Below the pieces are notes generated by a model, which was not told where the DNA came from, ran no database searches, and was given only the letters and a program-made list of their open reading frames with translations. DNA of 63,981 nt, filler included, from Stramenopiles sp. TOSAG23-6 (lineage: Eukaryota): assembly GCA_900128565.1 (NCBI GenBank). It is 4 parts of 4 records of this genome, joined end to end, with 100 filler letters (N's around TTAATTAATTAA, not from the genome) between each part and the next. Parts side by side here need not be neighbours in the genome. Positions count along the whole stretch, not along the records: positions 1 to 16,589 come from LT636092.1; positions 16,690 to 33,151 come from LT636093.1; positions 33,252 to 49,536 come from LT636094.1; positions 49,637 to 63,981 come from LT636142.1. One strand, written 5' to 3'. Below, piece after piece: positions 1-63,981 of the stretch (position 1 is the stretch's first letter; each line of letters begins with the position of its first letter). A program made the position numbers and the translations under genes.

Positions 1-796
1 TAGTAGCTTCAAGTTCATTACTAAGTGACACAGCTTCTCCTCCAGCTGACTGTGCAACAATTAGAGCTTCTCTTGCTTCTTGACATTCAGATTTCATTTT
101 GTTTAGTTGCTTTGTATTCTCAGTTGCTGCTTCAAGTGCAGAAGCCTTTACCTGAACCAATTCGGCTTTCACAGTCTCCAATTCTTTCACTGTGTTTGAC
201 AAAGACTCAGACGTTTTGGTTTCAACACCAGATCTCAATTTAGTTTGACTTGAATATTTGGGGGAATTTATAGATCGTTTTACAGGTTGTCTAAGTGACG
301 TCGATCTTACGGTAGGCTTCTTCAATCGCGTTGGACTACCCGGAGAGCTAACTCCTGATTCACGGCGTTTTTTTGCATCACTAAGTTTTTTTTTTGCTTC
401 AAGACGGGCTTTATTTCGCGCAAGAGCAATGCGTTTTCTCTCGTCAACCGTAGGTGTTTTAGCGACTCTACTCTCTGATGGCGACTTTGTCGGTGAGTTT
501 GACTTTGTGGTTGCCGCAGCTGCAGCTCTGGAAGCACTGCGGGTAACTCTGGTAGTCGTGTTGCGTGTCTTTGTGATTAACGTCAACTGTGATTCCTTCA
601 CAAATATACCAAATTTCTTTTTACAGTCAAAGTACTTCACCCCATTTACAAAACCATCGTTCTTTCCAAGAGCTTTGTTCAACTCTACGCCAACCCATTC
701 ACCTGGAGCAAATTGAGTCTTGCCCATAAATCGTATGGTCCCTTCTTTATCAACACCAATTCGTACCTTCGCACCGACCTTAAATGTTGACGGCAT
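1..796 (-). CDS. CAP-Gly domain + coiled-coil protein (dynactin p150/CLIP-like), N-terminal part, cut by the contig end
   Basis: Exact reverse complement of ORF 15794-16589; CAP-Gly signature GTIRFMGKTQFAPGEWVGVELNKALGKNDGFVNGVKYFDC. Confidence 0.85.
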   Translation of the reverse strand, partial: MPSTFKVGAKVRIGVDKEGTIRFMGKTQFAPGEWVGVELNKALGKNDGFVNGVKYFDCKKKFGIFVKESQLTLITKTRNTTTRVTRSASRAAAAATTKSNSPTKSPSESRVAKTPTVDERKRIALARNKARLEAKKKLSDAKKRRESGVSSPGSPTRLKKPTVRSTSLRQPVKRSINSPKYSSQTKLRSGVETKTSESLSNTVKELETVKAELVQVKASALEAATENTKQLNKMKSECQEAREALIVAQSAGGEAVSLSNELEAT

Positions 797-1178
797 TATA
801 TTAAAAGACTTTAGTCTGACAAAATATTAAACTTCACGTAAATTATTTAAGTTCTTCGCGCTGCTATTTTCATTGCTGTTGATTCAGAAAACTAAAACAC
901 TGTGAGAGTGAGTTGCTTGTACTAATGTGCACTTCTGTTGATCAAGATTTATTTCAATATTTTAGCATCGTCGTCGCGACTCATTCATTGGGTACAGACA
1001 TTCGAATTATTGAATGTCAAAAAATTGACTAGAGGCCTACGTACCCGGTTCACGGAAAATATATCAGATTCTCAAAAATCCTTCAAATCCATAATCCATA
1101 CCCTACGTCTGTCGTTCATCCCGAGATCCTAAAGATATCAAGTAATATATTAGACTAAATAACTGGTCATCACAGCTA

Positions 1179-3092
1179 ATGAAAATAAATCCAAAGAAGG
1201 GGTTACGACAGGTACATCGAATGGGCAAGAAGCATCAAGTATGCAAAAGCAATACTGCAAATACGTCAACACTCAAATTGTGTAATAGAAAAACGTCTGT
1301 CAAAACTCTTGCTTGCTTAAAACGTGCACGGTCTGCATTAGAAAATAAAGTTGGAATATCAGGCTGGATAATTCCAACAACAATAGAATTTCGGGCATTC
1401 AGAACAATCGCTAATGAAATCCAACGTAAAACAAATTTTGCTACAGAAGTAGTGGTGGATATGCAGATTTCTCTTCATAGCACTGAGGAAAGAATGACTT
1501 ATTTACATAAACTCAACAGTTGTGCAGACTATGCCATTTATACCTCTTCAAAACCAGATGATACAATGCCCATGAAAGCAATATCTATGCCAAATCTCTT
1601 GGCGATTGCTAAAGATGTAGATCCAGGTATAAGTGAGAACGAGGAAGCAAATATAATTGCAAAGGAGCAGTCCACGTGCCACGCATGCTCTTTAATTTGT
1701 AAATTGTGCGATGCTGCTGCTACATGCCAAGCTGAAACTTCTGATGCAGCAGTGGCGAACGCATTGGAATATGTAAATGCTCGTAATCAGCGAATAAAAA
1801 TTGTTAGAAATGGCGTGATTAAGGCACAAGCGCGTTCCCGAGGTATTATTGTGAGGAGAAAAAAAGCTGAAGAATATGCTGCAAAAGTAAATACATTTGA
1901 TTTGGTATTGGGTCAAAGGCACGAATTTTCCTGTCTAATGAAATCAGCGGTAGAAGAGCTTGATTCAACAAATGCTGCATCTTCTGGCGAAAGTGGGGCA
2001 CCTAATTTCACTGATGTATCTGCCAACAGCAATCAAAAGGAAAATTTGCCAAATGATTTGGTTAAAGTGTATAAAAGTTGTGTTCCATACTATCCCAGTC
2101 CACATTCTCATTTTACTTCAGATGGCCTTGATCATACATTGCCACCTGATGAATTGCGCAACCAAAGCAGACATACAACACTTTTGCCGAAAAGAAGAAG
2201 AAAACATTGCAGGAAAAGGAGTAAGAAAAATANAAAGCAAAACAAAACTCAGAAGTCCTCATTGTTAAATTTGAGTCATTTGGAAAAACTTCGTCTCAAA
2301 CAGAAAGCAAATACCACCTTAGCAAGGTATTTCAATACTTCAAAGGGTCCTTTATTTAAAATGTTTGTAGCAGAACCTGAAGTTTTGCTACCTCCACTTA
2401 ATATGGAATTAAGTACGTTTGAACAGCATCCTAGTGGAGCTTGGAACCCACGAAAGCATAAAGGATTAAATGGCATCATGGGACCACCACTTCGATTGGT
2501 ATCTGCAGCAGATTATCACACACTGAAAGAAACGGTAGAGCCTCTTCAAAAGAAAAAGCTTACTTGGTTAAGATATATATTGCATACTCGGAAAATAAGT
2601 GAATTTCAGCTATTTCATCGCATGGACACAGATCTTTCTGGTAAAATATCTTTGAGTGAATTCCGGCGAGGATTATATTTGCTAGGAATTTTTATATCAA
2701 GGGTTGATGCAATAGCTTTATTTCGTGCTATTGGTGAAAGTATGTCACTTCAATGGTCAGACATACGCATTGCATTATGGCCTTCAGTTGGAAACCACAA
2801 AAAAAAACCAAGAGGGTTCAAGTCTAGAAACACTAAAACATCACCAAGATCTTTTTCTCAGAAAGAACAGTACATGTGGCATAAAATGGTTGAAACAAAA
2901 CACAGAAAAACAAAACATATTTGCCTAATACCCAAACAGGCTTGTCAACGTTGTATAAAGAATTTCCGTTTATATTATAGAACACAAATAAACTCATTAG
3001 GTGACCCACTTTGTTTGAGTCGTACGCACAAGACTTTGTCCGTGGTTGATGCAATACATAAAAGATTAAAGAATGACAACGGAAGGTTTTAA
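1179..3092 (+). CDS. IQ-like motif and EF-hand containing protein (637 aa, intronless)
   Basis: Long ORF; IQ-like IKAQARSRGIIVRRK; EF-hand FHRMDTDLSGKISLSEF. Confidence 0.7.
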   Translation: MKINPKKGLRQVHRMGKKHQVCKSNTANTSTLKLCNRKTSVKTLACLKRARSALENKVGISGWIIPTTIEFRAFRTIANEIQRKTNFATEVVVDMQISLHSTEERMTYLHKLNSCADYAIYTSSKPDDTMPMKAISMPNLLAIAKDVDPGISENEEANIIAKEQSTCHACSLICKLCDAAATCQAETSDAAVANALEYVNARNQRIKIVRNGVIKAQARSRGIIVRRKKAEEYAAKVNTFDLVLGQRHEFSCLMKSAVEELDSTNAASSGESGAPNFTDVSANSNQKENLPNDLVKVYKSCVPYYPSPHSHFTSDGLDHTLPPDELRNQSRHTTLLPKRRRKHCRKRSKKNXKQNKTQKSSLLNLSHLEKLRLKQKANTTLARYFNTSKGPLFKMFVAEPEVLLPPLNMELSTFEQHPSGAWNPRKHKGLNGIMGPPLRLVSAADYHTLKETVEPLQKKKLTWLRYILHTRKISEFQLFHRMDTDLSGKISLSEFRRGLYLLGIFISRVDAIALFRAIGESMSLQWSDIRIALWPSVGNHKKKPRGFKSRNTKTSPRSFSQKEQYMWHKMVETKHRKTKHICLIPKQACQRCIKNFRLYYRTQINSLGDPLCLSRTHKTLSVVDAIHKRLKNDNGRF

Positions 3093-3201
3093 TGATCACT
3101 AAAAAGATAAATTATAAAAGCTTTTATTATTTTTTTTGAAACATACTGAAACGTTATTTCATTTTTTATCATTTTGTGTTTTAATAAAACCAGGGTAGCA
3201 G

Positions 3202-4515
3202 CTACAAAGAAAACTTGGCGCGATATTTGGCTGCAGGGCAAACTTTTTTTACTGGTATTGGTTCTTCTTTTGGTGTAAATATGCTTCTTATACTACTGAG
3301 ATGGCTTTTCCCTGGATTATTTGTTCGCAAATTGGTAGAGTCAGAACTATCTTGATTTGAACGTACACGTTCTACTTTTTCATTCTTCTTTGAGTATTTG
3401 AGGTCAATTTCTGGTGACCTTTTTTCAATCTTGTCTATCTCCACAAGAAGTGCACGTGCCTGTTGCACAGTTGTTTGAACTCCATCCTTAAAACCAGACA
3501 GGTGGTTGGTAATTTCGTTGCATTTGTCGTCTAATTTTTTGCTTTCTAATGATAAAAACTTCGTTTCTTCCAATATGCTTGCATAAGGACCTCCAGCGAG
3601 AAATCCATCACAACTTGCATCGACAACTTCAGACCGAAACGTCACTGGCACTTTCGTTTTAGGCTCTTCAAGAAATGAGTTCATTTTATACTCTGACTTT
3701 TTTTGTAGAGGCAAAGGAATATATGGATTTATTGTTCTCTCCTTCTTAGAAGATAACAATGTCCCCTCCAACTTTGTCTTTTCTTTTTTCAAAGCTTCGT
3801 ATCTTTCATCCAAATTATAAGCTTCATTATCATTTTCAGCTGGTTCATTCTTGTATTTTTTGGTATACCTCGCCATGATCTCCTCAACACTTTCGCGCTT
3901 CAATTCTTTGTTGTCGTTTTTTGAGGGAGTAGATTTGAGTGATTGTGTTGTAGTTTCGGGTTTAGCTTCCAATGCTGGTGTTTTAAATCTATTCAGCAAT
4001 CTCCTTGCTTCAGTTACTTCCACCCCAACCTTTCTCACTCCATTTCCAAGATTTTTGGAATTTTTACTCATCGGTTTTACATCCATGCTTGCATTGCGAT
4101 TATTCATTAGTTTCATAGAATCTGCTAATTCTGTACCAATTTTTCTCCTCATATTTTGTTTTGTTTTTACAGTACTTGTTTCTAGATGTGCAAGAGCGGA
4201 AGCCATGGCCTGTACTTTTCCACTAGTTTTCAGTTTACTTTCATTCCTTTTTGTATCCGAACTCATCTTTTGTTTTATTTCTAATCCAAGTTTCTCCCTC
4301 ATATTTTGTTTTTCTTTCACACTACTTTTTTCTAAATGTGCAAGAGCGGAAGCCACAGTTAACATTTTTGACTTCTTTTTCTTTTTCTCGACAATGACTC
4401 CATCAGTTGGAAGCTTCCACGTTGTAACCTTTGTTTTTGTGTTAATATAATAATCACGCTTTGTTTTGGGGTCATTCTTCTTCCAAAACTCAGTTCTTGG
4501 TTGACTTTTTTCCAT
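3202..4515 (-). CDS. N-terminal WW-domain protein with coiled coil (437 aa)
   Basis: WKKNDPKTKRDYYINTKTKVTTWKLP fits the WW pattern; internal repeat ASALAHLE...KQNMR. Confidence 0.75.
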   Translation of the reverse strand: MEKSQPRTEFWKKNDPKTKRDYYINTKTKVTTWKLPTDGVIVEKKKKKSKMLTVASALAHLEKSSVKEKQNMREKLGLEIKQKMSSDTKRNESKLKTSGKVQAMASALAHLETSTVKTKQNMRRKIGTELADSMKLMNNRNASMDVKPMSKNSKNLGNGVRKVGVEVTEARRLLNRFKTPALEAKPETTTQSLKSTPSKNDNKELKRESVEEIMARYTKKYKNEPAENDNEAYNLDERYEALKKEKTKLEGTLLSSKKERTINPYIPLPLQKKSEYKMNSFLEEPKTKVPVTFRSEVVDASCDGFLAGGPYASILEETKFLSLESKKLDDKCNEITNHLSGFKDGVQTTVQQARALLVEIDKIEKRSPEIDLKYSKKNEKVERVRSNQDSSDSTNLRTNNPGKSHLSSIRSIFTPKEEPIPVKKVCPAAKYRAKFSL

Positions 4516-5018
4516 CTTTACTGATATTTACAATCTGCTTTGTCCAATGCGTTAAGTTTTACTATCTTACTACAAAAGATCTTCTTAAAAAAAAAAAAAC
4601 TTATCAAGTAAAAGTAACGGATCGACGCGCGTTGACGCGTTACCGGGTATTGAACGCGCCGATGACTCTTTCATAATAATCTGCTTTTCACCATTATATG
4701 TTTATATCGGGAGCTTTATGTTTATATCTGGAGCTTCTCTGGCGCAAGAAAGTTGAAAAGAGAAAAAACTATCAGAATAAAAAACTTAATGAAGGAAATG
4801 TGAAAAATAAAAAAAGTTATGAAAAATACTATCGTTATGAAAAATAAAAAAACATTACAAAATAATAATAAATAATTTTGTTTTATTCCTGTACAATATA
4901 CAAACAATAATTATAAAAGGAAATAATTTAATATCCTTTAATATGTTATAGATCAATCGAATGATAATCATAATCAATTAACCAACCAAATTACTCATAA
5001 CTAAAGAATCATTTCACA

Positions 5019-6368
5019 CTAATAATGCTGCTTACCATAGATAGAGAGACCCCATCTTTCTTTGCCCACAACTTTACGTGCTTTTCCTGAGTGTGTGAGT
5101 CTTCGGGCTCTTCTTTTATCAGTTTTTGCATGTTTTTTACGATCACCCAATTCAAATTGACCACGACGAAGTAAGCTCATCATTCTATCATGCATCAGTG
5201 TTCCAGATTGAGATTCAATCTGACGCAAGCTCCCATGCAATTCTTCAGTTAATGCCATGGCTGGTTTAGGAATATACTCTTTATCAACTTTATGACCAAT
5301 TTTGGGTAGTACAGAATCAGGATTCGCCAAAGTTTCAGCAATAATACGTTTCTTCTCAATACGTCTCTCCGTGATTTTAGCTTCTTCACTCAAAATATCT
5401 TTTTTAATTTTTTTCGACATGTTAATATCATGTAAAAATCGTTTTTTTTGTTTTTCTTGAAGACGGAAGCGCAATTCAGCTTGGTGGCGTCTTTGTTTAT
5501 TACGCTGAGCTCGAGTTTTTTTCTTTCCTGCTTTCTTAAATACAGTTATTTTTTCATTCGTCTCCTCAGTGACTTCTTCCTCTTCGTCGGTATCGCTCCA
5601 TAATGAGTCATCAATAAGCTTCAACTGAAAACGATTTGCGGGACCTCTACGTAAACATTCTTTCTCTTTTTGAGCGATCAACTTTTCCTCAGCGGCCACA
5701 GCAGAACTGATTATTCTTTGATGATCTTCTTTTGAAGGATTGTATGACTCTCCAGCTTTTGGTAGTTCCAATGATGGAACAGCAGCAGAACGAAAAGGTT
5801 TTGGTTGAACCGGAGCAATGCATCTGGAAGCTTTTGGCAAACGACGTTCAGCTTTCGCTGACAGCTGTGGTTTTTTAACGGTAGAAGCGCCCCATATTCC
5901 AAAGTCTACGATACCACCTACGCTTTCCTTTTCTGTCCGTTTTCTTACTACTGGGTCCGTCGCTTCAATATCAAATTGAGTCTTTCCCGTTGGTTGTGCA
6001 GCAATTGCCTTTGCAAGGCGCTTGGCTTTTCTGACACTTAAAGTGATGGCTGATTTAGACATCGGCTTCAAACTGGTTGAATTGTCTGATGATATCTTCT
6101 GCTTTTTCTTTTTAGGATGACTACTATCTATTTCGGTACTATTGGCGAGAGCTGCATCATTGGCTTTCTCTTCTGCAATACGCTTTCTCTTTTCGATCTT
6201 TTTCTGTTCAGCCAATGTCCCCTTGTCAATTACAAAAAGAGACGAAGCTGGTCTATTCTCCATACGCTTCTCTCGAGCCATGTCCAGTAACATATTTGTA
6301 ATGTCGGCGCCGGAACCAGACTTTCGCCATGTTCTTGTCTTGCGTCGTTTTCGAACTCCCTTTGGCAT
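5019..6368 (-). CDS. NOP53: Ribosome biogenesis protein NOP53 (GLTSCR2)
   Basis: Basic protein with LFVID, SYNPSKEDHQ, KKTRAQRNK, EELHGSLRQI and DRMMSLLRRG motifs typical of Nop53. Confidence 0.85.
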   Translation of the reverse strand: MPKGVRKRRKTRTWRKSGSGADITNMLLDMAREKRMENRPASSLFVIDKGTLAEQKKIEKRKRIAEEKANDAALANSTEIDSSHPKKKKQKISSDNSTSLKPMSKSAITLSVRKAKRLAKAIAAQPTGKTQFDIEATDPVVRKRTEKESVGGIVDFGIWGASTVKKPQLSAKAERRLPKASRCIAPVQPKPFRSAAVPSLELPKAGESYNPSKEDHQRIISSAVAAEEKLIAQKEKECLRRGPANRFQLKLIDDSLWSDTDEEEEVTEETNEKITVFKKAGKKKTRAQRNKQRRHQAELRFRLQEKQKKRFLHDINMSKKIKKDILSEEAKITERRIEKKRIIAETLANPDSVLPKIGHKVDKEYIPKPAMALTEELHGSLRQIESQSGTLMHDRMMSLLRRGQFELGDRKKHAKTDKRRARRLTHSGKARKVVGKERWGLSIYGKQHY

Positions 6369-6872
6369 TTTCAGAATAATATAGTTGTAGTAATACTACA
6401 ACAACACGGATGTTGGTGTGACTTAGAGTGGACTGGACGGATTGGACCCTTTAGGTACAGAAAATAAGTACAGATTCAATACTGTTTTTTTAGAACAGGT
6501 TTGTGCCATTTAAAATGTTTCCCTTGGAAGATTCTTCTTTTCCATTAAATTTTCATAGATGATAATAAATATCATATGTTAATTAATGCTATTCAATTTC
6601 AAACCTCACAATATAAAGAGTTATAGTGCGTAAAACTTTATAAAAAAGCATCTACTAAATTTTAGCTTTTGAAACATCTACATTTATTATACAGTTGAAA
6701 GACTATAGTTCAGACAAAGTCCTAATCTACATCTTACTTATAATATCATACAATAAATAAAATCTTTTCTTTTTATCATGATATTTCACATTTTTAGAAC
6801 TCTTAAAATCCAAAGAATCCTACATACATCACTAATCTCTGGAATCTATATCACTTGACATGGAAAGTTCCA

Positions 6873-9744
6873 TTACACTGTCTCTGAATCATCTTTCCTT
6901 ACTATTAATTCTGCGACCACACCATTATTATCAGAAACACCTCCAACAGGATCCAATGCTCTCATTTGAATTACACTCTGTGTCTCCCAAGATTGAGGAA
7001 TTTCATATTGAAAATTGCCACTTTTAAACCATACAGCCTCAGTTGTAACAGTATCAGACCATGATGATCTGATTTTTTGCTCCTGTAGATAATCAATTTG
7101 CTTTTGGTCAGGTGTTCCAAGATAGTGAGAAACAACACTTGTAAAGTCTCCCATTACAATGTCAGTACCAGCTCTAAATATCTGGTTGATAGCCTCAACC
7201 TTGACCTCAGTAATGTGTTTTTCCTGGGCATTATCTTCAACTTTCTCTCCACTGCAAAGATCCACATTAGCCACTACAATGTTTGTGCTTGGTCTTAGTT
7301 TTAGTTCCAATTTTAACAAAAGTGTTTCCCTCTGTATTTCACAAAACTCTGCAGGAATCTTCTGCTTACTCTCCTCACCTGGTGATACATCCCAATCAGA
7401 ATTACGCCTCAATAAAAATGCTTGTAGATGAGTACGCTGTATCTGTTTACCATTACCACCTACATAGAGATTCCTCATGACTTTTTCATAGCATGGAGAA
7501 AAGTCAGTATGTCGGTCAAATAATGGTACTGTCTGCAAGGCTACAACATCTGGAGTATGTATTTCAAGTTGCTGTGCTAGAGTGTCACGAATGTATCATG
7601 AAAATATATTATGTCAAATTCGAAATTTGTTAGTATATTATAGAATTTGGTACAGAGAAATATTAACTTTGAAATTCATGATGAAAACGTGCATTTCTTC
7701 TGGCCTTCTTCCATCAGGGTTTACCAATCCCAAATTGATTGTTGCCACCTTAATTTTTGGATATAGACCCTTTTCACTTATTACTTCTCTACAGATTGGT
7801 AGTCCATAATTCACTTGATAAACTGGAAGAACCGCCTGGATATCTCTTACCATAAAGTAACCAGCTACTGTATCGGGGTAGTCACGATTCATACTCCAAC
7901 TATCGTATTTTGCTTCCGGCGTTTCATAAGATTTCCATTTTGCATTTGTTTTTGTTCTTCCTGGTGCTACAAGATTCAAAATGACACTTCCATGATATGA
8001 TCCATCATCAGTATTACCAAAATGAAAAGCTGGTTCTGTCGCATATCTATCTAAATAAACTGCATTCCCCATTACATTTCCATTTTCCCTTGGGTGTCTT
8101 TCTCCATCATATATTTCACCACCTATACGGTATCCATCTTCAAATATTTTTTCTCTTGCGTTCTGATCACGACATCCATGCCATAGCCATTCTAACTTGT
8201 CTGATACGTCTCTTTTTTTTAATTCTTCAGCTTTTTTGTAAAACGGAATCGATAGCTTTTCATTTTCACATACAATAACAGATTTTACCTCACGTTCGCC
8301 CCAAGCATTGTCCCATTCCCAACCTTCTCTTACCTGCAAAGTTTTAAATTTTCTGGCTGCAAATTCAAAGTGACTCTTGAGAAATGGATCTTTTTCTGTT
8401 GAAAATATTTCAACACAATGTGCCGAATGGGTTATCTTTGCTTCTCCTTTCGCATCGGACTGTCTGACACTTTTCTGGAGTGGTTCCGGAAGATGTCGTT
8501 TAGTTACATATTGCCATTTCAAAAATGCAGATTTTAATTTACGTGAAAGGAACTTTAACTTTTCTTCATGTAATGCCAAGAGTTTTTGTCGATCATTTAC
8601 TCCAAGTACCAAAAAAGAATGTTCATGTATCCCTAATTCTGGGTGAATTGCATTTAATAAACTTCTAATATGATTTTTTTTCAATGATACATTATTCCAT
8701 TCAACGAGCTGACATGTACTGTGAAAAATATGTAAATAAATATATCGTAAGATATGAAATTTGGTACAAAAAAAACTTTAAAATTGATGATGAAAAAGTA
8801 CGTGTATCAGCAAACAACTGCCTACTCTCTTCTAAACCAGGAAGTGGAAGAAAACTATCTTCAGTTCCAAGAAAATCCAATAGAAAACGTTGACGTGCTC
8901 GTTCTCTTTTTCTATACTTTTCTTGGAGAGGATCTAGATCAAGTAATGTGAAAAAATATGTCAAATTTGAAAATCCTCAGATATGAAATTCATTACAAAA
9001 AACGCTAACCCTAATTAAAATTAATGATAAAAACGTACAGATAAAAAGGGATACCTTTCAAAAGCTACAGCAACATTGTCATACATAACTTTAGCACCTT
9101 TCAATAGATTAATTTCAAGTTTTATCTTTTCTCGAGGATCCTTGCTTCCTTTTTCACGTGCTCGATGTATTGTGAAAAATATGTAAAATTCGAAATTCGT
9201 TAGGTATGGAATTTGGTACAAAAACAAAATTGAAATTTTACTGATGAAAAGGAAAACGCACAGGTACTTCAAGATGCCTAATTCTGCTTAAAGCATTTGC
9301 TTCATAATTTTTAAAAAGTCTTTCCATTTCGTCTTTTTTTTTTATTATTTGTACTTTGTCCTTGTTCATTTCTTCTTTGTACTTGTTTATTTCTTCTTTG
9401 TATTTTAACAATTCCGATAGCTTTTCTTCTAGAGCCATAATCTCTATTTGTTTTTTGGGTGTTCTTTTTCTTTGGTTCCTTTCATGAAGTATTTTCTCGC
9501 GTGTTTTTGTTACTTCTGCATCAAGATCCGGGTGTTTTATTAATTTTAATTTTGCTTCGTGAAGTTCCATAGAATGTAATGTACTTTCATGAAATTCAAC
9601 AATGACTTTCCTATCTTGAAGAATTCTCTGGAAAATCGCTTCATGATGTTCTCGACGTTCCGTCCTCAATTCATATTCTTTGGCGGAAAGTGCCCCATTC
9701 ACAGTGACAAAGTTTAGAAATAGTAATAAGATACATATTGACAT
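6873..9744 (-). CDS. Five-exon gene: signal peptide, coiled coil, PARP-like catalytic domain and degenerate EEP domain
   Basis: Five ORF pieces join in frame after removing introns 9165-9261, 8941-9038, 8714-8801 and 7591-7692. PARP-like WLWHGC..KIFEDGY..GNAVYL..VLPVYQVNY; EEP-like PDVVALQ, VMGDF, SD. Confidence 0.7.
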
Positions 9745-10095
9745 TCTTTCAATTGTTCCACTAAATGATTAATGTTGTTATACTAAATTAGTTCTCTTGT
9801 CGTTTCGGTGAAGTAATATGAAAGTGTGTGTGCATTCATAACAGAAAAGAATCTCCGCATGATCGACACAGGTTCGAAGATTCGACAGACATCAAAATTT
9901 CTTGGATCAGTCAAATCTCAAGACTCAAGATTGTTTCTTTTTTTTTCAATCGTATTTTCTCAACCACTCTCCATTCTGCACTACAGAAAAGGGAGATAGA
10001 GCTTATTTTTGAGAAGAAAGGAAAAGAACATCTGGTCGTGTATTTGTTGGAAACAGGTTCTACGGAGGACACCGAGGGTGTTCTTTCCTAAAAGT

Positions 10096-11121
10096 ATGGG
10101 GACTACGTTTTCAACTAAATCGACGGAAGCAGTGTCTACAAAAGGTGATTTCAATTCAAACCAAAAAAGCGAAAAGATTGGTTCAAGCATAGATGAAATA
10201 CATGCTCAAGTTAGATCCGCTTATCATCGTACAGCAGAAGGTGGATCTCTTGCTACAGGTGCTTCTGCAGGTTGTTGTGGTGTTGAAAGGGACTATGACG
10301 CAGTATCAATGCGTTTAGGCTACACTGCGGAAGATATTGAAAAAGCTGGGGAAAGTAACCTTGGTTTGGGGTGTGGCCAACCCGTTAGTTGGGCAAACTT
10401 AAAACCTGGTGAGTTTGTTATTGATTTAGGCTCAGGTGCAGGTTTTGATTGTGTTTTAGCTGCTGGTCAGGTCGGACCAAAAGGCAAAGTTGTTGGTATT
10501 GACATGACACCTAAAATGGTTGATAAAGCAAATAGGAGTGTCAAAGAAAAAGGTTTGTCTGAATATGTACAATTTATTCATAGTGAAATTGAACATTTAC
10601 CTGTTGAAAGTGGTATGTTTGACTGTTTATTATCAAATTGTGTAGTGAATCTTTCTCCTGATAAAAACCAAGTATGTACGTTTTCAAAATTGAATTTCAA
10701 ATTTTTATCTTTTTTTCGTACGAAATTTCGTACCTAATGAATTTTGACTACATTTTTTTTTCACAAAACATGTCGAGAAGCCTTTCGAGTACTCAAAGAA
10801 GGTGGAAGACTTTGTATATCTGATATTATTGCGACAACAGAAATACCAGAAAGACTTCAAACTGCTGAAGCTTTGGCATGCTGAGTTGCAGGAGCCTCAC
10901 GAAAACATGAATTACAGACAATGCTTGAAAATGCTGGCTTTGTCAATGTATACATTGAAGAGAAACCTACAAGTAAGAATTTTATAAAGGATTGGCTTCC
11001 TGGAAGTGGTGCAGAGAATTTTGTAGTTTCTGCAAAAATATCAGCAAGTAAACCAATGATGGAAGTACTAGGAGTCAAAGATGAAATCGTTCATTCGACT
11101 ACTACATCTAAAAGTCGTTGA
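10096..11121 (+). CDS. AS3MT: Arsenite S-adenosylmethyltransferase (ArsM/AS3MT family), two exons, probable selenoprotein
   Basis: [37 protein letters not shown]. Removing 10676-10771 gives [20 protein letters not shown]. In-frame TGA at 10882-10884 in AC*VAGA, after which family-like sequence continues. The start codon is the first in-frame ATG. Confidence 0.9.
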
Positions 11122-11201
11122 TAAATATTGAAATTGTAACAAAACTTTTTTTTTGCAAAAATACTTGTTTGCTTTAATACACAATCTAAATCTATATATC
11201 C

Positions 11202-11269
11202 AAGACAAAGAAATGACCTTTTTTCTTTAAACAGCTTGAAGTTGCAAGAATTATAGTGATAGTTGTCTA
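11202..11269 (+). promoter_or_regulatory. Candidate eukaryotic SECIS element in the AS3MT 3' UTR
   Basis: AGACAA/TTGTCT basal helix, ATGA (11213) ... GA core, TTCTT/AAGAA upper helix, unpaired AAA about 12 nt after ATGA, CAGC/GTTG mini-stem. Helix II is imperfect. Confidence 0.65.
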
Positions 11270-11327
11270 GAAATTATAGTATACAGAATAAATGAAAAAA
11301 TATATCTGTTTTTATAGACTCATTATA

Positions 11328-12071
11328 TTATGTTTTCCAAGAGACTAAATCTGATAGAAAATCGTTTAAACCTTCTGTTTTTTTTTTATCTATTTGCTTA
11401 CCTCTGGACTTATTTTTCCTTTTATTCTTATTTTTCATTTTACTCTTACTTTCGTATTGTGTTTTATTGCCCTTGTGGGACTTTTGCATGTCCTTCGAAT
11501 GAGTTCCCAAAGTAGAAAATTTCTTTTTTGTATTCTTCACATTTGTGCTATTCGCATCACAGGGGCTCTTTCCAGATATTTTACTATTACGAGAACTTTT
11601 ATCTTTTAATAATTTCTCATTTATATTAGATGATGTTGACGTATTAGACATATTGCGTCTTTGTTTCTTTCGTTGTTGTGTCTGTATTCCCGTTGAAGTG
11701 GATAAATGACCACACACAGTACAAGAATAGACTATTTCATTCTTCAACTGTTGGAAACGCTTCTGTTTTTGCTTTTCACGATCATCTATTACACTACGTT
11801 TCTTTCTCCTTGCACTATTTACGCTTGAATTGCGAGTTCTTTTATTAAGTCGAACTTTACAGTTAACCCCAGGGCGTTGAATGATATTACAACCTAAACA
11901 AACAGGTAAGTCATTGGGGAGGGACACTCGAAGTACCCGAGCTAGATCGGACGCTTTCCAGGAATAATAGTGAAATAACTGTGGATCTGAGTCAGAATAC
12001 TCTTTTGCAAGCTCTAAAAGATGCTGAACACGACGAACACATACTTGTGATCGCATTGTCGCCTCCATCAA
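11328..12071 (-). CDS. RPP21: RNase P/MRP subunit Rpr2/Rpp21 family protein with a basic C-terminal tail
   Basis: RRVQHLLELA helix; zinc ribbon CLGC..PG.NCKVRL ... IVYSCTVCGH. Confidence 0.7.
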   Translation of the reverse strand: MMEATMRSQVCVRRVQHLLELAKEYSDSDPQLFHYYSWKASDLARVLRVSLPNDLPVCLGCNIIQRPGVNCKVRLNKRTRNSSVNSARRKKRSVIDDREKQKQKRFQQLKNEIVYSCTVCGHLSTSTGIQTQQRKKQRRNMSNTSTSSNINEKLLKDKSSRNSKISGKSPCDANSTNVKNTKKKFSTLGTHSKDMQKSHKGNKTQYESKSKMKNKNKRKNKSRGKQIDKKKTEGLNDFLSDLVSWKT

Positions 12072-12294
12072 GACAAAAATGTCTCAATGAAAATCCTACT
12101 CTCAAATCTAATCTACTAATCAGCACACAGTGTGTTCTGTTGTGAACTTGTGTGATGTTGGATTGAAGCGAAACGCGCGCTGAAGATTTTTTTCTAAATT
12201 TTTAAATTGAGAAAGTCCGAGGCAAATAATAATTTGTAATATTCAGTATAAAATCTCACTTTTATATACAAAACATGCCCATATTATACTGTGC

Positions 12295-13197
12295 TTATAA
12301 GAAGTATTTATACCAAATCAAACCTCCCGCCAAAAGTAGTAAGGGTGAACTTTCCAGAGCATAATTTACCTGACTAGTGATTTTTGTATATAAAGTTGTA
12401 TCCTCTCTCTCCTGTGTCAAAGTTACAAGTGAACTCACTAAAGCTGACATCCTATTATAATCAAGATCCCAATAGCAGTTTTGATTCTTACGAAAATTGA
12501 TTGGAGTTCGCTCTGTTTCGTCTTGCATCCCTCCAAATGCAAATACAGTGTTTATCAAATATGTCACATTCAAAATTTGTTTAGGTACAAAAAAAACATA
12601 GAATTTGAAAGGATAGAAAACCTTTGAAGTGAGTATGAAAAAAAAAACAATTTAAAATTTAAAATTTAAAATTTAAAATTCATGATGAAAATATAAATTT
12701 AAAAAAAATACATTGTTAGGTACAAAATTTCGTATGAAAACAAATAAATTTGAAAATAAAGTAAAAACAACATACATTCATCATAGATTTTACGATATCT
12801 TTTCGTTTTCTCTTTTTCAGGTTCAATTGAAATTGTTTTAGCATCGAAGGAATCTCCTCTCGTATGATAACACGCATTTCGCATTTCTGAAGTGTCTGCA
12901 ATTAAAATCGCTGGAAGTTTATTTTCCCAAAATGAAGCATGTATTTTGGAAAAATATTTGAAAATAAATCTAAAAACTTTTGTTAGGTACAAAATTTCGT
13001 ACGAAAACAAATTCGAATTTGAAAAAAAATAAAACATACATGGTCAGAACGCATGAAATCATTAAACAATCCTGGATTTTCCTTTGCATTTGGGAGCTTC
13101 TTGTACATTGTGGATATTCTTGATTGATTTGAACCATAATTACAATTAATTTCTTGGTATTCTTTGATTTCATTGCGAGCTTTTAAAAACAAATACA
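12295..13197 (-). CDS. M28-family peptidase-like gene, 3' part only (5' end lost at the inversion junction)
   Basis: Removing intron 12939-13039 rebuilds RSDH|ASFWENKLPAILIADTSEMRNACYHTRGD. Exon structure between 12575 and 12775 is unresolved. C-terminal hydrophobic tail. Confidence 0.65.
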
Positions 13198-13497
13198 CAA
13201 AGAAGAATGAAAAAGTAGAACGTGTACGTTCAAATCAAGATAGTTCTGACTCTACCAATTTGCGAACAAATAATCCAGGGAAAAGCCATCTCAGTAGTAT
13301 AAGAAGCATATTTACACCAAAAGAAGAACCAATACCAGTAAAAAAAGTTTGCCCTGCAGCCAAATATCGCGCCAAGTTTTCTTTGTAGCTGCTACCCTGG
13401 TTTTATTAAAACACAAAATGATAAAAAATGAAATAACGTTTCAGTATGTTTCAAAAAAAATAATAAAAGCTTTTATAATTTATCTTTTTAGTGATCA

Positions 13498-15411
13498 TTA
13501 AAACCTTCCGTTGTCATTCTTTAATCTTTTATGTATTGCATCAACCACGGACAAAGTCTTGTGCGTACGACTCAAACAAAGTGGGTCACCTAATGAGTTT
13601 ATTTGTGTTCTATAATATAAACGGAAATTCTTTATACAACGTTGACAAGCCTGTTTGGGTATTAGGCAAATATGTTTTGTTTTTCTGTGTTTTGTTTCAA
13701 CCATTTTATGCCACATGTACTGTTCTTTCTGAGAAAAAGATCTTGGTGATGTTTTAGTGTTTCTAGACTTGAACCCTCTTGGTTTTTTTTTGTGGTTTCC
13801 AACTGAAGGCCATAATGCAATGCGTATGTCTGACCATTGAAGTGACATACTTTCACCAATAGCACGAAATAAAGCTATTGCATCAACCCTTGATATAAAA
13901 ATTCCTAGCAAATATAATCCTCGCCGGAATTCACTCAAAGATATTTTACCAGAAAGATCTGTGTCCATGCGATGAAATAGCTGAAATTCACTTATTTTCC
14001 GAGTATGCAATATATATCTTAACCAAGTAAGCTTTTTCTTTTGAAGAGGCTCTACCGTTTCTTTCAGTGTGTGATAATCTGCTGCAGATACCAATCGAAG
14101 TGGTGGTCCCATGATGCCATTTAATCCTTTATGCTTTCGTGGGTTCCAAGCTCCACTAGGATGCTGTTCAAACGTACTTAATTCCATATTAAGTGGAGGT
14201 AGCAAAACTTCAGGTTCTGCTACAAACATTTTAAATAAAGGACCCTTTGAAGTATTGAAATACCTTGCTAAGGTGGTATTTGCTTTCTGTTTGAGACGAA
14301 GTTTTTCCAAATGACTCAAATTTAACAATGAGGACTTCTGAGTTTTGTTTTGCTTTNTATTTTTCTTACTCCTTTTCCTGCAATGTTTTCTTCTTCTTTT
14401 CGGCAAAAGTGTTGTATGTCTGCTTTGGTTGCGCAATTCATCAGGTGGCAATGTATGATCAAGGCCATCTGAAGTAAAATGAGAATGTGGACTGGGATAG
14501 TATGGAACACAACTTTTATACACTTTAACCAAATCATTTGGCAAATTTTCCTTTTGATTGCTGTTGGCAGATACATCAGTGAAATTAGGTGCCCCACTTT
14601 CGCCAGAAGATGCAGCATTTGTTGAATCAAGCTCTTCTACCGCTGATTTCATTAGACAGGAAAATTCGTGCCTTTGACCCAATACCAAATCAAATGTATT
14701 TACTTTTGCAGCATATTCTTCAGCTTTTTTTCTCCTCACAATAATACCTCGGGAACGCGCTTGTGCCTTAATCACGCCATTTCTAACAATTTTTATTCGC
14801 TGATTACGAGCATTTACATATTCCAATGCGTTCGCCACTGCTGCATCAGAAGTTTCAGCTTGGCATGTAGCAGCAGCATCGCACAATTTACAAATTAAAG
14901 AGCATGCGTGGCACGTGGACTGCTCCTTTGCAATTATATTTGCTTCCTCGTTCTCACTTATACCTGGATCTACATCTTTAGCAATCGCCAAGAGATTTGG
15001 CATAGATATTGCTTTCATGGGCATTGTATCATCTGGTTTTGAAGAGGTATAAATGGCATAGTCTGCACAACTGTTGAGTTTATGTAAATAAGTCATTCTT
15101 TCCTCAGTGCTATGAAGAGAAATCTGCATATCCACCACTACTTCTGTAGCAAAATTTGTTTTACGTTGGATTTCATTAGCGATTGTTCTGAATGCCCGAA
15201 ATTCTATTGTTGTTGGAATTATCCAGCCTGATATTCCAACTTTATTTTCTAATGCAGACCGTGCACGTTTTAAGCAAGCAAGAGTTTTGACAGACGTTTT
15301 TCTATTACACAATTTGAGTGTTGACGTATTTGCAGTATTGCTTTTGCATACTTGATGCTTCTTGCCCATTCGATGTACCTGTCGTAACCCCTTCTTTGGA
15401 TTTATTTTCAT
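13498..15411 (-). CDS. Duplicate of the 1179-3092 IQ/EF-hand gene
   Basis: Identical translation; lies in the inverted duplicate. Confidence 0.6.
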   Translation of the reverse strand: MKINPKKGLRQVHRMGKKHQVCKSNTANTSTLKLCNRKTSVKTLACLKRARSALENKVGISGWIIPTTIEFRAFRTIANEIQRKTNFATEVVVDMQISLHSTEERMTYLHKLNSCADYAIYTSSKPDDTMPMKAISMPNLLAIAKDVDPGISENEEANIIAKEQSTCHACSLICKLCDAAATCQAETSDAAVANALEYVNARNQRIKIVRNGVIKAQARSRGIIVRRKKAEEYAAKVNTFDLVLGQRHEFSCLMKSAVEELDSTNAASSGESGAPNFTDVSANSNQKENLPNDLVKVYKSCVPYYPSPHSHFTSDGLDHTLPPDELRNQSRHTTLLPKRRRKHCRKRSKKNXKQNKTQKSSLLNLSHLEKLRLKQKANTTLARYFNTSKGPLFKMFVAEPEVLLPPLNMELSTFEQHPSGAWNPRKHKGLNGIMGPPLRLVSAADYHTLKETVEPLQKKKLTWLRYILHTRKISEFQLFHRMDTDLSGKISLSEFRRGLYLLGIFISRVDAIALFRAIGESMSLQWSDIRIALWPSVGNHKKKPRGFKSRNTKTSPRSFSQKEQYMWHKMVETKHRKTKHICLIPKQACQRCIKNFRLYYRTQINSLGDPLCLSRTHKTLSVVDAIHKRLKNDNGRF

Positions 15412-15793
15412 TAGCTGTGATGACCAGTTATTTAGTCTAATATATTACTTGATATCTTTAGGATCTCGGGATGAACGACAGACGTAGGGTATGGATTATG
15501 GATTTGAAGGATTTTTGAGAATCTGATATATTTTCCGTGAACCGGGTACGTAGGCCTCTAGTCAATTTTTTGACATTCAATAATTCGAATGTCTGTACCC
15601 AATGAATGAGTCGCGACGACGATGCTAAAATATTGAAATAAATCTTGATCAACAGAAGTGCACATTAGTACAAGCAACTCACTCTCACAGTGTTTTAGTT
15701 TTCTGAATCAACAGCAATGAAAATAGCAGCGCGAAGAACTTAAATAATTTACGTGAAGTTTAATATTTTGTCAGACTAAAGTCTTTTAATATA

Positions 15794-16589
15794 ATGCCGT
15801 CAACATTTAAGGTCGGTGCGAAGGTACGAATTGGTGTTGATAAAGAAGGGACCATACGATTTATGGGCAAGACTCAATTTGCTCCAGGTGAATGGGTTGG
15901 CGTAGAGTTGAACAAAGCTCTTGGAAAGAACGATGGTTTTGTAAATGGGGTGAAGTACTTTGACTGTAAAAAGAAATTTGGTATATTTGTGAAGGAATCA
16001 CAGTTGACGTTAATCACAAAGACACGCAACACGACTACCAGAGTTACCCGCAGTGCTTCCAGAGCTGCAGCTGCGGCAACCACAAAGTCAAACTCACCGA
16101 CAAAGTCGCCATCAGAGAGTAGAGTCGCTAAAACACCTACGGTTGACGAGAGAAAACGCATTGCTCTTGCGCGAAATAAAGCCCGTCTTGAAGCAAAAAA
16201 AAAACTTAGTGATGCAAAAAAACGCCGTGAATCAGGAGTTAGCTCTCCGGGTAGTCCAACGCGATTGAAGAAGCCTACCGTAAGATCGACGTCACTTAGA
16301 CAACCTGTAAAACGATCTATAAATTCCCCCAAATATTCAAGTCAAACTAAATTGAGATCTGGTGTTGAAACCAAAACGTCTGAGTCTTTGTCAAACACAG
16401 TGAAAGAATTGGAGACTGTGAAAGCCGAATTGGTTCAGGTAAAGGCTTCTGCACTTGAAGCAGCAACTGAGAATACAAAGCAACTAAACAAAATGAAATC
16501 TGAATGTCAAGAAGCAAGAGAAGCTCTAATTGTTGCACAGTCAGCTGGAGGAGAAGCTGTGTCACTTAGTAATGAACTTGAAGCTACTA
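15794..16589 (+). CDS. Duplicate of the CAP-Gly gene, cut by the spacer
   Basis: CAP-Gly GKNDG motif; runs into the N spacer. Confidence 0.7.
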
Positions 16590-16689
16590 NNNNNNNNNNN
16601 NNNNNNNNNNNNNNNNNNNNNNNNNNNNNNNNNTTAATTAATTAANNNNNNNNNNNNNNNNNNNNNNNNNNNNNNNNNNNNNNNNNNNN
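16590..16689. other. Artificial contig spacer
   Basis: N44-TTAATTAATTAA-N44, giving stops in all six frames. Confidence 0.99.
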
Positions 16690-16744
16690 AATTTTGTACC
16701 TAACAAATTTTAGTTTTTTTTTGAAATATTTTTCCAAAATACAT

Positions 16745-17486
16745 ACCTCCTAACTCATTTAGAATCCTAGCAACATCTCATGGATTGAAGACTATTAGGT
16801 TAAGCGATATTTCGTGTTCATGCATACACGATGTTATATCATCTATATCCAGTGCTTTGAAATTATCTGATGGAAAGAACATACCGTCTATAAGATTACT
16901 TCAGCTTTCTAATTGTAGTATAACATTTGATTTTGCTCAGATTCTTATCAGGGCATTACAAGAAAACAGTTCACTTCAATGGCTTTCACTTTGTAATAAT
17001 GATCTTGGAGGCTCACTGAGTACAAATGTAGGATTTGGTACATTATTTTCGAAAGTAATTCATCAATATAGTAGACTTTTAGGAATTGATCTAACAAATG
17101 CTAATATTCATTTAGGTGATATAAAAGATATTTTAAATGCAGTAAATACTATCGAAAAAAATGGTAGGCAGTGTATGATGCAGTATATTGACATTGATGC
17201 TCCAAATATACTTGATAAGAAAAGTAGTGATTCGGTTTCTCTGTCTTTTACAATAGCAAGTAGAAGATTAAAGAGGAGATCAAAAATTTGGTGTGTTCAT
17301 ATTCATGGTAAACAAATGAGTGTATTAAATGAAATAGATAAAATGTGGAAAGTCTTTGTAAAAACATCGTATGGGGATAATAGTAATAATGTACAAATAA
17401 GTGACACTCCCGAAAAATGTCCATTTTCTCGAAGCCTTTCGTTAAACTGTGCAAAATATGTTCATTTTCTCGAAGCCTTTCGTTAA
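16745..17486 (+). CDS. Last exon of an RNI-like leucine-rich-repeat protein
   Basis: LLQLSNCSI, SSLQWLSLCNNDL, LLGIDLTNANI repeats; preceded by the 3' half of an intron element (16690-16744). Confidence 0.7.
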
Positions 17487-17665
17487 ACTGTGAAGTACAC
17501 AACCATTTTCGTGTTCGGTGTACTTCGAAAAAGATAGATGGCAACGTGCACTGGACAAATGAAATGATGTTGTCGAAACTTAAAATTGAAACTTGTTTTA
17601 TTACTATACTGAAATTTAATGTCACTTTTGTTTTAAAAAACATATAAATTAATACGCATTTGTAA

Positions 17666-20600
17666 TCATTGCGATTCTTTGGGTTTTGCCGCTGCTGCAA
17701 TGACTTCTTCATTTAATTCCATTCTTTCATGAAATTCTAATGAATTTTCGTTTATCTCATCTACAGTTTTTATATGATCTCTATCCATCGTTTTCAATAA
17801 CATTGAAGCGTATTCTGAGCGAGCTTTTTCCGCGCGCTCCATTCCCTCTTCTAACGCAGTTACTTTAGTTTTGGTTCTTCTTACCCCAATGATATCCCTT
17901 TCAGCTATTTGGAGTTCTTTCTGTAATTCATTGACAGCTTCCTGTTTCTTTTTTACACGGTCTTTAAGAACATTAACATCCGCTTCAATGTTATGACATT
18001 CTTTAAGCATATGCTTCTCTTCACTTTCATTTTGCGCGACTTCTGCTTTTAACTTTGCAATAATTTCATCCTTGTCCTTGATCTGTTTAAGTAAATCTGT
18101 TTCAAAGTTTTTACGCTGATCAAGTTTTTCTTGTGCAATACTTGCCTCTTCTTTTGCCAAAAGTAAATCATGATCTTGGACCTTCTGTTGATCCTCAGCA
18201 TCCTCATTCGCGGCCTCTAAATCTTTCAATGTATCCTCCTTCCTTGCTAAATTAGCCCGTAAAGTAACTTCATGAACCCTCTTCAATTTAACGCCATCTG
18301 CGAGAAGTTTTAAATCGTGTTGTTTCCTTAACATATTTGCATTAAAAACGCTATTTTGTTCAATTTGCATTTCTTGTACAAGAAATAAGCGTTCGCGAGC
18401 AATAACGTTTGCTTTCTTCGCAGATTCCAATGCTTTTTCCAAACGCTCAGAAGATTTAACACGGTCTTCAAGCGCAGCAGTCAATTCGTCAATGCGCGAT
18501 TGCACCTTCAAAGAATCATTTTCAAACATTGTCTCTTTTGCTCTTAGTTCCTTTTCTAATTCAATCACTGCCTCACTTTCTGCTTTGATGGCCAGTTCTA
18601 ACTTTAGCTTTGTTTCCTTTTCATCTTTTATTAATTGTTCATTGATTTCTTCTTCAGTATTGTAGTCATTGATTTGTTTCCGCAATTTGGATGCCTCCTC
18701 CGTCTTCATTGTAAGCCTACTCTCTATACTTTTCAAAGATTCAGTAAGCGATTTCATACGAGATTTTGCGACGTCATCTAAAGATTTCACTTCTTCGATT
18801 TGTTTCGTTAGTTTTTTTATAATTTTTTCTTCCTGTAGAACTTTTGTTTTTGTTCTTTCGATTTCAGCAGTTTCAGATTCATATAATCGAGTATTCAACT
18901 TGAGCTCTTTCTGAATCTCTACAATATCGTCTTTTGTTTGTGCAATTTCTGCACGTTTTGTCGCCAACTCCACATTCATCTTATGTACTTGTTCTTTGCA
19001 ATTACCTTTCCAAAGCGCAATTTCCTTTTCCATTGCAGCGTTACTAGCCATAAGATCGGAGCATTTGTCTTGTTCCACTTTAAGATTAGGCTCCAGAGTA
19101 GCAAGCTCCTCTTCTTTTTGCGAAATATTATTTCTCAGCTTTGCAAGTGTTCCCTCAAGTGTAGTAATTTGTTTTTCTAATCCAGCTTTTATCTCTAAAG
19201 CTTCCTCGTTATTTTGATGCATCATTACTTTGATCATTTCACTTTGCTTTTCTGTGTCATCGATCTGCTCTTCTAAATTTGCCCCATCTTTTATAGTCAT
19301 ATCAATTTTAAACTTTAAATCTTTCATTTTAATTTCAGATTCACGTGTGCAAAACAAGAATTCAGACTCCACTGTTTTCAATTGCTCTAGTAGATTATTG
19401 TTTTCTTGGCATTTTTCTTCGAATTTTATTTTCAAGTCCTTTTCAAGAGTTTTCAAATCGTCCATTTTAGGGCGGAGGTAATCTATCTTTGATACTACAT
19501 CGTCTATTTGCCTCTTGGATTCCTTTTCCTCATCCTTCTTCGTCGTCAACCTCTGCTCAAGTTTTTCCTGATAAGCTTTCGCTGTCTTTAGAGCATGTGC
19601 TTGATCATTCTCAGCTTGAGTACGTCTTGATATCTCTGTTTTCAGCTCATCTATCTTGCGTCGTTCTTGGTTTAGCTCCATCTGGACTGTTCTGTATTTA
19701 TCTTGCGCTTCAACAAGCTTATCCTTGACAATCTCGTAGTCTTTCATGATCTCAATTTTCCTTTTACGAACTCGATTATTTTCCGCTGCACGATTTTCCA
19801 ATCTGTCCTCCAATACAAGCCTAGCTTGGTCCGTATCGTTTATCTGCCTAGAATATTCTTCGATTGCCTTATTCACTTCATCAAGAGCACTTTGATGAAT
19901 TTTTTCTTGTCCTTGCAAAAATATGACTTCCTCCGACAGTGTGAAATGTCTCTGTTTTTGGTCATTCAAAGTTTCATTAAGTGTATCAATATTATCCTGT
20001 TCAGCTCGAAGTTTAATTACCAATTCTGCTTTTTCGTGTTCTGTGCGAATATGGAATTCTTCTAGACTTGTTTGAAGTACCCCTATCTCGCTCTCCGCCT
20101 TCTGGACATCAGATTGCAACTCTTTTATTAGGCTCTCTTTTTCAGCGATGATATTGTTAAGTCCCTTTATTTCTTTTTGGTTGGCATTATTTTCACAAGT
20201 TTGTAAGTTACTTTTGTTACGCATTTCTGTACGTAAATCTTCAGACAACTTTTCCTCCATTTTTTTTTGCATCTTTAAGTCTTCATTACTTGCTTGAACT
20301 CTTTTTAGTTCTTTTTGTAATGTTTCAAGCTCCTTTTTGGCAGCTTCAGTTACAGTTTCGAGATATTTCTCAGTTTCAAGATCATTTTCAATCTCTCCAG
20401 TGACATCTTTCAGTTTTAATTGTGCTTTGTATAAATCTTTCTGTAATTCAACTTCCTCTTCGCCCTTTTTTATGTATCTCTGTCGTATGTCTTCCAAATT
20501 TTTTACTTCTTCTGCTTGTCGAATAGATAACAATTTTTTGCTCTTTTCTTCCGCTTCAAGTTGGACTTTCAACGTAGCTAATTTTGATTCAGCCAAACGG

Positions 20601-21031
20601 CATTGTTGCGTTAAGTTAGCCTCATGAATGGATTTTTGGGTCAATTTTTTCTGGAGAGCTAAAAAATCATCCCATGACTCTGCTTTGTAATCGTTGTGCT
20701 GTTTTATGCCATTTTCATAGTCCAATTCACGTTGTACCGTCGGCTTATTCATAATAGACGACTTCAATAGTCTCTTCAGGGGTGATTTGGCTGCTTCAGA
20801 TTCCCTTTCAGCTGATAGCTTAGACATTCTAGCTACCTCTGTTATCATGCGCGCACGTGATAGTGGTGTTTTCATATAACTATCTGATGGTTCGTTTCGT
20901 TTAGACAACGCTTCCATTCGAGTTTCATTTGGAGCACTTCCGAGTTTTTTGTCAAAACTTGAAGTAAGCTGCTGTATTCGATGATTTACTTGACTCAAGG
21001 TAGATGTACGACCTAGATCTTGAGTATACAT
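17666..21031 (-). CDS. Long coiled-coil protein (1121 aa, intronless)
   Basis: Uninterrupted ORF with E/K/L/Q-rich heptad composition and no recognisable globular domain. Confidence 0.85.
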   Translation of the reverse strand: MYTQDLGRTSTLSQVNHRIQQLTSSFDKKLGSAPNETRMEALSKRNEPSDSYMKTPLSRARMITEVARMSKLSAERESEAAKSPLKRLLKSSIMNKPTVQRELDYENGIKQHNDYKAESWDDFLALQKKLTQKSIHEANLTQQCRLAESKLATLKVQLEAEEKSKKLLSIRQAEEVKNLEDIRQRYIKKGEEEVELQKDLYKAQLKLKDVTGEIENDLETEKYLETVTEAAKKELETLQKELKRVQASNEDLKMQKKMEEKLSEDLRTEMRNKSNLQTCENNANQKEIKGLNNIIAEKESLIKELQSDVQKAESEIGVLQTSLEEFHIRTEHEKAELVIKLRAEQDNIDTLNETLNDQKQRHFTLSEEVIFLQGQEKIHQSALDEVNKAIEEYSRQINDTDQARLVLEDRLENRAAENNRVRKRKIEIMKDYEIVKDKLVEAQDKYRTVQMELNQERRKIDELKTEISRRTQAENDQAHALKTAKAYQEKLEQRLTTKKDEEKESKRQIDDVVSKIDYLRPKMDDLKTLEKDLKIKFEEKCQENNNLLEQLKTVESEFLFCTRESEIKMKDLKFKIDMTIKDGANLEEQIDDTEKQSEMIKVMMHQNNEEALEIKAGLEKQITTLEGTLAKLRNNISQKEEELATLEPNLKVEQDKCSDLMASNAAMEKEIALWKGNCKEQVHKMNVELATKRAEIAQTKDDIVEIQKELKLNTRLYESETAEIERTKTKVLQEEKIIKKLTKQIEEVKSLDDVAKSRMKSLTESLKSIESRLTMKTEEASKLRKQINDYNTEEEINEQLIKDEKETKLKLELAIKAESEAVIELEKELRAKETMFENDSLKVQSRIDELTAALEDRVKSSERLEKALESAKKANVIARERLFLVQEMQIEQNSVFNANMLRKQHDLKLLADGVKLKRVHEVTLRANLARKEDTLKDLEAANEDAEDQQKVQDHDLLLAKEEASIAQEKLDQRKNFETDLLKQIKDKDEIIAKLKAEVAQNESEEKHMLKECHNIEADVNVLKDRVKKKQEAVNELQKELQIAERDIIGVRRTKTKVTALEEGMERAEKARSEYASMLLKTMDRDHIKTVDEINENSLEFHERMELNEEVIAAAAKPKESQ

Positions 21032-21328
21032 GTTTAAACTGATGTTGTTTCAATGCGAGTTTTATATTTCCAGTGAATATAGAAATTTCTTAGAATAAAA
21101 CCACTACTGTTATTATTGCTTGTAGAAGAAGATACGTACTTCTTTTTTGTAACGGTGAAAAAAGATCATAAAAAAAACACGAAAAATCCGCTTTTGCTTT
21201 CCAACGCATCATGATTGATTTGAATCCGAAATTGATGGATTGATAAAATTATTTTTACTCTAATCTCTCTCGTATTCTCTTTGGGAACAGCATTTTTGTG
21301 CATTTGTTTCTTCTAAAATTGGTTAACA

Positions 21329-23345
21329 ATGGCAATGCTTGCAAACTCAGCAATGATTAAAGAGGAACCGCTTCCTGCAGTTCGCCCTGCTGGAGGTGGT
21401 GCCCTTGATGGTTTCGAAGCCGCTTTTGGTGTCAAGTTAGAGTCTGCGAATCCAGTTTCGAAGCGCCCGTTCTCTTCGATATCAACACCACAGCCAGGAG
21501 GTGGTAATAAACGATGGGCAAGCAGCAGCGGTAAAGCGAAGGATGTTGATCGAAGCGGATTAATGTCTTTTGGGTCTCCAGCGCCTCGCGTGAATAACAA
21601 AGCCAAGACTCCTGCGTCAACTTTGGCTTCGCGTTATACGAGTCGCTTGAACGCCGGTAAAGTAGCTTTTACATACAATAAGCAAATTCCTGTCGCCCAG
21701 TCAACAGCTAACGAGGTATCACTTAGTACACAAATGGTTAATGCCAATGTTTCAGTGAAGGTTCTTAGAGGACTTACTAAGGAACAACCTCGATACATGT
21801 ACACCTCCATGTCCCAGAGAGCTCAGGTTATGGAAGACCGTTTACTTGGAATGAGAAAAACTCTGAAGCAACAATATCTTCTTGGAGAAATTACACCTGT
21901 AGGGGTACCTAGTCAAACTGTTGTAACTGTAGTGGGTCGAGTGTGTTGTGAGCCACCTGCTGGTATGACAGAAAATGAACGCGAGAGGTTAGATGTAAAG
22001 GGATTAATGTTAGAAGGGTCACGAGAACACTCTCGTGGAGCTCGGGTACGTCTCAATTTGAAGCGCATAGCAGCATTTTCTCTTTTCCCAGGACAAGTGG
22101 TCGCCATACAAGGTATCAATGCAAGTGGTTCAGAGATGACAGTTCATCGCATTTATCATGGATGTCCAAGGTCTGCAGCTGCAACTCCTCTGGAAGAAAT
22201 TAGAAGGTTTCAGAGCAATCGTGCTGGAAAGCCTTTATCAATATGGGCTGCGTCTGGTCCATTTACTTTAAGTAGCGATTTAAACTATTTACCCCTTGTG
22301 GACATTCTTAACGAAGCAAAAATACACTCGCCAGATGTTATCATGTATTTTTTCAGCATCAATTTTAAATTTATTTTTTTCGTACGAAAGTTTGTACCTA
22401 ACAAAAAAATTGAAAATATTTTCCCAAAATACATACTCCAAGGTCCATTTGTTGATTTAAATCACCCTATGGTAAAAAGTGGAAGACTTCGTATTCCAGA
22501 TCTAGAGAAGAAACAGACAGGTAGCACAGCAATGAAGGATGTAACTTACGACCAACTCTTTACTGAGCAAGTTATTCTTAAAATGTTGGTGGAAATGTCA
22601 CATTTAGATCTTAAAAGTAAAATTGTGTTAGTTCCGTCTATACAAGATGCACACCATACACCAGTATTTCCACAACCAGCATTTTCTTCGCGCTTCTTCA
22701 CCGATGAATTGGGTAGTGATTTCACAAATAATGGACAGATTATGTCCGTACCAAATCCCTCAACGCTGAAAATTGGAGACGTCACCATGACAGTTGTACG
22801 TTTTATATGAATTTCCAATTTAATTTTTTTTTTCATACGAAATTTCGTACCTAACGATTTTTTTGTAGAAATATTTTTTCACAATACTTGGTAGTCATGA
22901 CATTATTGGGCATCAACTTGGTCGAGACTGTTACCGCTGGGCAGCTCAAGCAGCTGCAAAGAATGCAAAACGGCCAAAGAAGCCAATGATTCTTGCAGCA
23001 AACTGTATCAACCAGCGTAGTATGTACCCAATTTTCCCACCAAAACAAGGATTTCCTCTCGACTTGGCGTTATTACGTCATGCAACTTTGCCATGTTCTC
23101 CTGATATTTTATTACTACGATCACAGCTCAATTTCTTTGCTGATGCAATGCCTAGTGCTGCAACGGGAGGTGCGAATACAATTGCTGTGAATGCTGGGAC
23201 ACTTTGCAGAAAATGTGCTCCTGGAACATATGCTCGCATTGTGATTCAGCCACTTAAGCTGGAAGATAAAGACAACCAAACAGAAAGTGAAGCCAAGACA
23301 CACCAAATTTCATCGCGAACTCGTGTTGAAATTGTTAGGATTTAA
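21329..23345 (+). CDS. POLA2: DNA polymerase alpha subunit B, three exons
   Basis: VVGRVCCE, SLFPGQVVAIQGINASG, ASGPFT. Removing 22345-22434 gives PDVIILQGPFVD; removing 22796-22889 gives NPSTLKIGDVTMTVGSHDII. Also QRSMYPIFP and PDILLLRSQLNFFA. Confidence 0.93.
22796..22889 (+). mobile_element. Introner-like intron, GT..TT, flanking TT repeat
   Basis: GTT|GTACG...CACAATACTT|GGT joins the POLA2 exons in frame. Confidence 0.8.
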
Positions 23346-23481
23346 ATGAAAAACATATTACTCTCATTACACGTATATAAGCTATATACTCGACTTTTTT
23401 GGAGAAATAAGATTGAAACACTTTTTTAGTAATTAAAAAGCTTTATTTGTCAATTATAATACATTACACTCCATATTGTTT

Positions 23482-26395
23482 TTATTTCTTTGATAATTTT
23501 TCCAATATTTTCATGCGCGTTTGTTGATCATAATTTGTCGCAGAATATATATTTTGAACAAAAGCTCGAAATGAAACAATTCCAGGAGCTTCTTGTTGGT
23601 ACTGATGAGAACGATCTTGTATCCATGATCTTGGCGTTACATTAGCTAGAACTTGACATATGGATAGTATCGCTGTTATACCCCATCCGCTTACGTTATA
23701 GGTTTCAATATTTGACTTTATCTTTTTCAACATTGGAATTATAAACCCTTTCAAAACACTCCTAATGGCAATGTTCGCTAATCTTCCTTTGATTGAAACA
23801 TCTTTAATCTTGTTACATCGGCAAATTGATAAATATAAGCATAACATTTCAAATATATTCAATGTGAATTTTTCACTAACTTGTCCCGAAATAGTATTTA
23901 TTTCAGAAGGTGGTTGAAGTAAACTAATGCAATACTCAAGACGTTGGATTACTGCATCACAGAGCATTGTGAATGGCTTCCATGGTAGTGTTTGTGATGA
24001 CGACGTTGGATTCCTATATTGGCGTTCTTTATTATGACTCATTGGTCTATACAATCCAACTTCATTTATATTATCAACAACGCTTTTCGTTTGGCGATTA
24101 CTTTTATTTGGAGCCCAACAATGCTCAATAGAATGAAGCAAACATGGTACAATGGAATATTCAACAAGAAAAGGAAGAAGTTTCTCCTCAGCCTCGCCAA
24201 TATCATAATCATCTCTAGCACCCTCAGTAAAGATATGATTGTAGCTATACAAATCCTTCCACCACAAAAACTGTTGGAATCCAATCACACCCATATCATC
24301 ATCATATAATTTGTCATTTAAAGATTCGTCAGATGGTGGGGGTTGAGGACCAAAGGATGAAACAGGTTCCAATGGCTTCAATATAAGTGGATCCCATGTA
24401 GAAAGTACCTCTAACTTTGCCCATATAGATATTAATTGAGGCATTGAAAACGCTACGTACGCTTGACCATAGGCTTCAGGGGATGTTATACGAATTTTAC
24501 GAAATCTTTCAACAACTTGTTGTAAAGACTTACAATTTGATTTTTCATCTACATCTGAAAATACCAAAGATGCTGCTTCAAGTGCACTTTTCCTTCTTTC
24601 TTCGATAGAATCATATATAGATTGTTCAAATGGTAAAATCGCATTTACTGTAAACTTTCCTTCAGATGAAATACATCGAAAGTTTGGACAACCAAATTGA
24701 ATGCTAAATCCACTTCTATCAAAACCACATGATAATTTATCAATCGATTTTAATGCATTCATTAAAAAACTCATAGATTCTCTCGGATGCATTGTACTAT
24801 TCGTAAGCCATAATTTACATACTTCAATGGATGAAATGTATTTTGGAAAAATATTTCAAAAAAAACGACTAAAATTTGTTAGGTACACAATTTTTTGAAA
24901 AAAATAAATTCGGAATTGAAAAAAATAAAACATACATGATTCTCGGATTATTTGGCATTTCTTCTGTGACATTTTTAATACAGGTTTGTACTTTGTTTGT
25001 AGCATCAATTCGTAGTTGATAAATTGCTTGCTCTAACTGATCGACTTTTGGTAATTTATCTCGTACACAACCAACTAGAGTTTTCCCATAATCGGCAAAC
25101 TTTTGTAAAAAAACATGTACTAAAGAATAATATTTTTGTTTTGTAAAATTTGTTAGGTATGAAATTTCGTATGAAAAAAAAAATTAGATAAAAAATTAAA
25201 AAAAAATCAAACCTACATACTCATTTGATAAAATATCTATTTGTTTTTCTATTGATTTAGCTGATTTTTTTGCTTCTACAGATCTTTCTTCCATTTCAAT
25301 CAATTTTTGTTCAGATTGGTATTGAATACTTTCTACTGCTCGTAATTGAGTCTTGAGAATTTGTATTATTTCTACAGTTGTACGAAGGGTAGATAAATCA
25401 CTACTTGAATATTCACTCATGGGACGTACAGTCATCGTAGGGTTATTGTTGTTTTTACTTTGAAATGTATTCGAAACTTTACCAAAACTAGCTTTGAGTG
25501 CACGCTGTATCTGCTGTTGCTCCCACACACTTTGCGTTTGACCAGTAGCTACAGTAGAAGAAATATTATCTATGTCATCAACACTAAGCTTTGTAGACGT
25601 CTTATTGATTCGTTCGGTAGAAAAATCAGTCGGTCTCAATTTGGAATGTCTTCCTACATTTACATTGTCGTCACCAGTGACTAATACAGAGTCATCACGT
25701 TGACCATCACGTTGGCCAAGTAACACGAAATCACTTCCTTTTTCTAGCGACCCTTCTTTTGTATTCCGCTGATGAGCTCTTTGTAGCTTTGCTTGTCGAA
25801 TCTTACCAGCATCGAAGAGCGGCTTTGCTAATGATATATCATCACCGGGTAACTGTGCATCATCTTCAAGACTGTACTGTTCCGATTGGTCCTTCGTGAC
25901 ATTTATTGTTTTGTACTGTTGCTGCTTACGAAGTTTTGCAAGAGACTCCACAGAGTAATTCCCCCCACCACTTATTGTACGATTGGTACTATTTATCGAT
26001 ACTTCCTCTTTACGTAGTAGAGTAGAAGCTTCTTTTGTTTTTCGTGTACTACTGTTCTTTGTTTTTTTTCGATGCAGCGCACGTGATACTTTAGACTTTT
26101 TAACTTTGAAGACGGATGTCTCTTCACCTTCCAGCTCATCTGTGCAGAGGCTCATACCTCTACTATTGATCAAAGTATTGTGATTTGTACTACTACTTCT
26201 AAAATTGCTGTTGCTTTTCTTACCCTTTTTACGTGAACGTTTTTTAAATTTCGGCATATCAGATTTTGGTACTGTTATTGGAGCTTCCACAGGAGTTGAA
26301 CTTATACTGACATCTTCATCTAGATCACCAACTGACGACGTAGGTCTAAAGGAAGCCATTCGTCTCCTACGTTTTCTTTTATTAAATTCAGACAT
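23482..26395 (-). CDS. GC-rich sequence DNA-binding factor-like protein (GCFC2/PAXBP1 family), three exons
   Basis: WEQQQIQRA; YVFLQKFADYGKTLVGCVRDKLPKV after removing 25115-25216; VFSDVDE and YGQAYVAFSMP..WDPL. Second intron 24836-24935 joins in frame. Confidence 0.8.
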
Positions 26396-26708
26396 TTGAA
26401 CACTATAATCTATGATTTCAGTGAGAAAATACTGAGCCGCAAATAGAGAGTTAATCAGGAGAAAACGTTAGGTTCATTTCAATAATATTAGTACACCACG
26501 TTATCAATGATTAGTTCGTCACGAGTGTCGGAGAAATATTTCGCGATCGCTCAAGCTAACCCTAACCCTAAGCGATTATTGTTGGGTCGTGCCGTGATTC
26601 CTGGGCAGTCAAAAAGTTTGGAGACCCTGACACCCTGTCATAATCGTCATAAGAATATGATAATATCTGATAACTTTTCGAAAAAGACGTAGAGTTTCGA
26701 AAATTTGC

Positions 26709-27809
26709 ATGGCATTACTGAGTACAATTCCGCTTTATCAGGTGGACGCTTTCGCCGAAGCCCCATTTGCTGGTAATCCGGCTGCTGTATGTTTATTGGC
26801 ACCTGGAGTTCAGCCCAGTGATGACGTTCTTTTGAAGATTGCTCAAGAAATGAACTTATCAGAAACTGCGTTTGTTCAAATAGTAGAAGGAGTTGATTTT
26901 AGCTCGGGTCGGAAATTTCGCTTGAGGTGGTTCACTCCAATGTGTGAAGTTGCTTTATGTGGCCATGCAACTATGGCGACTGCTTCTGTGATATTTTACC
27001 AAAAAGGAAATAAAAATCAAAAGATCGAGTTTGAGACAACCCAAGGCGCAGGCAGTCTATTTGCTTCTATTGGTCCAGTGGATAGTGGATATCAGACTGT
27101 TTGTATGGAACTCCCAGTCAATGCACCAACGTCATCAACTCGATACACACTCGAAAATATCTTGGTGAAGAGACTTGCAAAGGCTCTAGGTTCAAATATA
27201 TGTCCAAACATATTGTCACACTTGGTAGACGTTCAGTATTCTCAGACAACTAAGAAACTTTTACTTCGTCTTGATGATACGTTTAGTCGAAAGGAACTTG
27301 AAGATTTGAAGCCAAACATTTCTGATTTATTAGCCGCGACAAAAGGTAGTGACGGTGTAAAAGGTCTAATTATAACTCTACGAGGAAATGGAAAATATGT
27401 ATGTTTTATTTTTTTTCAAATTTTATTTTGTTTCATACGAAATTTTGTACCTAACGAATTTTTTTTTTCAAATATTTTTCCAAAATACATAATTTTTATT
27501 CAAGATATTTTGCACCCTGGGTAGGTATCAATGAAGACCCAGTGACTGGAAGCGCCCATACAGTTTTAGCTCCATACTGGAGTCTTCAATTAAACGTAAA
27601 AACTCTACATGCAAGGCAATGTGTACGTTTTATTTTTTTTCACGAATTTTTTTTCGTACGAAATTTTGTACCTAACGATTTTTTTTTTCAAATATTTTTC
27701 CAAAATACGTTCTGCCAGGGGTGGGGATTTATTCTTGGAAATTTGTGGTAAATTTCTGTCTGTCACTGGAAGCACTGCTTTAGTTTTTTCTGGGGATCTC
27801 GTATTGTGA
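26709..27809 (+). CDS. PBLD: PhzF/PBLD-family epimerase-like protein, three exons
   Basis: QVDAFAEAPFAGNPAAVC, EMNLSETAF, LRWFTP.CEVALCGHAT. Removing 27399-27490 and 27623-27710 gives KYNFYSRYFAPWVGINEDPVTGSAH and ARQCSARGG. Confidence 0.93.
27399..27490 (+). mobile_element. Type example of the introner-like non-AG intron (GT..AT, flanking AT repeat)
   Basis: TAT|GTATGTTTT..CATACGAAATTTTGTACCTAAC..GAAATATTTTTCCAAAATAC-like end..AT|AAT; removal restores YNFYSRYFAPW. Confidence 0.85.
27623..27710 (+). mobile_element. Introner-like intron, GT..GT, flanking GT repeat
   Basis: TGT|GTACG...AAAATACGT|TCT restores QCSARGG; the intron contains no AG. Confidence 0.85.
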
Positions 27810-28136
27810 AAAACACGAAATTTTACCAAAAAAAACTGGTTTCGTACGAAAAAAAATCGAAATTGAAAAGATATCACAAAATATTTGAAAAAAAAATCGT
27901 TAGGTACGAAATTTCGTACGAAAAAAAATCGAAATTGAAAAGATATCACAAACATTAGTGTCTTTGGAAAAGTGTAAAACAGAGCATAATACGAAATATA
28001 TAGTGCATATTATTATTATTATTATTATTTATAGTATACTATTATTCGTTATGTACAGAATTTGGTTTAGTTTTTTATTATTTGAGTATTTTTGTATCCT
28101 TGTAGGTTTTTTTTTTTGAGGTGATGTCAACAACTG

Positions 28137-29851
28137 TTATTTCTTGTTAGGGTTAGGGTCAACAACTGGGATTTCTTTTTCAACCTCTCTTTTTCGTTTT
28201 CCTTTACTATCTTTTTTCCTTCTTTTTTTTTCAGCTGGGGGGAATAAATACACATCAAACCTTTCTTTTAATTCATCCCAGTGGAAGCGTCGAAGCTTAA
28301 CACCATGAAGTATCTCACGCCTGTATTATAAAAAAAATATGTCAAACATTTCATTTCTTTATTAGGGTTAGGGTTAATAAAATATGGTACATTTTTTTTT
28401 TATAGTATACACGTACACCCTATCACGCAATCGACTGGGATAATTACAAAAATCTTTCAATTTTCTTACCAGTTGTCTTTCAGTGTTATAAAGACATTCT
28501 TTGGGGAAAAAGTCTGGATACGAAAGTCTATTTGGACAAACCGGGAAACATGTCTTGTGGGAAAAAAAAATTACAAAAAAAAATTGTTAGGTACGAAATT
28601 TCGTATGAAAATCAAAAAAAAAAAAAAAATTAGAAATTCATATAAAACGTACATCCTTGCCAAGCACATTCTAGTGTACTTACACCAAAAAATTCGTGAT
28701 CTGCAGTAGATAGTGCCACGTCAGCATCCCGAAGCACATTTAAATATTCCTTTCGAGAAGGTAGATACCCCCAATGTAAAACATGATTATTAAGTTTTTC
28801 TCTTGCACTTTTGAATATTTCAGGGGTCTCTTTAAAACTTTCTCCAAGAATTGAGATCTTAAAGTTACATGTATTGTAGGAAAATATTTTTTTTTAGTAA
28901 ATTTTTTTGTTAGGTACGAAATTTCGTACGAAAAAAAAAACTAAATTTGGAAATTAATGATAAAAACATACATCCTTTATCTTTTAATTCAAGAAGCACG
29001 CGGAATAATAAATCTGGATTTTTGTCGAATTCCCAGCGGTGGGCCCATACAATATGTAAAGGTAACGTTGTACCAAATGTGTCAGAAGAACGTGAGGTGT
29101 AATTTTCAACTACATTGATTTTTCTATTGAGGTTATTTGGTAAAAGTAACTTATTTTCAATTGAGTTGTTTTTTCTATCGGAATTTTTTTTTTCATCGGT
29201 TGTATCCAATGAAACAATAGTAGCACCTTTAGATAAATGATGTAAAGGTTTAACATCTACTAAAGGTGTAGATGGGGACATATGCAATGGGAAAAAGAGA
29301 ACATCGGATTTAGCTTGGATGCGTTCAACAACATTTGAAGGACGACAGTCTTTTGGTATACGTGATAATATACGAGGTATGTTATCTAAAAAACATTTAC
29401 GATTATAGGAAGAATTAAATAACACCACATCCGCAACGAGAGAAGAAACAATTTGATTCCACCCAAGAGCCCAGTCACGTTGACCCGCAGCATCTTTTTG
29501 GCGACTTGGATAAGTCAGCTGGTTTTCATGGAAATAATATACCTTATGTAAACTCGATAAATCGGGACGCATTCCAAGAAGTTCACACAAATTCAGCATT
29601 GAGCTCGCAAATAATGAAGTAGTATTGTTTTTTGATGGGTTAGGAATTATCGTTGCGAAATGGGCCGCTGATACCAACAACCGCCAGTGCCATTTTTTAC
29701 CTGGAAGAGTAAAAATATCTAAAGAATGACAAGAACTCGGGGAGTTGTAAGTTTTAGCTAAGAGATCTACAAACTGCTGATGTGAACCTCCACCAAACGG
29801 CTCAATTAAGATTGCATGTCGTGCATTCGTTTTAACAAGCAAATCAGTCAT
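28137..29851 (-). CDS. GTDC1: GTDC1-like GT4 glycosyltransferase (DUF3524), four exons
   Basis: EPFGGGSH, KWHWR, YFHENQLTYP, FNSSYN, WAHRWEFDKNP, HEFFGVS. Introns 28869-28971, 28550-28652 and 28321-28416 restore the frame (GCFPVCPNRLSYP). Confidence 0.9.
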
Positions 29852-30303
29852 TACATCAGTATCGTCAGTTGAATAGCTCTGTAGTTACACCTATTAGAAT
29901 TAGAAGGTAGTAGTATCTATTACGAACTGACTGACTACTGACTTGTGTCTTTGTTTTTTTTCGAAATTTCGTGTCTAAATATTAAGATACTAATAATGTC
30001 TGTAAAACACTACCACAAAAGGTACAACATCAAGTAAAATTAATGGTTGAAGCGGCGTTTATTCTAATATAAAGTTATGCTTAAACACCTTCTTTTGTAC
30101 CTTTATATATACCTGACGTCTATCTCTTTATAAAATCGCACACTTCCAAGCTGATCGAACACGAACGTAATTCTAAAAAAAAAACTAAAAAATATTCAAA
30201 AAAAATTCTTGTGACCAAGGCTAAACAGTTCAACATGATGAATTAGGTAACTTAATTATATTTATCGTTGAAAATCAATAAGATTATTGTACGTACTATG
30301 ACG

Positions 30304-31491
30304 TCAATTCTGTTTCAATATTGAATGAACATCAGCTTCTGAAACTCCTAACGATGAAGCAGCATGAAGAATCTCAGACCACGTACCTTCGCTAATGGGT
30401 ATGCCATCCATTATTCTCTTCTCGTACATATTTCTCTCGGGTTCACCAGGAATCATGACATCATCGGAACTCCCTGGTCTTCTCTCTGCAGCAGTGACAT
30501 ACGACATTAATTGCTCTGTTTCGGAGGCTAACTGTGGTGCTTCTGAGGTGGACGTTCTTGATGGATCAATAATTACAGTAAACATTGAATTAATAATAGT
30601 ATCATCGCGCTCCCACTCAGGTGCAATTGTTTGACCACCAGTTGCAACTGCTCCAATTAATTCGCACATTAGCGCTAATGCGTAGCCTTTATGGTCACCA
30701 AATGGTAGTAAAGAACCCTTCTTTTCACAAAACTTGACACTTGGATCTTTTGTTTCTCTTCCACTGTGATCTAATAAGCAACCTTGAGGCATCAACTCTC
30801 CTCTCCCATATGCTTCACGTACTTTACCCAATGCAACTTGACTAGTTGCATAATCTAGAATAATGTCACACCTTTTGACATTGTCTGCTTTATCTGTCAG
30901 GTCTGGAAAACCAATACATATAGGATTCGTTCCAAGCTTTGCTTCTCCACCATTATGAGGGGCAACAAGCGGTTCGTGTCCAGCTACATTGACGAAATGC
31001 AGCGACATAAAACCGGCAGCTGTGCACATTTCAGCCCAAGCACCAATCCTTGCTAGATGATGTGAATTTCTAAGTGATACTATACACATTTTATGCTCAC
31101 GTGCCTTTTGAATACCAAGCTTCATAGCCTCCTTGCCAACTGACTGTCCATATCCACGACCTCCATCAAGCGAAATCATTGTGTCGCTTTCTCCTATAAT
31201 CTTTACACTTTGATTTGGTACTAAGTTTGATTTTAATGCTGTGCGTATATAGCGAGGTAAATAGCCTACACCATGAGAGTCGTGACCCTTAAGGTTTGAC
31301 ATCACAAGATTTTCAGCAATACGGCAAGACTCGTCAATATCAGAGCCACAAAGCTGTGTAAGATGTGAAACGAGAGCCCGTAAGGGGACAGCGGCAACAA
31401 TTTGGGCTGAATCATGCACCGCAGATGATGACGCTCTGAAAAAAGAGGAATTGTCTCTCAAACAACGTGCTAAATTTCGATGCACCAGCAT
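30304..31491 (-). CDS. Ldh_2 (type-2 malate/L-lactate dehydrogenase, YbiC-like) oxidoreductase with a transit-peptide-like N terminus
   Basis: GHDSHGVGYLPRY, DGGRGYGQ, RNSHH, LGTNP, LDYATS, LLPFGDHKGYALA and IPGE motifs. Confidence 0.9.
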   Translation of the reverse strand: MLVHRNLARCLRDNSSFFRASSSAVHDSAQIVAAVPLRALVSHLTQLCGSDIDESCRIAENLVMSNLKGHDSHGVGYLPRYIRTALKSNLVPNQSVKIIGESDTMISLDGGRGYGQSVGKEAMKLGIQKAREHKMCIVSLRNSHHLARIGAWAEMCTAAGFMSLHFVNVAGHEPLVAPHNGGEAKLGTNPICIGFPDLTDKADNVKRCDIILDYATSQVALGKVREAYGRGELMPQGCLLDHSGRETKDPSVKFCEKKGSLLPFGDHKGYALALMCELIGAVATGGQTIAPEWERDDTIINSMFTVIIDPSRTSTSEAPQLASETEQLMSYVTAAERRPGSSDDVMIPGEPERNMYEKRIMDGIPISEGTWSEILHAASSLGVSEADVHSILKQN

Positions 31492-31789
31492 CCTACTACT
31501 ACTTGATGATAATTGGTGGAAATAATTGATAAAATACTTATATTATAAAATAATCAACAACAAAAGTTAAACAAACAACAATCCATCAATCGAAAATCGG
31601 GAGTTTTTTTTATGATCAAAATCTCCGATCATCTCGATTCTCGAATCGCGACGCAATCGCGACCGTCGACGACAAAATAATATTGAATGAATATTCTCTG
31701 CTAATGTCTCGATGATGATTGATTTTTCCTGTCGTGTCTATCATATCCTTTAGCATGTTTCGTGTTTGTTTTATTGCTTTGTAAGAACA

Positions 31790-33059
31790 ATGTCGAGTTC
31801 TCTTGATAACCTTATGCTACTTGGAATTTTCCTTTCAACTGTCTGGGCTTTTGGTATTTTCTTGGCGCCTTTGAAATCAGTGATGGTTGGAGAAATAGTT
31901 GCTGGAGCTGTTCTTGGTCCATATGCACTAGATTGGATTATAGATATGAATACCACAAATACTGTTGGTCAACTTGGATTAAGCCTTCTTGTTCTAGAAG
32001 GTGGTTTAAGTGTCAACACTTCCAAGTTAAAGAAAGCAGGGGTGAGGTCTTGTCTTATTGCTGTAACTGGCACAGTAGTTCCCTTGGGATTAGGATTATT
32101 GACCTTGTTAATATTTTGTATATACTACAAGCAATACTTTCAAAGTCATTCATTTTGTAATATCTCATCTTATTTATTTGCAACATAGTTGATATAATGT
32201 ACACATAATATTCATTCGGCTATCCGTTCCGCGCGTCAATCGTTGGAGGTACTTGTATCTCGAGTACTTCAATAGGTATAGCCACGCGCCTTCTTAGAGA
32301 TGCAAAAGAATTGAATTCCGAATTAGGTAGTCTAATATCGGTTGCTGCGATAATCGATGATGTTTTATCGCTTATAATCATTGCAGTGATTTCAAATATC
32401 AGTGACATAGATAATACAGATAAAAATGTAGCTTTTGTTTGCACACGTCCGATTGTTGCTTCCATTGGAGTCTTTGTCTGTTTTGTACTCTTGAGCAAAG
32501 TAGTGTCTCTTATAATGCCATGGTTGCACTTTCATTTGGTGTTCCACGATAATGTATCAAATGGGTTGAGTTGCCATACATCAGTAGCAATGGAGACAAA
32601 AAAACAAAATAAGGAATTTATTCATGATACACCACCTCTAATAGAGTCAAACACAGAAACAAAAAAAACAAAAAAAACAAAAAAAACAAAACAAAGTCAA
32701 ATAAATGAAAATTTTGATGAAATATCGAAATCAACTAAAGAAAATGAAATCAATCAGTCAATAAAGAAAAAGGACTTTTTAAAACATATTTTTGAGTTGT
32801 GTAAGTTAGGTTACAATGAAGTTTTATTAAGTTTTCTTTTTTTATCTGGATTTGGAATGTCAGCTATTTCTGGATATGCAGGATCAACTTATTTATTAGG
32901 AATTTTCTTTACTGGTGTCGCATTCGCTTCAGTTAGTGGTATACAAAATATTTGGGAAAGTCGGGTCGCTGAAATTGCAAATTGGCTTGCGTCTATATTT
33001 TTTGCAAGTGTTGGTGCTACTGTGCCAATATCTTCCTTATTTAGTACAACTGTTTTACC
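31790..33059 (+). CDS. CPA2-family Na+(K+)/H+ antiporter, 3' truncated
   Basis: VGEIVAGAVLGP, LLVLEGGL, SSTSIGI, AAIIDDVLSL, IFFASVG. Intron 32118-32215 (GT..AT) restores the frame; the next intron runs into the spacer. Confidence 0.85.
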
Positions 33060-33151
33060 GTATGTTTTATTTTTTTTCAAATTCGAAGTTTTTTTTTCGT
33101 ACGCAATTTTGTACCTAACGATTTTTTTTTGAAATATTTTTCCAAAATACA

Positions 33152-33251
33152 NNNNNNNNNNNNNNNNNNNNNNNNNNNNNNNNNNNNNNNNNNNNTTAAT
33201 TAATTAANNNNNNNNNNNNNNNNNNNNNNNNNNNNNNNNNNNNNNNNNNNN
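33152..33251. other. Artificial contig spacer
   Basis: Same 100-nt N/TTAATTAATTAA/N linker. Confidence 0.99.
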
Positions 33252-33302
33252 TCGTACGAAAAAAAAATCGATTTTTTTGTTAAAAAAAAAAATAAAACAT
33301 AC

Positions 33303-34784
33303 ATGTGTCAACATTATCAATAAAGTTGGCGAGATAGATTCCTTCCAAACCTTTTACTTTTTCAAAATCACATTTTATGTAGGCAAATATTTCAATGATT
33401 TTGTTTTGTAACATGTTAGTGTACATGTAAATGTATTTTTTTAATATGTTTTTGTAATTTCAGGAAAAAAAAAATCAAAAAAAAAAAAAAAAAAATTTAA
33501 AAAGAAATTCAAAAAAAAAAAAATTAAAAAAAATATCGTTTTTTCAATGATAACATACACGTTCCTGCAAGATTTCGTCGATTATGTGGTAAACTGAGAG
33601 TATATCCTTTGCCTTCCGCATCTGATACATAAATATTTCCCCAATTTGATTTTTCGCCGATATGATTTACATGCAAAAACACGGAATCTTCAGAAGTATC
33701 CAAAATTGTATACGACTGTATTTTTGTACAATATTTCATTTTTTTTAGTAAAAATTGTTAGGTACAAATTTACGTACGAAAAAAAAATTCTGAAAAAAAA
33801 ATTGAAAAAAAAAATTGTTAGGTACAAAATTTCGTACGAAAAAAAAATTGAAAAAAAAAAACGTACATGTTCTTTTAAACCTTCAAATGGCATTTTTGCA
33901 ATATGAAAATGTTGACCACCATCACTTGAAAGATTCAATTCAACCGCTTCAGAGTTATGTGCTGTGACTTGTGCAACAAATAAAAACTTTGGTGTAAATA
34001 AAAATCGATTTCCACGTTTGACGAGAACTTTTGGTTGAGTTTTCCAGTAATCAGTTGTTTCTACAAAATCAATACGTTGATCCCAAAAACCAAATCTTTG
34101 ATGTCCAGATTTTACATTGAATTCTGTAGCGAAAATGGCATGTAGAGGGAGTCTATCCGCTTGTCCTCGTTCCAGATTATGTGCCCATTCAAACTGGACA
34201 ATATAATGTTGAAGAAATTTCCACGTCGCACCAAAATCTTCCGATAGGTACAAATTTTTGTAACAAAATCCTTCGCTTGATTTATTCTTACAGTTATCTG
34301 ACATGACTGCGGCCAAGATCAAATTCACATCTTTAGGATGCATTTTCATTTCAGTAAAGACCATCTTTTCATTAATTGTAGACCACGTTTTCCCACAGTC
34401 TTTTGTAGACCAATGAACTTTGTCTTTTGAAACAAGAATCGCAAAGTCTTTATTTACAGGACTTTGAACGATTTCAACAATTCCTTTTTCTTTTTGGAAC
34501 TTTTCAAGTCTTGATGTTTGATTGGTCCAACTTCGACCAGCATCAGATGATCGATACACAGTATTTTGTTCAGTCAGGAGAAGAACAGTTCGACTTTCCG
34601 CACCCATCCAAACCATATCTTTAACCTGTCCTTCAATCTCTTTCTCAGTGACGACAACATTTGCACTAGCACGACTAAGACTCGCTGCGGTTGAACTCAT
34701 TCCTGACGTATAATACGGTTGTGCTACAACCATAGAAAACAGTGAAATTATGAGTAGACAAGGCTTCATAGTATTTGCTTTCAT
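33303..34784 (-). CDS. Vps10/sortilin-family receptor, 5' part
   Basis: Signal peptide; BNR/Asp-box repeats (YRSSDAGRSW, STKDCGKTW, LYLSEDFGATW); GNIYVSDAEG..YTLSL; DFEKVKGLEGIYLAN. Introns 33716-33866 and 33372-33558. Confidence 0.88.
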
Positions 34785-35066
34785 TCTCTTTTGATATTTT
34801 CAAAAGAATAAAGAGAGATTTGAATGCTCCTCTATTTGACAAAATGCTACGATTGTTGTTCGCTTCGAAGATCTTTGCTTCATTGTGCTCCTCTATCGCG
34901 AAGGATCGCTCAACTTTTTGAGTGACCCGGGTAACGTAAGCGGTTAACTATAGGGTTAGGGGTTACACATGTGTCATTTTTTTTGTGTCTCAAATTCGGA
35001 ATGAATATCTAGAAAAATAACACTCGGAACAAATTCTCAACGGCATATCGCAAACGCATTGTAAAA

Positions 35067-36398
35067 ATGAATGCCTTATTACGATCCGTCGGAACATTAC
35101 CAATACGAAATAATGTTATGCGTTGCATGGCGACGCAATCTGTATGTTGACTTTTGTAATAATTCAGTTGGACTTGTGTCTCATGTTTTATTCTTTCCAA
35201 AATACTTTTACGAATCAACGTGTGTTTCTTTCTTTTTTTCTTTTTTACGCACAACTACGAACACATGTACTCATTTTATCCTCTTGAAATACACACATAA
35301 CTATTATACAATACAGCAAAACATGAAAACATTTCAAATTTACAGATATGACCCAGAAGGTTCTGCTAAACCTACACTACAATCATATGACGTTGATATG
35401 AACGAATGTGGACCGATGGTTTTAGATGCACTCATTAAAATCAAAAACGAACTTGATGCTACTTTAACCTTTCGTAGATCTTGCCGTGAAGGTATCTGTG
35501 GATCATGCGCAATGAACATTGACGGTCGTAACACACTCGCATGTCTTGCTCATATTGATACTGAGAAATCGGACTCTAAAATTTACCCACTTCCTCACAT
35601 GCACGTTCTCAAAGATCTTGTTCCCGATATGACCAACTTTTATGAACAATATCGTTCTATCGAACCTTGGTTACAGACAAAAGAAACCAAAGATGAGAAT
35701 ACTGAATGGTTACAAACAAAAGATGATCGTAAGAAATTGGATGGAATGTATGAATGTATCTTGTGTGCGTGTTGTAGCACATCATGTACGTTGTTCTTTT
35801 TGGAATTTTATTTTGGTCATTTTGGACATTTTGGAATTGTATTTTTTTTTAATTTGGTTTTCATCATACATTTGTTTGAAACCAAGCAGTAGTAGTAGTA
35901 TTCTTCAAACTATTCAAATGAGTGTTTTTGTAGAAAAAAGAATTCATATGATTCGATTTTGTATTTTTATGAATTTTTTGTAGTGTACCAATTTTGTCGT
36001 AACATTTTGTTGAATTTTTATATTTTTTCACAAATCAGGTCCTAGTTACTGGTGGAATCAGGATAAATACCTAGGTCCAGCTGTTCTAATGTACGTTTTT
36101 CATAATGAATTGTATAGGACTCATTCCATATTGTTGTTGTTTTTACTATGAAACATTTGTATCTAACAAAGAAATATATTTTTTTGAAAATATTTTCGTA
36201 CATGACATGCAAGCCTATAGATGGGTGGAAGATTCACGTGATTCAATGACAAAGGAAAGACTGGAAGCTTTAAATGACTCTTTTAAACTGTTTCGTTGTC
36301 ATACTATTATGAATTGTACAAAAACATGTCCTAAAGGGCTTAATCCTGGTAAAGCTGTGGCTCATTTGAAAAACAGAATTCATGAAGGCAATTTATAA
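35067..36398 (+). CDS. SDHB: Succinate dehydrogenase iron-sulfur subunit, four exons
   Basis: Exons 35067-35141, 35317-35785, 36039-36090 and 36209-36398 give [42 protein letters not shown] and [17 protein letters not shown]. Confidence 0.97.
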
Positions 36399-39300
36399 AA
36401 TACGTTTTTACTAGAACTTTTTGTAGATAATATATACTAGTTTTTTTATTATTTTTTTTGAAAGAGTAGTTTTAATCATTTCCGTTTTGTAGTGTTGTTT
36501 TATAGTAGTAGTAAGTAGTAGTTATCATATTGATCGGAAACGGGTGAAAACGGAGGTATCTGTAGTGTTTTTAGTATTTTTTTTTATTTTTTTTCTATTT
36601 CAATTTACGTTAATAAAAAAAAAATAAAGTTTCATCATCAAATTAACTACAAAGTGGAATCAAATAGAAAATGAGCAGAGAAGATTAAATGTCAAAGCAA
36701 GAGTTGAAGTGTATATTGAAAAATAAATTTAGTTTTTGTCTAATTATATTAATAATAAATAAGTTGCTTTTTTTTACTTTTTTATATTGTAATAGTGTGG
36801 GAAGAAATTTGATACAGCACATTGAAGAAATGATGCGCAAAACTGCTTGATTTTTTTTTCTCGAAATTTCAATCTCAAAAATTTGCTACCACAAATTCGA
36901 AGGCAACGATGACCACACACTACAACTACAAGTAAAACGTCTCACACAACTTCTCTATATCTCTCTTTACAGATCAATTATACTAAAGTACACAAGACAA
37001 ACACTGCATTACATATTTCACTGTTGCCACTATGGCAGCAGTATACCACAACAGTAAGGAGTAACCACTATGGATACTCCTAGTATGTTTCAGTGTGATT
37101 GTAAAGCTTATTATTGATTGGTGCAGAGAACAGTAATATTGTTAGAATAGCTTACAAAAACTTAGATTACATTTAACCTGTGAACCACAATGGTGTATCA
37201 GGAGTAACCACTATGGATACTTTATGGTCTAATGTTGAAAACTGACAGAATGCATACTTGTGTTGGACAACAACTTTGGTAAAACAAGGACAATCACTGA
37301 ACTTTCAATGAACTCTTTGGTAACATCCAGCCGTCCAGACTCTTGTATGATTGGTACTTCTTTGCATAAGTGTGATTGCAATGTCACACTTCCTGAACAA
37401 AAGTTATTTGCTAGATTTTCAATCCAGCTTCTTACACACTTAATTCAATTAATTGGAGTTTGCAGGAATGAAGATAATTACAGGCAACAATGACACTAGT
37501 CAGCAGGAACTTTGCACCAATCCAAATTGATGTATGTTGGTCCTTTGATCATGAATACTCTTCTTTCGCTAAATTCTTCGTTTTGAAAAGTGAAACCTCT
37601 CGGAATATTATATGTCAGCCGCTGAGCACAGTACCATGTGGGAAATCCACGAAAGGTATTGCGCTCATGCTACATTCTTTCCTCAATGTCAAGCAAAAAT
37701 CCTGAAGATTATCTTCTTGGATGGTGGCGCATGAATAATTTATGCAATGGTGCAATTCGCATGAGCCTCACAGGTACAATGAAAATTGCGCAAGATAGCT
37801 TGATCCTTTTCTCCAATCAAGGTCATTGGGTGCATGTGTTTGACAGTTGCAGTATTCTGCTGTTGCCAGGGAGGGGTATAATCATCTTGAGTGAGTAACC
37901 AATTATTGTCCTCCCCTCCCAATGCATGTCCCTGATAAGGTTTATGCCTGAGTTGCAAAGGCTTTTACAAAAGGGGAACCTGCACTCACTGCTGCTTGTC
38001 TGGGTCTGACTGAGATGTCAATGGGGTTGCATGAAGGACCTGTTTATTCAACAAAACTACACAAATTACATCAAGACAACATACAATGTATGATATCAAC
38101 ACAACAATCAGTGAATACACTGGATATATTTAACAACATTGTATCAATATATGACCTAAATAATGTGGTTAGCCCATACTTAGTATGCTGATTTTCCTTC
38201 AGGAAATTGTCAAGTTCAAGAAGCTATACTTCATTGAAGTTTAGGCCATGTAATATATTGCTTCATACTCACCAAAGCAGAACCACAGTTACTAAAATGC
38301 CTAAACCAATTCTAATATTAATAAGTCTTGCATTACAACTTAGACAACAAAAACTACATGTAGCACCCAATGTAAAAAATGTATTGCTGTCGATAAAGAT
38401 AGCGATGCCAATGATGACATCTTTAATGGCAAGTGGCATGAATTCAAAGAGCCAAGGTTGTGCATCAACAAGTCAAGAAAGGTGCTTGGCCTGAAATTGA
38501 ATTCCCCCCCTCCTTCCCCCTCTTTGCCCCCTTCTTCCCTTCCTTCTTCCCCTCATGATGAAAAACAACACAACACAAGGATGTCCTCCAACGAAAAAAT
38601 GAGACCATGAGTGCCACACTCAAGGCAAAAGCTGCGTACCTGAACAGATGATAGAGTATAATGAACTCCCCTTTCCAACAAAAAAAAAATCTCGATAGGA
38701 TGTCTGATGGTCCAAAAACTGGAACAGGCAGTGCATTTGAAAGAAACATGATTTCTATGGCCAAATAGAAAAAAAAAAATTTGGATAAAAAGGGAAAAAT
38801 ATGGGGTAATGATTTCCATACAAAAGTATGAAGAATATTGTACCATTTACATCACAACAACTATATGATAAGTTTAGAAAATCTATTAAGTTTAAAAAAT
38901 GTACATCTTTTGATAAACTTAGTACTGATGCTATTGCTGCAGTTGATAGAATTCATAATCAATTGGAGTCCCAACCAAATAGTGAAGGAACCATAGGTGA
39001 AAGACTACATTTGGAAAATATAAAAGATGTTCCGATTAATTTAGATAATGCTGAACATCTTGAAATTATCAAGTATATTATGATCAAAGTTGTCAAATTA
39101 GGTAATTATGGTGATTTTTTAACAATATCCTAAAAAAAAATGAATGTGGTGCGAAATCAAACAACACATGATGATCAACGACATTATGACGTGTCCATGA
39201 ACAAAAAATTCAAGGACGTCATCAATTACATGCTGTTCCACTCTCAGAGTCAGGGTCAGAGTCAGAAGATGAGCAAATTGAAACAGACTACTGTCATCTC

Positions 39301-39879
39301 GCTAGTCGGGTGCTCTCTGACTCTGACTCTGACTATGTTGATGAAAACGGTGGTGTAAACTCATGTGCCGGGGACGACAATGGTGATGCTGAATCAGGTG
39401 AAGCATCGGAACGGTCGATAAAGGTGATAGCAAACACCAATCACTTTGTCGTGACGGGTGAGAGGGGAGAGGAAAAAAAAAAAGTTGCATCGACGACACA
39501 AAAGTCGCAATTTGGTTACTCGGATGGTGAAGTGGAGGTGCAGGAAACATGTGATATATTTTAACTCGATTTGTAAATAAATAAGAATCAATGTATATAT
39601 GGGTTTTATTTTATGTTATACATATTATTAAACACACACTTCGCTACACACAACTACACACAGAAATTATATCTTTATAGGTGTGTATTGGTCCAGTGGC
39701 CAATAATATTGGAATCAAATCGGCCAATCAAATCGAAATCTAAATCGCAATTAATTTTGATTTTTTTATTTACACGTGTCTGAACTTGCCTTTTGCAGCG
39801 CGCAGTGTGTGTTCTGTAATAAAAGTGCACGCATCTTGTATACTACTTTGTACATGGGCATCCATAGTTTGCCGCCAAA

Positions 39880-40210
39880 ATGTTTTACAACTTCAATAAA
39901 ATTGTGCTGAGCAACATTCAACCATTAATCAAATAGTCATGGAAGAAGCATCATTCTTGAATGGTACATGAAAATGAATGGCGCGTGTTAAGTTCCCATG
40001 GCTGAAGAGGTTCAAATGGCACTTCTTTTGCAGCTGTCACGGGAAGTGTCTATGTGACCCCGAAGGAGGAATAATAAAAACATTTGCAAAAAATTATACT
40101 CAGCGAATATATTTAATAGAGTATCAAATGCACCAAAACCCTAATGGCTTGCACCACCTGCAGATTTGCTACAAGCCCCTGGTATTGGGATGCAATGGGG
40201 AGTAGAAAAG
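39880..40210 (+). mobile_element. Decayed DDE-type transposase fragment (Sola2-like motifs) within a gene-free 36.9-40.2 kb region
   Basis: NCAEQ at 39900 lies in the same frame as WHFFCSCHGKCLCDPEGG and is separated from it by TGA stops. This resembles the DxCxxQ...WxFFxxxHGKxxCDxxGG core, recalled from memory rather than searched. Confidence 0.4.
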
Positions 40211-40336
40211 TTTGTAAATCAATCAACTTGGATGCAAAGTGCTATTTTAAATTATACAAGCAAATTAGAATAACAACCAAATATTAAGGCACACTTAAAT
40301 AAAAAATAATTTTTATTAATATTTTTCTACTAATGT

Positions 40337-43300
40337 TTAAAAATCTGGAATACTAGTAAATTTTTTACCAATATTCATAATTCTCTGTCTTCTTCTTTGT
40401 GTTCTAGTCAATGGTTTTGGTTTCTTAAATGGTACAAATCTGTTTTTCTTTGCTTTTTCTTTTCTTCTTTGTCGTTTCGCTTCAATTTCATCACTATCAT
40501 CATCACTATCAGATATACAACTATCTTCTTCATCATCTGTATTTTGGGTTGGATTTGATTTTGATTTAGTTTTTAATAGTTTAGTATGAAATTTTTGTAG
40601 CATTCGTACAGCAGCTAAAGGTCCAGTTACATGAGACTGTCCGTCTTCAACTGATATTGTTGATCCTAGACTCATCTCTGAATTCAAATCTGTACTTAAA
40701 TCTGTACTTAAATCTGTACTTATACTATTGGAAGTGTCATTTGTTGCCGTTGATATAGATTTATCATTTTGTTTTTCATCATTTGTGTTTTTTATATTTT
40801 TTTGTACTGTATCATTACTTTTGTTTGTATTAGATTTTATTTTCTTTTGTTCTTTTTCTAAAAGGTCCTTTTTTTTCTTTTCTGCTTTTGCGAGTTTTCT
40901 TGCTTTTTTTGCTTTTAATTTTTCAGCTTTTCGTTTAGCTCGTTTTTCTTTACGTAGTTTTTCTAATTGTGCTGCTTTTTTTGCTTTTTTATCTGCAATT
41001 TCTTGTTCACGAATTTTCTTTTGTTCATTTCTAAAAGCTACTCTTTGTTTATGTCTTGTGAAAAAATATTGAAAAAAAAAAAAAAAAATTATTCAGTATG
41101 AAAGTTTCAATGAAAAAAAATAAATGAAATTATACAGTGGATCACGTACAATATATGACTTTCCACTACCTGGAGATGAAACTGAATTTGAACCAAATAC
41201 AAAATATTCATCAATTTTAAATGGTTTATCTATTTCAGATGTTTCAGATGTTTTTTTATCTACATTTTTTTTGGTATTTTTTGTATTTTTTTCATGTTTC
41301 TCAGTAATCATTGGGAATGGTTTAGTTACAGGTTTGTCAAAAGAATAATATATACCATTATAATAATCAGGTTGCATACTAATACCTTGCGTTACACCTC
41401 GTGGAGTACCTCCTTTGATCTCAGGTTGAATTAAATGTTTTTTTTCTATATTTTGTTCTATATTTTGTTCTTCATTTTGTTCTTCATTTTTTTCTTCATT
41501 TTTTTCTATATTTTCAAAATGAAGTATTGTTTCAAAATTTGGTATTTTCATATTTATAGTATCACTTGTAATACTATCATTTTCTTCAGAATGTTTGGTA
41601 TGTAAAGATTTGTTTTGTATTGAATTTGTTGATTGTTTACCTTCTTCTATTATTGGATTCTGAAAATGTTGATCAGCAGGTGTAGCAGGTCTGTCTAACA
41701 TAGATATTAATTCCGGTAATGAATTATTTTGCAGTTTAAAATAACTTTCTCTATTTACATGTAGTATAAAAAGATATTTCAATCATTTGGTTTGTTTTTG
41801 TTAGGTATACGAATACAAAAATAATACAAAAATAATACAAAAATAATACAAAAATAATACAAAAATAATACATTTTTTTTTACAAAAAAAAAAGTTTTGT
41901 TAGGTACGAAATTTCGTACGAAAAAAAAAAACAATTTGTAAAATTCATGATGAAAAACATACATCTGATTCCTTCACTCTTTGACGAAACTTTGCCGCAG
42001 TGCCACGTGTCACTGGTCTTGCATTACGTGGTATAATATTTGACAAATCCATTGTATGAAGTAAAGATAAATTTTCATTTCTTTCCATCTTTGGTATTTT
42101 TGATATTTTTGGTATTTTTGGAGGTTTGAATGAATCATTTTGTACAGCTATAGATAACATTGAATGTTCCATACTTTTAGGGTTAGGTTTNTCGATATGT
42201 TTCGGATTTTTTTCTATACTTTTTTTAGCTACAATTTCTTCAATTGTTTGAGAAGATGATCGTGTCACTGGACGACTATTGAAAAGACTCTTTGCATCAT
42301 CACTATCATAATCTTCATCATTTGTTTTAGACAATTGTTGAGTACCTACAGAAATATTTTCATTTTTTTCATTTTTTTCATTTTTTTTAATATAGTTTTT
42401 TCTTTTTTCCATTTGTAATTTTATTCGTGCTTTATTTTGCCTAGCTTCCCTCAATTTTTGTATCTGTATTTGCTTTTGTTGAGCTAATCGAATCTCTCGT
42501 TTTGAATTCACTATATCCCAAGATGATGTACTTATGGAAAATATTTTAAAATTTTAATTTTTTTTTTGTTAGGTACAAAATTTCGTACAAAAAAAAAAAA
42601 AAATTAAATTAAAATAAATGTTTTGAAAGACGTACAAGGTTGTTTCTTTTGTAAATTTAATTTTTCAGATACTTTATGTGAGTGATGTACCATGTGTTGT
42701 ACAGAAATATTTAAAAAAAAATAATTTAGGTTTTTAGTTTTTAATTTTTTAAGTTTTTAGTTTTTAATTTTTTAGTGTTTGACTTTTTTGTTAGGTACAA
42801 ATTTTTCATACTAAAAAAAAAAATATATATAAAAAAATTGATACTGTAATGTAACGTACATATTATTCACATTAGCATGTGACGTTTTAAAGTGTTGTTG
42901 TTGCCTTGCTAAAGATTCCTCTAAAATATATATTGTAGGAAAATATTTCAAAAAAAAAAAAAATATTTTTTTTGTTAGGTACAAATTTTACTATAAAAAA
43001 AAATAAAAAAAAAAAATTTCAATTTTGAAAATCTACATGATTATTTTCTACTTTGTATACTTTACGAATAAGAGCTTGAGTGCCACGTGTCATTTCTCGA
43101 ATTTTATCTACAGCATGATGCCCTTGTCGTTTATGTGACGTTCGTAATCGTGACTTTGGTCTTTCTGCAATGTTTTTTTGATATTGTAGATATTTTTGAT
43201 AATTTTTATATTTTTGATATTTTTGAAATTTTTCATTTTTTTGAAATTTTTGATTTTTTTGAAATTTTTCATTTTTTTGATATTTTTGATATTTTTGATA

Positions 43301-44413
43301 TTTTTGTTTCTCTGATTGCAACAATGCATCTCTACTATCAAGTCTTTGTTTTTGTTGAGACATTTGTTTTGTATCATTTTTATCATTTTGAATATCATCA
43401 TTTTTATTTTGATCATTTCTATATTGAATATTTTCAATATTTTTTTTCGTAGATAATTTCGTACCTAACGTTTTTTTTTCTTGTGGACGATCAACACTAA
43501 ACTGACCATCTACAGATTCATAATATACATCACCATCTTCATCAATAAATTCTGACCATCCCAATGGTAACCTTGGTGTACTTTCTTTTGTATCTACATC
43601 TATAGGTACATCATTAGGGTTAGGGTTTTCAAACTCCTCAAAAATTTCATTATTTTGGATTTTTTCTCCAAACGAATTTTTTTCAAAATTTTCATTATTT
43701 TCCAATGTTTTCGTGTATTCACGTAAAATTTTTCCAGTTCGTCCAGGATGTGCATTTGCTTCTTTCCAAGCTAGACCAATAATTATATTTGAAAGAGTAG
43801 GAAATCGATTTTGAAGATTTCGTGCAATATTTTTCATATCTTGAATATTTTTTGAATTTTTTAAATTTTTTGAACTTTTTAAATTTTTTAAATTTTTTGA
43901 ATTTTGTAGTAAAATTTGTACTAAATCATCAATATTATTTTTTTTTTCAATGACATGTTTTCTATTGATTTCGTGTGTACGCATAATTGTCCCTCCTTGA
44001 ATCTTTGCTGATCGACTACTACCATCTGTCAACATTTTTGTATGTCGATTTGATAATTCATATTTTTTACGTAATTTTTCTTTTCTTTTTTCAGAAAAAT
44101 GTTTTCTATTTATTTCGTGTTGTTGTTGAAGATTTTGTTCTGTTTGTGTTGACTCAAAAGATTCACTTAAAATATTTTCTACAACAAATTTTCCTGAAAG
44201 TCTGTGTAATAGTGTATTTTTATTATTATTATCATCATTATTATCATTATCATTATTATTATTATTAGTAGTAGTAGTATTATTAGTATTAGTATTATTA
44301 TTATTATCATTATTATTATTATTATTATCATCATTATTATCATCATTATTATCATTATTATTATTATTATTAGTATTATTAGTATTATTATTATCATTAT
44401 TATTATTAGTAGT

Positions 44414-44468
<55 letters not shown>

Positions 44469-44472
44469 GTAG

Positions 44473-44504
<32 letters not shown>

Positions 44505-45842
44505 GTAGTAGTAGTAGTATTATTAGTAGTAGTATCAGTAGTAGTTGTATCATTATTAATAAAACCATTTTCAGTACATTGTAAATATTTTCTAATTTCA
44601 ACTAATTTCAAACAATTTGCCCAATCTAGAGCTGTTTGACCAGAGTTATCTTTACACAATACATATTGAGTAAAAAAATATACCATACAACAAAAAAATC
44701 GTTAGGTACGAAATGTTGTACAAAAAAAATTAAAAATTTTCAAAAAAAAAAATCGTCATCAAAATCATTAGGTACAAAATTTCGTATAAAAAATAAAATT
44801 CATTATACTGTCAATAACATACATTACATTTCTGTGATATTAAATATTGAACAATATTTAAATGTCCTTCCTTCACAGCATAGATGAGTGCATGGATTAT
44901 AAAAAAATATTTCAAAAAAAAAAAAAACGTTAGGTACAAAATTTCGTATGAAAAAAAATTAGACAAAAAATTAAAAAATGAAAACGCACATTTTCACCAG
45001 TTATATTATTTTGAAGATGTATATTAATGTTTGTTTTTTCAATCAAATCTGGAATGCAGTCCATGTTTTATAAACAATATATAAACAAGAAGTAAAATTT
45101 GTTACATACAAAATTATTTTTTTAATTAGTTTTGTACCTAACAACAAAAAAAAAAAAAAAAAAAAAAAAAAATTTAAACGATTTTTTTTTTTTTTCGGTA
45201 AAAAAAAAAAAAAAAATAAAACGCACATTGATTCTGGCTGCTTCGTGAATGCAATACACACCATGTGAATCTTTAGCATTAACAACAATTTCTGTTTATA
45301 TTGTGAAAAATATTGTACATTCGAAATAGGTCAATAAAAAACTTAAATTTCTTAGGTACAAAATGTCGTACGAAAAAAAAATTTAATTTGAAAAAAAGTC
45401 AAAAAATATTTTTTTTTTTTTTTTTTTAGGTTTAGGTACAAAATTCCGTATGAAAAAAAAAATGATAAAATACTTTACCTAAATCTATATAAACACGTAA
45501 GAGTTGATTTGCAATGTGGATTTGACCTTTACAAACGGCACATTGTAGTGGATAACGCCCTTTTTCATCCTTTTGAAGCAACCATGATGTAATCAGTGTT
45601 GTTGGTATAGTCTTATTTGTGTTGCTTTTGTTATTTGTGTCATGAGTTATAGTGTTATTGGAGACATAATTCAACAACGCAGTCATGACTTTAACCGCAC
45701 CTATGCGTGCTGCAAAATGAAGAGGTAAAAGTTCATTCATTGCTCTGGTATAATTACTATCATTTATATATGTCATTGTAGACGTATCATCATCAATTAG
45801 AATAGCTTGCCTCAGTACAGATAAAGCAGAGGATGATGTCAT
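40337..45842 (-). CDS. Large multi-exon protein: ankyrin repeats, Asn-rich tract, WW-like domain, low-complexity/coiled-coil C terminus
   Basis: LPLHFAARIG, VNAKDSHGVYCIHEAA, TGENALIYAVKEGHLNIVQYL, KDNSGQTALDWA; LPLGWSEFIDEDGDVYY. Frame is restored across introns 45296-45473, 44892-44989, 44663-44822, 42928-43036, 42692-42859, 42526-42635, 41759-41962 and 41051-41149; one junction near 45070-45226 is uncertain. Confidence 0.75.
44220..44558 (-). repeat. (AAT/GAT/ACT)n trinucleotide tract encoding poly-Asn/Asp/Thr
   Basis: Visible TTA/TCA/GTA triplet run inside ORF 43019-44686. Confidence 0.95.
45296..45473 (-). mobile_element. Introner-like intron, GT..AA, flanking AA repeat, two core copies
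   Basis: AAA|GTATTTT...CACAATATAA|ACA joins to the ankyrin motif VNAKDSHG in frame. Confidence 0.7.
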
Positions 45843-46374
45843 CGTTTACAAATGAATGATTCGAATGATTTAACTCTGATTTCTGTGTGGATTTTGATGT
45901 ATAGTATTCACTCGTTTGTTTTCTTCAAATCACCTACACAATCTCAAATGAATCTGACCAAATATTTCGATACACAGTAAAGTATGATATCGTTATATAG
46001 TATAATAATTATCAGTCTTCAAACATATACAAGAATTGATAATTATTTACTCGTGTGTGATTGTATTTTTTTACAGTACTTTTGGCTATACCTGTCAAAA
46101 ACATGAAATGACCTTTGTAAAAAAGTAACTGACAATAAAAAAGAAAACGGTGACTTGGAGCAGGTTTGCGCGCGCGGTCAGTAACTTTTACTCGAACAAA
46201 AAGTTCATTTTAAGTACAAAATTTATTACTTAAGCACCAACTGGTCACCTGACATTGTAAACTCATCTGATTTCTTTTTGTTGGCTTTGTTGTTGTCTCC
46301 ATCATATGCGCATTACATTTTTTACTTATAATAATTGTTGTATTGTTCAAAACCAACACTATAACACTATAACA

Positions 46375-47557
46375 ATGTTACAATATTCCATATTCCTATT
46401 TGTAATTGTTATGATGATGATACTAAACAATACAAATGGAGCTGAACAACCACCACCAGATGCAAATATCGCAAATATCGCAAATATCGCACCGCAACAA
46501 CAACAACAACAACAACAACAACAACCTTGTGACGTCGTAAGCGTACGACAACTACTACCAAGGGGACAACTTGAAAGTATTATTTGGGCAATGAGAACTG
46601 GCCAATACTATCAGGACTTACCAATGACTCTTAGATGCAATAAAGAGGTTGCAATGGCTGCAGTGACAGGTGCAGATGCGGGGCATGCGATGAAATACGT
46701 GCCAAAAGAAATGAATAACGACGACTACAGTGAAGTTGCGTTTGCGGCAGTAAAGTATAAAGGTTATAACATCCAATTTGTCTCCAAAGAGAAAATGGCG
46801 GATAAATTCCAAGAACTTTTACTTACCACTATGACATCGGAAATATTTTACCACCCATCAATAACAATCTCAACTATTGGTCGATATCTTGTTTGTTTTC
46901 ATCATTTAATTTTATATTCATTTTTTTTTCATAGTAAATTTCGTACCTAACAAAAAAAAATTGAAATATTGTGTCACAATACGTCCACAATCCGATTTGA
47001 TTTCTAAATGTTTACATTTTCCTTTTATTGGAAGGACTAATGCGACTCATGCTGATTTTGAGGGGAGAGCCTGGAGAGCAAAACTTGTGTATGTTTTTTT
47101 TGATCTTTACATTTTTTTTTTCGTACGAAATTTCGTACCTAACAAAAATTGTAAAAAAAATTTGAAATATTTTTTACATATTATTATTCAAAACATCGCC
47201 AATTGGAGAGAAAGAAATAATCTTCCAGTAAACGAATCAATTACACAAAATATGAAAAGACTAAAGAATCGACAAATAAAAGCTTTGTGGCCATTGAAAT
47301 CACTTGACAGGTTTGTTTTTCAAATCAAAATTGAATATTTAAATTTTTTTTTTTTTTTTTTTTTTTCATAGGAAATTTTGTACTTAACAATTTTTTTTTT
47401 CAAAAAACATTTTTTTTTACAATACATTGACGATCTTAAGAAAGGAATTTTATCATTTCTTTATAATAATGAAGATTTGAAAATGAATTTTGGTTTTCCT
47501 GCTATTTGTTGTTTAACTGGAGAGGAGCAAAATGAAGCTAAAGTAGAGGAAGGGTAA
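46375..47557 (+). CDS. Signal-peptide protein with poly-Q and DUF4116-like repeats, four exons
   Basis: Hydrophobic N terminus; LRCNKEVAMAAV and EVAFAAVKYKGYNIQFVS. Introns 46891-46984, 47089-47196 and 47311-47427 keep the frame. Confidence 0.65.
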
Positions 47558-48101
47558 AAATTCTTGATTAATGTATTATTTTTGTTGTTTGTCATCAACA
47601 TAAATTTTAAATTTGTATATACTATAAATCAAATGACTCATTCTGAAATTCTGTACTGTTTTGAATTTTTTTTTGGTCTTTTTTTTTTTTTTTTTGATCG
47701 ATGGAACAAACCTGTTATTGTTGTACAAAACGGCTGCATAAATATAAAGCCAGTGTTCCCGGTACATCTCGTACCGGCTAATACGCGGGAACTCATTCGT
47801 TCGTCTATCGTGTATTCGTTGTATACAACAAGTCTACGTAAATACAAAACAAAAGGACGTGCGATACTCATAAAGACCATAAAGAATTGTGTGTGTAGTA
47901 TTAGCAATTATTAGATATCACACATCATTACTAATCATTACTAATACGGATACCATCATAATTAAGACTTAAGTTACGATATACGACCAAGGATATACGG
48001 ACAAATTGATTTGAACAACTACCTACATATAGTAGTACTACATAGACTACATATATAAATAGAGAACTTTATCAACGTACTTACGTACAGTACAGTACGA
48101 T

Positions 48102-49447
48102 ATGAGTTTCATTGGATTCTTTTCAAAGAAGAAACGTAATCAAGATGAAACTTCAACTGAGACACAAGAAGAGAAGGAACAGAAAGATCGACAACAAAAC
48201 AAACAAAACAAACAAAACAAACAAAACAAACAAAACAAACAAAACAAAGAATCACTTTATTCGGACAGTTCATACAGTACGCGACATCCGGCGAAAAGTC
48301 TTCAAACCAATCGAACCTCCCAAAGTTCTCAATTGTCAACTGAACATTTGTTACCATCAAAGTCATCAAAGTCATCATCAACGTCATCAACGTCATCAAC
48401 GTCATCAAAGTCTTTACGTGGATCAACACTACGAAAAAAGCACTCCCCAAATTCAATACATTCCCCAAATTCAATACACAGTTCTCGTAGTTCAATAGCA
48501 ACAAAATACTCCCTTAGTAATTATAGATATGATAGAAATTTCGGCTCTGGGAATAATGCTACTAAAAGTCGTTCACTTTTAACAAGTCATTCAATTCGTT
48601 CAATTCGTTCAACTCCTTCGCCAAATAGTTTGAGAGAAGATGTAATTGATTTTTTTTTTACAAAAAAATCGAAATATTTTTTCGTACGAAATTTTGTACC
48701 TAACAAATTTTTTTAGAATTTTTTTGAAATATTTTTCCAAAATACATGTAATTGATTTTCCAACACTTGAACTTGAACATACTTCTAATTCTAATGAAAG
48801 CTCAATTGATGAAAATGAAGAATATATTATGACTAACCCTAACCCTACTACTACTCACAATTCACCTAATAATCGAAATAACTCTAGTAATAGCCCTAAC
48901 CCTAATAATAACACAAACACAAATTTGTCTAAAGAACAAAGTTTAAAAAGTTTTGTGTGTTATACTAACCCAAAATCGAAATATTTTATACCAAAATCAA
49001 ATGTAAAACTTTTCTTTTTTATATTTCTCGTTGTAGTTGCTATAGCTGGTGGTACGTTTTATATCATTTCAATTTTAAATTTACTTTCAATTTTAAATTT
49101 AAAATTTACTTTTTTTTTTTTCAATTTTTTTTCAATTTTTTTTTGTAATTAAAAAATTTTTTTTTTTGTAATTAAAAATTTTTTTTTTTTTTTTTGCGTA
49201 AAAAAATTTCATACCTAACAAAATAAAAATTGAAATATTGTCCAAAAATAAATGTATTGTTACCTATACAAGAAAAGATGATGTGACGTTTGGAGTGTTT
49301 AAAGCATCAAAAATACAATCAAAAATACAATCAAAACTTTCGAGACGATTAGGTACGGAATTTCGTACGAAAAGTGTTCAACAAGAAGAATGTGTTAATG
49401 ATACATGGGTAAAATCTGTTCAAGATGCATGTGAAGAAACTGTAGAT
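48102..49447 (+). CDS. Ser/Asn-rich single-pass membrane protein, 3' truncated
   Basis: ORFs join in frame across introns 48642-48747 and 49052-49253; transmembrane segment LFFFIFLVVVAIAGGIV. Confidence 0.65.
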
Positions 49448-49536
49448 GTACGTTTTCAAAACTTTTTCATAGAATTTTTTTTTTTTTTTTTCATAAAATT
49501 TTTTTTTTTTTTTTTTTTTTTTTAAGAATTTTTTTT

Positions 49537-49636
49537 NNNNNNNNNNNNNNNNNNNNNNNNNNNNNNNNNNNNNNNNNNNNTTAATTAATTAANNNNNNNN
49601 NNNNNNNNNNNNNNNNNNNNNNNNNNNNNNNNNNNN
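49537..49636. other. Artificial contig spacer
   Basis: Same 100-nt linker. Confidence 0.99.
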
Positions 49637-49683
49637 AAAAAAAAAAAAAAAAAAATAGGGAAAAAATTTCCTATGAAAAAAAT

Positions 49684-49729
<46 letters not shown>

Positions 49730-49766
49730 ACAATTTTATGAAATTGGTGAAATAATGAAAATGTAC

Positions 49767-52211
49767 AAATGTGCTTAAAAATGAATCACATAAATCTAAT
49801 GTTGTAGAGGATGATGAACACAATGATGTTAATAATTCAATGATTGTGCCAACAGTGCTACTTGGCCATTTATATGACAAGTCAATTGGATTATGAATGT
49901 GTTCCTATATTTGTAGAAAATATTTCAAAATTTAAAAAAATATTTTGTTAGGTACAAAATTTACTACGAAAAAAAAAATGAAAAAAAAATGAAAAAAAAA
50001 TTCCAAAATTTTTTTTAAACAAAAGATAAAAAAAGATAAAAAAAATATTCTTATTACAACACGTACCAACATTTTTGGTGTCATATGCCGGGGACACAAA
50101 ACTGTTTTCATAATTGAATATAAAATGTTTTGAACTCTTTCATCACTTTTTTCAATTTTTTCACTTTTTTCAATTTTTTCAATTTTTTCAATTTTTTCTT
50201 GATGTTGTCGACAAAATCGAACATGAATTATTTTTTCACGCCCATTACCGGGTATCAGCTGGTCAGGCACATTTTCTATAGTAAAACCTAGTAAAGATGC
50301 AATTTCTCTACTTATAGTAGGGTCATACGGTAATGTTTCAATAAGCATGTATTTTGGAAAAATATTTCAAAAAAAATCTAAAAAATTTCGTTAGGTACAA
50401 AATTTCGTACGAAAAAAAAAATTCGATTTTTTTGTAAAAAAAATAAAAAAATAAAAAAATAAAACATACATACTATCAAGACAATCAGCAACAGATAAAA
50501 TTTGTTCGGTAAAAATAAAAGGTTGAAATTNTTTTTTTTTTTTTTTTNAAANTTTTTTTTCTTCTTCTTTTGAAATTTTCGTTTTTTTTGGACTTTCTTG
50601 ATTAGGATTAGGGTTAGGGTTTTTTAATGCAGGTATGCATTTCATTACTAAATTCCACATCCCTACATAATCAATGACATTACTTGTATCAATAGCATGA
50701 TATCCATTACTTCCAGGTTGTTTTAAAGGAATTTCCATACAATGGTAAAAAAATATTTGAAAAAAAAATTCAGAATTTTTGTTAGGTACGAAATTTTTTT
50801 ACGAGATTTTTTTTACGAAAAAAAAAAAAAAAAAAAAAATGTAGGATAAAAAAATACATGCAATTACCAAATGTAAAAAAACAGCGTATTGTATTGTTTT
50901 TGACAGATTTTTGTAGACGAATAAATAATGGTGTCCAAACATTTTGAAGCGTTTTCGCAAATGAAGGTGAACCCACCATATTATCGATTGCATTGCTTGT
51001 ATTGGTTGTAGTAGAGTTAGGGTTAGGGTTAGGGTTAGGGTCGTCGAAAATTTCGTCACTAGTTAGTGATGCAAAAGCGCCAACAGGCCCTTGACATTCT
51101 AAATATATGGCATGCTGTTTGATCCCATCGATATCATCATTCGATATTTCAAAATTTTCAAAATTACATGTAGAAAGTATTGTGAAAAAATATTTCAAAA
51201 TTTACTATAAAAAAAAAATTTGTTAGGTATGAAATTTTTTTACGAAATTTTTTTACGAAAAAAAAAAATTTAAATTTGAAATTTAAATTTGAAATTCATA
51301 TAAAACGTACAACATCAAATAGAGTTGGGTTTATATACGTCACTGTAGTGTTTGTGAGGGAAGAGTCAACGGAGGAAACCCCATGTTTAAGCCAATCTAC
51401 AAGAAGATGTGATAAACGTCCATGACCTGCACTTTGGTCTGAGAGTCTTTTTGCACGTACATAAATTATGAAAAAATATTTCGAAAAAAAAAATCTAAAA
51501 AAAATTGTTAGGTACAAAATTTCGTACGAAAAAAAAAATCATACAAAAAAAAAAAAATAAAACGTACATGTTTGTAGGGTCTTTTGATGATTTTGATGCT
51601 TTTGATGCTTGTGCCCCGACAACATTTTTGATTGTAGACACGTTCAAGGTATTTTGCTGCGTATTTTCAGTCATGTTTTTTTCATCGAATGTATTTTGTT
51701 GCGTATTTTCAGTCAAAGTTTTCTCTTTGGTCTCTGCTGCTTCGATGAATGTCATGCTATTGTGTTCTGCTCGATTTGTTGTATTTGTTGTATGTGTCAT
51801 GTTTTGCTTTGTATTATTAGACATATTCTTGCTTCCATCATGTGTTATATAACCTACTCTGACTCCTAAACGATTCTGTAACTCCTCATTGAAATGTTCA
51901 CTGAAGTCCTCATCTAGAGAGTCCTCATCTAGAGCTTTCGAATGTTTTGCTGGTGGTTGTGGAGGTAATACAACGTCATCCGATGGTGTTGCATCTGATG
52001 GAGAAAGTGTATTACTCTGTTTACCTCGTTGATCAAGTAGTTTTTTCACTAATTTATCTCTGGAATTTGATGTATCGAATGCAGCGTCAACATCCACGGT
52101 TGGTTGTACTACATTACTTTCGCCTTTGTGAGTTGCAAGTTTCTGTTCTGTTTCAACAGTACAAATGAACTGCTCTTTGTTGATATCGTCATTACGCATA
52201 GAAGAAGACAT
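49767..52211 (-). CDS. Multi-exon protein of unknown function, 3' truncated
   Basis: Exons join in frame across 51175-51310 (TT), 50737-50857 (AT), 50347-50469 (AT) and one AG intron ending near 49905. The first junction (about 51465-51567) is ambiguous. Confidence 0.6.
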
Positions 52212-52554
52212 TATGTACTATTTGATACTGATTTCTTGCTACTTTGGTAAGAAAATTAAGTAAATTTATGTTGTAGATTTTATGATTTTATGTACGAGAA
52301 AAATAAAAGAGGGCAAACAAAATGTTCAACACTTGAGAGAAAATTAGTTTGAATTCCAGAATTCAAATTTTCAAAAAACAAAATCAGGATTTCGTGTTAT
52401 TTAGACTTAGTAAAGCCCGCTCCTCCTCCCTCTCTCTCTCTCCTTGAGCACTCAGTCATTACACGCTTTTAGCTTTGAATATAGTAAATATTTAGTAACA
52501 CTATTGTTTGTTGTAGATGTTTAGTATAACTCACCCGTTTTAAATCTAATACAA

Positions 52555-54135
52555 ATGCAAACACACGTGATATATCTATTCATCATTTGCATAGTTTCAT
52601 GTATTGTGTATGTTGAAATGTTAGACACTGACGAGCATAAACGACATGTCAAACCAGAAGTCAAACCGGACGTCATGTCAAGTCTCCCACGAATTCCACT
52701 TCACTTTAAAGCTAAAATTAAAGTGGATTTTCCCTACAAAGATTCATTTTCTATGCTAGAAGAGTCTTTTCGTACTACATTTACAAATACAACAACGCCG
52801 AATATACCAACGTTAGAAAGGCCGTTCTTATGCTTACTTCACTATGACTATCTCAACCGAAGAATGCGTGAAGATTATTATTATCTACACTCAGAAACAC
52901 CTCAACGTTTTTATACATCAATTAAGCTATACAATGAAGGAAAGAATTATATGATTTATCATAGAATTAATGATGTTCACTTCTTATCAAGTCCTGCAAG
53001 TTGTTTTATTTCGCCAACAAATGGTCGCATGATGCCTGCAGGGGAATGTACGTTTTTTTACCTTGTTTTGTTTTTTTTTTCGTACGGAATTTTGTACCTA
53101 ACAAAAAAAATCCAAATTTTGAAATATTTTTCGAAAATACATATTTTGATCCACAACTTGAGTTTTATGGAGTGACCAACATCACAATTAGGTGAGTCTC
53201 CAACCCTAACCCTAACCTGCATTTCACCCTTTTTTTTTTTTTTTTCTATGAAAAGTTAAAGTTTTAAAATTTGTCTGTTATTTTCTATATAATATAATAT
53301 AATATAATATAATATAATATAATATAATATAATATAATATAGTCTTCAAAATTCAAATATATCAATTGATACCTAACATTTTTTTTTTAAACCTATGAAA
53401 TTTTGTACCTAACAATTTTTTTTTTTTTTTTTTTTTAAACCTATGAAATTTCGTACCTAACAAAAATTAAATTTTTAATTTGAAATATTTCAATGAGATA
53501 CATTGGGGCCAAAAATAAACAGCATGTATGTTTTATTTTATTTTTTTAACAAAAAAATCGAATTTTTTTTTTTGAAAATTCTGTACCTAAAAATTTTTTT
53601 TTTGAAATATTTTTTTCCTAACGAAATTCGGTACCTAAAATATTTTTTTTGAAATATTTTTCCAAAATACATACTGTCCATGTAGAACATTGGAACACAA
53701 TCTTTAACAATGCTGAATATGACTTTTTTATTTCTCGAAAGACAAAAAAAATCATTCAAATTAAACAAATTCATTCAAATTTTACATTTTTCGATTTTCA
53801 AGAAGGACCCAATACTGTTGGAGATGTATGTTTTTTTTTCGTACGAAATTTTGTACCTAACAAAAAACGAAACAAAAAATCAATATGAATTTCAAATGTT
53901 TTTTTTCGTACGAAATTTCGTACCTAACAATTTTTTTAATAATTTTTTTTGTAATTTTTTTACAATACATGCTTTATTTATTCCCCATTTAGTTAGTGCA
54001 GTTGAATGTGAACCAATTGGTGGGCATCATCATAATAAAAATCAGTACCAAAAATTTCCTACAAAACAAAATTTTGCATTTTCTAAAATTAATTTAAAAA
54101 AAGCCGAAGAAAAATATAAAAAAAAAAAAAAATAA
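52555..54135 (+). CDS. Secreted or anchored ependymin-related (EPDR-like) protein, five exons
   Basis: N-terminal hydrophobic segment; LHYDYLNRRMRED; C-terminal FFDFQEG...DALFIP...C pattern. Introns 53048-53142, about 53192-53498, 53526-53672 and 53826-53970. Confidence 0.5.
53288..53341. repeat. (ATATA)n pentanucleotide microsatellite inside an intron
   Basis: About 11 tandem units read directly. Confidence 0.95.
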
Positions 54136-54548
54136 TTTTGAAAAAAGGCAAAGAAAAATATTAAAAAAAAATATAAAAAAAAAAAAAATTATGATTGTAT
54201 TTCAAAAAATAAATGAAACCTTCAAATACTTGTAACTTTTGTTTATACATTTTTGTTTTTATAGGAGACTTGACAAATTAATTGTTGGTTTTTTGGGGGT
54301 ACATCGAATCGGCTGTAACACGAAATATCTAAAAAAGATCTAAAACATCCAATAAAAAATTGAGCAAAACACGAAATACGTAGTATATACCTGACCTGTC
54401 ACCCACAAAAATTGACCTGTGGCTGGCGCGCGTGTCATTGCGATTGATCATGGCCATTGGTTATTGGTTTGGACCGCCTCGACGCTTTCTTCATTTACGC
54501 TACTCGCGCTATCTCTCAACACTAGTCTTCTCCTCAGCTTACTTAAAA

Positions 54549-54890
54549 ATGACAGTGAAGCGCCGTAATCATGGAAGAGCACGCAAGAATTGTGGCTCCA
54601 AGGGTCTCTCAAAGCTCATTGTTTGCGATGGCTGTGGTAGCCGCGTCGCCAAGGATAAAGCTATTATCCGTTTTCAAGTTCGTGGCATTGCGGATGCATC
54701 GTCAATGCGTGACTTAAAAGAAGCCTCGGCGTACGAGAACTACCAAATCCCTAAAATGTACCAGAGATTGGTTTACTGCGTTGACTGTGCTGTTCATCGC
54801 CGTATTGTACGTGGTCGTTCAAAGAAGGATCGTAAGAATCGTGACCCTCCAATTCGCCGGCGCAGACAAGAAGCGAAGACCAGCAAATAA
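54549..54890 (+). CDS. RPS26: 40S ribosomal protein S26 (eS26), intronless
   Basis: MTVKRRNHGRA..C..C...VAKDKAI.RF...IPKMY..L.YCVDCAVHRRIVRGRS. Confidence 0.97.
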   Translation: MTVKRRNHGRARKNCGSKGLSKLIVCDGCGSRVAKDKAIIRFQVRGIADASSMRDLKEASAYENYQIPKMYQRLVYCVDCAVHRRIVRGRSKKDRKNRDPPIRRRRQEAKTSK

Positions 54891-55463
54891 ACTTTCATTA
54901 TTGATTGAAAACATCTCAAAAAGGGAGATATTTTACCTGTATTCTACAATGATACTCCGAGACTTTTTTTTAATGAAATGAAATGAAATAAAGTTGATAG
55001 ATAAGAATATTCTTTTTCTGTAATCTAAAGTTCTGTTGGCTTTTTACTTTTTTTTTTTTTGGTTTTCATACGAAATTTTGTACCTAAGCAAAAANTTNGT
55101 TTTTTTTTTNGNTNAANTTTTTTCTTACTACACAAATCACAAAAGGATTTTGTGTTAAAGGAATACAACACTTACTCTTGATGATGATGCCTGTGCTCGT
55201 GTTGAGGTCGCAACTTTGAGGTCACAACTTTGCGAAAACGAAAACCACAGGAAGAATACTATTACATAATTCATTTATTGTGTTTGTTGACGTAAATTAT
55301 TACGGTAAATTAATGACGACGTTACGGTGACACGTAGTACAGACACAAATCGGGCGCTGCTACGCCGCATTTGAATGACGTTTTGCCTTAAGGCGTCGGA
55401 GAAAAACGCAAATAAACAACACAAATTAATCAACATTAATTAAGATCCTGGTCCTGATTAAAC

Positions 55464-56615
55464 ATGGGGAACAAACAAAATAACAGTGTAGCTATGTGGG
55501 AAGAGGTACAGGAAATACTTAGAACACAGGGATGCCTGCCGAAGGGGATGGAGCAGACGGAAAAAGAACCCGAACATTCGCTTAAATCTCGCTTTCATAA
55601 AAACGGGCATATGTTACTGAATGAGTTCCATATGGCTAAACTAATCATCCAACTAGGACTGCTCTATTTCGACATTGTTACCTTCAACGAAGAAGAAGAA
55701 AAAGAAGAAGAGTTCAAGTTTGAAGATCTGATGTCCGAAGTGGATTTACTTCCCATGTTGTTGTCACGCCTTAATCAGGACAAAGTGGATATAACCTCTA
55801 CCGTTGAATTAAAGAAGGCTGTAAAAAAATTTACAGTAATGAAGAAAGTAGAGTATCATAAACTCCTACAAGTAACATGCTTAACATGTGTTCGAAAATA
55901 TGTAAAAGATATCTTTGAGGGGACAAGTGCTAAAGCAGATATAGATTTGCTGAAATCACTCACAAATATTGACGATATCGATTTGAAAAGTACAGCACTT
56001 CCCGATAAAAGTAGTTCTGTTGATAGCATGGGATTAACTCCTACTCCTAAATTTAAAATGGAGCTTAATATGTCGGGTACATATCAGCCAATTCTAGAGG
56101 AGTGTTGGGGTTGCAAGGAGGGTGTTCTTGGTTTTGGTTTTAGATGGCCATTCTCATTGTTTGCTGAGAAGATTTTTAAATGTGATCAAAAAATAATTCA
56201 TGTTCCTGGTGAATCATTTATTAGTCAATCACGTGTACCCTTGTGTGATGTATCTTTATCAGGTGTTTCATCAAAAAAATATCTTATAAGTCCACCTTTT
56301 GTTTTTGAAACTATATCAGTAGAGACAGTTGAACCGTATTTGCCTATTGAGCCTTATGGTATTATCAAAGTAATTGTTTGCCTTTTATCAATGAAAGAAG
56401 TGGATGAACTCGTGAAACAGGGNTTNATTCCACGTCCAGGTTTGCGTCACTTGATGCAAAAGAAAATGATAATAGGTACACTAGAAAATACAAAAATGTG
56501 TTTTCGTTGGCACGCGGATAAACTCGGGCGTATGCACTTTCAAGCTCAATATGTTCGTCCTAATGGGGAACTCTGTGGACAGCGTAGGATGTATGTATTG
56601 ATGAAGAAAGTGTGA
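55464..56615 (+). CDS. Hypothetical protein (383 aa, intronless)
   Basis: Long ATG-initiated ORF; no family recognised. Confidence 0.6.
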   Translation: MGNKQNNSVAMWEEVQEILRTQGCLPKGMEQTEKEPEHSLKSRFHKNGHMLLNEFHMAKLIIQLGLLYFDIVTFNEEEEKEEEFKFEDLMSEVDLLPMLLSRLNQDKVDITSTVELKKAVKKFTVMKKVEYHKLLQVTCLTCVRKYVKDIFEGTSAKADIDLLKSLTNIDDIDLKSTALPDKSSSVDSMGLTPTPKFKMELNMSGTYQPILEECWGCKEGVLGFGFRWPFSLFAEKIFKCDQKIIHVPGESFISQSRVPLCDVSLSGVSSKKYLISPPFVFETISVETVEPYLPIEPYGIIKVIVCLLSMKEVDELVKQXXIPRPGLRHLMQKKMIIGTLENTKMCFRWHADKLGRMHFQAQYVRPNGELCGQRRMYVLMKKV

Positions 56616-56696
56616 GAGAAAGTAGGAAAGTAGATGAGGAAGAAAGTTTGAGAGAAAGTAGATGAGCAAATACATTTTTGTATCAATTTTAATCAT

Positions 56697-58886
56697 CTAA
56701 ATATATCCAGAGGTAACTCTTCGATCTTTATCGACTCCTTGAGCATCCTGCTCGCTAATAGTACCATCTTTTACTGCAGCTTCTGCTTCGGCAACACTAA
56801 CACTCATTCGACTCACTCGTCTTGATCTTCCTTTACTGGTATCCACTTCTGATGAAAGCATTATCACATCAATATTTGCTGCCTCTCTTGTAACTGAAGG
56901 ACCGTCTTCTTTTTTCAACCCATCACCACTTTTCCCTTTACGATGGTAACATTTGAAGCAGAGAAAAAGTATAAGGGCTAACAATACTGCAGCACCACAA
57001 ATAATTACAATATATATACCAAGGTTAATGCTTCCATTATTTCCCGATGTTGGTGCTGGTGTAGGAGCTAGTGTAGGTGTTGGTGTTGGTGCTGGTGTAA
57101 GTGCTGGTGTTGGTGCTGGTGTTGGTGCTGGTGTTGGTGCCGGTGTAGGTATTATACACTCGACAAGTTGATGAATACTATTATCTAATGTTGTTTCTGT
57201 ATTATAGATTGCTTTGCATTCTTGACATTGAACATGATCTATACATGGTTTACAAATTGGTACAAGAATATCATAATAATTTTGCATACTACCATCGCTG
57301 TTACACCAATTGGACAGATCTTGTTTAAAGCGAATACAACCTTGGAACATTTCAGTTGGAGTGTTGACATTCGATACATTCCAAGAATTGATTTTTCCAT
57401 TGAATTTTGATGCGTCAAAAAACATTCTATCCATGTTGGTTACATTTCCAGTGTCCCAAATTAGGTCCTGATTGAACGCAGTACACCCTTCAAACATATG
57501 ATTCATAGTAGTTACTTTTGATGTATTTGAAAATGTGATAACGCCATTGAATGATGTGGCTTGTCGGAACATAGACCCCATATTCAAAACTTCACTTGTA
57601 TCGAAATTTACATTCTGATTGAAGGCAGTAGCCCCACTAAGCATCCACTGCATAGTAGTTACCTTTGACGTATCGAAATTTACTTCCTGATTGAACTTCT
57701 TAGCATTATGAAACATACTTTCCATAGTAATTACCTTTGACGTATCGAAATTTACAACCTGATTGAATGATCTGGCTTGGTGGAACATATTCGCCATATT
57801 CAACACTTCACTTGTATCGAAATTTACATTCTGATTGAAGGCAGTAGACCCTTGAAACATATTTGCCATAGTAGTTACTTTTGATGTATCGAAATTTACT
57901 TCCTGATTGAAGTTAGTAGCCATGACAAACATATTTGCCATAGTAGTTACTTTTGATGTATTTGAAAATGTGATAACGCCATTGAATGATGGGCATTGTT
58001 GGAACATCGACGTCATATTCAAAACTTCACTTGTATCGAAATTTACATTCTGATTGAAGGCACTAGCCAATGTAAACATATTTTCCATATTAGTTACCTT
58101 TGACGTGTCGAAATTTACTTCCTGATTGAAGTTAGTAGCCATAAGAAACATAGTGTTCATATCAGTTACCTTTGACGTATTTGAAAATGTGATAACGCCA
58201 TTGAATGATGTGGCTTGAAAGAACATACCCGACATATTCAAAACTTCACTTGTATCGAAATTTACTTCCTGATTGAAGTTAGTAGCCATAAAAAACATTT
58301 GTCTCATATTAGTTACTTTTGACGTATCGAAATTTACTTCCTGATTGAAGTTCTTAGCATTAAAAAACATAGAGCTCATATCAATTACCTTTGATGTATT
58401 TGAAAATGTGATAACGCCATTGAATGATGTGGCTTGAAAGAACATAGACGTCATAATCAAAACTTCACTTGTATCGAAATTTACATTCTGATTGAAGGCA
58501 CTAGCATCCCTAAACATGCTCCCCATGCTTGTGACATTTCCAGTGTCCCAAATTAGTTCCCGATTGAACGCAGTACACCCTTGAAACATATTATTCATAA
58601 GAATTACTTTTGATGTATCCCAGTTCGTTATTTTTGGATTACAATCAGTAAGACTTGGATTAGACATTAGGGATGACATACTCATTATCTGAGATGTATC
58701 CCAGGTATTTGGTACTTCAGTACTTTTGTTTATTTCACATTCTTCAATCAATCTCACCTGGAGTTCATTGAAATTTTCTGGGGTAAAAGTATTGGCAAAC
58801 GTAAATGTTGAAAGGGGTAGTATGATTACAAGCACATTGAAAATATTTGCACTTCTGACTCGGAGTGACCTCGGAAATACCTGCAT
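56697..58886 (-). CDS. DUF285/BspA-like repeat surface protein with a PTPA stalk and one transmembrane helix
   Basis: Many (W/F)DTSKVTxMxxMF..A..FNQ repeats, (PTPA)n, TM segment [21 protein letters not shown], signal-like N terminus. Confidence 0.9.
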
Positions 58887-59165
58887 AGCCAAATGAGTTG
58901 GATTGAAATTCTTTGTAATACTCTAGCTAGTACGGTATTTTATTGTATTTTATTATCGGATGTTATCAAGGAGCCAGTATTTCTACATGTAGTAAGCCAT
59001 AAGTCTTACCAGTGTAAACAAAATTTCATGAAAAAACATCGCTCCTGTCGACAATTTTCAATTTAAATTTGACATTTTTTTTGAAATATTTGAATGGTGT
59101 TTTCTCCTCTTCTGTCTATTTTTTTTTGAAACCAAAAGTGGAATTACCACAAAGTCACTTCAATC

Positions 59166-60917
59166 ATGCGAGAATACGATGCCATGGACTATTACATGGG
59201 ACGTACTAACTTCGAAAAAGAACAAGAACTGCATAAAAGTCCGGAAAGTTTCCATTTTTTCGCTGCCATCACTCGTTGCATGGCAGCCTGTCGTTATCAA
59301 GAAGACGAATATTTCAGTAGAGCGAAAGAAGTTTACGAATTCATCAAAAATCAAAGAACGAAAAAACAATATCACGAGATTAACAAAAGAGAAACTTCAG
59401 AAATGAACGTCTTCACTCTCAAATCGTTACTCAAAAAGCACAGACTTCCAAGAGACGGTAAAAAAAAAGATTTTGTTCAACGTCTGGTTGACCATAATTC
59501 TGCCGAATTAGGAATACTTAGTGAAGATGACACACGCGCAGAATTACAGCGACTTCTTGATGCGCTCAAACCCCACGAGGAATATTTCGAAGAGATGTTT
59601 CGCAAATTTAATGCTGGAATCATGCCATGGGCAGCCTATGATTGTCTCGACGATCAGTTTTTTACCTCTATACACACAGAGTGTGTGGCTTTGTGTATTC
59701 TCAATGGCAAACATTTTTTTGATCGCGCTGAAGACGAATATGCTTGGTCTGTCTACCCGAAAATATTCAAAATCTTAGCATCGCGTCGACATACCGGAGG
59801 CTATAAGAATCATCCTGATCGAGCCTTCAAACGCCTTCTAGCGACTACAATTTCGCTCGATGCTATCGACTTTTGGCGTAATGGAAAAAACGGAGATGCT
59901 GAAGACCTGACGATGAAAGTCACAAAGGCATTGTCAAGTTGCTGGCAGTACTGCCTGAAATATTCAGACGAAGAACTAAAACTCGCCAGTGAGGATGCGG
60001 CTGCCAAAGTACCAAAAGATGACTCTAGTGAGGATGCTGTTGTCAAAGATCCAAAAGATGACTCTATTGAGAATGCAGCTATCAAAGTTCCAAAAGATAA
60101 CTCTAGTGAGGATGCGGATGTCTTTGTAAACATCCCACTAACTCGAGCATTATTGATGAAGCACCTCAAAGAGATGGCAGGTAGGTGGAACAAGAAGATC
60201 GAGGATCTAATTGCTTTGAATACAGACGAAGACTTAGACAACAACTGGACATCAAAAGACGTGGAAAAATTTGCTTTGAAATTTGAGAAAGTTAAAACGG
60301 CGAAAAAGAAGGGAAAAGAGAACAAGCGATCCAACTCAGGTGGAGTAGAGAATATCAAGAAAAAGAAAAAGAGCAATAATAATGCACTCATCGATGAAAT
60401 TAATGCTGTACCTCTTCCGATTGACTGTCCAGTCTTTGATAACTGTGATATTATCAGAAAGAAAATCAATGATTTTTTCACGATTGATGGAGTAACAAAA
60501 GCGGCGTTTTTGCGAGCGACTGAGTGTAGTAGTTCCACTCTAAAACGGTTCCTTGCACAGGATGGTAAGGGCCGAGGAGGAAACAAGAAGATTTATGCAC
60601 GTGCCTATCGGTTCTTTGAGCAAAAACGCATCCTCGATGGCGATGAAAAGAGTCGTGCACGTATTGAAGCCGAACGAGTTTTTTCAAAAGATGGTGGATA
60701 TCCTTTAATTGACAATGAAGTCAAACTTCTTACTGTACGTGGTTTAGACACATATATTCCGAATTGCCAATTTGACATTGACTGGCGTCAATCACGTGAG
60801 TTAAAGACAAAAGAGGACGGTTTTTATGATAAACATGCCTTTCATCCATACACGCCTTATGTAGATGGCTATACTACATATGTAAATTCAGTGGGAGATG
60901 TAAAGCGCACTTGGTAA
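59166..60917 (+). CDS. SAP-domain protein with a C-terminal DUF7726-like domain
   Basis: SAP: MNVFTLKSLLKKHRLPRDGKKKDFVQRL; C-terminal VFDNCDIIRKKINDF..GVTKAAFLR..AYRFFEQKRI; internal 13-aa repeats. Confidence 0.7.
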   Translation: MREYDAMDYYMGRTNFEKEQELHKSPESFHFFAAITRCMAACRYQEDEYFSRAKEVYEFIKNQRTKKQYHEINKRETSEMNVFTLKSLLKKHRLPRDGKKKDFVQRLVDHNSAELGILSEDDTRAELQRLLDALKPHEEYFEEMFRKFNAGIMPWAAYDCLDDQFFTSIHTECVALCILNGKHFFDRAEDEYAWSVYPKIFKILASRRHTGGYKNHPDRAFKRLLATTISLDAIDFWRNGKNGDAEDLTMKVTKALSSCWQYCLKYSDEELKLASEDAAAKVPKDDSSEDAVVKDPKDDSIENAAIKVPKDNSSEDADVFVNIPLTRALLMKHLKEMAGRWNKKIEDLIALNTDEDLDNNWTSKDVEKFALKFEKVKTAKKKGKENKRSNSGGVENIKKKKKSNNNALIDEINAVPLPIDCPVFDNCDIIRKKINDFFTIDGVTKAAFLRATECSSSTLKRFLAQDGKGRGGNKKIYARAYRFFEQKRILDGDEKSRARIEAERVFSKDGGYPLIDNEVKLLTVRGLDTYIPNCQFDIDWRQSRELKTKEDGFYDKHAFHPYTPYVDGYTTYVNSVGDVKRTW

Positions 60918-61187
60918 AGATGAGTAAAAGTAGGTCGATTAAATTAAATATAACAATAAATTTATAAATACAATAAACGAAATCCTGTTTCCTTTCCTGC
61001 AATAGCTAACAGCTCCTACGGTATATACTATAGTATTCGTATTGTACCATAAGGTAACAAAAAGATCCTATCAGACCGTGGCCAACGCCAAGTAAGTCCC
61101 GACGACTCCGATATTTGTGGCCTGATCGATTACATTAGCATACTTCTTTCAAAGAATAATTAAATTCGCAAACACACTATCACTAGT

Positions 61188-62465
61188 ATGACTTTGATAA
61201 CACCAGAAGCTGTTGAAGAAGCCGAAGACTTAATCGACGATGGAATGTTTCAAGAAGCAGCATTGCTTGTTGAGACAGCTATTGCATCTTTAGGAGATCT
61301 TGAGATGCTTTCACGTGCTGCATGTGCGCGTGGTCAGGCATTTCTTGGACCTCTTGTGCGCAAGATCATCGACCCTACACAGGAAAATCCACACCAGGAT
61401 ATGTTCAAAGAACCATGGAAAATGTTTCATCTAGCTCTCAAACTTGATCCGGATAATGAACTTGCCGCTTCGAACATCAGGAATATGTCTGGTGTGATGG
61501 GAGAAGGTCCAGACGCAGAAATTGAGCCGAACCATTCTGAGACATTCGACGTAATCATTGTTGGTGCTGGTGCATCAGGCGTTGGTGTAGCGCTGTCTTT
61601 GACAAAAATATTTGGTCTAGACCCTACACGGGTTTTGCTTGTCGAACGAGGCAAAGCAGTTGGTGAAACATTTCGTCGTTGGCCTAAAGAAATGCGTTTT
61701 ATTTCACCCTCTTTCAATCAACAAGGTTGGACCTCATCCTTTGACCTAAATTCTGTGGCTTACGGGACATCGCCTGCCTACACACTTGGCGCTGAGCACC
61801 CGACTGGTATCCAGTATGCACGTTACCTATCAGCTCTTGCGGATGAAGCTAATTTAAATATGAGAACTCTGACTGAGGTCACTGCAGTCAGACCATTTGC
61901 TGATGGTGTATGTTTTATATGAATTTCTAATTTAATTTTTTTTTTTGATTTTTTTTCATACGAAATTTCGTACCTAACAAATTTTTTTTTTATAGAAAAT
62001 TTTTGAAATATTTTTTCACAATATGGAATGGTTTTGAGGTTGATGTTACCGCAGCAAAAGGAGCTTTGGGATTACCCGAAACACTTCGTAGTCGATATGT
62101 AATATGGGCGGCAGGTGAATTTCAATATCCTACGTCTAGTATTCCATGTTTGTTCCAATGATACATTTCAAATATTTTTTTTTTTTTGGTTTTTTTTCAT
62201 ACGAAATTCTGTACCTAACAAAATTTTTTTAAATTTTTTTTTTACCGAAAAAAAAAAAAAAATATTTTTTCACAATACATTATTTCCTGGATCTGACTTA
62301 TGTCTTCACAACTCTTCAGTACGTAGTTGGACACAACTCCCTGGAAATGACTTTGTAATTATTGGCGGTTTTGAGAGTGGAATGGACGCTGCATCTAATC
62401 TTGCACTGAATGGAAAGCGGTGCACTGTTGTGTCTTCAACGCCTCATTGGAATGTTCAGGACGAT
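61188..62465 (+). CDS. FAD/NAD(P)-dependent oxidoreductase (Pyr_redox_3-like) with a TPR-like N terminus; 3' part missing
   Basis: DVIIVGAGASG, FISPSF, EHPTG..YA.YL. Introns 61908-62026 and 62148-62280 give VIWAAGEFQYP and PLFPGSDLCLHNS; IIGGFESGMDAA. Confidence 0.85.
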
Positions 62466-62662
62466 GAACGTTTTCATTTCGATTTTTTTTTTTTGAAATT
62501 TTTTTTTTTTTGAAATTTTTTTTTTCGTACGAAATTTTTTACCTAAAAATTTTTTTTTGATTTTTTTTTTTTTTTCAATTTTTTTCCAAAATTTTTTTTC
62601 GTACGAAATTTTTTACCTAACAATTTTTTTTTTTTTTTTTTGAAATATTTTTCCAAAATACA

Positions 62663-63865
62663 TATGGGCTGTCTCCGACACAAGTCATTCAAGAATTCGG
62701 TCTAGTTGAACACAACTCAAATTCAACTGTTGCGAAACCCAACATAACTACGGCTATCGATTTGTCTTTTAAAAATGATACAAATGATGATAGTATTCAA
62801 AATAATGGCGATGCAGAAACAATTCCTCAAGATGATGATTTTGAATCAGAAGGACAATTGTACTCTGTTGTTGAAAATGCTGAAAAAAATAATCCAAAAT
62901 TATCTAAAAAGAAAGAATTTTGTGGTAGGAAATTGCCTATACATCGAGCAAATAAAGAAAAACTACTCATGGAAAAAGAACGAAAGTTACGTGAAGAATG
63001 TGTGTTTTCATCATTTATTTTTTTTCATCATTTTTTTTTTTGAGAATTTTTTTTTTTGAGAATTTTTTTTTTTTTGAAAATTTTTTTTGAAAATTTTTCA
63101 TGTGTTTTTGTGGTACATTTGGTACTTGACTAAAAAAAAATTATATATATATATATTTTTTTTTTGTACGTCGCTAGACACAAAATTTACGTTAAATGTT
63201 TTTTTTTTTAAAGAATGCTTCTCACTTATGAAAAAAACAAACTGTTATTGAATAGTCTCACAAAACTAACCCTAACCCTAACCAGACTATTTTCACAAAA
63301 ATCAGGTACATTCCGCCCAAAAATTAATAAAACATATCAATCAAAAAGAGCAAAAATGGAAAAATCCTTAACTCAATCTGAAAAATTTTCACAAATGTCA
63401 GCGTTACATACAAAAACAATGCATGTTTTATTATTATTTTTTTTTCCGGTAAAAAAAAAATCAATTTTTTTTTTTGATAAAAATTTTGTACCTAACAAAT
63501 TTTTTTTTTTTTTTTTTTCAAATATTTTTCCAAAATACAGGCAAAGACGGCTTCAATTAAAGGAAGCTCATCAGAAGAAGATAGAAGAAGAATGTTCTTT
63601 TCATCCTCAAATTAATACATATAAAAAATCCAAGAGATATAAACAAAGCACAAAAAATACTATAACTATTGAAAATATTGAAAATAAGGAAAACCAAAAA
63701 AAAAAAAATCCAAAAAATCCAAAATTTCAAAAAAGTACAACAAAAACACGAAAAATAGTCAATAGATTGTACGCTGAAGCGGACAGTCGTGCAGTCAAAC
63801 GACGTAAAGCAAAACAACAACTAGAAGATCAACAGTTACATTCATTTCCATATAAGCCAAATATT
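62663..63865 (+). CDS. Internal exons of a basic coiled-coil protein with ECxFxPxIN repeats
   Basis: EECTFRPKIN (across intron 63000-63305), EECSFHPQIN, FPYKPNI, RLY motif; GC-AG intron 63421-63540. Confidence 0.6.
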
Positions 63866-63981
63866 GTACGTTTTTTAATACATTTTTTTTTTTTGAAAAT
63901 TTGATTTTTTTTTTCGTAGTAAATTTCGTACCTAACAAAAAAAAAAAAAAAAAAAAAAATTTAAATATTTTTTCACAATTT

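What the first reader, a model, noticed from the sequence alone, without database searches (positions are those of the whole stretch)
7591..63981. Window-wide intron class that does not end in AG (mostly GT-AT): a non-standard 3' splice-site rule
Seen: in all four contigs, genes are interrupted by ~90-200-nt inserts with consensus GTAYGTTTT...TTTCGTACGAAATTTYGTACCTAAC...GAAATATTTTTCMAAATAC-NN. By hand I rebuilt about 38 junctions where cutting after NN restores the frame: NN = AT (31), TT (3), GT (2), AA (1), GG (1). About 7 end in AG, at the same position of the same motif (e.g. CAATAC-AG at 35316, TAATAC-AG at 28321, AAATAC-AG at 63540). Cutting there rebuilds conserved motifs: SDHB GPAVLM|QAYRW, POLA2 PDVII|LQGPFVD, PhzF QC|SARGG, GTDC1 GC|FPVCP, M28 RSDH|ASFW. 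Known: the major spliceosome almost always needs AG. Abundant non-canonical introns are reported in euglenids, Amoebophrya and the tunicate Fritillaria, but I do not recall this GT-AT architecture. Inference: a U2-like donor and CTAAC branch-like motif are kept while AG is dispensable, and the upstream exon mostly ends in T (AT|GT rather than AG|GT). This suggests an altered spliceosome or an acceptor defined by structure or distance.
Basis: partly seen in the sequence, partly recalled or inferred. Interest (0 to 1): 0.97.

Follow-up and report, generated by a model that had tools for sequence, protein, structure and literature searches.

The report
Mobile introns that end without AG
A short mobile DNA element has inserted dozens of times into the genes of an uncultured marine protist, and it appears to be spliced out as an intron that starts with the usual GT but mostly ends in AT instead of AG, which bears on how cells find intron ends and on how such genomes are annotated.

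Summary
One repeat family gives 55 profile hits across all four contigs. It starts GTAYGTTTT, has a central CGTACGAAATTTYGTACCTAAC, and ends ..AAATAC plus two bases. Those two bases are AT at 26 of 36 assignable 3' ends, TT at 3, GT at 2, GG at 1, AG at 3, and cut by a contig end at 1.

Cutting GT..NN joins the flanking reading frames in 14 of 16 clear cases. It also makes SDHB, PhzF and POLA2 collinear with homologues.

The two bases before GT equal the two terminal bases in 19 of 27 copies (P about 0.001). That is a 2-bp target-site duplication, so these are introner-like transposon insertions. GT..AT could then be read equally well as AT..AC. One SDHB intron with unequal flanks places the cut at |GT.

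All copies are sense to their genes. I found no conserved RNA structure.

The organism is a MAST-3-type stramenopile by the label of a near-identical public protein, whose gene model reads into the introns.

I obtained no RNA read across a junction, so splicing is inferred. The closest analogues are the Fritillaria and Amoebophrya transposon-derived non-canonical introns.

The parts
7591..7692 (-). family intron, GC..AT, flank AT
   Evidence: phase 2 both sides, 361/238 open codons
8714..8801 (-). family intron, GT..AT, flank AC (unequal flanks)
8941..9038 (-). family intron, GT..TT, flank CT (unequal flanks)
9165..9261 (-). family intron, GT..AT, flank CT (unequal flanks)
10676..10771 (+). 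family intron in a methyltransferase gene, GT..AT, flank AT
   Evidence: phase call ambiguous
12939..13039 (-). family intron, GT..AT, flank AT (RSDH|ASFW)
22345..22434 (+). family intron in POLA2, GT..AT, flank AT; 90 nt and open in frame, so ORF callers read through it
22796..22889 (+). family intron in POLA2, GT..TT, flank TT; holds an in-frame TTGTAG 14 nt after the branch A that would add 7 residues
   Evidence: RNA contig X9 record 29 starts at 22888
24836..24935 (-). family intron, GT..AT, flank AT
27399..27490 (+). family intron in the PhzF/PBLD gene, GT..AT, flank AT
27623..27710 (+). family intron in the PhzF/PBLD gene, GT..GT, flank GT (RQC|SARGG)
28550..28652 (-). family intron in QTMAN/GTDC1, GT..AT, flank AT
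28869..28971 (-). family intron in QTMAN/GTDC1, GT..AT, flank AT
33716..33866 (-). composite copy (two cores) in a sortilin/VPS10-like gene, GT..AG, flank AT
36091..36208 (+). diverged family intron in SDHB, GT..AT, flank AT(G)
42526..42635 (-). family intron, GT..AT, flank TT (unequal flanks)
42692..42859 (-). long diverged copy, GT..AT, flank AT; branch motif 99 nt from the end
44892..44989 (-). family intron, GT..AT, flank AT (3' end ..AATCC)
46891..46984 (+). family intron, GTTTGT..GT, flank TT (unequal flanks)
50347..50469 (-). family intron, GT..AT, flank AT; TTTTTTAG 13 nt after the branch A is not the frame-restoring end
51175..51310 (-). family intron, GT..TT, flank TT
51461..51567 (-). 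family copy with a degenerate 3' end; frame NOT restored with these ends
53048..53142 (+). family intron, GT..AT, flank AT
53526..53672 (+). composite copy, GT..AT, flank AT
61908..62026 (+). family intron in a flavin oxidoreductase gene, GT..GG, flank GT
62466..62663 (+). composite copy, GAACGT..AT, flank AT; frame NOT restored with these ends
63421..63540 (+). family intron, GC..AG, flank AT
47311..47427 (+). family 3' end paired with a 5' site chosen by frame restoration, GT..AT, flank AG
48642..48747 (+). family 3' end paired by frame restoration, GTAATT..AT; flanked by a roughly 14-nt direct repeat
49052..49253 (+). family 3' end (..AAATAA AT) paired by frame restoration, flank TG
49905..50066 (-). 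family 3' end (..AAATAT AG) paired by frame restoration, flank TG
53826..53970 (+). composite copy paired by frame restoration, GT..AT, flank AT
62148..62280 (+). family 3' end paired by frame restoration, GTTTGT..AT, flank AT
35786..36038 (+). degenerate relative in SDHB, AT|GTACGT..CACAAATC-AG; the case that fixes the donor at |GT
28321..28416 (-). relative in QTMAN/GTDC1, GT|GTACGT..ATAATAC-AG
35267..35316 (+). short SDHB intron, AT|GTACTC..CAATAC-AG

Best explanation
The inserts are copies of one non-autonomous, introner-like DNA element that has spread through the genes of a MAST-3-type marine stramenopile.

**Insertion (inferred).** Each insertion duplicates 2 bp of the target. The duplicated pair is mostly AT and nearly always ends in T.

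**Signals the element carries (shown).**
- A strong U2-type donor (GTAYGT) at its very first base.
- A TACCTAAC branch site in its middle.
- A T-rich tract.
- A conserved 3' terminus, ..GAAATATTTTTCMAAATAC.

**Removal (inferred).**
- The major spliceosome cuts at |GT and branches at CTAAC.
- It carries out the second step exactly two bases past the element's terminal C, that is, after the downstream copy of the duplicated target. That point lies 33-51 nt from the branch point.
- The cut is made whether or not those two bases are AG, and upstream YAGs are passed over.
- Because element plus one target copy is removed, excision is scarless and the original reading frame returns.

**Shown:** the family, its signals, the flanking repeat, sense-only orientation, frame restoration, and collinearity with homologues.

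**Inferred:** transposition, spliceosomal removal, and how the non-AG acceptor is recognised. My guess for the last is the conserved ..AAATAC terminus plus A at position -2 (present at 30 of 36 ends), read by the second-step machinery or a U2AF-like factor.
For: - **Family.** 55 profile hits in 64 kb, in all four contigs. Contig ends fall inside copies.
- **Flanking repeat.** The 2 nt before GT equal the terminal 2 nt in 19 of 27 copies, against 13.3 expected from shuffling (P 0.0009). There are three locus-specific non-AT matches: TT, TT and GT (P 0.009).
- **Independent copy.** A metagenome contig (L001) has AT|GT..AC AT| and a restored frame.
- **Donor.** G1 in 27 of 27 copies. T2 becomes C or A in 3 copies, as in tolerated GC/GA donors. 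G5 and T6-9 are conserved.
- **Branch motif.** CTRAY in 25 of 27 copies, 33-51 nt from the end in 24 of those 25.
- **Orientation.** 27 of 27 complete copies are sense to the coding strand. Of all 55 hits, 47 have a dominant same-strand ORF and 7 are ambiguous. The single 'opposite' call comes from a flank that crosses a contig spacer.
- **Frames.** 14 of 16 clear cases restored, 23 of 27 overall.
- **Collinearity with homologues.**
  - SDHB against a relative's transcript-sized contig protein, P0122, across two junctions.
  - PhzF against P0002 and P0003 across two junctions.
  - POLA2 against human 4y97.
- **Donor position.** At SDHB 35786-36038 only |GT..AG| gives CSTSCP. Shifts of 1 or 2 nt give Gly in place of the conserved Cys.
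- **AG not used.** 11 of 25 introns hold an AG between branch and end. Six are T-rich YAGs 13-18 nt after the branch A, and none is the frame-restoring end.
- **Weak RNA hint.** The poly(A) run X9 has a 157-letter contig (record 29). Its letters 15-157 lie on 22888-23030 with 0 differences, and its first 14 letters lie on nothing there. So it leaves the genome at the predicted TT junction, not at the AG 19 nt upstream. This is too short to count as bridging.
- **DNA.** An independent DNA run (X3) has contigs running into the POLA2 inserts from both sides (records 3 and 4).
Against: - A search for short same-species protein fragments found nothing.
- **Element depth in two RNA libraries.** In X6 and X8, depth on the element relative to unique sequence is about as high as in DNA (table 2). 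This could mean retention, stable excised introns or DNA carry-over. The tool warns that these depths are not quantitative.
- **Bypassed YAGs.** Passing over good YAGs 13-18 nt from the branch point is unusual for a U2-type second step.
- **Weak transposon hallmarks.** The inverted termini are only about 4-8 nt (GTAT(G)TTT / AAAATAC). No transposase domain was found in the window.
- **Frame failures.** 2 of 16 clear cases are not restored with my ends.
- **Donor-position case is weak.** The SDHB intron that fixes the donor ends in AG and is only a weak match to the family profile (1.7 bits).
- **Small sample.** Only 64 kb of one assembly plus one outside contig.
Confidence: 0.66

Rival explanations
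1. The same elements are removed by the spliceosome, but the true boundaries are shifted by 1 or 2 nt within the duplicated target. The class would then be AT-AC (NN|GT..AC|), with a constant ..YAC 3' end and a variable 5' dinucleotide, or T|GT..ACA|T.
For: - With equal flanks, all three placements give the same mRNA.
- The AC before NN is well conserved; the C is at consensus in most of the 27 copies.
- From recalled knowledge, A1/C-1 is a tolerated terminal pair in AT-AC introns.
Against: - At SDHB 35786-36038, shifts of 1 or 2 nt replace the conserved Cys of CSTSCP by Gly.
- G1/T2/G5 conservation and the GC and GA variants fit a donor at |GT.
- Under this reading the 5' dinucleotide would vary (AT, TT, GT, CT, AC).
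- The U12 type is excluded. There is no ATATCCTT-like donor, and the branch motif lies 33-51 nt from the end, not about 10-26 nt. The U12 consensus values are recalled, not from a call.
Confidence: 0.13
2. The inserts are removed from RNA by a non-spliceosomal route, as proposed for euglenid and diplonemid nonconventional introns. The paired intron ends would bring the junctions together for an endonuclease and a ligase.
For: - Short direct repeats sit at both junctions.
- The ends AUGUAU / AUACAU can form a 6-bp helix in 78% of the cells counted.
- AG is not required.
Against: - RNAalifold predicts 0 consensus pairs on 20 copies.
- The terminal helix shows no covariation: 347 of 500 shuffles are at least as paired.
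- Single-copy folds are not more stable than shuffles, with z from -2.3 to +0.7.
- The inserts keep a textbook donor and branch site, which nonconventional introns lack.
Confidence: 0.07
3. The inserts are cut out of DNA (IES-like) in the expressed genome, so the mRNA never contains them.
For: Precise, scarless removal with a flanking 2-bp repeat is also what DNA excision of a cut-and-paste element would give.
Against: - Orientation is strictly sense (27 of 27; no real antisense copy among 55). A DNA mechanism has no reason to respect strand.
- An independent DNA run has contigs running into the inserts (X3 records 3 and 4).
- No insert-free joint appeared among the joints listed, though that list was cut.
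Confidence: 0.03
4. The inserts are not removed at all. They would be recent, gene-breaking MITE insertions, or assembly or amplification artefacts.
For: - The assembly shows amplification-type artefacts, such as the perfect 3400-nt inverted arms of contig 1.
- The element is abundant in two RNA libraries.
Against: - Frame restoration in 14 of 16 clear cases, although insert lengths fall in all three residue classes mod 3.
- Essential genes (SDHB, POLA2) are interrupted.
- The same inserts appear in an independent metagenome run and in an outside contig.
- Copies are diverged, with median pairwise identity 65%. They are therefore old insertions in genes that have stayed open.
Confidence: 0.04

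Closest known systems
Transposon-derived non-canonical introns of the larvacean Fritillaria (F. borealis, F. pellucida)
   Same: [quoted passage not shown]
- 3'AT is the commonest intron end: 44% of F. pellucida and 34% of F. borealis introns.
- A YAY triplet often precedes the donor and forms the last three bases (PMC13326754, section 21). Here the last three bases are CAT at 26 of 36 ends and the exon end is NAT.
- The U2-type machinery is held responsible there.
   Different: - This organism is a stramenopile protist, not a chordate.
- The donor is the canonical GTAYGT rather than AG, and a strong CTAAC branch site is kept.
- A single family accounts for nearly all cases in the window.
- The duplication is 2 bp rather than the TAC triplet described for F. 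borealis.
- The Fritillaria introns have cDNA support; these do not yet.
Introner elements of Micromonas, Aureococcus, Chrysochromulina and others
   Same: - Multicopy short elements that make introns in unrelated genes.
- Target-site duplications.
- One splice site is carried by the element and the other is taken from the duplication. Chrysochromulina elements carry the 5' site and co-opt the 3' site (PMC9860276, passages).
- Scarless removal.
   Different: - Described introners use GY-AG, and the survey pipeline relied on annotated introns. Here the co-opted 3' dinucleotide is mostly AT.
- Reported duplications are 3-9 bp; here it is 2 bp.
- That paper's main text does not mention MAST lineages (0 occurrences).
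Non-canonical introner elements of the dinoflagellate parasite Amoebophrya
   Same: Repeated introns with direct repeats overlapping the junctions, inverted repeats at the ends, and non-GT-AG boundaries (PMC7789003, passages).
   Different: - Amoebophrya introns have no dominant terminal dinucleotides, 8-20-nt inverted repeats forming hairpins, 3-5-nt direct repeats, and no detectable U1.
- Here the donor and branch site are canonical, the inverted termini are very short, and no structure is supported.
Nonconventional introns of euglenids and hemistasiid diplonemids
   Same: Non-AG ends and short direct repeats at the junctions (PMC12621601 sections 3 and 5; PMC6221363 passages).
   Different: - Those introns lack a U1-complementary donor and depend on extensive end pairing. 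Neither holds here.
- The organism is not a euglenozoan. SDHB is unsplit, and its best named relatives are oomycetes and diatoms. That euglenozoan SDHB is split is recalled, not from a call.

Membership tests
Introner elements (transposon-derived spliceosomal introns) | Many related copies forming introns in unrelated genes | tested here: met
   55 profile hits. 27 complete copies lie in genes including POLA2, PhzF, QTMAN, SDHB, a methyltransferase and a sortilin-like gene.
Introner elements (transposon-derived spliceosomal introns) | Target-site duplication flanking each copy | tested here: met
   19 of 27 full matches against 13.3 expected (P 0.0009). Three non-AT locus-specific matches (P 0.009). 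L001 is also AT/AT.
Introner elements (transposon-derived spliceosomal introns) | Terminal inverted repeats | tested here: inconclusive
   Only GTAT(G)TTT against AAAATAC. The first 4 positions pair in 9-19 of 20 copies, without covariation.
Introner elements (transposon-derived spliceosomal introns) | Removed from mRNA by splicing | tested here: inconclusive
   Frame restoration in 14 of 16 clear cases and collinearity with homologues. The only RNA hint is one contig with 14 letters on the far side.
Introner elements (transposon-derived spliceosomal introns) | Canonical GY-AG boundaries | tested here: not met
   The 3' end is AG at 3 of 36 ends.
U2-type spliceosomal introns | Donor GT(A/G)NGT at the first intron base | tested here: met
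   G1 in 27 of 27 copies. GTAYGT in most, with 2 GC and 1 GA variants.
U2-type spliceosomal introns | Branch motif CTRAY upstream of the acceptor | tested here: met
   25 of 27 copies, 33-51 nt from the end in 24 of those 25.
U2-type spliceosomal introns | Terminal AG | tested here: not met
   AT 26, TT 3, GT 2, GG 1, AG 3, one cut by a contig end, out of 36.
U2-type spliceosomal introns | Lariat formation and dependence on U1/U2/U5/U6 | not testable with these tools
   No genome is held. There are no Rfam matches in the window.
U12-type (AT-AC) introns | Donor [AG]TATCCTT, and a branch site TCCTTAAC close to the 3' end (consensus recalled) | tested here: not met
   The donor region is (AT)GTAYGTTTT. 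TACCTAAC lies 33-51 nt from the end.
Fritillaria-type MITE-derived non-canonical introns | The duplication supplies the 3' end, with a YAY triplet as the last three bases | tested here: met
   The last three bases are CAT at 26 of 36 ends, and the terminal 2 nt copy the exon end. Compare.
Fritillaria-type MITE-derived non-canonical introns | Non-GT donor (AG/..) and duplicated, diverged U2AF subunits | tested here: not met
   The donor is GT here. U2AF genes could not be examined because no genome is held.
Euglenid/diplonemid nonconventional introns | Stable pairing of the intron ends and no U1-type donor | tested here: not met
   RNAalifold predicts 0 pairs. No covariation. The donor is GTAYGT.
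Ciliate-like internally eliminated DNA segments | Insert-free DNA molecules and no strand preference | tested here: not met
   Strictly sense orientation. DNA contigs of run X3 enter the inserts. The joint list was cut, so absence of insert-free DNA is not shown.

The most novel reading that the evidence does not exclude
A free-living stramenopile has evolved, independently of larvacean tunicates, a major spliceosome whose second step does not need AG. A transposon family exploits this by carrying a complete, portable splicing code: the donor, the branch site, and a terminal ..AAATAC signal that places the cut two bases further on. As a result, almost any insertion into a sense strand is scarlessly spliced out, and most introns of the genome are copies of this one element.
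Probability: 0.45. Interest if true: 0.88.

Novelty: new variant of a known kind. Interest (0 to 1): 0.76.

Why it matters
**Splice-site recognition.** If cDNA confirms it, this is a second, independent lineage in which 3' splice-site choice has come loose from AG. Here the donor and branch site stay canonical and the introns are near-identical. That makes it a clean natural experiment on what defines an acceptor: position after the branch point, a terminal motif, or A at position -2. It would be easier to dissect than Fritillaria's very diverse ends.

**Intron gain.** It would show that a transposon can spread as an intron without needing its target duplication to spell AG. That widens the conditions under which introners can invade genes.

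**Annotation.** Public gene models for this lineage are wrong at these sites.
- The near-identical EukProt protein P0001 reads into one PhzF intron and straight through the other.
- The paper on MAST single-cell assemblies that I searched reports too few complete protein matches to train a gene finder for one MAST-3 assembly (PMC5778133, passage).

Proteomes used for phylogenomics and functional inference of these abundant ocean grazers would need re-annotation with splice-motif-free junction calling.

Tried and rejected
**RNA evidence.**
- Read laying on contig 2 with three RNA runs and one DNA run listed 15 of 315 joints. All 15 were repeat-to-repeat, so the intron junctions could not be read.
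- Depths on element bins in X6, X8 and X9 were looked at. I do not rely on them, because the tool says they are not quantitative.
- A search for short same-species protein fragments spanning the POLA2 junction found no candidate.

**More copies.**
- No whole genome is held. So no snRNA, U2AF, Prp8 or Slu7 survey was possible, and no genome-wide tally.
- Rfam gave no match in the window.

**Earlier findings of this scan.** Four look-ups returned nothing on this genome or element. The only hits were unrelated Ostreococcus and human notes.

**Structure.** RNAalifold, single-copy folds and a named terminal helix gave no support.

**Organism hypotheses dropped.**
- Fritillariid larvacean. I raised this after reading PMC13326754 and dropped it because the best protein hits are a MAST-labelled EukProt model, oomycetes and diatoms.
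- Marine diplonemid. I raised this after reading PMC12621601 and dropped it for the same reason, and because SDHB is unsplit. The split in Euglenozoa is recalled.

**Autonomous partner.** No transposase domain was found in 30 ORFs scanned against Pfam.

**Unequal-flank introns as boundary tests.** The alternative readings differ by one residue at six of the eight. None falls at a residue I could show to be conserved, so only SDHB 35786-36038 was usable.

**Literature.**
- I could not obtain Henriet et al. 2019, and I tried and failed to get Gawryluk et al. 2016. I know both only through citing papers.
- Supplements were not opened. Those of PMC5778133 may hold intron statistics that I did not see.
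- No paper in the library holds 'introner' together with 'MAST' as whole words.
- The searches found no report of such introns in MAST or other heterotrophic stramenopiles.
- PMC5778133 has 0 occurrences of splice, non-canonical, repeat or transposable.
- PMC12614181 has 0 occurrences of intron, and PMC8163842 has 0 occurrences of intron.

Full report
**1. What is in the window**

The 63,981-base window is four contigs joined by N/TTAATTAATTAA spacers at 16590-16689, 33152-33251 and 49537-49636. GC is 33.6%. Three contig ends fall inside the repeat described below, as expected when a multicopy element breaks an assembly.

Genes are compact, with long exons. Pfam recognises:
- POLA2, a PhzF/PBLD protein and QTMAN/GTDC1
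- an Ldh_2 dehydrogenase and a Na/H exchanger
- SDHB, Nop53 and Rpr2
- a methyltransferase, a sortilin/VPS10-like protein and a flavin oxidoreductase
- a CAP-Gly protein and a large DUF285 repeat protein

**2. The observation**

A profile built from 15 well-defined copies finds 55 hits at E<=0.01: 7, 11, 18 and 19 in the four contigs. The consensus is GTATGTTTT(A/T-rich)TTTCGTACGAAATTTTGTACCTAAC(A/T-rich)GAAATATTTTTCCAAAATAC plus two bases.

The two bases after ..TAC, at the 36 3' ends the profile can place, are:

| Dinucleotide | Count |
|---|---|
| AT | 26 |
| TT | 3 |
| GT | 2 |
| GG | 1 |
| AG | 3 |
| cut by a contig end | 1 |

Three further AG ends sit in degenerate relatives: 35316, 36038 and 28321. 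I did not find the AA case.

For 27 copies with both ends placed by the profile:
- Insert lengths (88-198 nt) fall in all three classes mod 3.
- The best open phase on the left equals that on the right in 23 of 27.
- Among the 16 unambiguous cases it does so in 14 (p 1.2e-5).
- The two failures, 51461-51567 and 62466-62663, have degenerate ends.

Six more pairs were found by demanding frame restoration, so they are not independent evidence.

Collinearity with homologues:
- A close relative's SDHB (P0122, 258 aa, on a 964-nt contig) is collinear with the window across two junctions..[25 protein letters not shown]...
- Two PhzF homologues are collinear across both PhzF junctions.
- Human POLA2 is collinear at PDVI(I)LQGPF once the first POLA2 insert is removed.

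**3.

The two exon bases before GT equal the two terminal bases at the same locus in 19 of 27 copies. Shuffling the terminal pairs among loci gives 13.3 on average (P 0.0009). The three matches that are not AT (TT/TT at 22796 and 51310, GT/GT at 27623) are themselves unlikely (P 0.009).

An outside metagenome contig, the only hit of the core motif in that collection, carries one more copy. It has AT|GT..AC AT| and a restored frame.

Other properties of the family:
- Copies are diverged. Median pairwise identity is 65%, and nearest neighbours reach up to 88%.
- Some copies are composite, with two cores.
- None encodes a protein, and no transposase domain was found in 30 ORFs.

This is the anatomy of a non-autonomous DNA element with a 2-bp target-site duplication. 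In other words it is an introner-like family.

Where the flanks are equal, GT..AT, T|GT..ACA|T and AT..AC give the same mRNA.

**4. Which boundary?**

Two lines favour |GT..NN|.

First, position 1 is G in 27 of 27 copies. Position 2 is C twice and A once. Positions 5-9 are conserved. This is the pattern of a U1/U6-read donor that tolerates GC.

Second, SDHB intron 35786-36038 has unequal flanks: AT before GT, AG at the end. Only |GT..AG| yields CSTSCP. A shift of 1 or 2 nt puts Gly in place of the Cys that all three fetched homologues keep.

A caveat applies. This intron ends in AG and matches the family profile only weakly.

The other unequal-flank introns differ by one residue at unconserved sites.

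A U12-type reading is excluded. The donor is not ATATCCTT-like, and TACCTAAC lies 33-51 nt from the end. The U12 consensus is recalled.

**5. RNA or DNA, and by what?**

*Orientation.* All 27 complete copies are sense to the coding strand. Of all 55 hits, 47 have a dominant same-strand ORF and 7 are ambiguous. The one 'opposite' call is an artefact of a flank crossing a spacer. A DNA excision system has no reason to respect strand. Selection for a strand-specific RNA signal does.

*DNA.* An independent DNA run has contigs entering the POLA2 inserts from both sides (X3 records 3 and 4).

*RNA.* The evidence is thin. The read-laying output was swamped by repeat joints.
- One poly(A) contig (X9 record 29, 157 letters) lies on 22888-23030 with no differences. 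Its 14 leading letters do not fit the intron. So it departs from the genome at the predicted TT junction and not at the in-frame AG 19 nt upstream.
- In X6 and X8 the element is about as deep relative to unique sequence as in DNA. I cannot interpret this.

*Structure.*
- RNAalifold finds no consensus pair in 20 copies.
- The possible AUGUAU/AUACAU helix is 78% paired, but no more so than shuffles (347 of 500).
- Single folds are not unusually stable.

A structure-defined acceptor, or a euglenid-type mechanism, is therefore not supported.

*AG is bypassed.* 11 of 25 introns contain an AG between branch motif and end. Six of these are T-rich YAGs 13-18 nt after the branch A.

*What stays constant.*
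- The ..GAAATATTTTTCMAAATAC terminus, with consensus shared by roughly 70-90% or more of the copies at most positions.
- The distance window of 33-51 nt.
- An A at position -2 at 30 of 36 ends.

My best reading is a U2-type first step at GTAYGT/CTAAC, followed by a second step placed by the element's terminus rather than by AG. This last step is inference.

**6. Whose genome?**

The best hit of PhzF exon 1 is a EukProt protein whose source name begins GSMAST32. Its C-terminal 74 residues are identical to the window's read-through translation, and the rest differs by 6 residues plus gaps.

The best named SDHB relatives are oomycetes and diatoms. Seawater metagenomes and metatranscriptomes hold the stretch. 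I read this as a MAST-3-type marine stramenopile.

That public gene model uses a spurious GT-AG inside the first PhzF intron, which drops NFYSRYFAPWVG. It reads straight through the second intron.

**7. Comparison with what is known**

*Principle.* A transposon whose duplication supplies a splice site is known from introners. Examples include families that carry the donor and co-opt the acceptor (PMC9860276, passages; PMC11282704, passages).

*Non-AG ends from transposon-derived introns.*
- Known in Fritillaria, where AG/AC and AG/AT are the commonest classes. 3'AT occurs in 34-44% of introns, and YAY triplets occur at both junctions (PMC13326754, sections 4 and 21). An exonic TAC duplication forms the 3' site.
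- Known in Amoebophrya (PMC7789003, passages).
- Euglenid and hemistasiid nonconventional introns differ in lacking a donor and in needing end pairing.

*What is new here.*
- The lineage.
- The combination of canonical donor and branch site with a mostly AT end.
- The 2-bp duplication.
- The dominance of one family.

*Literature check.* I found no report of this in the papers searched. I did not see the supplements, nor Henriet 2019 or Gawryluk 2016 themselves.

**8. Verdict**

Removal at the RNA level is well supported indirectly, but it is not shown by reads.

Noticed in passing
window 1-3400 and 13190-16589: Contig 1 ends in two perfectly complementary 3400-nt inverted arms. The ORF at 1146-3089 (+) is repeated at 13501-15444 (-). 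This looks like a chimera from whole-genome amplification or assembly rather than biology.
   Followed up: partly
window 26709-27790 (PhzF/PBLD gene) and protein P0001: The near-identical public EukProt gene model is wrong at both introns. It splices with a spurious GT-AG inside the first intron, which deletes a conserved NFYSRYFAPWVG segment. It translates straight through the second intron.
   Followed up: yes
window about 48640-48760: One copy lacks the usual 5' end and is flanked by a direct repeat of about 14 nt (ATGTAATTGATTTT) instead of 2 nt. It may be a 5'-truncated copy or a microhomology-mediated rearrangement.
   Followed up: no
window 33716-33866, 53526-53672, 53826-53970, 62466-62663; also 27800-27943: These are composite or tandem copies with two CGTACGAAA..GTACCTAAC cores inside one intron. 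A partial tandem copy also lies beyond the QTMAN stop codon, in 3' UTR or intergenic DNA.
   Followed up: partly
window 28321-28416 (-) and about 28150 (-): Telomere-like CCCTAA x2 motifs sit inside the AG-ending QTMAN intron, where they supply its CTAAC, and again in the 3' end of the gene.
   Followed up: no
window 56700-58922 (-): A 741-residue ORF has nine DUF285 repeat matches (E 8e-190). This is a repeat family named after Mycoplasma proteins, here found in a protist genome.
   Followed up: no
window exon starts after the inserts: The first exon base after the insert is G in 12 of 27 copies, so many sites read ..AT|G... There the boundary ambiguity extends to 3 nt, as at SDHB 36091-36208.
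   Followed up: partly
L001:2475-2578 (-): The only public metagenome contig with the exact core motif carries one copy inside an ORF of an unrelated gene. This shows the family outside the assembly the window comes from.
   Followed up: yes

What the first reader, a model, noticed from the sequence alone, without database searches (positions are those of the whole stretch)
10713..10737. Conserved palindromic core immediately 5' of the branch-like CTAAC
Seen: TTTCGTACGAAATTTCGTACCTAA(C) contains two overlapping perfect palindromes, TTTCGTACGAAA (12 bp) and GTACGAAATTTCGTAC (16 bp). It ends roughly 30-55 nt before the acceptor and is by far the most conserved part of otherwise homopolymeric introns. 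In introns it is always on the sense strand of the host gene, and it is often tandemly duplicated (33770-33840, 53400-53460, 53840-53930). Inference: it is an RNA signal, such as an extended U2 pairing site, a hairpin or a protein site that compensates for the missing AG. Strict sense orientation argues against ciliate-IES-like DNA excision.
Basis: partly seen in the sequence, partly recalled or inferred. Interest (0 to 1): 0.75.

Follow-up and report, generated by a model that had tools for sequence, protein, structure and literature searches.

The report
Mobile-intron core with branch site
The palindrome is the middle of a roughly 100-base repeated element that makes up most introns in this stretch of a marine stramenopile genome; the element carries its own branch site and usually ends in AT instead of the usual AG.

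Summary
The motif is real and far above chance (12-mer 18 copies against 0.02 expected). It is not a free-standing signal. It is the centre of a 90-150 nt repeat family: GTAYGTTTT, a T-run, TTTCGTACGAAATTTYGTACCTAAC, an A/T spacer, AAATATTTTTYCAMAATAC, then 2 nt. nhmmer found 44 clusters of it in 55 kb, and 42 of 44 lie in the sense of the flanking reading frames. I set exact borders for 35 introns. Removing them restores reading frames in 31 of 35, against 3-6 of 35 when the end is shifted by 1-2 nt. Homologues confirm the junctions in SdhB, POLA2 and the ArsM-like gene that holds the finding. Last two bases: AT 25-26, AG 4, GT 2-3, TT 2, GG 1. Copies in unrelated genes reach 91% identity and form subfamilies, so this is an introner-like family. 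(G/A)TACCTAAC is kept and is the likely branch site. The palindromes decay at their CpGs without compensating changes, so a hairpin role is not supported. No RNA reads could be laid. The closest protein carries a MAST-3 label, and I found no paper on MAST-3 introns.

The parts
10676..10771 (+). Intron that holds the finding (ArsM-like gene): GTACGTTT...CACAAAAC+AT, 96 nt
   Evidence: Homologues need [17 protein letters not shown] across the junction.
10714..10738 (+). The core: 12-nt and 16-nt palindromes followed by CCTAAT (a branch-site-like CTAAY)
9165..9261 (-). Element intron, GT..AT, degenerate core CCATACCTAAC
12939..13039 (-). Element intron, GT..AT
22345..22434 (+). Element intron in POLA2, GT..AT
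   Evidence: homologues support the junction VI|IL
22796..22889 (+). Element intron in POLA2, GT..TT, exon ends TT
   Evidence: homologues support TMTV|GSHD
24836..24935 (-). Element intron, GT..AT
25115..25216 (-). Element intron, GT..AT, core TTTCATACCTAAC
27399..27490 (+). Element intron in the PhzF-like gene, GT..AT
27623..27710 (+). Element intron in the PhzF-like gene, GT..GT, exon ends GT
28550..28652 (-). Element intron in the QTMAN-like gene, GT..AT
28869..28971 (-). Element intron in the QTMAN-like gene, GT..AT
33716..33866 (-). Element intron in the sortilin-like gene, GT..AG, core tandemly doubled
35786..36038 (+). SdhB intron 1: decayed family-like copy, GT..AG, no CTAAC
36091..36208 (+). 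SdhB intron 2: GT..GACAT, core decayed to TTTGTATCTAAC
   Evidence: homologues need GPAVL-M-QAYRW
42526..42635 (-). Element intron, GT..AT
42928..43036 (-). Element intron, GT..AT
44663..44822 (-). Element intron in the ankyrin gene, GT..AT, core doubled
44892..44989 (-). Element intron, GT..AT
46891..46984 (+). Element intron, GT..GT
47089..47196 (+). Element intron, GT..AT
47311..47427 (+). Element intron, GT..AT, core GTACTTAAC
48642..48747 (+). Element intron, GT..AT. Its 5' end is unlike the family, and a 14-nt direct repeat spans both junctions
49052..49253 (+). Element intron, GT..AT
49905..50066 (-). Element intron, GT..AG
50347..50469 (-). Element intron, GT..AT. Upstream frame is ambiguous because Ns lie nearby
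50737..50857 (-). Element intron, GT..AT
51175..51310 (-). Element intron, GT..TT, exon ends TT
51459..51567 (-). Element intron. The frame requires the end ..TTATGT (or ..AATTTA), not the rule-based ..TTTAT
53048..53142 (+). Element intron, GT..AT
53192..53503 (+). Long intron: GTGAGT donor, CCCTAA repeats, two core copies, ends GATAC+AT
53526..53672 (+). Element intron, GT..AT, core doubled
53826..53970 (+). Element intron, GT..AT, core doubled
61908..62026 (+). Element intron in the Pyr_redox_3 gene. The frame gives the end ..AATATGG
62148..62280 (+). Element intron, GT..AT
63421..63540 (+). Element intron, GC..AG
12713..12766 (-). Element copy in a longer intron; borders not set
16689..16742 (+). 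3' half of an element next to an assembly gap
27876..27946 (-). Element copy with an internal duplication between convergent genes; borders not set
33060..33150 (+). Full element that ends at an assembly gap
41882..41950 (-). Element 5' half and core in a longer intron; 3' end not set
45301..45464 (-). Two core copies in one intron; the 3' end could be AT or AG
62514..62661 (+). Two decayed cores (TTTTTTACCTAA) in one intron with a perfect 3' block
63888..63978 (+). Element cut off by the window end
43433..43470 (+). Partial element (5' part and core) antisense inside a 560-aa ORF on the minus strand
49333..49373 (-). Core-only fragment antisense inside a 107-aa ORF on the plus strand
55059..55097 (+). 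Partial core copy downstream of the intronless S26e gene, next to Ns

Best explanation
The palindromic core is the central block of an introner-like repeat family, that is, a short non-coding mobile element that becomes an intron where it lands in a gene in the sense direction.

Shown:
- One whole-length consensus is repeated in unrelated genes: GTAYGTTTT, a variable A/T stretch, a T-run, TTTCGTACGAAATTTYGTACCTAAC, an A/T spacer, AAATATTTTTYCAMAATAC, then 2 nt.
- Exact removal from GT to those last 2 nt restores the reading frames and the conserved protein sequence.
- The last 2 nt are mostly AT, not AG.

Inferred:
- The element brings its own donor (GUAYGU), branch site ((G/A)UACCUAAC, with the second A of UAA as branch point), pyrimidine tract (UAUUUUUYC) and 3' block. 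The spliceosome of this organism cuts 2 nt after ..AAUAC.
- Those 2 nt tend to repeat the last 2 nt of the upstream exon (AT/AT in most introns, TT/TT twice, GT/GT once). This looks like a 2-bp target-site duplication, so the 3' terminal dinucleotide comes from the target and not from the element.
- The palindromes (CGTACG, and GTACGAAATTTCGTAC at the element's dyad centre) are inherited from the source element. After insertion they are not kept as RNA structure: they erode by CG to TG/CA changes, while the branch-site 9-mer is kept by selection for splicing.
For: 1. Whole-length family. nhmmer with a model from 11 seed copies finds 80 hits, of which those with E<=1e-3 merge into 44 clusters between 9 and 64 kb. 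Introns of unrelated genes are up to 91% identical over about 90 nt; the median is 71%.

2. Subfamilies. The C/T variant in the core (column 113) is linked to the C/A variant about 60 nt away in the 3' block. The counts are C-C 10, T-A 10, other combinations 8, Fisher p=0.006. Shared odd segments such as TATATGAATTTC, CAAATTCGAATTT and ACAAAAAAATCGAA are visible.

3. Intron status and borders. With 35 curated borders, 31 of 35 give an ORF of at least 90 nt on both sides. Shifting the 3' border by -2, -1, +1 or +2 gives 3, 6, 3 and 5 of 35. For 13 of the 35 the 3' border was itself chosen by frame, so the cleanest test is the other 22, set by the '2 nt after AC' rule. I did not count those 22 separately.

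4. Independent junction checks by homology: SdhB CSTS-C-PSYWWN and GPAVL-M-QAYRW; POLA2; ArsM-like [11 protein letters not shown].

5. Ends. AT 26, AG 4, TT 2, GT 2, GG 1; moves one AT to GT or TA. The exon-end dinucleotide is AT in 23 of 35. Both TT-ending introns follow a TT exon end (4 of 35 exons end TT), and one of the two GT-ending introns follows GT.

6. Orientation: 42 of 44 clusters are in sense.

7. Decay pattern. Every weakly conserved column inside the conserved blocks is a CpG position (columns 17, 85, 86, 105, 106, 113, 114), and the changes are mostly C to T or G to A. TACCTAAC is 0.96-1.0 conserved.

8. No covariation supports either hairpin or end-to-end pairing.

9. One independent copy with the same ends (AT|GTATG...CACAATAC|AT) lies in a gene on metagenome contig L001.
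Against: - No RNA evidence. Splicing and the exact junctions are inferred from frames and homology.
- No presence/absence polymorphism and no autonomous partner element was seen, so mobility is inferred from similarity alone.
- The terminal inverted repeat is weak (GTAYGTTTT against AAAATAC, 7-8 nt), and its pairing shows no covariation.
- The 2-nt repeat fails in 12 of 35 introns. AT is so common on both sides that the TSD reading rests mainly on three TT/GT cases. Selection on splice sites could give the same picture.
- Two junctions carry longer repeats (14 and 8 nt), which a fixed 2-bp TSD does not explain.
- Copies are only moderately alike (median 71% in A/T-rich sequence), and almost every intron seen here belongs to the family, including introns in SdhB. 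That is also what a very strict species-wide intron consensus would give.
- The set was found through a model that includes the core, so core conservation is partly circular.
- One curated border breaks the frame.
Confidence: 0.68

Rival explanations
1. Ordinary, non-mobile introns. The organism has an unusually long and strict intron consensus (donor, branch region, 3' block), and all introns have converged on it, as with the strict signals of yeasts or Ostreococcus. The core would then be pure signal.
For: - Nearly all introns found in the window carry the pattern, including decayed versions in the housekeeping gene SdhB and three decayed copies in one gene at 8.7-9.3 kb.
- The blocks that are conserved (5' GT..GTTTT, TACCTAAC, the 3' block) are those expected of splice signals.
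- Earlier notes of this scan record look-alike Ostreococcus introns that turned out to be consensus, not introners.
Against: - Similarity reaches 91% over whole introns, including stretches with no expected signal role.
- Distant variants are linked into subfamilies (p=0.006).
- Partial copies lie antisense inside ORFs, and one lies outside coding sequence.
- The palindromic CpGs decay freely, which a required signal would not.
- Core-bearing segments are tandemly duplicated.
Confidence: 0.15
2. One reading: the palindromes form an RNA hairpin, or a site for a dimeric protein, that marks the branch region and makes up for the missing AG.
For: - Where the 16-mer is intact, the minimum-energy fold contains the 6-bp hairpin right next to CUAAC (4 of 10 folded introns).
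- The AAATTT centre and the flanking T-run are 0.89-1.0 conserved.
- The stem of the 12-mer is paired in 94% of cells with 3 double changes; 26 of 500 shuffles reach that.
Against: - The exact 16-mer is present in only 6 copies.
- Two of its six pairs are broken in 13 and 10 of 28 sequences, with no compensation. Pairing is no better than shuffled (340 of 500 reach it).
- The three double changes in the 12-mer stem are both CpG transitions and may be inherited together.
- Introns with a ruined left half (for example 24836-24935, 63421-63540 and 42928-43036) still have intact frames around them.
- Fold z-scores are ordinary in 9 of 10 introns.
Confidence: 0.1
3. U12-type (minor spliceosome) AT-AC introns. 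Because the 2 nt are repeated, most introns can also be read as ATGTAYG...AC.
For: - 23 of 35 introns can be shifted to AT...AC because of the AT/AT repeat.
- TACCTAAC loosely resembles the U12 branch consensus TCCTTAAC. That consensus is recalled from memory, not taken from a call.
Against: - The same architecture occurs with ends that cannot be shifted: GT-AG and GC-AG in 4 introns. The SdhB Fe-S cysteine requires GT-AG there.
- The donor is GTAYGT, not the recalled ATATCC.
- The branch A lies 33-62 nt from the end, well beyond the short distance I recall for U12 introns.
- Rfam finds no U12-type snRNA in the window, but the window is only 64 kb.
Confidence: 0.03
4. DNA-level excision, as with ciliate internal eliminated sequences or precise transposon excision, rather than RNA splicing.
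For: - Short direct repeats at the borders.
- A weak terminal inverted repeat.
- The borders are not the spliceosomal GT-AG.
Against: - 42 of 44 clusters are in the sense of the gene; DNA excision would not care about strand.
- A GTAYGT donor and a CTAAC branch motif are present.
- The nearest relatives by protein are stramenopiles, a group without nuclear dualism as far as I recall.
Confidence: 0.02

Closest known systems
Introner elements (Micromonas, Aureococcus and many aquatic eukaryotes; PMC9860276, passages read)
   Same: - Families of short, non-coding, near-identical introns spread over unrelated genes.
- Some families have a TSD, and one splice site is taken from the TSD.
- Found mostly in marine protists.
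   Different: - Here the 3' end is mostly AT rather than AG.
- The putative TSD is only 2 bp and supplies the terminal dinucleotide.
- The family appears to make up nearly all introns in the window.
- The passages I read do not mention MAST or stramenopiles. The one supplementary file held was searched for four terms only.
Non-canonical introns and introner elements of Amoebophrya (PMC7789003, passages read)
   Same: - Repeated introns with non-GT/AG borders.
- Direct repeats overlap the exon/intron borders, and inverted repeats join the intron ends.
- The authors propose a MITE-like origin.
   Different: - Amoebophrya shows no dominant border dinucleotides, has 3-5 nt direct repeats and 8-20 nt inverted repeats, and is GC-rich (54-58% reported for some genes).
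- Here the donor is a regular GTAYGT, there is one dominant 3' end (AT), a strong CTAAC branch motif and only a weak terminal inverted repeat, in 26-38% GC DNA.
Non-canonical introns of the tunicate Fritillaria borealis (PMC13326754, abstract and passages read)
   Same: - Most introns escape the AG rule at the 3' end; 3' AC and 3' AT classes exist.
- They are processed by a modified major spliceosome, and the paper cites introner transposons with weak splice sites as a possible source.
   Different: - In Fritillaria the 5' GT is lost as well, and divergent U2AF paralogues are implicated.
- Here the 5' site stays canonical. U2AF could not be examined because no genome is held.
Strict branch-site introns of yeasts, and of Giardia and Trichomonas
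   Same: A nearly invariant ..CTAAC branch motif and a GTAYGT donor. This resemblance is recalled, not taken from a call.
   Different: Those organisms are intron-poor and use AG. Their introns do not share whole-length similarity or subfamilies.

Membership tests
Introner-like element family | Several introns in unrelated genes are alike over their whole length | tested here: met
   44 clusters; up to 91% identity between introns of different genes
Introner-like element family | Similarity stops at the intron borders, so it is not gene duplication | tested here: met
   Exon flanks differ. Beyond the 2-nt repeat only 2 of 35 junctions share more than 4 nt, and the host genes belong to different Pfam families
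Introner-like element family | Insertion footprint (target-site duplication) | tested here: inconclusive
   The 2-nt repeat is present in 23 of 35 introns, including TT/TT twice and GT/GT once, but AT is common on both sides and 12 of 35 do not match
Introner-like element family | Evidence of movement: presence/absence between strains, intergenic copies, an autonomous partner | tested here: inconclusive
   - Two antisense partial copies in ORFs and one copy outside coding sequence.
- One copy on another contig, L001.
- No polymorphism data and no transposase seen
Introner-like element family | Removed from the transcript | not testable with these tools
Removal is supported only indirectly by frames and homology
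U2-type GT-AG spliceosomal intron | GT (or GC) donor with a GTAYGT-like consensus | tested here: met
   34 GT and 1 GC among 35 introns; G 0.96 and T 0.96 in the alignment
U2-type GT-AG spliceosomal intron | AG at the 3' end | tested here: not met
   4 of 35 introns end in AG
U2-type GT-AG spliceosomal intron | Branch motif upstream of a pyrimidine tract | tested here: met
   CTAAY is present in 33 of 35 introns, 33-62 nt from the end, followed by TATTTTTYC. The branch point itself has not been mapped
U12-type AT-AC intron | ATATCC-type donor and a branch site close to the 3' end (features recalled from memory) | tested here: not met
   The donor block is (AT)GTAYGTTTT and the distance is 33-62 nt
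Ciliate-type IES / DNA excision | Independence from the gene strand | tested here: not met
   42 of 44 clusters are in sense
Structured RNA element (conserved hairpin) | Base pairs kept through compensatory changes | tested here: not met
   no excess of pairing or covariation over the controls for the 16-nt hairpin or the end pairing, and only a marginal excess for the 4-bp stem

The most novel reading that the evidence does not exclude
An uncultured marine stramenopile (MAST-3-like) may have had most of its introns created by one mobile element whose insertion footprint, not an AG, forms the 3' splice site. In that case its major spliceosome would have been re-tuned to cut at ..AAUAC+NU. Matching changes would be expected in U2 snRNA (extended pairing to GUACCUAAC) and in U2AF or step-2 factors. 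The central palindrome would be the DNA-level handle of the still unknown mobilising enzyme. This would be a third, independent lineage, after Fritillaria and Amoebophrya, in which invading elements rewrote the splice code, and here with a single clean consensus that makes the mechanism tractable.
Probability: 0.3. Interest if true: 0.85.

Novelty: new variant of a known kind. Interest (0 to 1): 0.62.

Why it matters
If it holds genome-wide, this lineage gives a simple natural system for two open questions. The first is how a spliceosome picks a 3' splice site without AG. The second is how transposon-like elements create introns on a large scale.

It also has a practical side. The public gene models closest to this window force canonical sites at these introns. 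They lose conserved residues or keep intron-coded ones. Proteomes predicted for this group are therefore likely to be systematically wrong at many junctions.

Tried and rejected
Nothing was laid, so these runs support nothing.
- Transcript-derived proteins. Three searches found no near-identical protein other than two annotation models of one assembly. The best SdhB hit is 78% identical.
- Genetic code. Reading TGA as a sense codon (table 10) was a first guess for the many broken ORFs. I dropped it because most in-frame TGAs lie in the element's 3' part (..TTTTGAAATATT..).
- Whole genome and snRNAs. No genome is held and the window has no Rfam hit, so U2 pairing could not be tested.
- Viral contigs: 0 matches to the 25-mer.
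- Metagenome contigs: 1 match, too few for statistics.
- Literature. Searches for introners with non-canonical sites, for MAST-3 with introns, and for the motif itself gave no paper on these introns. The 95 papers that hold the 9-mer looked like primer lists in the 10 rows shown.
- Earlier notes of this scan: nothing for this genome or this sequence.
- Terminal pairing of the intron ends, as in Amoebophrya or euglenids: no support.
Full report
**What is at the site.** Window 10714-10738 reads TTTCGTACGAAATTTCGTACCTAAT. The motif is far above chance:
- 12-mer: 18 exact copies, 0.02 expected.
- 16-mer: 6 exact copies and 12 more with one mismatch, 0 expected.
- TTTCGTACCTAAC with up to one mismatch: 36 copies on both strands, 0.08 expected.

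**What the window is.** It is A/T-rich (26-38% GC), has 278 Ns in assembly gaps and no Rfam match. No whole genome is held. Its ORFs match eukaryotic families: CAP-Gly, Nop53, an ArsM-like methyltransferase, Rpr2, DNA polymerase alpha subunit B, PhzF, QTMAN, Ldh_2, a Na/H exchanger, sortilin, SdhB, S26e, DUF285 and others. The closest proteins are two annotation models whose source name carries a MAST-3 label (92% and 100% identity). The next relatives are stramenopiles at 30-36% for POLA2 and up to 78% for SdhB. I take the organism to be a MAST-3-like marine stramenopile.

**The core is one block of a longer repeat.** Printing every copy with its flanks and aligning them shows one architecture:
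- GTAYGTTTT
- a variable A/T stretch, often CAAATTCGAATTT, TATATGAATTTC or ACAAAAAAATCGAA
- a T-run
- C(G/A)TACGAAATTTYGTACCTAAC(A/G)A
- an A/T spacer
- (G/C)AAATATTTTTYCAMAATAC
- two more bases.

A profile built from 11 seed copies finds 80 hits. Those with E of 1e-3 or less merge into 44 clusters, all between 9 and 64 kb.

**They are introns, and most do not end in AG.** For 35 of them I set both borders. The 5' border is the GTAYG motif. The 3' border lies two bases after the conserved ..AC for 22 introns and was chosen by reading frame for 13.
- Removing them in silico leaves an ORF of at least 90 nt on both sides in 31 of 35. Moving the 3' border by -2, -1, +1 or +2 gives 3, 6, 3 and 5 of 35.
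- Homologues fix three genes independently. SdhB needs CSTS-C-PSYWWN and GPAVL-M-QAYRW, so its second intron is exactly 36091-36208 and ends GACAT. POLA2 needs VI|IL and TMTV|GSHD. The ArsM-like gene that holds the finding needs [17 protein letters not shown], the same length as the archaeal ArsM sequences.
- Last two bases: AT 26, AG 4, TT 2, GT 2, GG 1. For one of the AT cases (51461-51567) the frame instead demands ..TTATGT or ..AATTTA.
- The donor is GT in 34 and GC in 1.
- In the 33 introns with CTAAY, the branch-like A lies 33-62 nt from the end.

Because the last two exon bases are often the same as the last two intron bases, most introns could also be written TG..CA or AT..AC. The four AG introns have the same architecture and cannot be shifted. 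In SdhB intron 1 the shifted reading would replace an Fe-S cysteine. GT at the start is therefore the consistent reading.

**Orientation.** 42 of 44 clusters lie on the strand of the longer flanking ORFs. The two exceptions, 43433-43470(+) and 49333-49373(-), are partial copies that lie antisense inside open frames. This fits removal at the RNA level, with loss of antisense insertions, and argues against DNA excision.

**Family or mere consensus?** Earlier notes of this scan warn that look-alike introns can be nothing more than strict splice signals. I favour common descent here for these reasons:
- Introns of unrelated genes are up to 91% identical over their whole length.
- The C/T variant in the core is linked to a C/A variant about 60 nt downstream (10, 10 and 8 in the three classes, p=0.006). 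Odd segments outside any expected signal are shared by subsets.
- Core-bearing segments are tandemly doubled in at least seven introns.
- Fragments occur antisense and outside coding sequence.
- One further copy with the same ends lies in a gene on a metagenome contig.

Against this, I have no insertion polymorphism and no autonomous element. The inverted termini are short. Nearly every intron I could define belongs to the family, including decayed copies in SdhB and three in one gene at 8.7-9.3 kb.

**What the palindromes do.** In 27 aligned introns the block (G/A)TACCTAAC is 0.89-1.0 conserved. The lowest columns in all conserved blocks are the C and G of the four CpGs (0.50-0.89), and the changes are almost all C to T or G to A.
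- The 16-nt hairpin has no compensatory change, two pairs broken in 13 and 10 of 28 sequences, and pairing no better than shuffled partners.
- The 4-bp stem of the 12-mer is marginal.
- Pairing of the two intron ends shows nothing.
- Folding 10 introns gives z below -2 in only one.

So the palindromes look like inherited structure that is eroding, while the branch 9-mer is kept. The 3' 19-mer is as well kept as the core: 17 copies with up to one mismatch. The core is therefore not 'by far' the most conserved part.

**The two terminal bases.** The exon ends in AT in 23 of 35 introns, and 23 of 35 show the 2-nt repeat. Both TT-ending introns follow TT, and one of the two GT-ending introns follows GT. 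I read this as a 2-bp target duplication with a preference for AT, so the element itself ends at ..AAUAC and the cut falls two bases into the duplicated target. This is an inference: 12 of 35 do not match, and selection on splice sites could mimic it. Two junctions carry longer repeats (14 nt at 48642-48747, 8 nt at 51461-51567), which I cannot explain.

**Comparison with what is known.** Introner families are well described (PMC9860276, passages). Repeat-derived introns with non-canonical borders are described in Amoebophrya (PMC7789003, passages) and Fritillaria (PMC13326754, abstract and passages). This case differs in keeping a canonical donor and a strong branch motif while replacing AG by one dominant AT. 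I found no paper on MAST-3 introns in the held library. The methods of the single-cell genome paper mention introns only for gene prediction. Supplements of the introner paper were searched for four terms only.

**Limits.** There is no RNA evidence, no U2 or U2AF, only one 64-kb window, and borders set partly by frame.

Noticed in passing
window 10882-10884 (+), ArsM-like gene: An in-frame TGA aligns with the conserved cysteine of archaeal and bacterial ArsM (..SSCVAGA..). The public model P0241 and a transcript-derived protein of another protist (P0242) both stop exactly at this codon. This is probably a selenocysteine codon. No SECIS element was found at the Rfam gathering threshold.
   Followed up: partly
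window 21317-23342 (POLA2) and 10000-11121 (ArsM-like): The closest public gene models force canonical splice sites at the element introns. P0001 drops VDILNEAKIHSPDVI and keeps intron-coded FVPNKKIENIFPKYI and KYFFTIL. P0241 joins NQV to SFRVL and loses CREA.
   Followed up: yes
window 1106-2089 (-) and 14501-15484 (+): Two ORF pairs give identical translations on opposite strands. This is an inverted duplication of about 1 kb or more, possibly an amplification or assembly chimera.
   Followed up: no
window 16590-16689, 33152-33251, 49537-49636: Three assembly gaps have the form 44 N + TTAATTAATTAA + 44 N, which looks like an artificial linker. Two of them cut element introns.
   Followed up: no
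window 53205-53225; L001 about 1240-1330 (minus-strand reading): Telomere-like CCCTAA/TTAGGG repeats lie inside an intron with a GTGAGT donor in the window, and inside a GTAAGT intron of the metagenome contig.
   Followed up: no
window 48642-48747 (+): The 14-nt string ATGTAATTGATTTT spans both junctions of this intron, and the intron's 5' end is unlike the family. It looks like a 5'-truncated copy that took its donor from a duplicated target. An 8-nt repeat, ATGTACGT, lies at 51461-51567.
   Followed up: partly
all element copies (alignment A2): Variation inside the conserved blocks is concentrated at CpG positions and runs CG to TG/CA. This hints at cytosine methylation or a strong CpG mutation bias in this organism.
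   Followed up: partly
window 56700-58922 (-): A 741-aa DUF285 (BspA-like) protein gene is built from 219-bp tandem repeats.
   Followed up: no
window 8713-9036 (-): Two further decayed family introns lie in the same gene as 9165-9261. They share the variant GTACCAAATTYCATAYCT, and their branch motif has decayed to CTGAG and CTTAC. They end ..CATTAC+TT and ..CAGTAC+AT. I did not check their reading frames.
   Followed up: partly

What the first reader, a model, noticed from the sequence alone, without database searches (positions are those of the whole stretch)
22345..27710. The non-AG introns look like DNA-transposon-derived introners: 2-nt target duplication and terminal inverted repeats
Seen: in about 26 of 38 non-AG cases the last two intron bases equal the last two bases of the upstream exon, and they co-vary: AT/AT (22345, 24836, 27399), TT/TT (22796, 51175), GT/GT (27623), AA/AA (45296). 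The ends are inverted: (AT)GTAT(G)TTTT versus AAAATAC(AT). Copies in unrelated genes are nearly identical (compare 22796-22889 with 61908-62026 and 28550-28652, all starting GTAYGTTTTATATGAATTTC). Known: introners in Micromonas and Aureococcus are short non-autonomous elements with TSDs whose splicing restores the coding sequence, but they use AG acceptors. Inference: splicing here removes the element plus one TSD copy whatever its sequence, so insertion is scarless without needing an AG target.
Basis: partly seen in the sequence, partly recalled or inferred. Interest (0 to 1): 0.9.

Follow-up and report, generated by a model that had tools for sequence, protein, structure and literature searches.

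The report
Transposon-like introns with non-AG ends
The genes of this marine protist are interrupted by dozens of copies of one short mobile-element-like sequence that must be cut out as introns ending mostly in AT instead of the usual AG, a pattern known from a few other organisms and missed by the public gene models for this one.

Summary
I curated 37 full copies of one ~90-230 nt family. Its layout is GTAYGTTTT…TACGAAATTTYGTACCTAAC…GAAATATTTTTYCMAAATAC plus two more bases (NN).

- **Flank match:** in 26 of 37 copies the two bases before the element equal NN. That is 22 AT, 2 TT, 1 GT and 1 AA.
- **Reading frames:** 24 of 26 copies with determinable flanking frames need removal of the element plus 2 nt.
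- **Protein homology:** six junctions in four conserved proteins (DNA polymerase alpha subunit B, PhzF, SDHB, a flavoprotein) align without gaps under this rule. A seventh is ambiguous. The validated 3' ends are AT, TT and GT.
- **Public gene models:** they force GT-AG introns, or read through the element, and are wrong at these sites.

The transposon reading is likely but not proven.
- The non-AT covariation rests on four events. Permutation gives P≈0.001, but one slid-register control also reaches four.
- The terminal inverted repeat is only 3-5 nt.
- Copies are at most 89% identical.
- I found no transposase, no empty site, and no displayed RNA junction.

An AT duplication is the hallmark of ISL2EU transposons. 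MITE-derived non-canonical introns are already known in Fritillaria and Amoebophrya, so this is a new variant in a new lineage.

The parts
22345..22434 (+). Introner in the DNA polymerase alpha subunit B gene. Flank AT, ends …ATAC+AT, 90 nt.
   Evidence: Junction PDVI|ILQGPF aligns without gaps to 8 homologues. An X3 DNA contig covers its 5' junction (record 3).
22796..22889 (+). Introner in the same gene. Flank TT, ends …ATAC+TT, 94 nt.
   Evidence: TMTV|GSHD aligns without gaps. The public model P0121 carries a 6-residue insertion here. RNA contig X9 record 29 starts aligning at 22888.
24836..24935 (-). Introner, AT/AT, 100 nt.
   Evidence: needs element+2.
25115..25216 (-). Introner, AT/AT, diverged ends GTAGGT…GTAC, 102 nt.
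   Evidence: An X3 DNA contig starts inside it (record 5).
27399..27490 (+). Introner in the PhzF-family gene, AT/AT, 92 nt.
   Evidence: GKY|NFYSRYFAPW aligns without gaps to homologues. One search gives the Pfam coordinates.
27623..27710 (+). Introner in the PhzF-family gene, GT/GT, 88 nt.
   Evidence: ARQC|SARGGD aligns without gaps. Using the next AG would delete the conserved S-x-R.
28550..28652 (-). Introner, AT/AT, subfamily starting GTACGTTTTATATGAATTTC.
28869..28971 (-). Introner, AT/AT.
36091..36208 (+). Introner in the SDHB gene, AT/AT, 118 nt.
   Evidence: The preceding exon ends at residue 168 of chain 1yq3_B and the following exon starts at residue 186. The 17-residue middle exon fills that gap exactly.
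35786..36038 (+). Diverged family member in SDHB that ends in AG (flank AT, NN AG).
   Evidence: STSC|PSYWWN is restored. The 3' box is TATATTTTTTCACAAATC+AG.
61908..62026 (+). Introner in a Pyr_redox_3 flavoprotein gene. Flank GT, NN GG (mismatch).
   Evidence: ADG|NGFEVDV aligns without gaps to P0404. An end 3 nt further on (…AAT) fits other homologues equally well.
62148..62280 (+). Introner in the same gene, AT/AT.
   Evidence: YPTSSIP|LFPGSDLCLHNS aligns without gaps to P0401.
51175..51310 (-). Introner, TT/TT, same subfamily as 22796.
45296..45473 (-). Composite copy with two boxes, AA/AA. Weak 5' site GTATTT. Boundaries not validated.
   Evidence: Frames undetermined.
12939..13039 (-). 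Introner, AT/AT, 86% identical to the copy at 27399.
9165..9261 (-). Introner, flank CT against NN AT (mismatch).
10676..10771 (+). Introner in a methyltransferase gene, AT/AT. One of two copies whose flanking frames do not fit element+2.
   Evidence: needs k=0.
12546..12775 (-). Long composite copy, AT against TG (mismatch).
33716..33866 (-). Composite copy with two boxes, AT against AG. Reads as GT…AG.
41759..41962 (-). Composite copy with an internal tandem repeat, AT/AT.
42526..42635 (-). Introner, TT against AT (mismatch).
42692..42859 (-). Introner, AT/AT.
42928..43036 (-). Introner, AT/AT.
44663..44822 (-). Composite copy, AT/AT.
44892..44989 (-). Introner, AT/AT, ends GTGCGT…ATCC.
46891..46984 (+). 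Introner, TT against GT (mismatch).
47089..47196 (+). Introner, GT against AT (mismatch).
47311..47427 (+). Introner, AG against AT (mismatch).
48642..48747 (+). Introner, AT/AT. A 14-nt direct repeat (AT plus 12 nt) links its 5' start and the downstream exon.
49052..49253 (+). Long copy, TG against AT (mismatch). Its 3' end overlaps, tail to tail, a copy on the opposite strand.
49905..50066 (-). Copy ending in AG (TG against AG).
50347..50469 (-). Introner, AT/AT.
50737..50857 (-). Introner, AT/AT.
51461..51567 (-). Introner, AT/AT. The second copy whose flanking frames do not fit element+2.
   Evidence: needs k=1.
53048..53142 (+). Introner, AT/AT. Flanking frames too short to test.
53526..53672 (+). 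Composite copy, AT/AT, probably in an untranslated leader.
53826..53970 (+). Composite copy with two boxes, AT/AT.
63421..63540 (+). Copy with a GC donor that ends in AG (AT against AG).
8941..9038 (-). Diverged copy without the box, CT against TT.
28321..28416 (-). Diverged copy ending in AG (GT against AG). A CCCTAA repeat sits where the box would be.
33372..33558 (-). Diverged copy, GT against AT.
41051..41149 (-). Diverged copy, TT against AT.
62470..62663 (+). Long diverged copy, AC against AT. The 5' end is uncertain.
33060..33151 (+). Copy cut off by the end of an assembly piece. Flank CC; only one base after ATAC (A) is seen.
27830..27945 (-). Rearranged copy just past the PhzF stop codon, with an internal duplication and no matching flanks (AT against GA).
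43425..43480 (+). Fragment of about 35 nt carrying the box, antisense to the long ORF 43022-44701(-).

Best explanation
**Organism.** The window comes from a compact, AT-rich marine eukaryote. The nearest named proteins are stramenopile, and the two best carry EukProt labels beginning GSMAST32.

**What the elements are.** The window's genes are invaded by one family of short non-autonomous DNA elements that act as spliceosomal introns ('introners'). Each copy brings its own splicing signals:
- a canonical U2-type donor, GTAYGT;
- a branch-site-like box, …TACGAAATTTYGTACCTAAC, whose branch adenosine lies a median of 42 nt from the 3' end;
- a T-rich 3' box, GAAATATTTTTYCMAAATAC.

**How they insert.** Insertion duplicates a 2-nt target, usually AT within a loose (C)AT(G) context.

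**How they are removed.** Splicing cuts at the element's own GT and then 2 nt beyond the element's last base. This removes the element plus one copy of the duplication and restores the original coding sequence. The intron therefore reads GT…(C)AT, or …TT or …GT, instead of GT…AG.

**What happens with age.** In older copies the exonic copy of the duplication drifts. In several copies the intronic copy has become AG.

**Shown versus inferred.**
- Shown here: the family, its boundaries, frame restoration, residue-level junctions, the non-AG ends, and the flank match.
- Inferred: that removal is done by the spliceosome at the RNA level; that the flank match is a transposase-made target-site duplication; and that the mobilising enzyme is an ISL2EU/PHIS-type DDE transposase. 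The last is suggested only because that group makes AT duplications.
For: **Family**
- The box occurs 60 times against 6.8 expected.
- nhmmer finds 51 hits in 64 kb.
- Copies are up to 89% identical across their non-signal parts, with subfamilies shared by unrelated genes.

**Removal of the element plus 2 nt**
- 24 of 26 copies with unambiguous flanking frames need it. One needs +0 and one needs +1.
- Homologue alignments are gapless at 22345-22434 and 22796-22889, 27399-27490 and 27623-27710, 36091-36208 and 62148-62280.
- The public models P0121, P0241 and P0392 force GT-AG or read through the element. They show non-homologous insertions or deletions at exactly these places.

**Flank duplication**
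- 26 of 37 copies match, permutation P=0.00014. Among copies with a non-AT upstream flank, 4 of 12 match against 0.54 expected.
- The match is specific to offset 0.
- The 7 copies with the closest relatives all match, and matched copies have closer relatives than mismatched ones (one-sided P=0.008 with 43 copies).
- Contigs of other copies in an independent DNA run stop matching at 22887 and start at 33060, the element ends next to TT and CC flanks. At AT-flanked copies they run 2 nt further (table 5).

**Target context**
- C at -3 in 13 of 37 copies (p=0.005) and G at +1 in 19 of 37 (p=2e-6).

**Present in DNA**
- X3 contigs cross the element-exon junctions at 22345, 22889 and 25216 (table 8).

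**Sense bias**
- All 43 curated copies are co-oriented with the flanking ORFs. Only a few fragments lie antisense or between genes.

**Literature**
- ISL2EU transposons make 5'-AT-3' duplications (PMC4482050, passages).
Against: - **No direct RNA evidence.** No RNA junction was displayed. The only hint is one 157-nt RNA contig whose alignment starts at 22888 with 14 unplaced letters before it.
- **Thin non-AT covariation.** It rests on four copies. Two belong to one subfamily, and the AA/AA copy has unvalidated boundaries. One of 14 slid registers also gives four non-AT matches.
- **Many mismatches.** 11 of 37 copies, and 17 of 43 with the diverged copies added, do not match. Most mismatches still have AT as NN, which would also fit AT being a 3' splice signal rather than a duplication.
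- **Target context is ambiguous.** C-A at -3/-2 and G at +1 also resemble the ordinary exon-junction consensus.
- **Weak inverted repeat.** It is only 3-5 nt.
- **No transposase seen.** None appeared among the 50 ORFs scanned with Pfam.
- **Target differs from ISL2EU.** The published ISL2EU target context A|AT|T is not seen here.
- **No insertion polymorphism.** No empty site or presence/absence polymorphism was seen.
- **Few extra copies.** Only one further copy could be fetched from public contigs.
- **Possible curation bias.** 15 of the 37 copies had at least one end set by eye.
Confidence: 0.7

Rival explanations
1. The elements are an intron family with unusually long, constrained splicing signals, and there is no target-site duplication. 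Under this view AT before the donor and AT at the acceptor are two separate signals of this lineage's spliceosome, much as AG|GT…AG|G is in other eukaryotes. The family would spread, if it spreads at all, by reverse splicing or gene conversion rather than by DNA transposition.
For: - NN is AT in 27 of 37 copies whatever lies upstream, and 6 of the 11 mismatched copies have NN = AT.
- All 6 diverged copies mismatch yet still end in AT, TT or AG.
- The -3/-2/+1 context resembles a protosplice site.
- The inverted repeat is weak.
- One slid register also gives four non-AT matches.
- Fritillaria shows YAY triplets on both sides of its introns (PMC13326754, section 21).
Against: - TT/TT (twice), GT/GT and AA/AA co-vary, against 0.54 matches expected.
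- Within one subfamily NN differs from copy to copy and follows the flank: TT, TT and AT, with GG next to GT.
- Similarity between copies extends through non-signal parts and includes subfamily-specific stretches.
- Composite, truncated, antisense and intergenic fragments exist.
- Foreign copies stop matching exactly at the element ends where the flank is not AT.
- The flank match decays with divergence.
Confidence: 0.15
2. The elements are the same transposon-derived introns, but the chemistry sits 2 nt further left. Cleavage would fall before the upstream copy of the duplication and right after the element's …AC. AT-flanked copies would then be AT…AC introns, with an A(+1)/C(-1) pairing as in U2-type or U12-type AT-AC introns. 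The mRNA is identical whenever the two flank copies match.
For: - The 2-nt repeat makes three registers indistinguishable in 26 of 37 copies.
- The element ends in AC in 26 of 37 copies.
- The box ACCTAAC resembles the U12 branch consensus TCCTTAAC. That consensus is recalled from memory, not from a call.
Against: - The donor GTAYGT is the best-conserved part of the element: GT in 36 of 37 copies, GC in one. It fits U1/U6 pairing only if cleavage is immediately before the G.
- The U12 donor motif ATATCCTT is absent.
- The distance from the box to the 3' end is 33-99 nt, median 42. That is far longer than the roughly 10-20 nt typical of U12 introns (recalled).
- Six copies have NN = AG (three core-bearing, three diverged), which gives a canonical GT…AG only in register 0.
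Confidence: 0.1
3. The elements are removed from the DNA rather than the RNA, like the TA-flanked internal eliminated sequences of ciliates. Alternatively, they are artefacts of single-cell amplification or assembly.
For: - They are short, flanked by a 2-nt direct repeat, and excised precisely.
- Assembly pieces break inside them.
- The first assembly piece carries a 3.4-kb inverted duplication typical of amplification chimeras.
Against: - Contigs from an independent seawater DNA run carry the same element-exon junctions (records 3-5).
- The elements carry a full set of spliceosomal signals and sit in sense orientation.
- ORFs are open under the standard code, which does not suggest a ciliate.
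- No joint skipping about 90 nt appears among the 15 DNA joints displayed (300 more were not shown).
Confidence: 0.03

Closest known systems
MITE-derived non-canonical introns of the larvacean Fritillaria borealis and F. pellucida (Henriet et al. 2019, as summarised in PMC13326754 sections 4 and 21 and in PMC11282704 passages)
   Same: - Very abundant lineage-specific introns with a short flanking duplication.
- The copy at the 3' end forms the non-AG acceptor.
- 3'-AT is the commonest acceptor.
- A YAY triplet ends the intron; here that is CAT in 22 and TAT in 4 of 37 copies.
   Different: - Here the donor is a canonical, strongly conserved GTAYGT, whereas Fritillaria has AG/AC and AG/AT termini.
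- Here the duplication is 2 nt (AT), whereas Fritillaria has a TAC-type triplet.
- The host is a protist, not an animal.
- Whether U2AF is duplicated here is unknown.
Introners of Micromonas pusilla and Aureococcus anophagefferens (Huff et al. 2016, as summarised in PMC11282704 passages)
   Same: - A short non-autonomous element family in sense orientation within genes.
- The element supplies one splice site, and the other end is completed by the target-site duplication.
- Splicing restores the coding sequence.
   Different: - Those use GT/GC-AG, with the AG lying in or next to a 3-nt or longer duplication.
- Here the duplicated dinucleotide is mostly AT and the acceptor is not AG in 34 of 37 copies.
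Introner elements of Amoebophrya (PMC7789003, passages)
   Same: Repeated non-canonical introns with direct repeats that overlap the exon/intron boundaries, interpreted as MITE-like.
   Different: - Amoebophrya elements have 8-20 nt inverted repeats that form a hairpin, 3-5 nt direct repeats and no fixed terminal dinucleotides.
- Here the inverted repeat is 3-5 nt.
- End-to-end RNA pairing appears in only 7 of 37 minimum-energy folds.
- The donor is canonical.
ISL2EU group of the PHIS (PIF/Harbinger-ISL2EU-Spy) DNA transposon superfamily (PMC4482050, passages)
   Same: A 2-bp target-site duplication with the sequence 5'-AT-3'.
   Different: - The published target context is A|AT|T; here the flanks favour C and G.
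- No DDE/THAP transposase or YqaJ ORF was found in the window.
- I could not compare the terminal sequences.

Membership tests
Introners (transposon-derived spliceosomal introns) | Many similar copies serving as introns in unrelated genes | tested here: met
   37 core-bearing and 6 diverged copies lie in genes for DNA polymerase alpha subunit B, PhzF, SDHB, a flavoprotein, an ankyrin protein, Vps10 and others. Identity reaches 89%.
Introners (transposon-derived spliceosomal introns) | Target-site duplication at the exon/intron borders | tested here: met
   A 2-nt match in 26 of 37 copies, P=0.00014. Among copies with non-AT flanks, 4 of 12 match against 0.54 expected. The slid-register control weakens the non-AT part.
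Introners (transposon-derived spliceosomal introns) | Precise removal that restores the coding sequence | tested here: met
   24 of 26 determinable frames fit. Six junctions are gapless against homologues. Removal at the RNA level is itself not shown.
Introners (transposon-derived spliceosomal introns) | Evidence of mobility: empty sites, insertion polymorphism, or an autonomous partner | not testable with these tools
   No genome is held. There was one public extra copy. The single read-laying run showed no skipping joint among the rows displayed.
Micromonas/Aureococcus-type introners | GT/GC-AG boundaries with the AG co-opted from the duplication | tested here: not met
   Only 3 of 37 copies end in AG. 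Homology validates AT, TT and GT ends.
Fritillaria-type non-canonical introns | AG/AC or AG/AT termini with YAY triplets before the donor and at the acceptor | tested here: not met
   The donor is GT in 36 of 37 copies and GC in one. The acceptor triplet is YAT in 26 of 37 copies. An upstream C-A-T can be present in at most 13 of 37 copies, the number with C at -3.
Amoebophrya introner elements | 8-20 nt inverted repeats forming a terminal hairpin, and 3-5 nt direct repeats | tested here: not met
   The perfect tip repeat is at most 4 nt in 36 of 37 copies. 7 of 37 folds pair the two ends. The direct repeat is 2 nt; a backward extension to 3 nt occurs in 5 of 37 copies.
ISL2EU (PHIS) DNA transposons / their MITEs | 5'-AT-3' target-site duplication | tested here: met
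   The upstream flank is AT in 25 of 37 copies and the downstream flank in 27 of 37. AT has a background frequency of 0.10 in the flanks.
ISL2EU (PHIS) DNA transposons / their MITEs | Target context A|AT|T | tested here: not met
   Position -3 is C in 13 copies and A in 7. Position +1 is G in 19 copies and T in 7.
ISL2EU (PHIS) DNA transposons / their MITEs | DDE transposase (with THAP) and a YqaJ-domain ORF, with matching inverted repeats | not testable with these tools
   None appeared among the 50 window ORFs scanned. The rest of the genome is not available.
U12-type (AT-AC) introns | Donor /ATATCCTT and a branch site 10-20 nt from the acceptor (recalled consensus) | tested here: not met
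   The donor consensus is GTATGTTTT. The distance from the box to the 3' end is 33-99 nt.

The most novel reading that the evidence does not exclude
In this lineage the 3' splice site may be set by position rather than by a terminal dinucleotide. It would lie two bases beyond an element-encoded 3' box (…TTTTTYCMAAATAC). The transposon would then be a self-contained splicing cassette that can land in a coding exon at any dinucleotide and still be removed without a scar. That would imply a spliceosome with relaxed acceptor recognition, arisen independently of the one in Fritillaria, where duplicated U2AF subunits are implicated.
Probability: 0.3. Interest if true: 0.85.

Novelty: new variant of a known kind. 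Interest (0 to 1): 0.65.

Why it matters
- **A third case, with a new signal combination.** This would be a third independent lineage, after larvacean tunicates and Amoebophrya, where a burst of short DNA elements created introns with non-AG acceptors. Here a textbook GTAYGT donor is paired with AT, TT or GT acceptors. That makes it a clean natural test of how the second splicing step tolerates non-AG ends.
- **Density.** There are about 43 copies in 64 kb.
- **A practical consequence.** GT-AG-bound gene finders go wrong at these sites. The three public protein records I compared (P0121, P0241, P0392) insert intron-derived residues or delete real ones, which would degrade any proteome-based analysis of this group.
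- **A testable lead.** The AT duplication points to an ISL2EU-type transposase as the mobilising enzyme.
- **Not in print, as far as I could search.** I found no paper holding both 'introner' and 'MAST-3'. A paper describing single-cell genomes of this kind of stramenopile has no occurrence of 'splice' or 'repeat' in its main text. Supplementary files were not seen and could bear on this.

Tried and rejected
- **Whole genome.** None is held for this window, so no genome-wide census or transposase search was possible.
- **Public contig scans.** A 20-nt box pattern found one metagenome contig (L001, one further AT/AT copy) and no viral contig.
  - The RNA contigs are short and lie inside exons.
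  - No joint across an introner appears among the 15 of 315 joints shown.
  - Many joints link element 3' ends to element 5' starts. The tool cannot say whether other letters lie between, so I draw no conclusion about tandem copies or circles.
- **Rfam.** No hit at gathering scores.
- **Earlier findings of this scan.** Nothing relevant.
- **Automatic boundary calling.**
  - nhmmer gave mostly partial local hits.
  - The blind rule (best GTAYGTTTT match, plus AAATA and 14 nt) fixed both ends for 22 of the 37 copies. The rest I set by eye.
- **PhzF junction checks.** The solved-structure search with PhzF exon 1 did not reach the junction. Pfam on the 32-residue last exon gave nothing.
- **RNA hairpin joining the intron ends.** Rejected: 7 of 37 folds, median z -1.0.
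- **U12-type reading.** Rejected; see the membership test.
- **Telling register 0 from register -2 in mismatched copies by homology.** At 61908 the GT/GG difference is synonymous. The other mismatched copies lie in poorly conserved proteins.
- **First protein search.** (Ldh_2 protein) was uninformative for lineage.
- **The third intron of the flavoprotein gene (62470-62663).** It could not be validated.

Full report
**What the window is**

The 63,981-base window is about 35% G+C. It is made of four pieces of about 16.4 kb joined by N44-TTAATTAATTAA-N44 linkers at 16590-16689, 33152-33251 and 49537-49636.

It is densely packed with eukaryotic genes. Pfam finds DNA polymerase alpha subunit B, Nop53, Ldh_2, DUF285, PhzF, SDHB, a Na/H exchanger, CAP-Gly and others.

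Named homologues of the polymerase subunit are mostly stramenopile: Ectocarpus, Ochromonas, Nannochloropsis and Tribonema. The two best named records carry EukProt labels beginning GSMAST32. I therefore treat the organism as an uncultured marine stramenopile of the MAST-3 kind. No whole genome is held for it.

**The family**

The 9-mer GTACCTAAC (up to 1 mismatch) occurs 60 times against 6.8 expected. Around it lies a recognisable element of about 86-230 nt:

- GTAYGTTTT(A)T-rich…
- …TTTTCRTACGAAATTTYGTACCTAAC…
- …T-rich…
- …GAAATATTTTTYCMAAATAC, followed by two more bases (NN) before the exon resumes.

I curated 37 full copies that carry the box. For 22 of them both ends came from a rule blind to the flanks: the best match to GTAYGTTTT, and AAATA plus 14 nt. 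For 15 at least one end was placed by eye from the terminal 8-mer.

Six further diverged copies without the box were added by eye later.

Copies are 59-89% identical to their closest relative. The median over all pairs is 60%, against 51% for a shuffled control. They are clearly homologous over their length and fall into subfamilies. One subfamily starts GTAYGTTTTATATGAATTTC and occurs at 22796, 28652(-), 51310(-) and 61908. They are not 'nearly identical'.

**They must be removed, and exactly as element plus two bases**

In 26 copies both flanking reading frames are unambiguous: at least 40 open codons, and at least 1.5 times the next-best frame. Of these, 24 require removal of the element plus 2 nt, one requires +0 (10676) and one requires +1 (51567). 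One in three would be expected by chance.

Protein homology confirms this at residue resolution:

| Gene | Intron | Flank / NN | Junction | Result |
|---|---|---|---|---|
| DNA polymerase alpha subunit B | 22345-22434 | AT/AT | PDVI\|ILQGPF | gapless against eight homologues |
| DNA polymerase alpha subunit B | 22796-22889 | TT/TT | TMTV\|GSHD | gapless against eight homologues |
| PhzF family | 27399-27490 | AT/AT | GKY\|NFYSRYFAPW | gapless |
| PhzF family | 27623-27710 | GT/GT | ARQC\|SARGGD | gapless; the next AG would delete a conserved S-x-R |
| SDHB | 36091-36208 | AT/AT | VLM\|QAYRW | upstream exons end at chain 1yq3_B residue 168, the last exon starts at 186, and the 17-residue middle exon fills the gap |
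| Flavoprotein (Pyr_redox_3) | 62148-62280 | AT/AT | YPTSSIP\|LFPGSDLCLHNS | gapless |
| Flavoprotein (Pyr_redox_3) | 61908-62026 | GT/GG | ADG\|NGFEVDV | fits one homologue exactly, but an end 3 nt further on (…AAT) fits others |

The validated acceptors are therefore AT, TT and GT. All of them end in T.

Over the 37 copies the last three intron bases are CAT in 22, TAT in 4, CTT in 2, CGT in 2 and CAG in 2, with five singletons (CTG, TAA, AAT, TAG, TGG). Only three copies end in AG. In addition, 17 of 37 copies carry an unused AG between the box and the 3' end.

The public protein records for these genes (P0121, P0392, P0241) force GT-AG introns or read through the elements. At exactly these places they carry non-homologous residues or gaps.

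**The flanking dinucleotide**

The two bases before the element equal NN in 26 of 37 copies: AT 22, TT 2, GT 1 and AA 1.

- Permuting NN among copies gives a mean of 18.8 matches, P=0.00014.
- Among the 12 copies with a non-AT upstream dinucleotide, 4 match against 0.54 expected, P=0.0009.
- Of the 22 copies bounded by the blind rule alone, 17 match, including both TT/TT and the GT/GT.

Against this reading:

- A slid-register control shows 26 matches only at offset 0. However, four non-AT matches also appear at one of the 14 other offsets.
- The AA/AA copy has a weak donor and unvalidated borders.
- All six diverged copies mismatch, giving 26 of 43 overall.

For this reading:

- Matched copies have closer relatives. 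The median best identity is 0.77 against 0.70 (one-sided Mann-Whitney P=0.008), and the seven closest-related copies all match. A duplication that decays with age would behave this way.
- The six added copies were chosen by eye, so this test is not blind.
- In an independent seawater DNA run, contigs of other copies stop matching the window exactly at 22887 (the element end beside TT) and start at 33060 (the element start beside CC). At AT-flanked copies they run two bases further, to 16744-16746 and from 27396-27397 (table 5).
- This places the element proper at GTA…TAC and shows that AT is the usual flank genome-wide.

The reconstructed target is a loose (C)AT(G). C is at -3 in 13 of 37 copies (p=0.005) and G at +1 in 19 of 37 (p=2e-6). 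The AT dinucleotide has a background frequency of 0.10 in the flanks. This is palindromic, as transposase targets often are, but it also resembles an ordinary exon-junction context.

**Inverted ends and RNA structure**

The termini share only GTA(Y)…(R)TAC.

- The perfect tip is at least 3 nt in 17 of 37 copies and at least 4 nt in 9 of 37.
- 4.9 of the first 10 positions match, against 2.9 in controls.
- Minimum-energy folds pair the two ends in 7 of 37 copies, with a median z of -1.0.

There is no Amoebophrya-like or euglenid-like terminal hairpin.

**DNA versus RNA**

The elements are in the DNA. Contigs of the independent DNA run cross the junctions at 22345, 22889 and 25216 (records 3-5). 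Assemblies break inside them.

Direct RNA evidence is missing. The RNA contigs shown are short and lie within exons. One 157-nt RNA contig begins to align at 22888, which is the predicted acceptor allowing for the 2-nt ambiguity, and 14 letters before that point lie elsewhere (record 29). This is suggestive only.

Removal by the spliceosome is inferred from three things: the canonical donor (GT in 36 of 37 copies, GC in one), the CTAAC-containing box a median of 42 nt from the 3' end, and the sense orientation of all 43 copies. Only fragments lie antisense or between genes.

**Most likely mechanism**

A non-autonomous cut-and-paste element inserts at AT and duplicates it. It carries the donor, the branch site and a 3' box. 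The acceptor falls two bases past the element, so the duplicated dinucleotide becomes the last two intron bases. I put this at 0.7.

The ISL2EU group of the PHIS superfamily is characterised by 5'-AT-3' duplications (PMC4482050, passages), which makes it the obvious candidate. However, its published A|AT|T context is not seen here, and no transposase appeared among the 50 ORFs I scanned.

The rivals are:

- separate AT signals with no duplication (0.15);
- cleavage two bases to the left, giving AT…AC-like introns (0.10);
- DNA-level excision or an artefact (0.03).

**Comparison with what is known**

Transposon-derived introns with non-AG acceptors and flanking duplications are already described.

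- In Fritillaria borealis the termini are AG/AC and AG/AT, a TAC/YAY triplet lies on both sides, and 3'-AT is the commonest acceptor in F. pellucida and F. borealis (PMC13326754, sections 4 and 21; PMC11282704, passages).
- In Amoebophrya there are 8-20 nt inverted repeats and 3-5 nt direct repeats (PMC7789003, passages).

This case differs in pairing a canonical, highly conserved GTAYGT donor with NT acceptors, in its 2-nt AT duplication, and in its host lineage.

I found no paper holding both 'introner' and 'MAST-3'. A paper on single-cell genomes of such stramenopiles has no 'splice' or 'repeat' in its main text (passages only). The large introner surveys discard or hand-check families with unfamiliar splice sites and depend on annotated introns (PMC12130899, passages). 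I did not see any supplements.

I file it as a new variant of a known kind.

**Limits**

- The sample is one window plus one contig.
- 15 of the 37 copies had at least one end set by eye.
- The non-AT covariation rests on four copies.
- There are no RNA junctions, no empty sites and no autonomous element.

Noticed in passing
window 1-3400 and 13190-16589: The first assembly piece ends in a 3.4-kb inverted duplication: 1-3400 is the reverse complement of 13190-16589 at 99.97% identity. The CAP-Gly gene therefore appears twice. It looks like a chimera of single-cell amplification or assembly. No curated introner lies in it.
   Followed up: partly
window 16590-16689, 33152-33251, 49537-49636: N44-TTAATTAATTAA-N44 linkers join four pieces of about 16.4 kb. 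Several piece ends fall inside introner copies (16690, 33060-33151, 33302 on the minus strand, 49448), as expected if the repeats break the assembly.
   Followed up: partly
window 26561, 28147(-), 28362(-), 42177(-), 43614(-), 48895, 50608(-), 51017-51039(-), 53205, 63271; also L001 about 2300-2330: The telomere-like CCTAACCCTAA occurs 12 times against 0.01 expected. Five or six copies lie in frame inside long ORFs, where they would encode Pro-Asn repeats. Four lie between genes. One lies in a diverged intron, where it replaces the family's branch-site box.
   Followed up: partly
proteins P0121, P0392 and P0241 (public records for the genes at 21317-23345, 61164-63043 and 26709-27809): The public protein records for these genes translate parts of the introners or skip real exon sequence, because GT-AG introns were forced or the element was read through. 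Proteomes of this lineage are likely to be affected in the same way at many genes.
   Followed up: yes
window 48640-48761: At the copy at 48642-48747, the 14 bases formed by the AT flank and the first 12 intron bases are repeated exactly after the element, where they run into the next exon. This is far longer than the usual 2-nt repeat and is unexplained. More generally, the downstream exon starts with GTA in 7 of 37 copies.
   Followed up: partly
window 49052-49451: Two copies on opposite strands overlap tail to tail. The 3' end of the plus-strand copy (ending at 49253) is the reverse complement of the 3' end of a minus-strand copy that starts near 49409. The gene context is unclear.
   Followed up: no
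window 43425-43480 (+): A fragment of about 35 nt carrying the box lies antisense inside the 560-codon ORF 43022-44701(-) without breaking it. It may be an exonised or antisense remnant.
   Followed up: no
tables 5 and 5c (positions 16744-16746, 22887 and 24836 joined to 27396-27397 and 33060): Dozens of DNA contigs, and a few RNA contigs, join an element 3' end to an element 5' start. One RNA contig shows only a few letters between. These could be short exons between two introners, tandem copies or circles. The tool cannot tell which.
   Followed up: no
window 44214-44558 and 57420-58618: There are tandem repeats inside coding ORFs: units of about 57 nt in the 43022-44701(-) ORF, and DUF285 repeat units of about 220 nt in the 56697-58922(-) gene.
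   Followed up: no

Follow-up and report, generated by a model that had tools for sequence, protein, structure and literature searches.

The window analysed here, a stretch of 63,981 nucleotides from Stramenopiles sp. TOSAG23-6, contains introns that can be cut at more than one pair of positions with the same resulting mRNA, and the intron flagged at 47311 raises the question of which register is used. A preliminary description had pointed out that a flanking repeat lets most of these introns be read as GT..AT, TG..CA, or AT..AC, and that junctions with mismatched repeats could tell the registers apart. The organism, a marine protist, seems to excise thousands of repeated introns that begin with GT and mostly close with AT in place of the usual AG. 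The window is composed of four contigs, joined by N linkers with an all-frame stop spacer (16590-16689, 33152-33251, and 49537-49636). For one gene of the same genome, the closest named protein bears a EukProt label suggestive of a marine stramenopile of the MAST-3 group, which is a label and not a phylogeny; further named protein matches come from oomycetes, ochrophytes, and slime moulds.

An intron family with two-nucleotide flanking repeats

The intron sample was taken from the window and 80 further stretches of the same genome (724 kb), which hold 345 motif clusters. Ends were called for 317 of them and 182 copies were retained, with 163 of the 345 clusters removed before counting for weak ends, N, contig ends, or duplication. 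The calls rely on element-internal bases alone, and the flanking dinucleotides were left unscored. A looser set (n = 260) contains clear miscalls and is left out of all counts.

The introns are about 100 nt long and share a 20-nt core that has 4852 exact matches in the 21.1-Mb genome (0 for the reversed control), a number that overstates the unique copies because of duplicated contigs in the assembly. The core ends in GTACCTAAC, a branch-site-like consensus that is present in 152/182 copies at a median distance of 38 nt from the intron end. This box is the predicted branch site, which would pair with the canonical GUAGUA of U2. The donor dinucleotide is GT in 169/182 copies; the remaining 13 calls start with AT (5), GA (4), GC (2), TT (1), or GG (1), some of which may be miscalls. 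The last dinucleotide is AT in 136 copies, AG in 13, TT in 13, GT in 9, and another one in 11. By these counts most copies lack the YAG acceptor of a U2-type intron, and the family, as far as its sequence tells, is not canonical GT-AG and behaves like a U2 intron with an altered acceptor. Many similar introns lie at unrelated sites, as is characteristic of introners. Inverted complementarity between the two ends extends over 3 bp in 122 copies, 4 bp in 76, and 5 bp in 4, and may or may not represent terminal inverted repeats. The copies are very likely those of an introner-like element, with the major (U2) spliceosome excising them in the GT..NN register.

The claimed register ambiguity is real, as the upstream and downstream dinucleotides are identical in 133/182 copies (permutation mean 97.9, sd 3.4, maximum 110 in 2000). 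Among the window copies the flanks match in 16 of the 22 that were called, 13 of these being AT/AT, and 16 copies of the sample carry matched pairs other than AT or AG, for example TT or GT. Copies with matched flanks have better-conserved ends (p = 2.5e-5), to which miscalls could contribute. Covariation and end conservation agree in supporting an element that would insert with a 2-nt target-site duplication. Where the upstream dinucleotide departs from AT in its first base only, 7 of the 11 changes fall on third codon positions (27% expected, p = 0.013) and 6 are silent. This codon-phase bias is expected of an exonic copy, whereas an intronic one would have no cause for it. A single register is possible in 14/182 copies, and right shifts (TA..TG), which the first reading had overlooked, leave the mRNA unchanged in 89/182.

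RPS26 (window 54550-54885), part of EF2 (L091), and a 2021-codon Prp8 frame (G000:C84) are free of family introns; formate-tetrahydrofolate ligase (FTHFS), by contrast, carries seven. Family introns may be depleted in highly expressed genes. No highly expressed gene with a mismatched junction came out of a search of GTPases. At about 48630-48770, the intron and the exon that follows it open with the same 12 bases, which together with AT make a repeat of 14 nt, far above the usual 2-nt duplication. Elsewhere in the window, positions 249-3111 recur in inverted orientation at 13479-16341, and the ORFs of the two are identical; amplification or an assembly artefact is the probable cause. A 741-codon open frame (56697-58922, minus strand) consists mostly of tandem repeats of 24 residues each and has a hydrophobic stretch at its C-terminus, and its product is taken here to resemble BspA-like surface proteins.

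A U1 snRNA with three altered bases

The 5′ end of the one U1 found in this genome reads AAACGUACAUG and differs in 3 of its first 11 bases from the Rfam consensus AUACUUACCUG. The altered bases face exon position -1 and intron positions +4 and +7, where they match the T, Y, and T of the introns, respectively, and the U1 5′ end is complementary to CAT^GTAYGTTT (^ marks the exon end). They pair at -1, +4, and +7 in 161, 179, and 181 of the 182 copies, for which canonical U1 reaches 9, 3, and 1. Position -1 was unused in intron calling; +4 and +7 were used, but the consensus had been fixed before U1 was brought in. The three changes occupy exactly those three positions where the consensus of the introns fails to match the complement of canonical U1, a coincidence of 1 in 165 by position alone. 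The duplex energy is -9.4 kcal/mol for the altered U1 and -2.4 for the canonical one. With respect to register, U1 forms on average 10.05 of 11 pairs at GT, 2.99 and 5.86 at shifts of -1 and -2, and 3.19 and 7.5 at +1 and +2, and in 181/182 copies it fits best at GT.

The genome search returned a single U1 sequence at two places that are identical across the U1 gene. The copy on L021 aligns with RF00003 over model positions 1-166 including the Sm site, at 54.1 bits (E = 5e-13; gathering cut-off 69.5). In this copy the motifs of loops I and II have diverged, and the folding z-score is only -1.9. It lies in a cluster (L021 9-645, G000:C1146) in which U5, U2, U1, and U4 share one strand and succeed one another in tandem, 2, 23, and 5 nt apart, and which may be transcribed as a shared precursor; U6 is found apart from it on L023. 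The GUAGUA of U2, loop 1 of U5, and the ACAGAGA of U6 are all canonical. A variant U2 was ruled out as an explanation, since its branch-pairing region is canonical. A 17-nt U1 pattern gave 40 loci in metagenome contigs, whose best BLAST pieces against the snRNA cluster reach at most 35 nt and were judged to be chance.

It could be argued that the GT register is correct while the U1 found here is a minor variant or pseudogene, and that an unassembled canonical U1 does the work, as in Fritillaria. The score under the cut-off, the diverged loops, and the incomplete assembly are in line with this. EF1a is absent among the 14 of 24 GTPase loci that were read, so the genome is incomplete and a canonical U1 could be missing from the assembly. 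The canonical 11-mer ATACTTACCTG does have 7 genome matches, but this is the chance level (10 for the control), and the one place that was checked is not U1. No other U1 came out of the genome search, in which 41 of 253 candidates were scored. The U1 that was found sits between an intact U2 and an intact U4, and its changes coincide with the departures of the intron consensus, which renders the pseudogene explanation improbable. That U1 is altered to read these donors, and that the introns use the GT register, is highly probable on the sequence evidence, and the recoded U1 suggests that the splicing machinery itself may have adapted. U1 pairing alone does not fix the cleavage site.

Junctions with mismatched repeats

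Where the two flanking dinucleotides differ, the registers predict different spliced bases (Table 1). The coordinates and codons of the four junctions singled out earlier (47311, 9165-9261, 61908, and 35142-35316) are confirmed and their mismatches exist, but several of them separate the registers less than had been claimed. The junctions at 9261 and 35142 exclude a 2-nt shift, whereas a 1-nt shift leaves the peptide unchanged; 35142 is also uninformative on AT ends, as its own end is AG. At 61908 the 2-nt-shifted reading is again GT..AT, so GGG in the mRNA would be compatible with a GT..AT intron; U1 forms 10 pairs at the called donor and 6 at the shifted one. At 47311 the alternatives TG-CA and AT-AC are wrong, as the shifted readings are GG..CA and AG..AC, and U1 makes 9 of 11 pairs at GT compared to 4 and 5 at the left shifts.

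Table 1. Introns, host gene, and snRNA genes discussed in the text. Positions refer to the window unless L021 is given; mismatches are upstream/downstream dinucleotides.
Feature	Position	Strand	Ends and remarks
Family intron	9165..9261	-	CT^GT..AT, mismatch CT/AT; CCT Pro, His CAT only under 2-nt shift
Family intron, sortilin/Vps10 gene	33716..33866	-	GT..AG, mismatch AT/AG; His vs Gln
SdhB intron 1	35142..35316	+	GT..AG, mismatch CT/AG
SdhB intron 2	35786..36038	+	GT..AG, mismatch AT/AG
SdhB intron 3	36091..36208	+	GT..AT, without AG end; excision restores conserved frame
Host gene of flagged intron	46375..47557	+	~290 aa, three family introns, frame open in GT register
Host gene intron 1	46891..46984	+	GT..GT, mismatch TT/GT; Leu, vs Arg under 2-nt shift
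Host gene intron 2	47089..47181	+	best reading GT..AT, mismatch GT/AT
Flagged intron	47311..47427	+	117 nt, phase 2, AG^GT..AT^T, mismatch AG/AT
Family core in flagged intron	47369..47388	+	branch-like box ending TTAAC
Family intron, flavin oxidoreductase gene	61908..62026	+	GT..GG; GGT vs GGG, silent
U5	L021 9-126		tandem cluster
U2	L021 129-325		tandem cluster
U1	L021 349-508		tandem cluster
U4	L021 514-645		tandem cluster

In the flagged intron, the spliced codon should be AGT (Ser) in the predicted GT register, as opposed to ATT (Ile) after a shift, and the predicted branch A would be position 47387, 40 nt from the 3′ end. The product of the host gene has a hydrophobic N-terminus, a polyQ stretch, and DUF4116 repeats (PF13475, E = 1.5e-8), and no homologs were found when its first exon was searched among longer proteins. 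The boundaries of its second intron are less certain, with eight boundary pairs that keep the frame; U1 pairs 11/11 at 47089. Four seawater metatranscriptome runs contain 5-9% of the words of window 45200-55050, too few to serve as evidence. An AG/AT reading near 25150 was dropped in favor of an AT/AT reading four bases upstream that fits better.

Conserved residues separate the registers more sharply. In the signal peptide peptidase gene (L007 1356-1457, mismatch GC/AT), the GT register gives Ala and the left shifts give Val and Met. The corresponding column in 120 homologs holds Ala in 96, Gly in 19, Ser in 5, and Val or Met in none, although one of the 96, P0001, is probably the same gene as L007. 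P0001 is the closest public model; it runs into the L007 family intron and stops, missing the GT..AT junction.

FTHFS (L013) was compared with 30 bacterial homologs, the ends of its seven introns being set by hand. At the CT/AT intron, the GT register keeps a Pro that is present in 30/30, and the 2-nt shift yields His (0). At the AT/AA intron it keeps a His found in 30/30, and both left shifts yield Gln (0). At the AT/AG intron it keeps Leu (25/30), with Val in 0. Right shifts create a stop and replace a Pro found in 29/30, and all seven introns are consistent with one register.

In SdhB, the 2-nt left shift at 35142 creates TAG immediately after the 25-codon presequence. At the second intron, the Cys of the CxxCxxCxxxCP motif is kept only at GT or +1, and left shifts turn it into Gly; Cys-Pro-Ser is present in 68/68 pattern-matched bacterial homologs (12 of 80 were unmatched by the pattern). 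The two AG-ended SdhB introns (35142-35316 and 35786-36038) are long and degenerate with family-like ends retained, which suggests old copies that acquired AG. One junction points against GT: in the PhzF intron 27399-27490, the GT register gives Asn and the +1 shift Asp, which we take to be the usual residue there. A candidate Trp junction in L069 gave no homologs.

Stop codons were counted at 153 framed junctions, that is, those with one open frame after masking three bases per side. The GT register creates 0 stops, -1 creates 0, -2 creates 1, and +1, +2, and +3 create 5, 7, and 16. The peptide changes at 18 junctions at -1 and 29 at -2. The 1-nt left shift at non-AG ends is excluded by two junctions alone.

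This 1-nt shift is the TG..CA register, in which palindromic ends (ATGTA..TACAT) would guide excision, maybe free of the spliceosome, as for the nonconventional introns of euglenids. It leaves the peptide unchanged at 135/153 framed junctions without a single stop, and its 3-bp inverted ends are those counted in 122/182 copies. It would, however, place Val (0/120) in signal peptide peptidase, Gln (0/30) and Val (0/30) in FTHFS, and Gly for the Cys of SdhB. Inverted repeats of 5 bp are limited to 4/182 copies, donor and branch site carry motifs of the ordinary U2 type, and U1 matches the GT register, so that excision at TG..CA is very improbable.

Even less can be expected of an NN..AC register, in which the intron would start at the upstream dinucleotide, end with AC, and be removed by the minor or a relaxed major spliceosome. 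Its mRNA is identical in the 133/182 copies with matching flanks. In the portions of the papers drawn on here (PMC13326754, PMC11282704), AT-AC ends form a terminal pair isosteric to G-G, and Fritillaria borealis has AG-AC as its main class. With a 2-nt shift most copies formally become AT..AC introns, which gives them a likeness to U12-type AT-AC introns. Against this, the register breaks the FTHFS Pro (30/30) and His (30/30), the Ala of signal peptide peptidase, and the SdhB Cys, creates stops at 35142 and in L032, and leaves U1 with 5.9/11 pairs. U12 signals are lacking as well: the RTATCCTT donor and the TCCTTAAC branch site are each found in 0/182 copies, as is TCCTTRAY, and U12 and U6atac gave no match at E <= 0.1 in the incomplete genome. 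The absence of the U12 donor had been noted before and extends to RTATCCT at shifts 0, -1, and -2 in all 182 copies, and the conclusion that these are not ordinary minor AT-AC introns stands.

It is scarcely more credible that the acceptor is edited to AG before splicing or that registers vary among the introns. The 13/182 calls with a non-GT start and the GT..AT reading of 61908 two bases to the left would allow for it, but TT, GT, CT, and AA ends would each require different edits, and all seven FTHFS introns fall into one register.

The GT register, which the preliminary description had favored, is backed by U1 pairing, homolog residues, and stop counts. Because U1 pairing can be combined with conserved residues at mismatched junctions, the ambiguity is resolvable without cDNA. 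Three independent tests at the DNA level decide it, with high confidence, in favor of GT..NN.

Acceptor choice and comparison with known systems

At the 3′ end, the earlier suggestion that AT is actively preferred holds in part: the acceptor leans to AT or AG, but a preference of AT over AG is not supported. Departures from AT/AT are found on the exon side in 22 copies and on the intron side in 7 non-AG and 7 AG cases, an asymmetry with p = 0.004 when the AG cases are left out and p = 0.12 when they are included. Many flank mismatches look like silent drift in the exon copy. Five copies have exons that end with AG; 3 of these retain an AG acceptor, AT is present solely at 47311, and that mismatch could stem from a change on either side. 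From these sequences, the acceptor seems to favor A in its penultimate position (-2) and either T or G in its last (-1). A scanning rule for the first AG or the first YAT was rejected, as an earlier AG is skipped in 59/182 copies and an earlier YAT in 165/182; the conserved 3′ arm or the distance therefore probably sets the acceptor.

U2AF35 was not among 16 CCCH matches and no Prp18 candidate was found, both in an incomplete genome. A changed Prp8 α-finger was rejected, as the key glutamine, which presumably corresponds to yeast Q1594, and its neighbors are as in human, save for nearby W to F and K to R changes. Near human positions 1250-1254, Prp8 (L086, G000:C84) reads TAGQA where human has ASGST, with 4/5 residues differing in well-conserved surroundings. 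The role of the α-finger glutamine is treated in a preprint that is drawn on in part (bioRxiv 10.1101/2025.06.16.659908).

The element runs GTAY..AC between 2-nt direct repeats that are mostly AT. In the proposed mechanism, the upstream repeat copy would stay in the mRNA and the downstream copy would form the last two bases of the intron. The altered U1 would pick the donor together with the exon-terminal AT, and the ACAGAGA of U6 and the GUAGUA of U2 would act normally on GTAYGT and CCTAAC. First-AG scanning would play no part in placing the acceptor, which would be set about 38 nt beyond the branch A by the T-rich 3′ arm that the copies conserve. The last base, mostly U, would dock on G+1 in a relaxed second step, as at yeast HAU sites without Prp18. 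AT would prevail because insertions occur at AT and an exon-terminal AT is rewarded by U1, with AT and AG both being good acceptors and TT and GT tolerated.

A more far-reaching and rather doubtful possibility is that the AG code of the spliceosome has been rewritten to AT, with the AU that replaced CU in U1 reading AT at the exon end as well as at the acceptor. If AG checkpoints such as U2AF35 and Prp18 were lost, a transposon that duplicates AT would thereby have become a perfect intron maker. The altered U1 forms 3.63 of 5 pairs at the 3′ junction compared to 2.84 for canonical U1, although the duplication alone would yield the same. U1 of fission yeast reportedly reads the acceptor AG, an observation attributed to Reich et al. 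in 1992.

The comparisons that follow concern those parts of the cited studies on which they draw. There are known introners in which the target duplication supplies one of the splice sites (PMC11282704). Those of Micromonas pusilla and other algae share with the present family the thousands of near-identical short introns and the splice site from the duplication; here, by contrast, only two nucleotides are duplicated, mostly AT, so that the acceptor taken from them is other than AG, and the inverted ends are only about 3 bp. U1 changes that match atypical donors have been described for Entamoeba (AACAAAC), Mastigamoeba (ACGUAC), and in part Physarum (bioRxiv 10.1101/2022.06.08.495308). U1 of Mastigamoeba balamuthi has the same ACGUAC core as here, and that of Entamoeba an extra A facing the U at +7, as is also seen here. 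The changes in both face intron positions, whereas here an additional change, C9 to A, lies opposite the final exon base, and the resulting AU in place of CU matches the AT at exon end and acceptor, unlike in Entamoeba and Mastigamoeba.

Fritillaria borealis shares introns that are transposon-like, mostly break GT-AG, and are handled without U12 (PMC13326754). Its ends are mainly AG-AC and AG-AT and very diverse, in contrast to the strict GTAYGT donor here, and its route involves U2AF duplication and m6A and not a U1 change, whereas here U1 is changed (PMC13326754). In prp18-deleted yeast, CAU and UAU are the most used non-G sites, poly(U) helps, and a pair between U-1 and G+1 is proposed (PMC10711555). 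The GU..CAU/UAU splicing by the U2 spliceosome is common to both, but HAU acceptors are an error class of a mutant in yeast and appear to be the main class here (PMC10711555).

Co-evolution of U1 at intron positions, introners, and noncanonical U2 introns have already been published. Literature searches, which covered titles and abstract openings and few subscription papers, returned no report of the C9-to-A change in U1 or of a genome-wide GT-AT class, and the C9-to-A change is most likely the part that will surprise specialists. If the reading is true, a free-living eukaryote would have GT-AT as its main intron class and a U1 altered opposite the last exon nucleotide. It would offer natural tests of the pairing of G+1 with U-1 as the norm, of the role of U1 in acceptor definition, and of whether an introner burst drives change in a core snRNA. 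Gene annotation would be affected as well, as in P0001, whose model runs into a family intron and stops.
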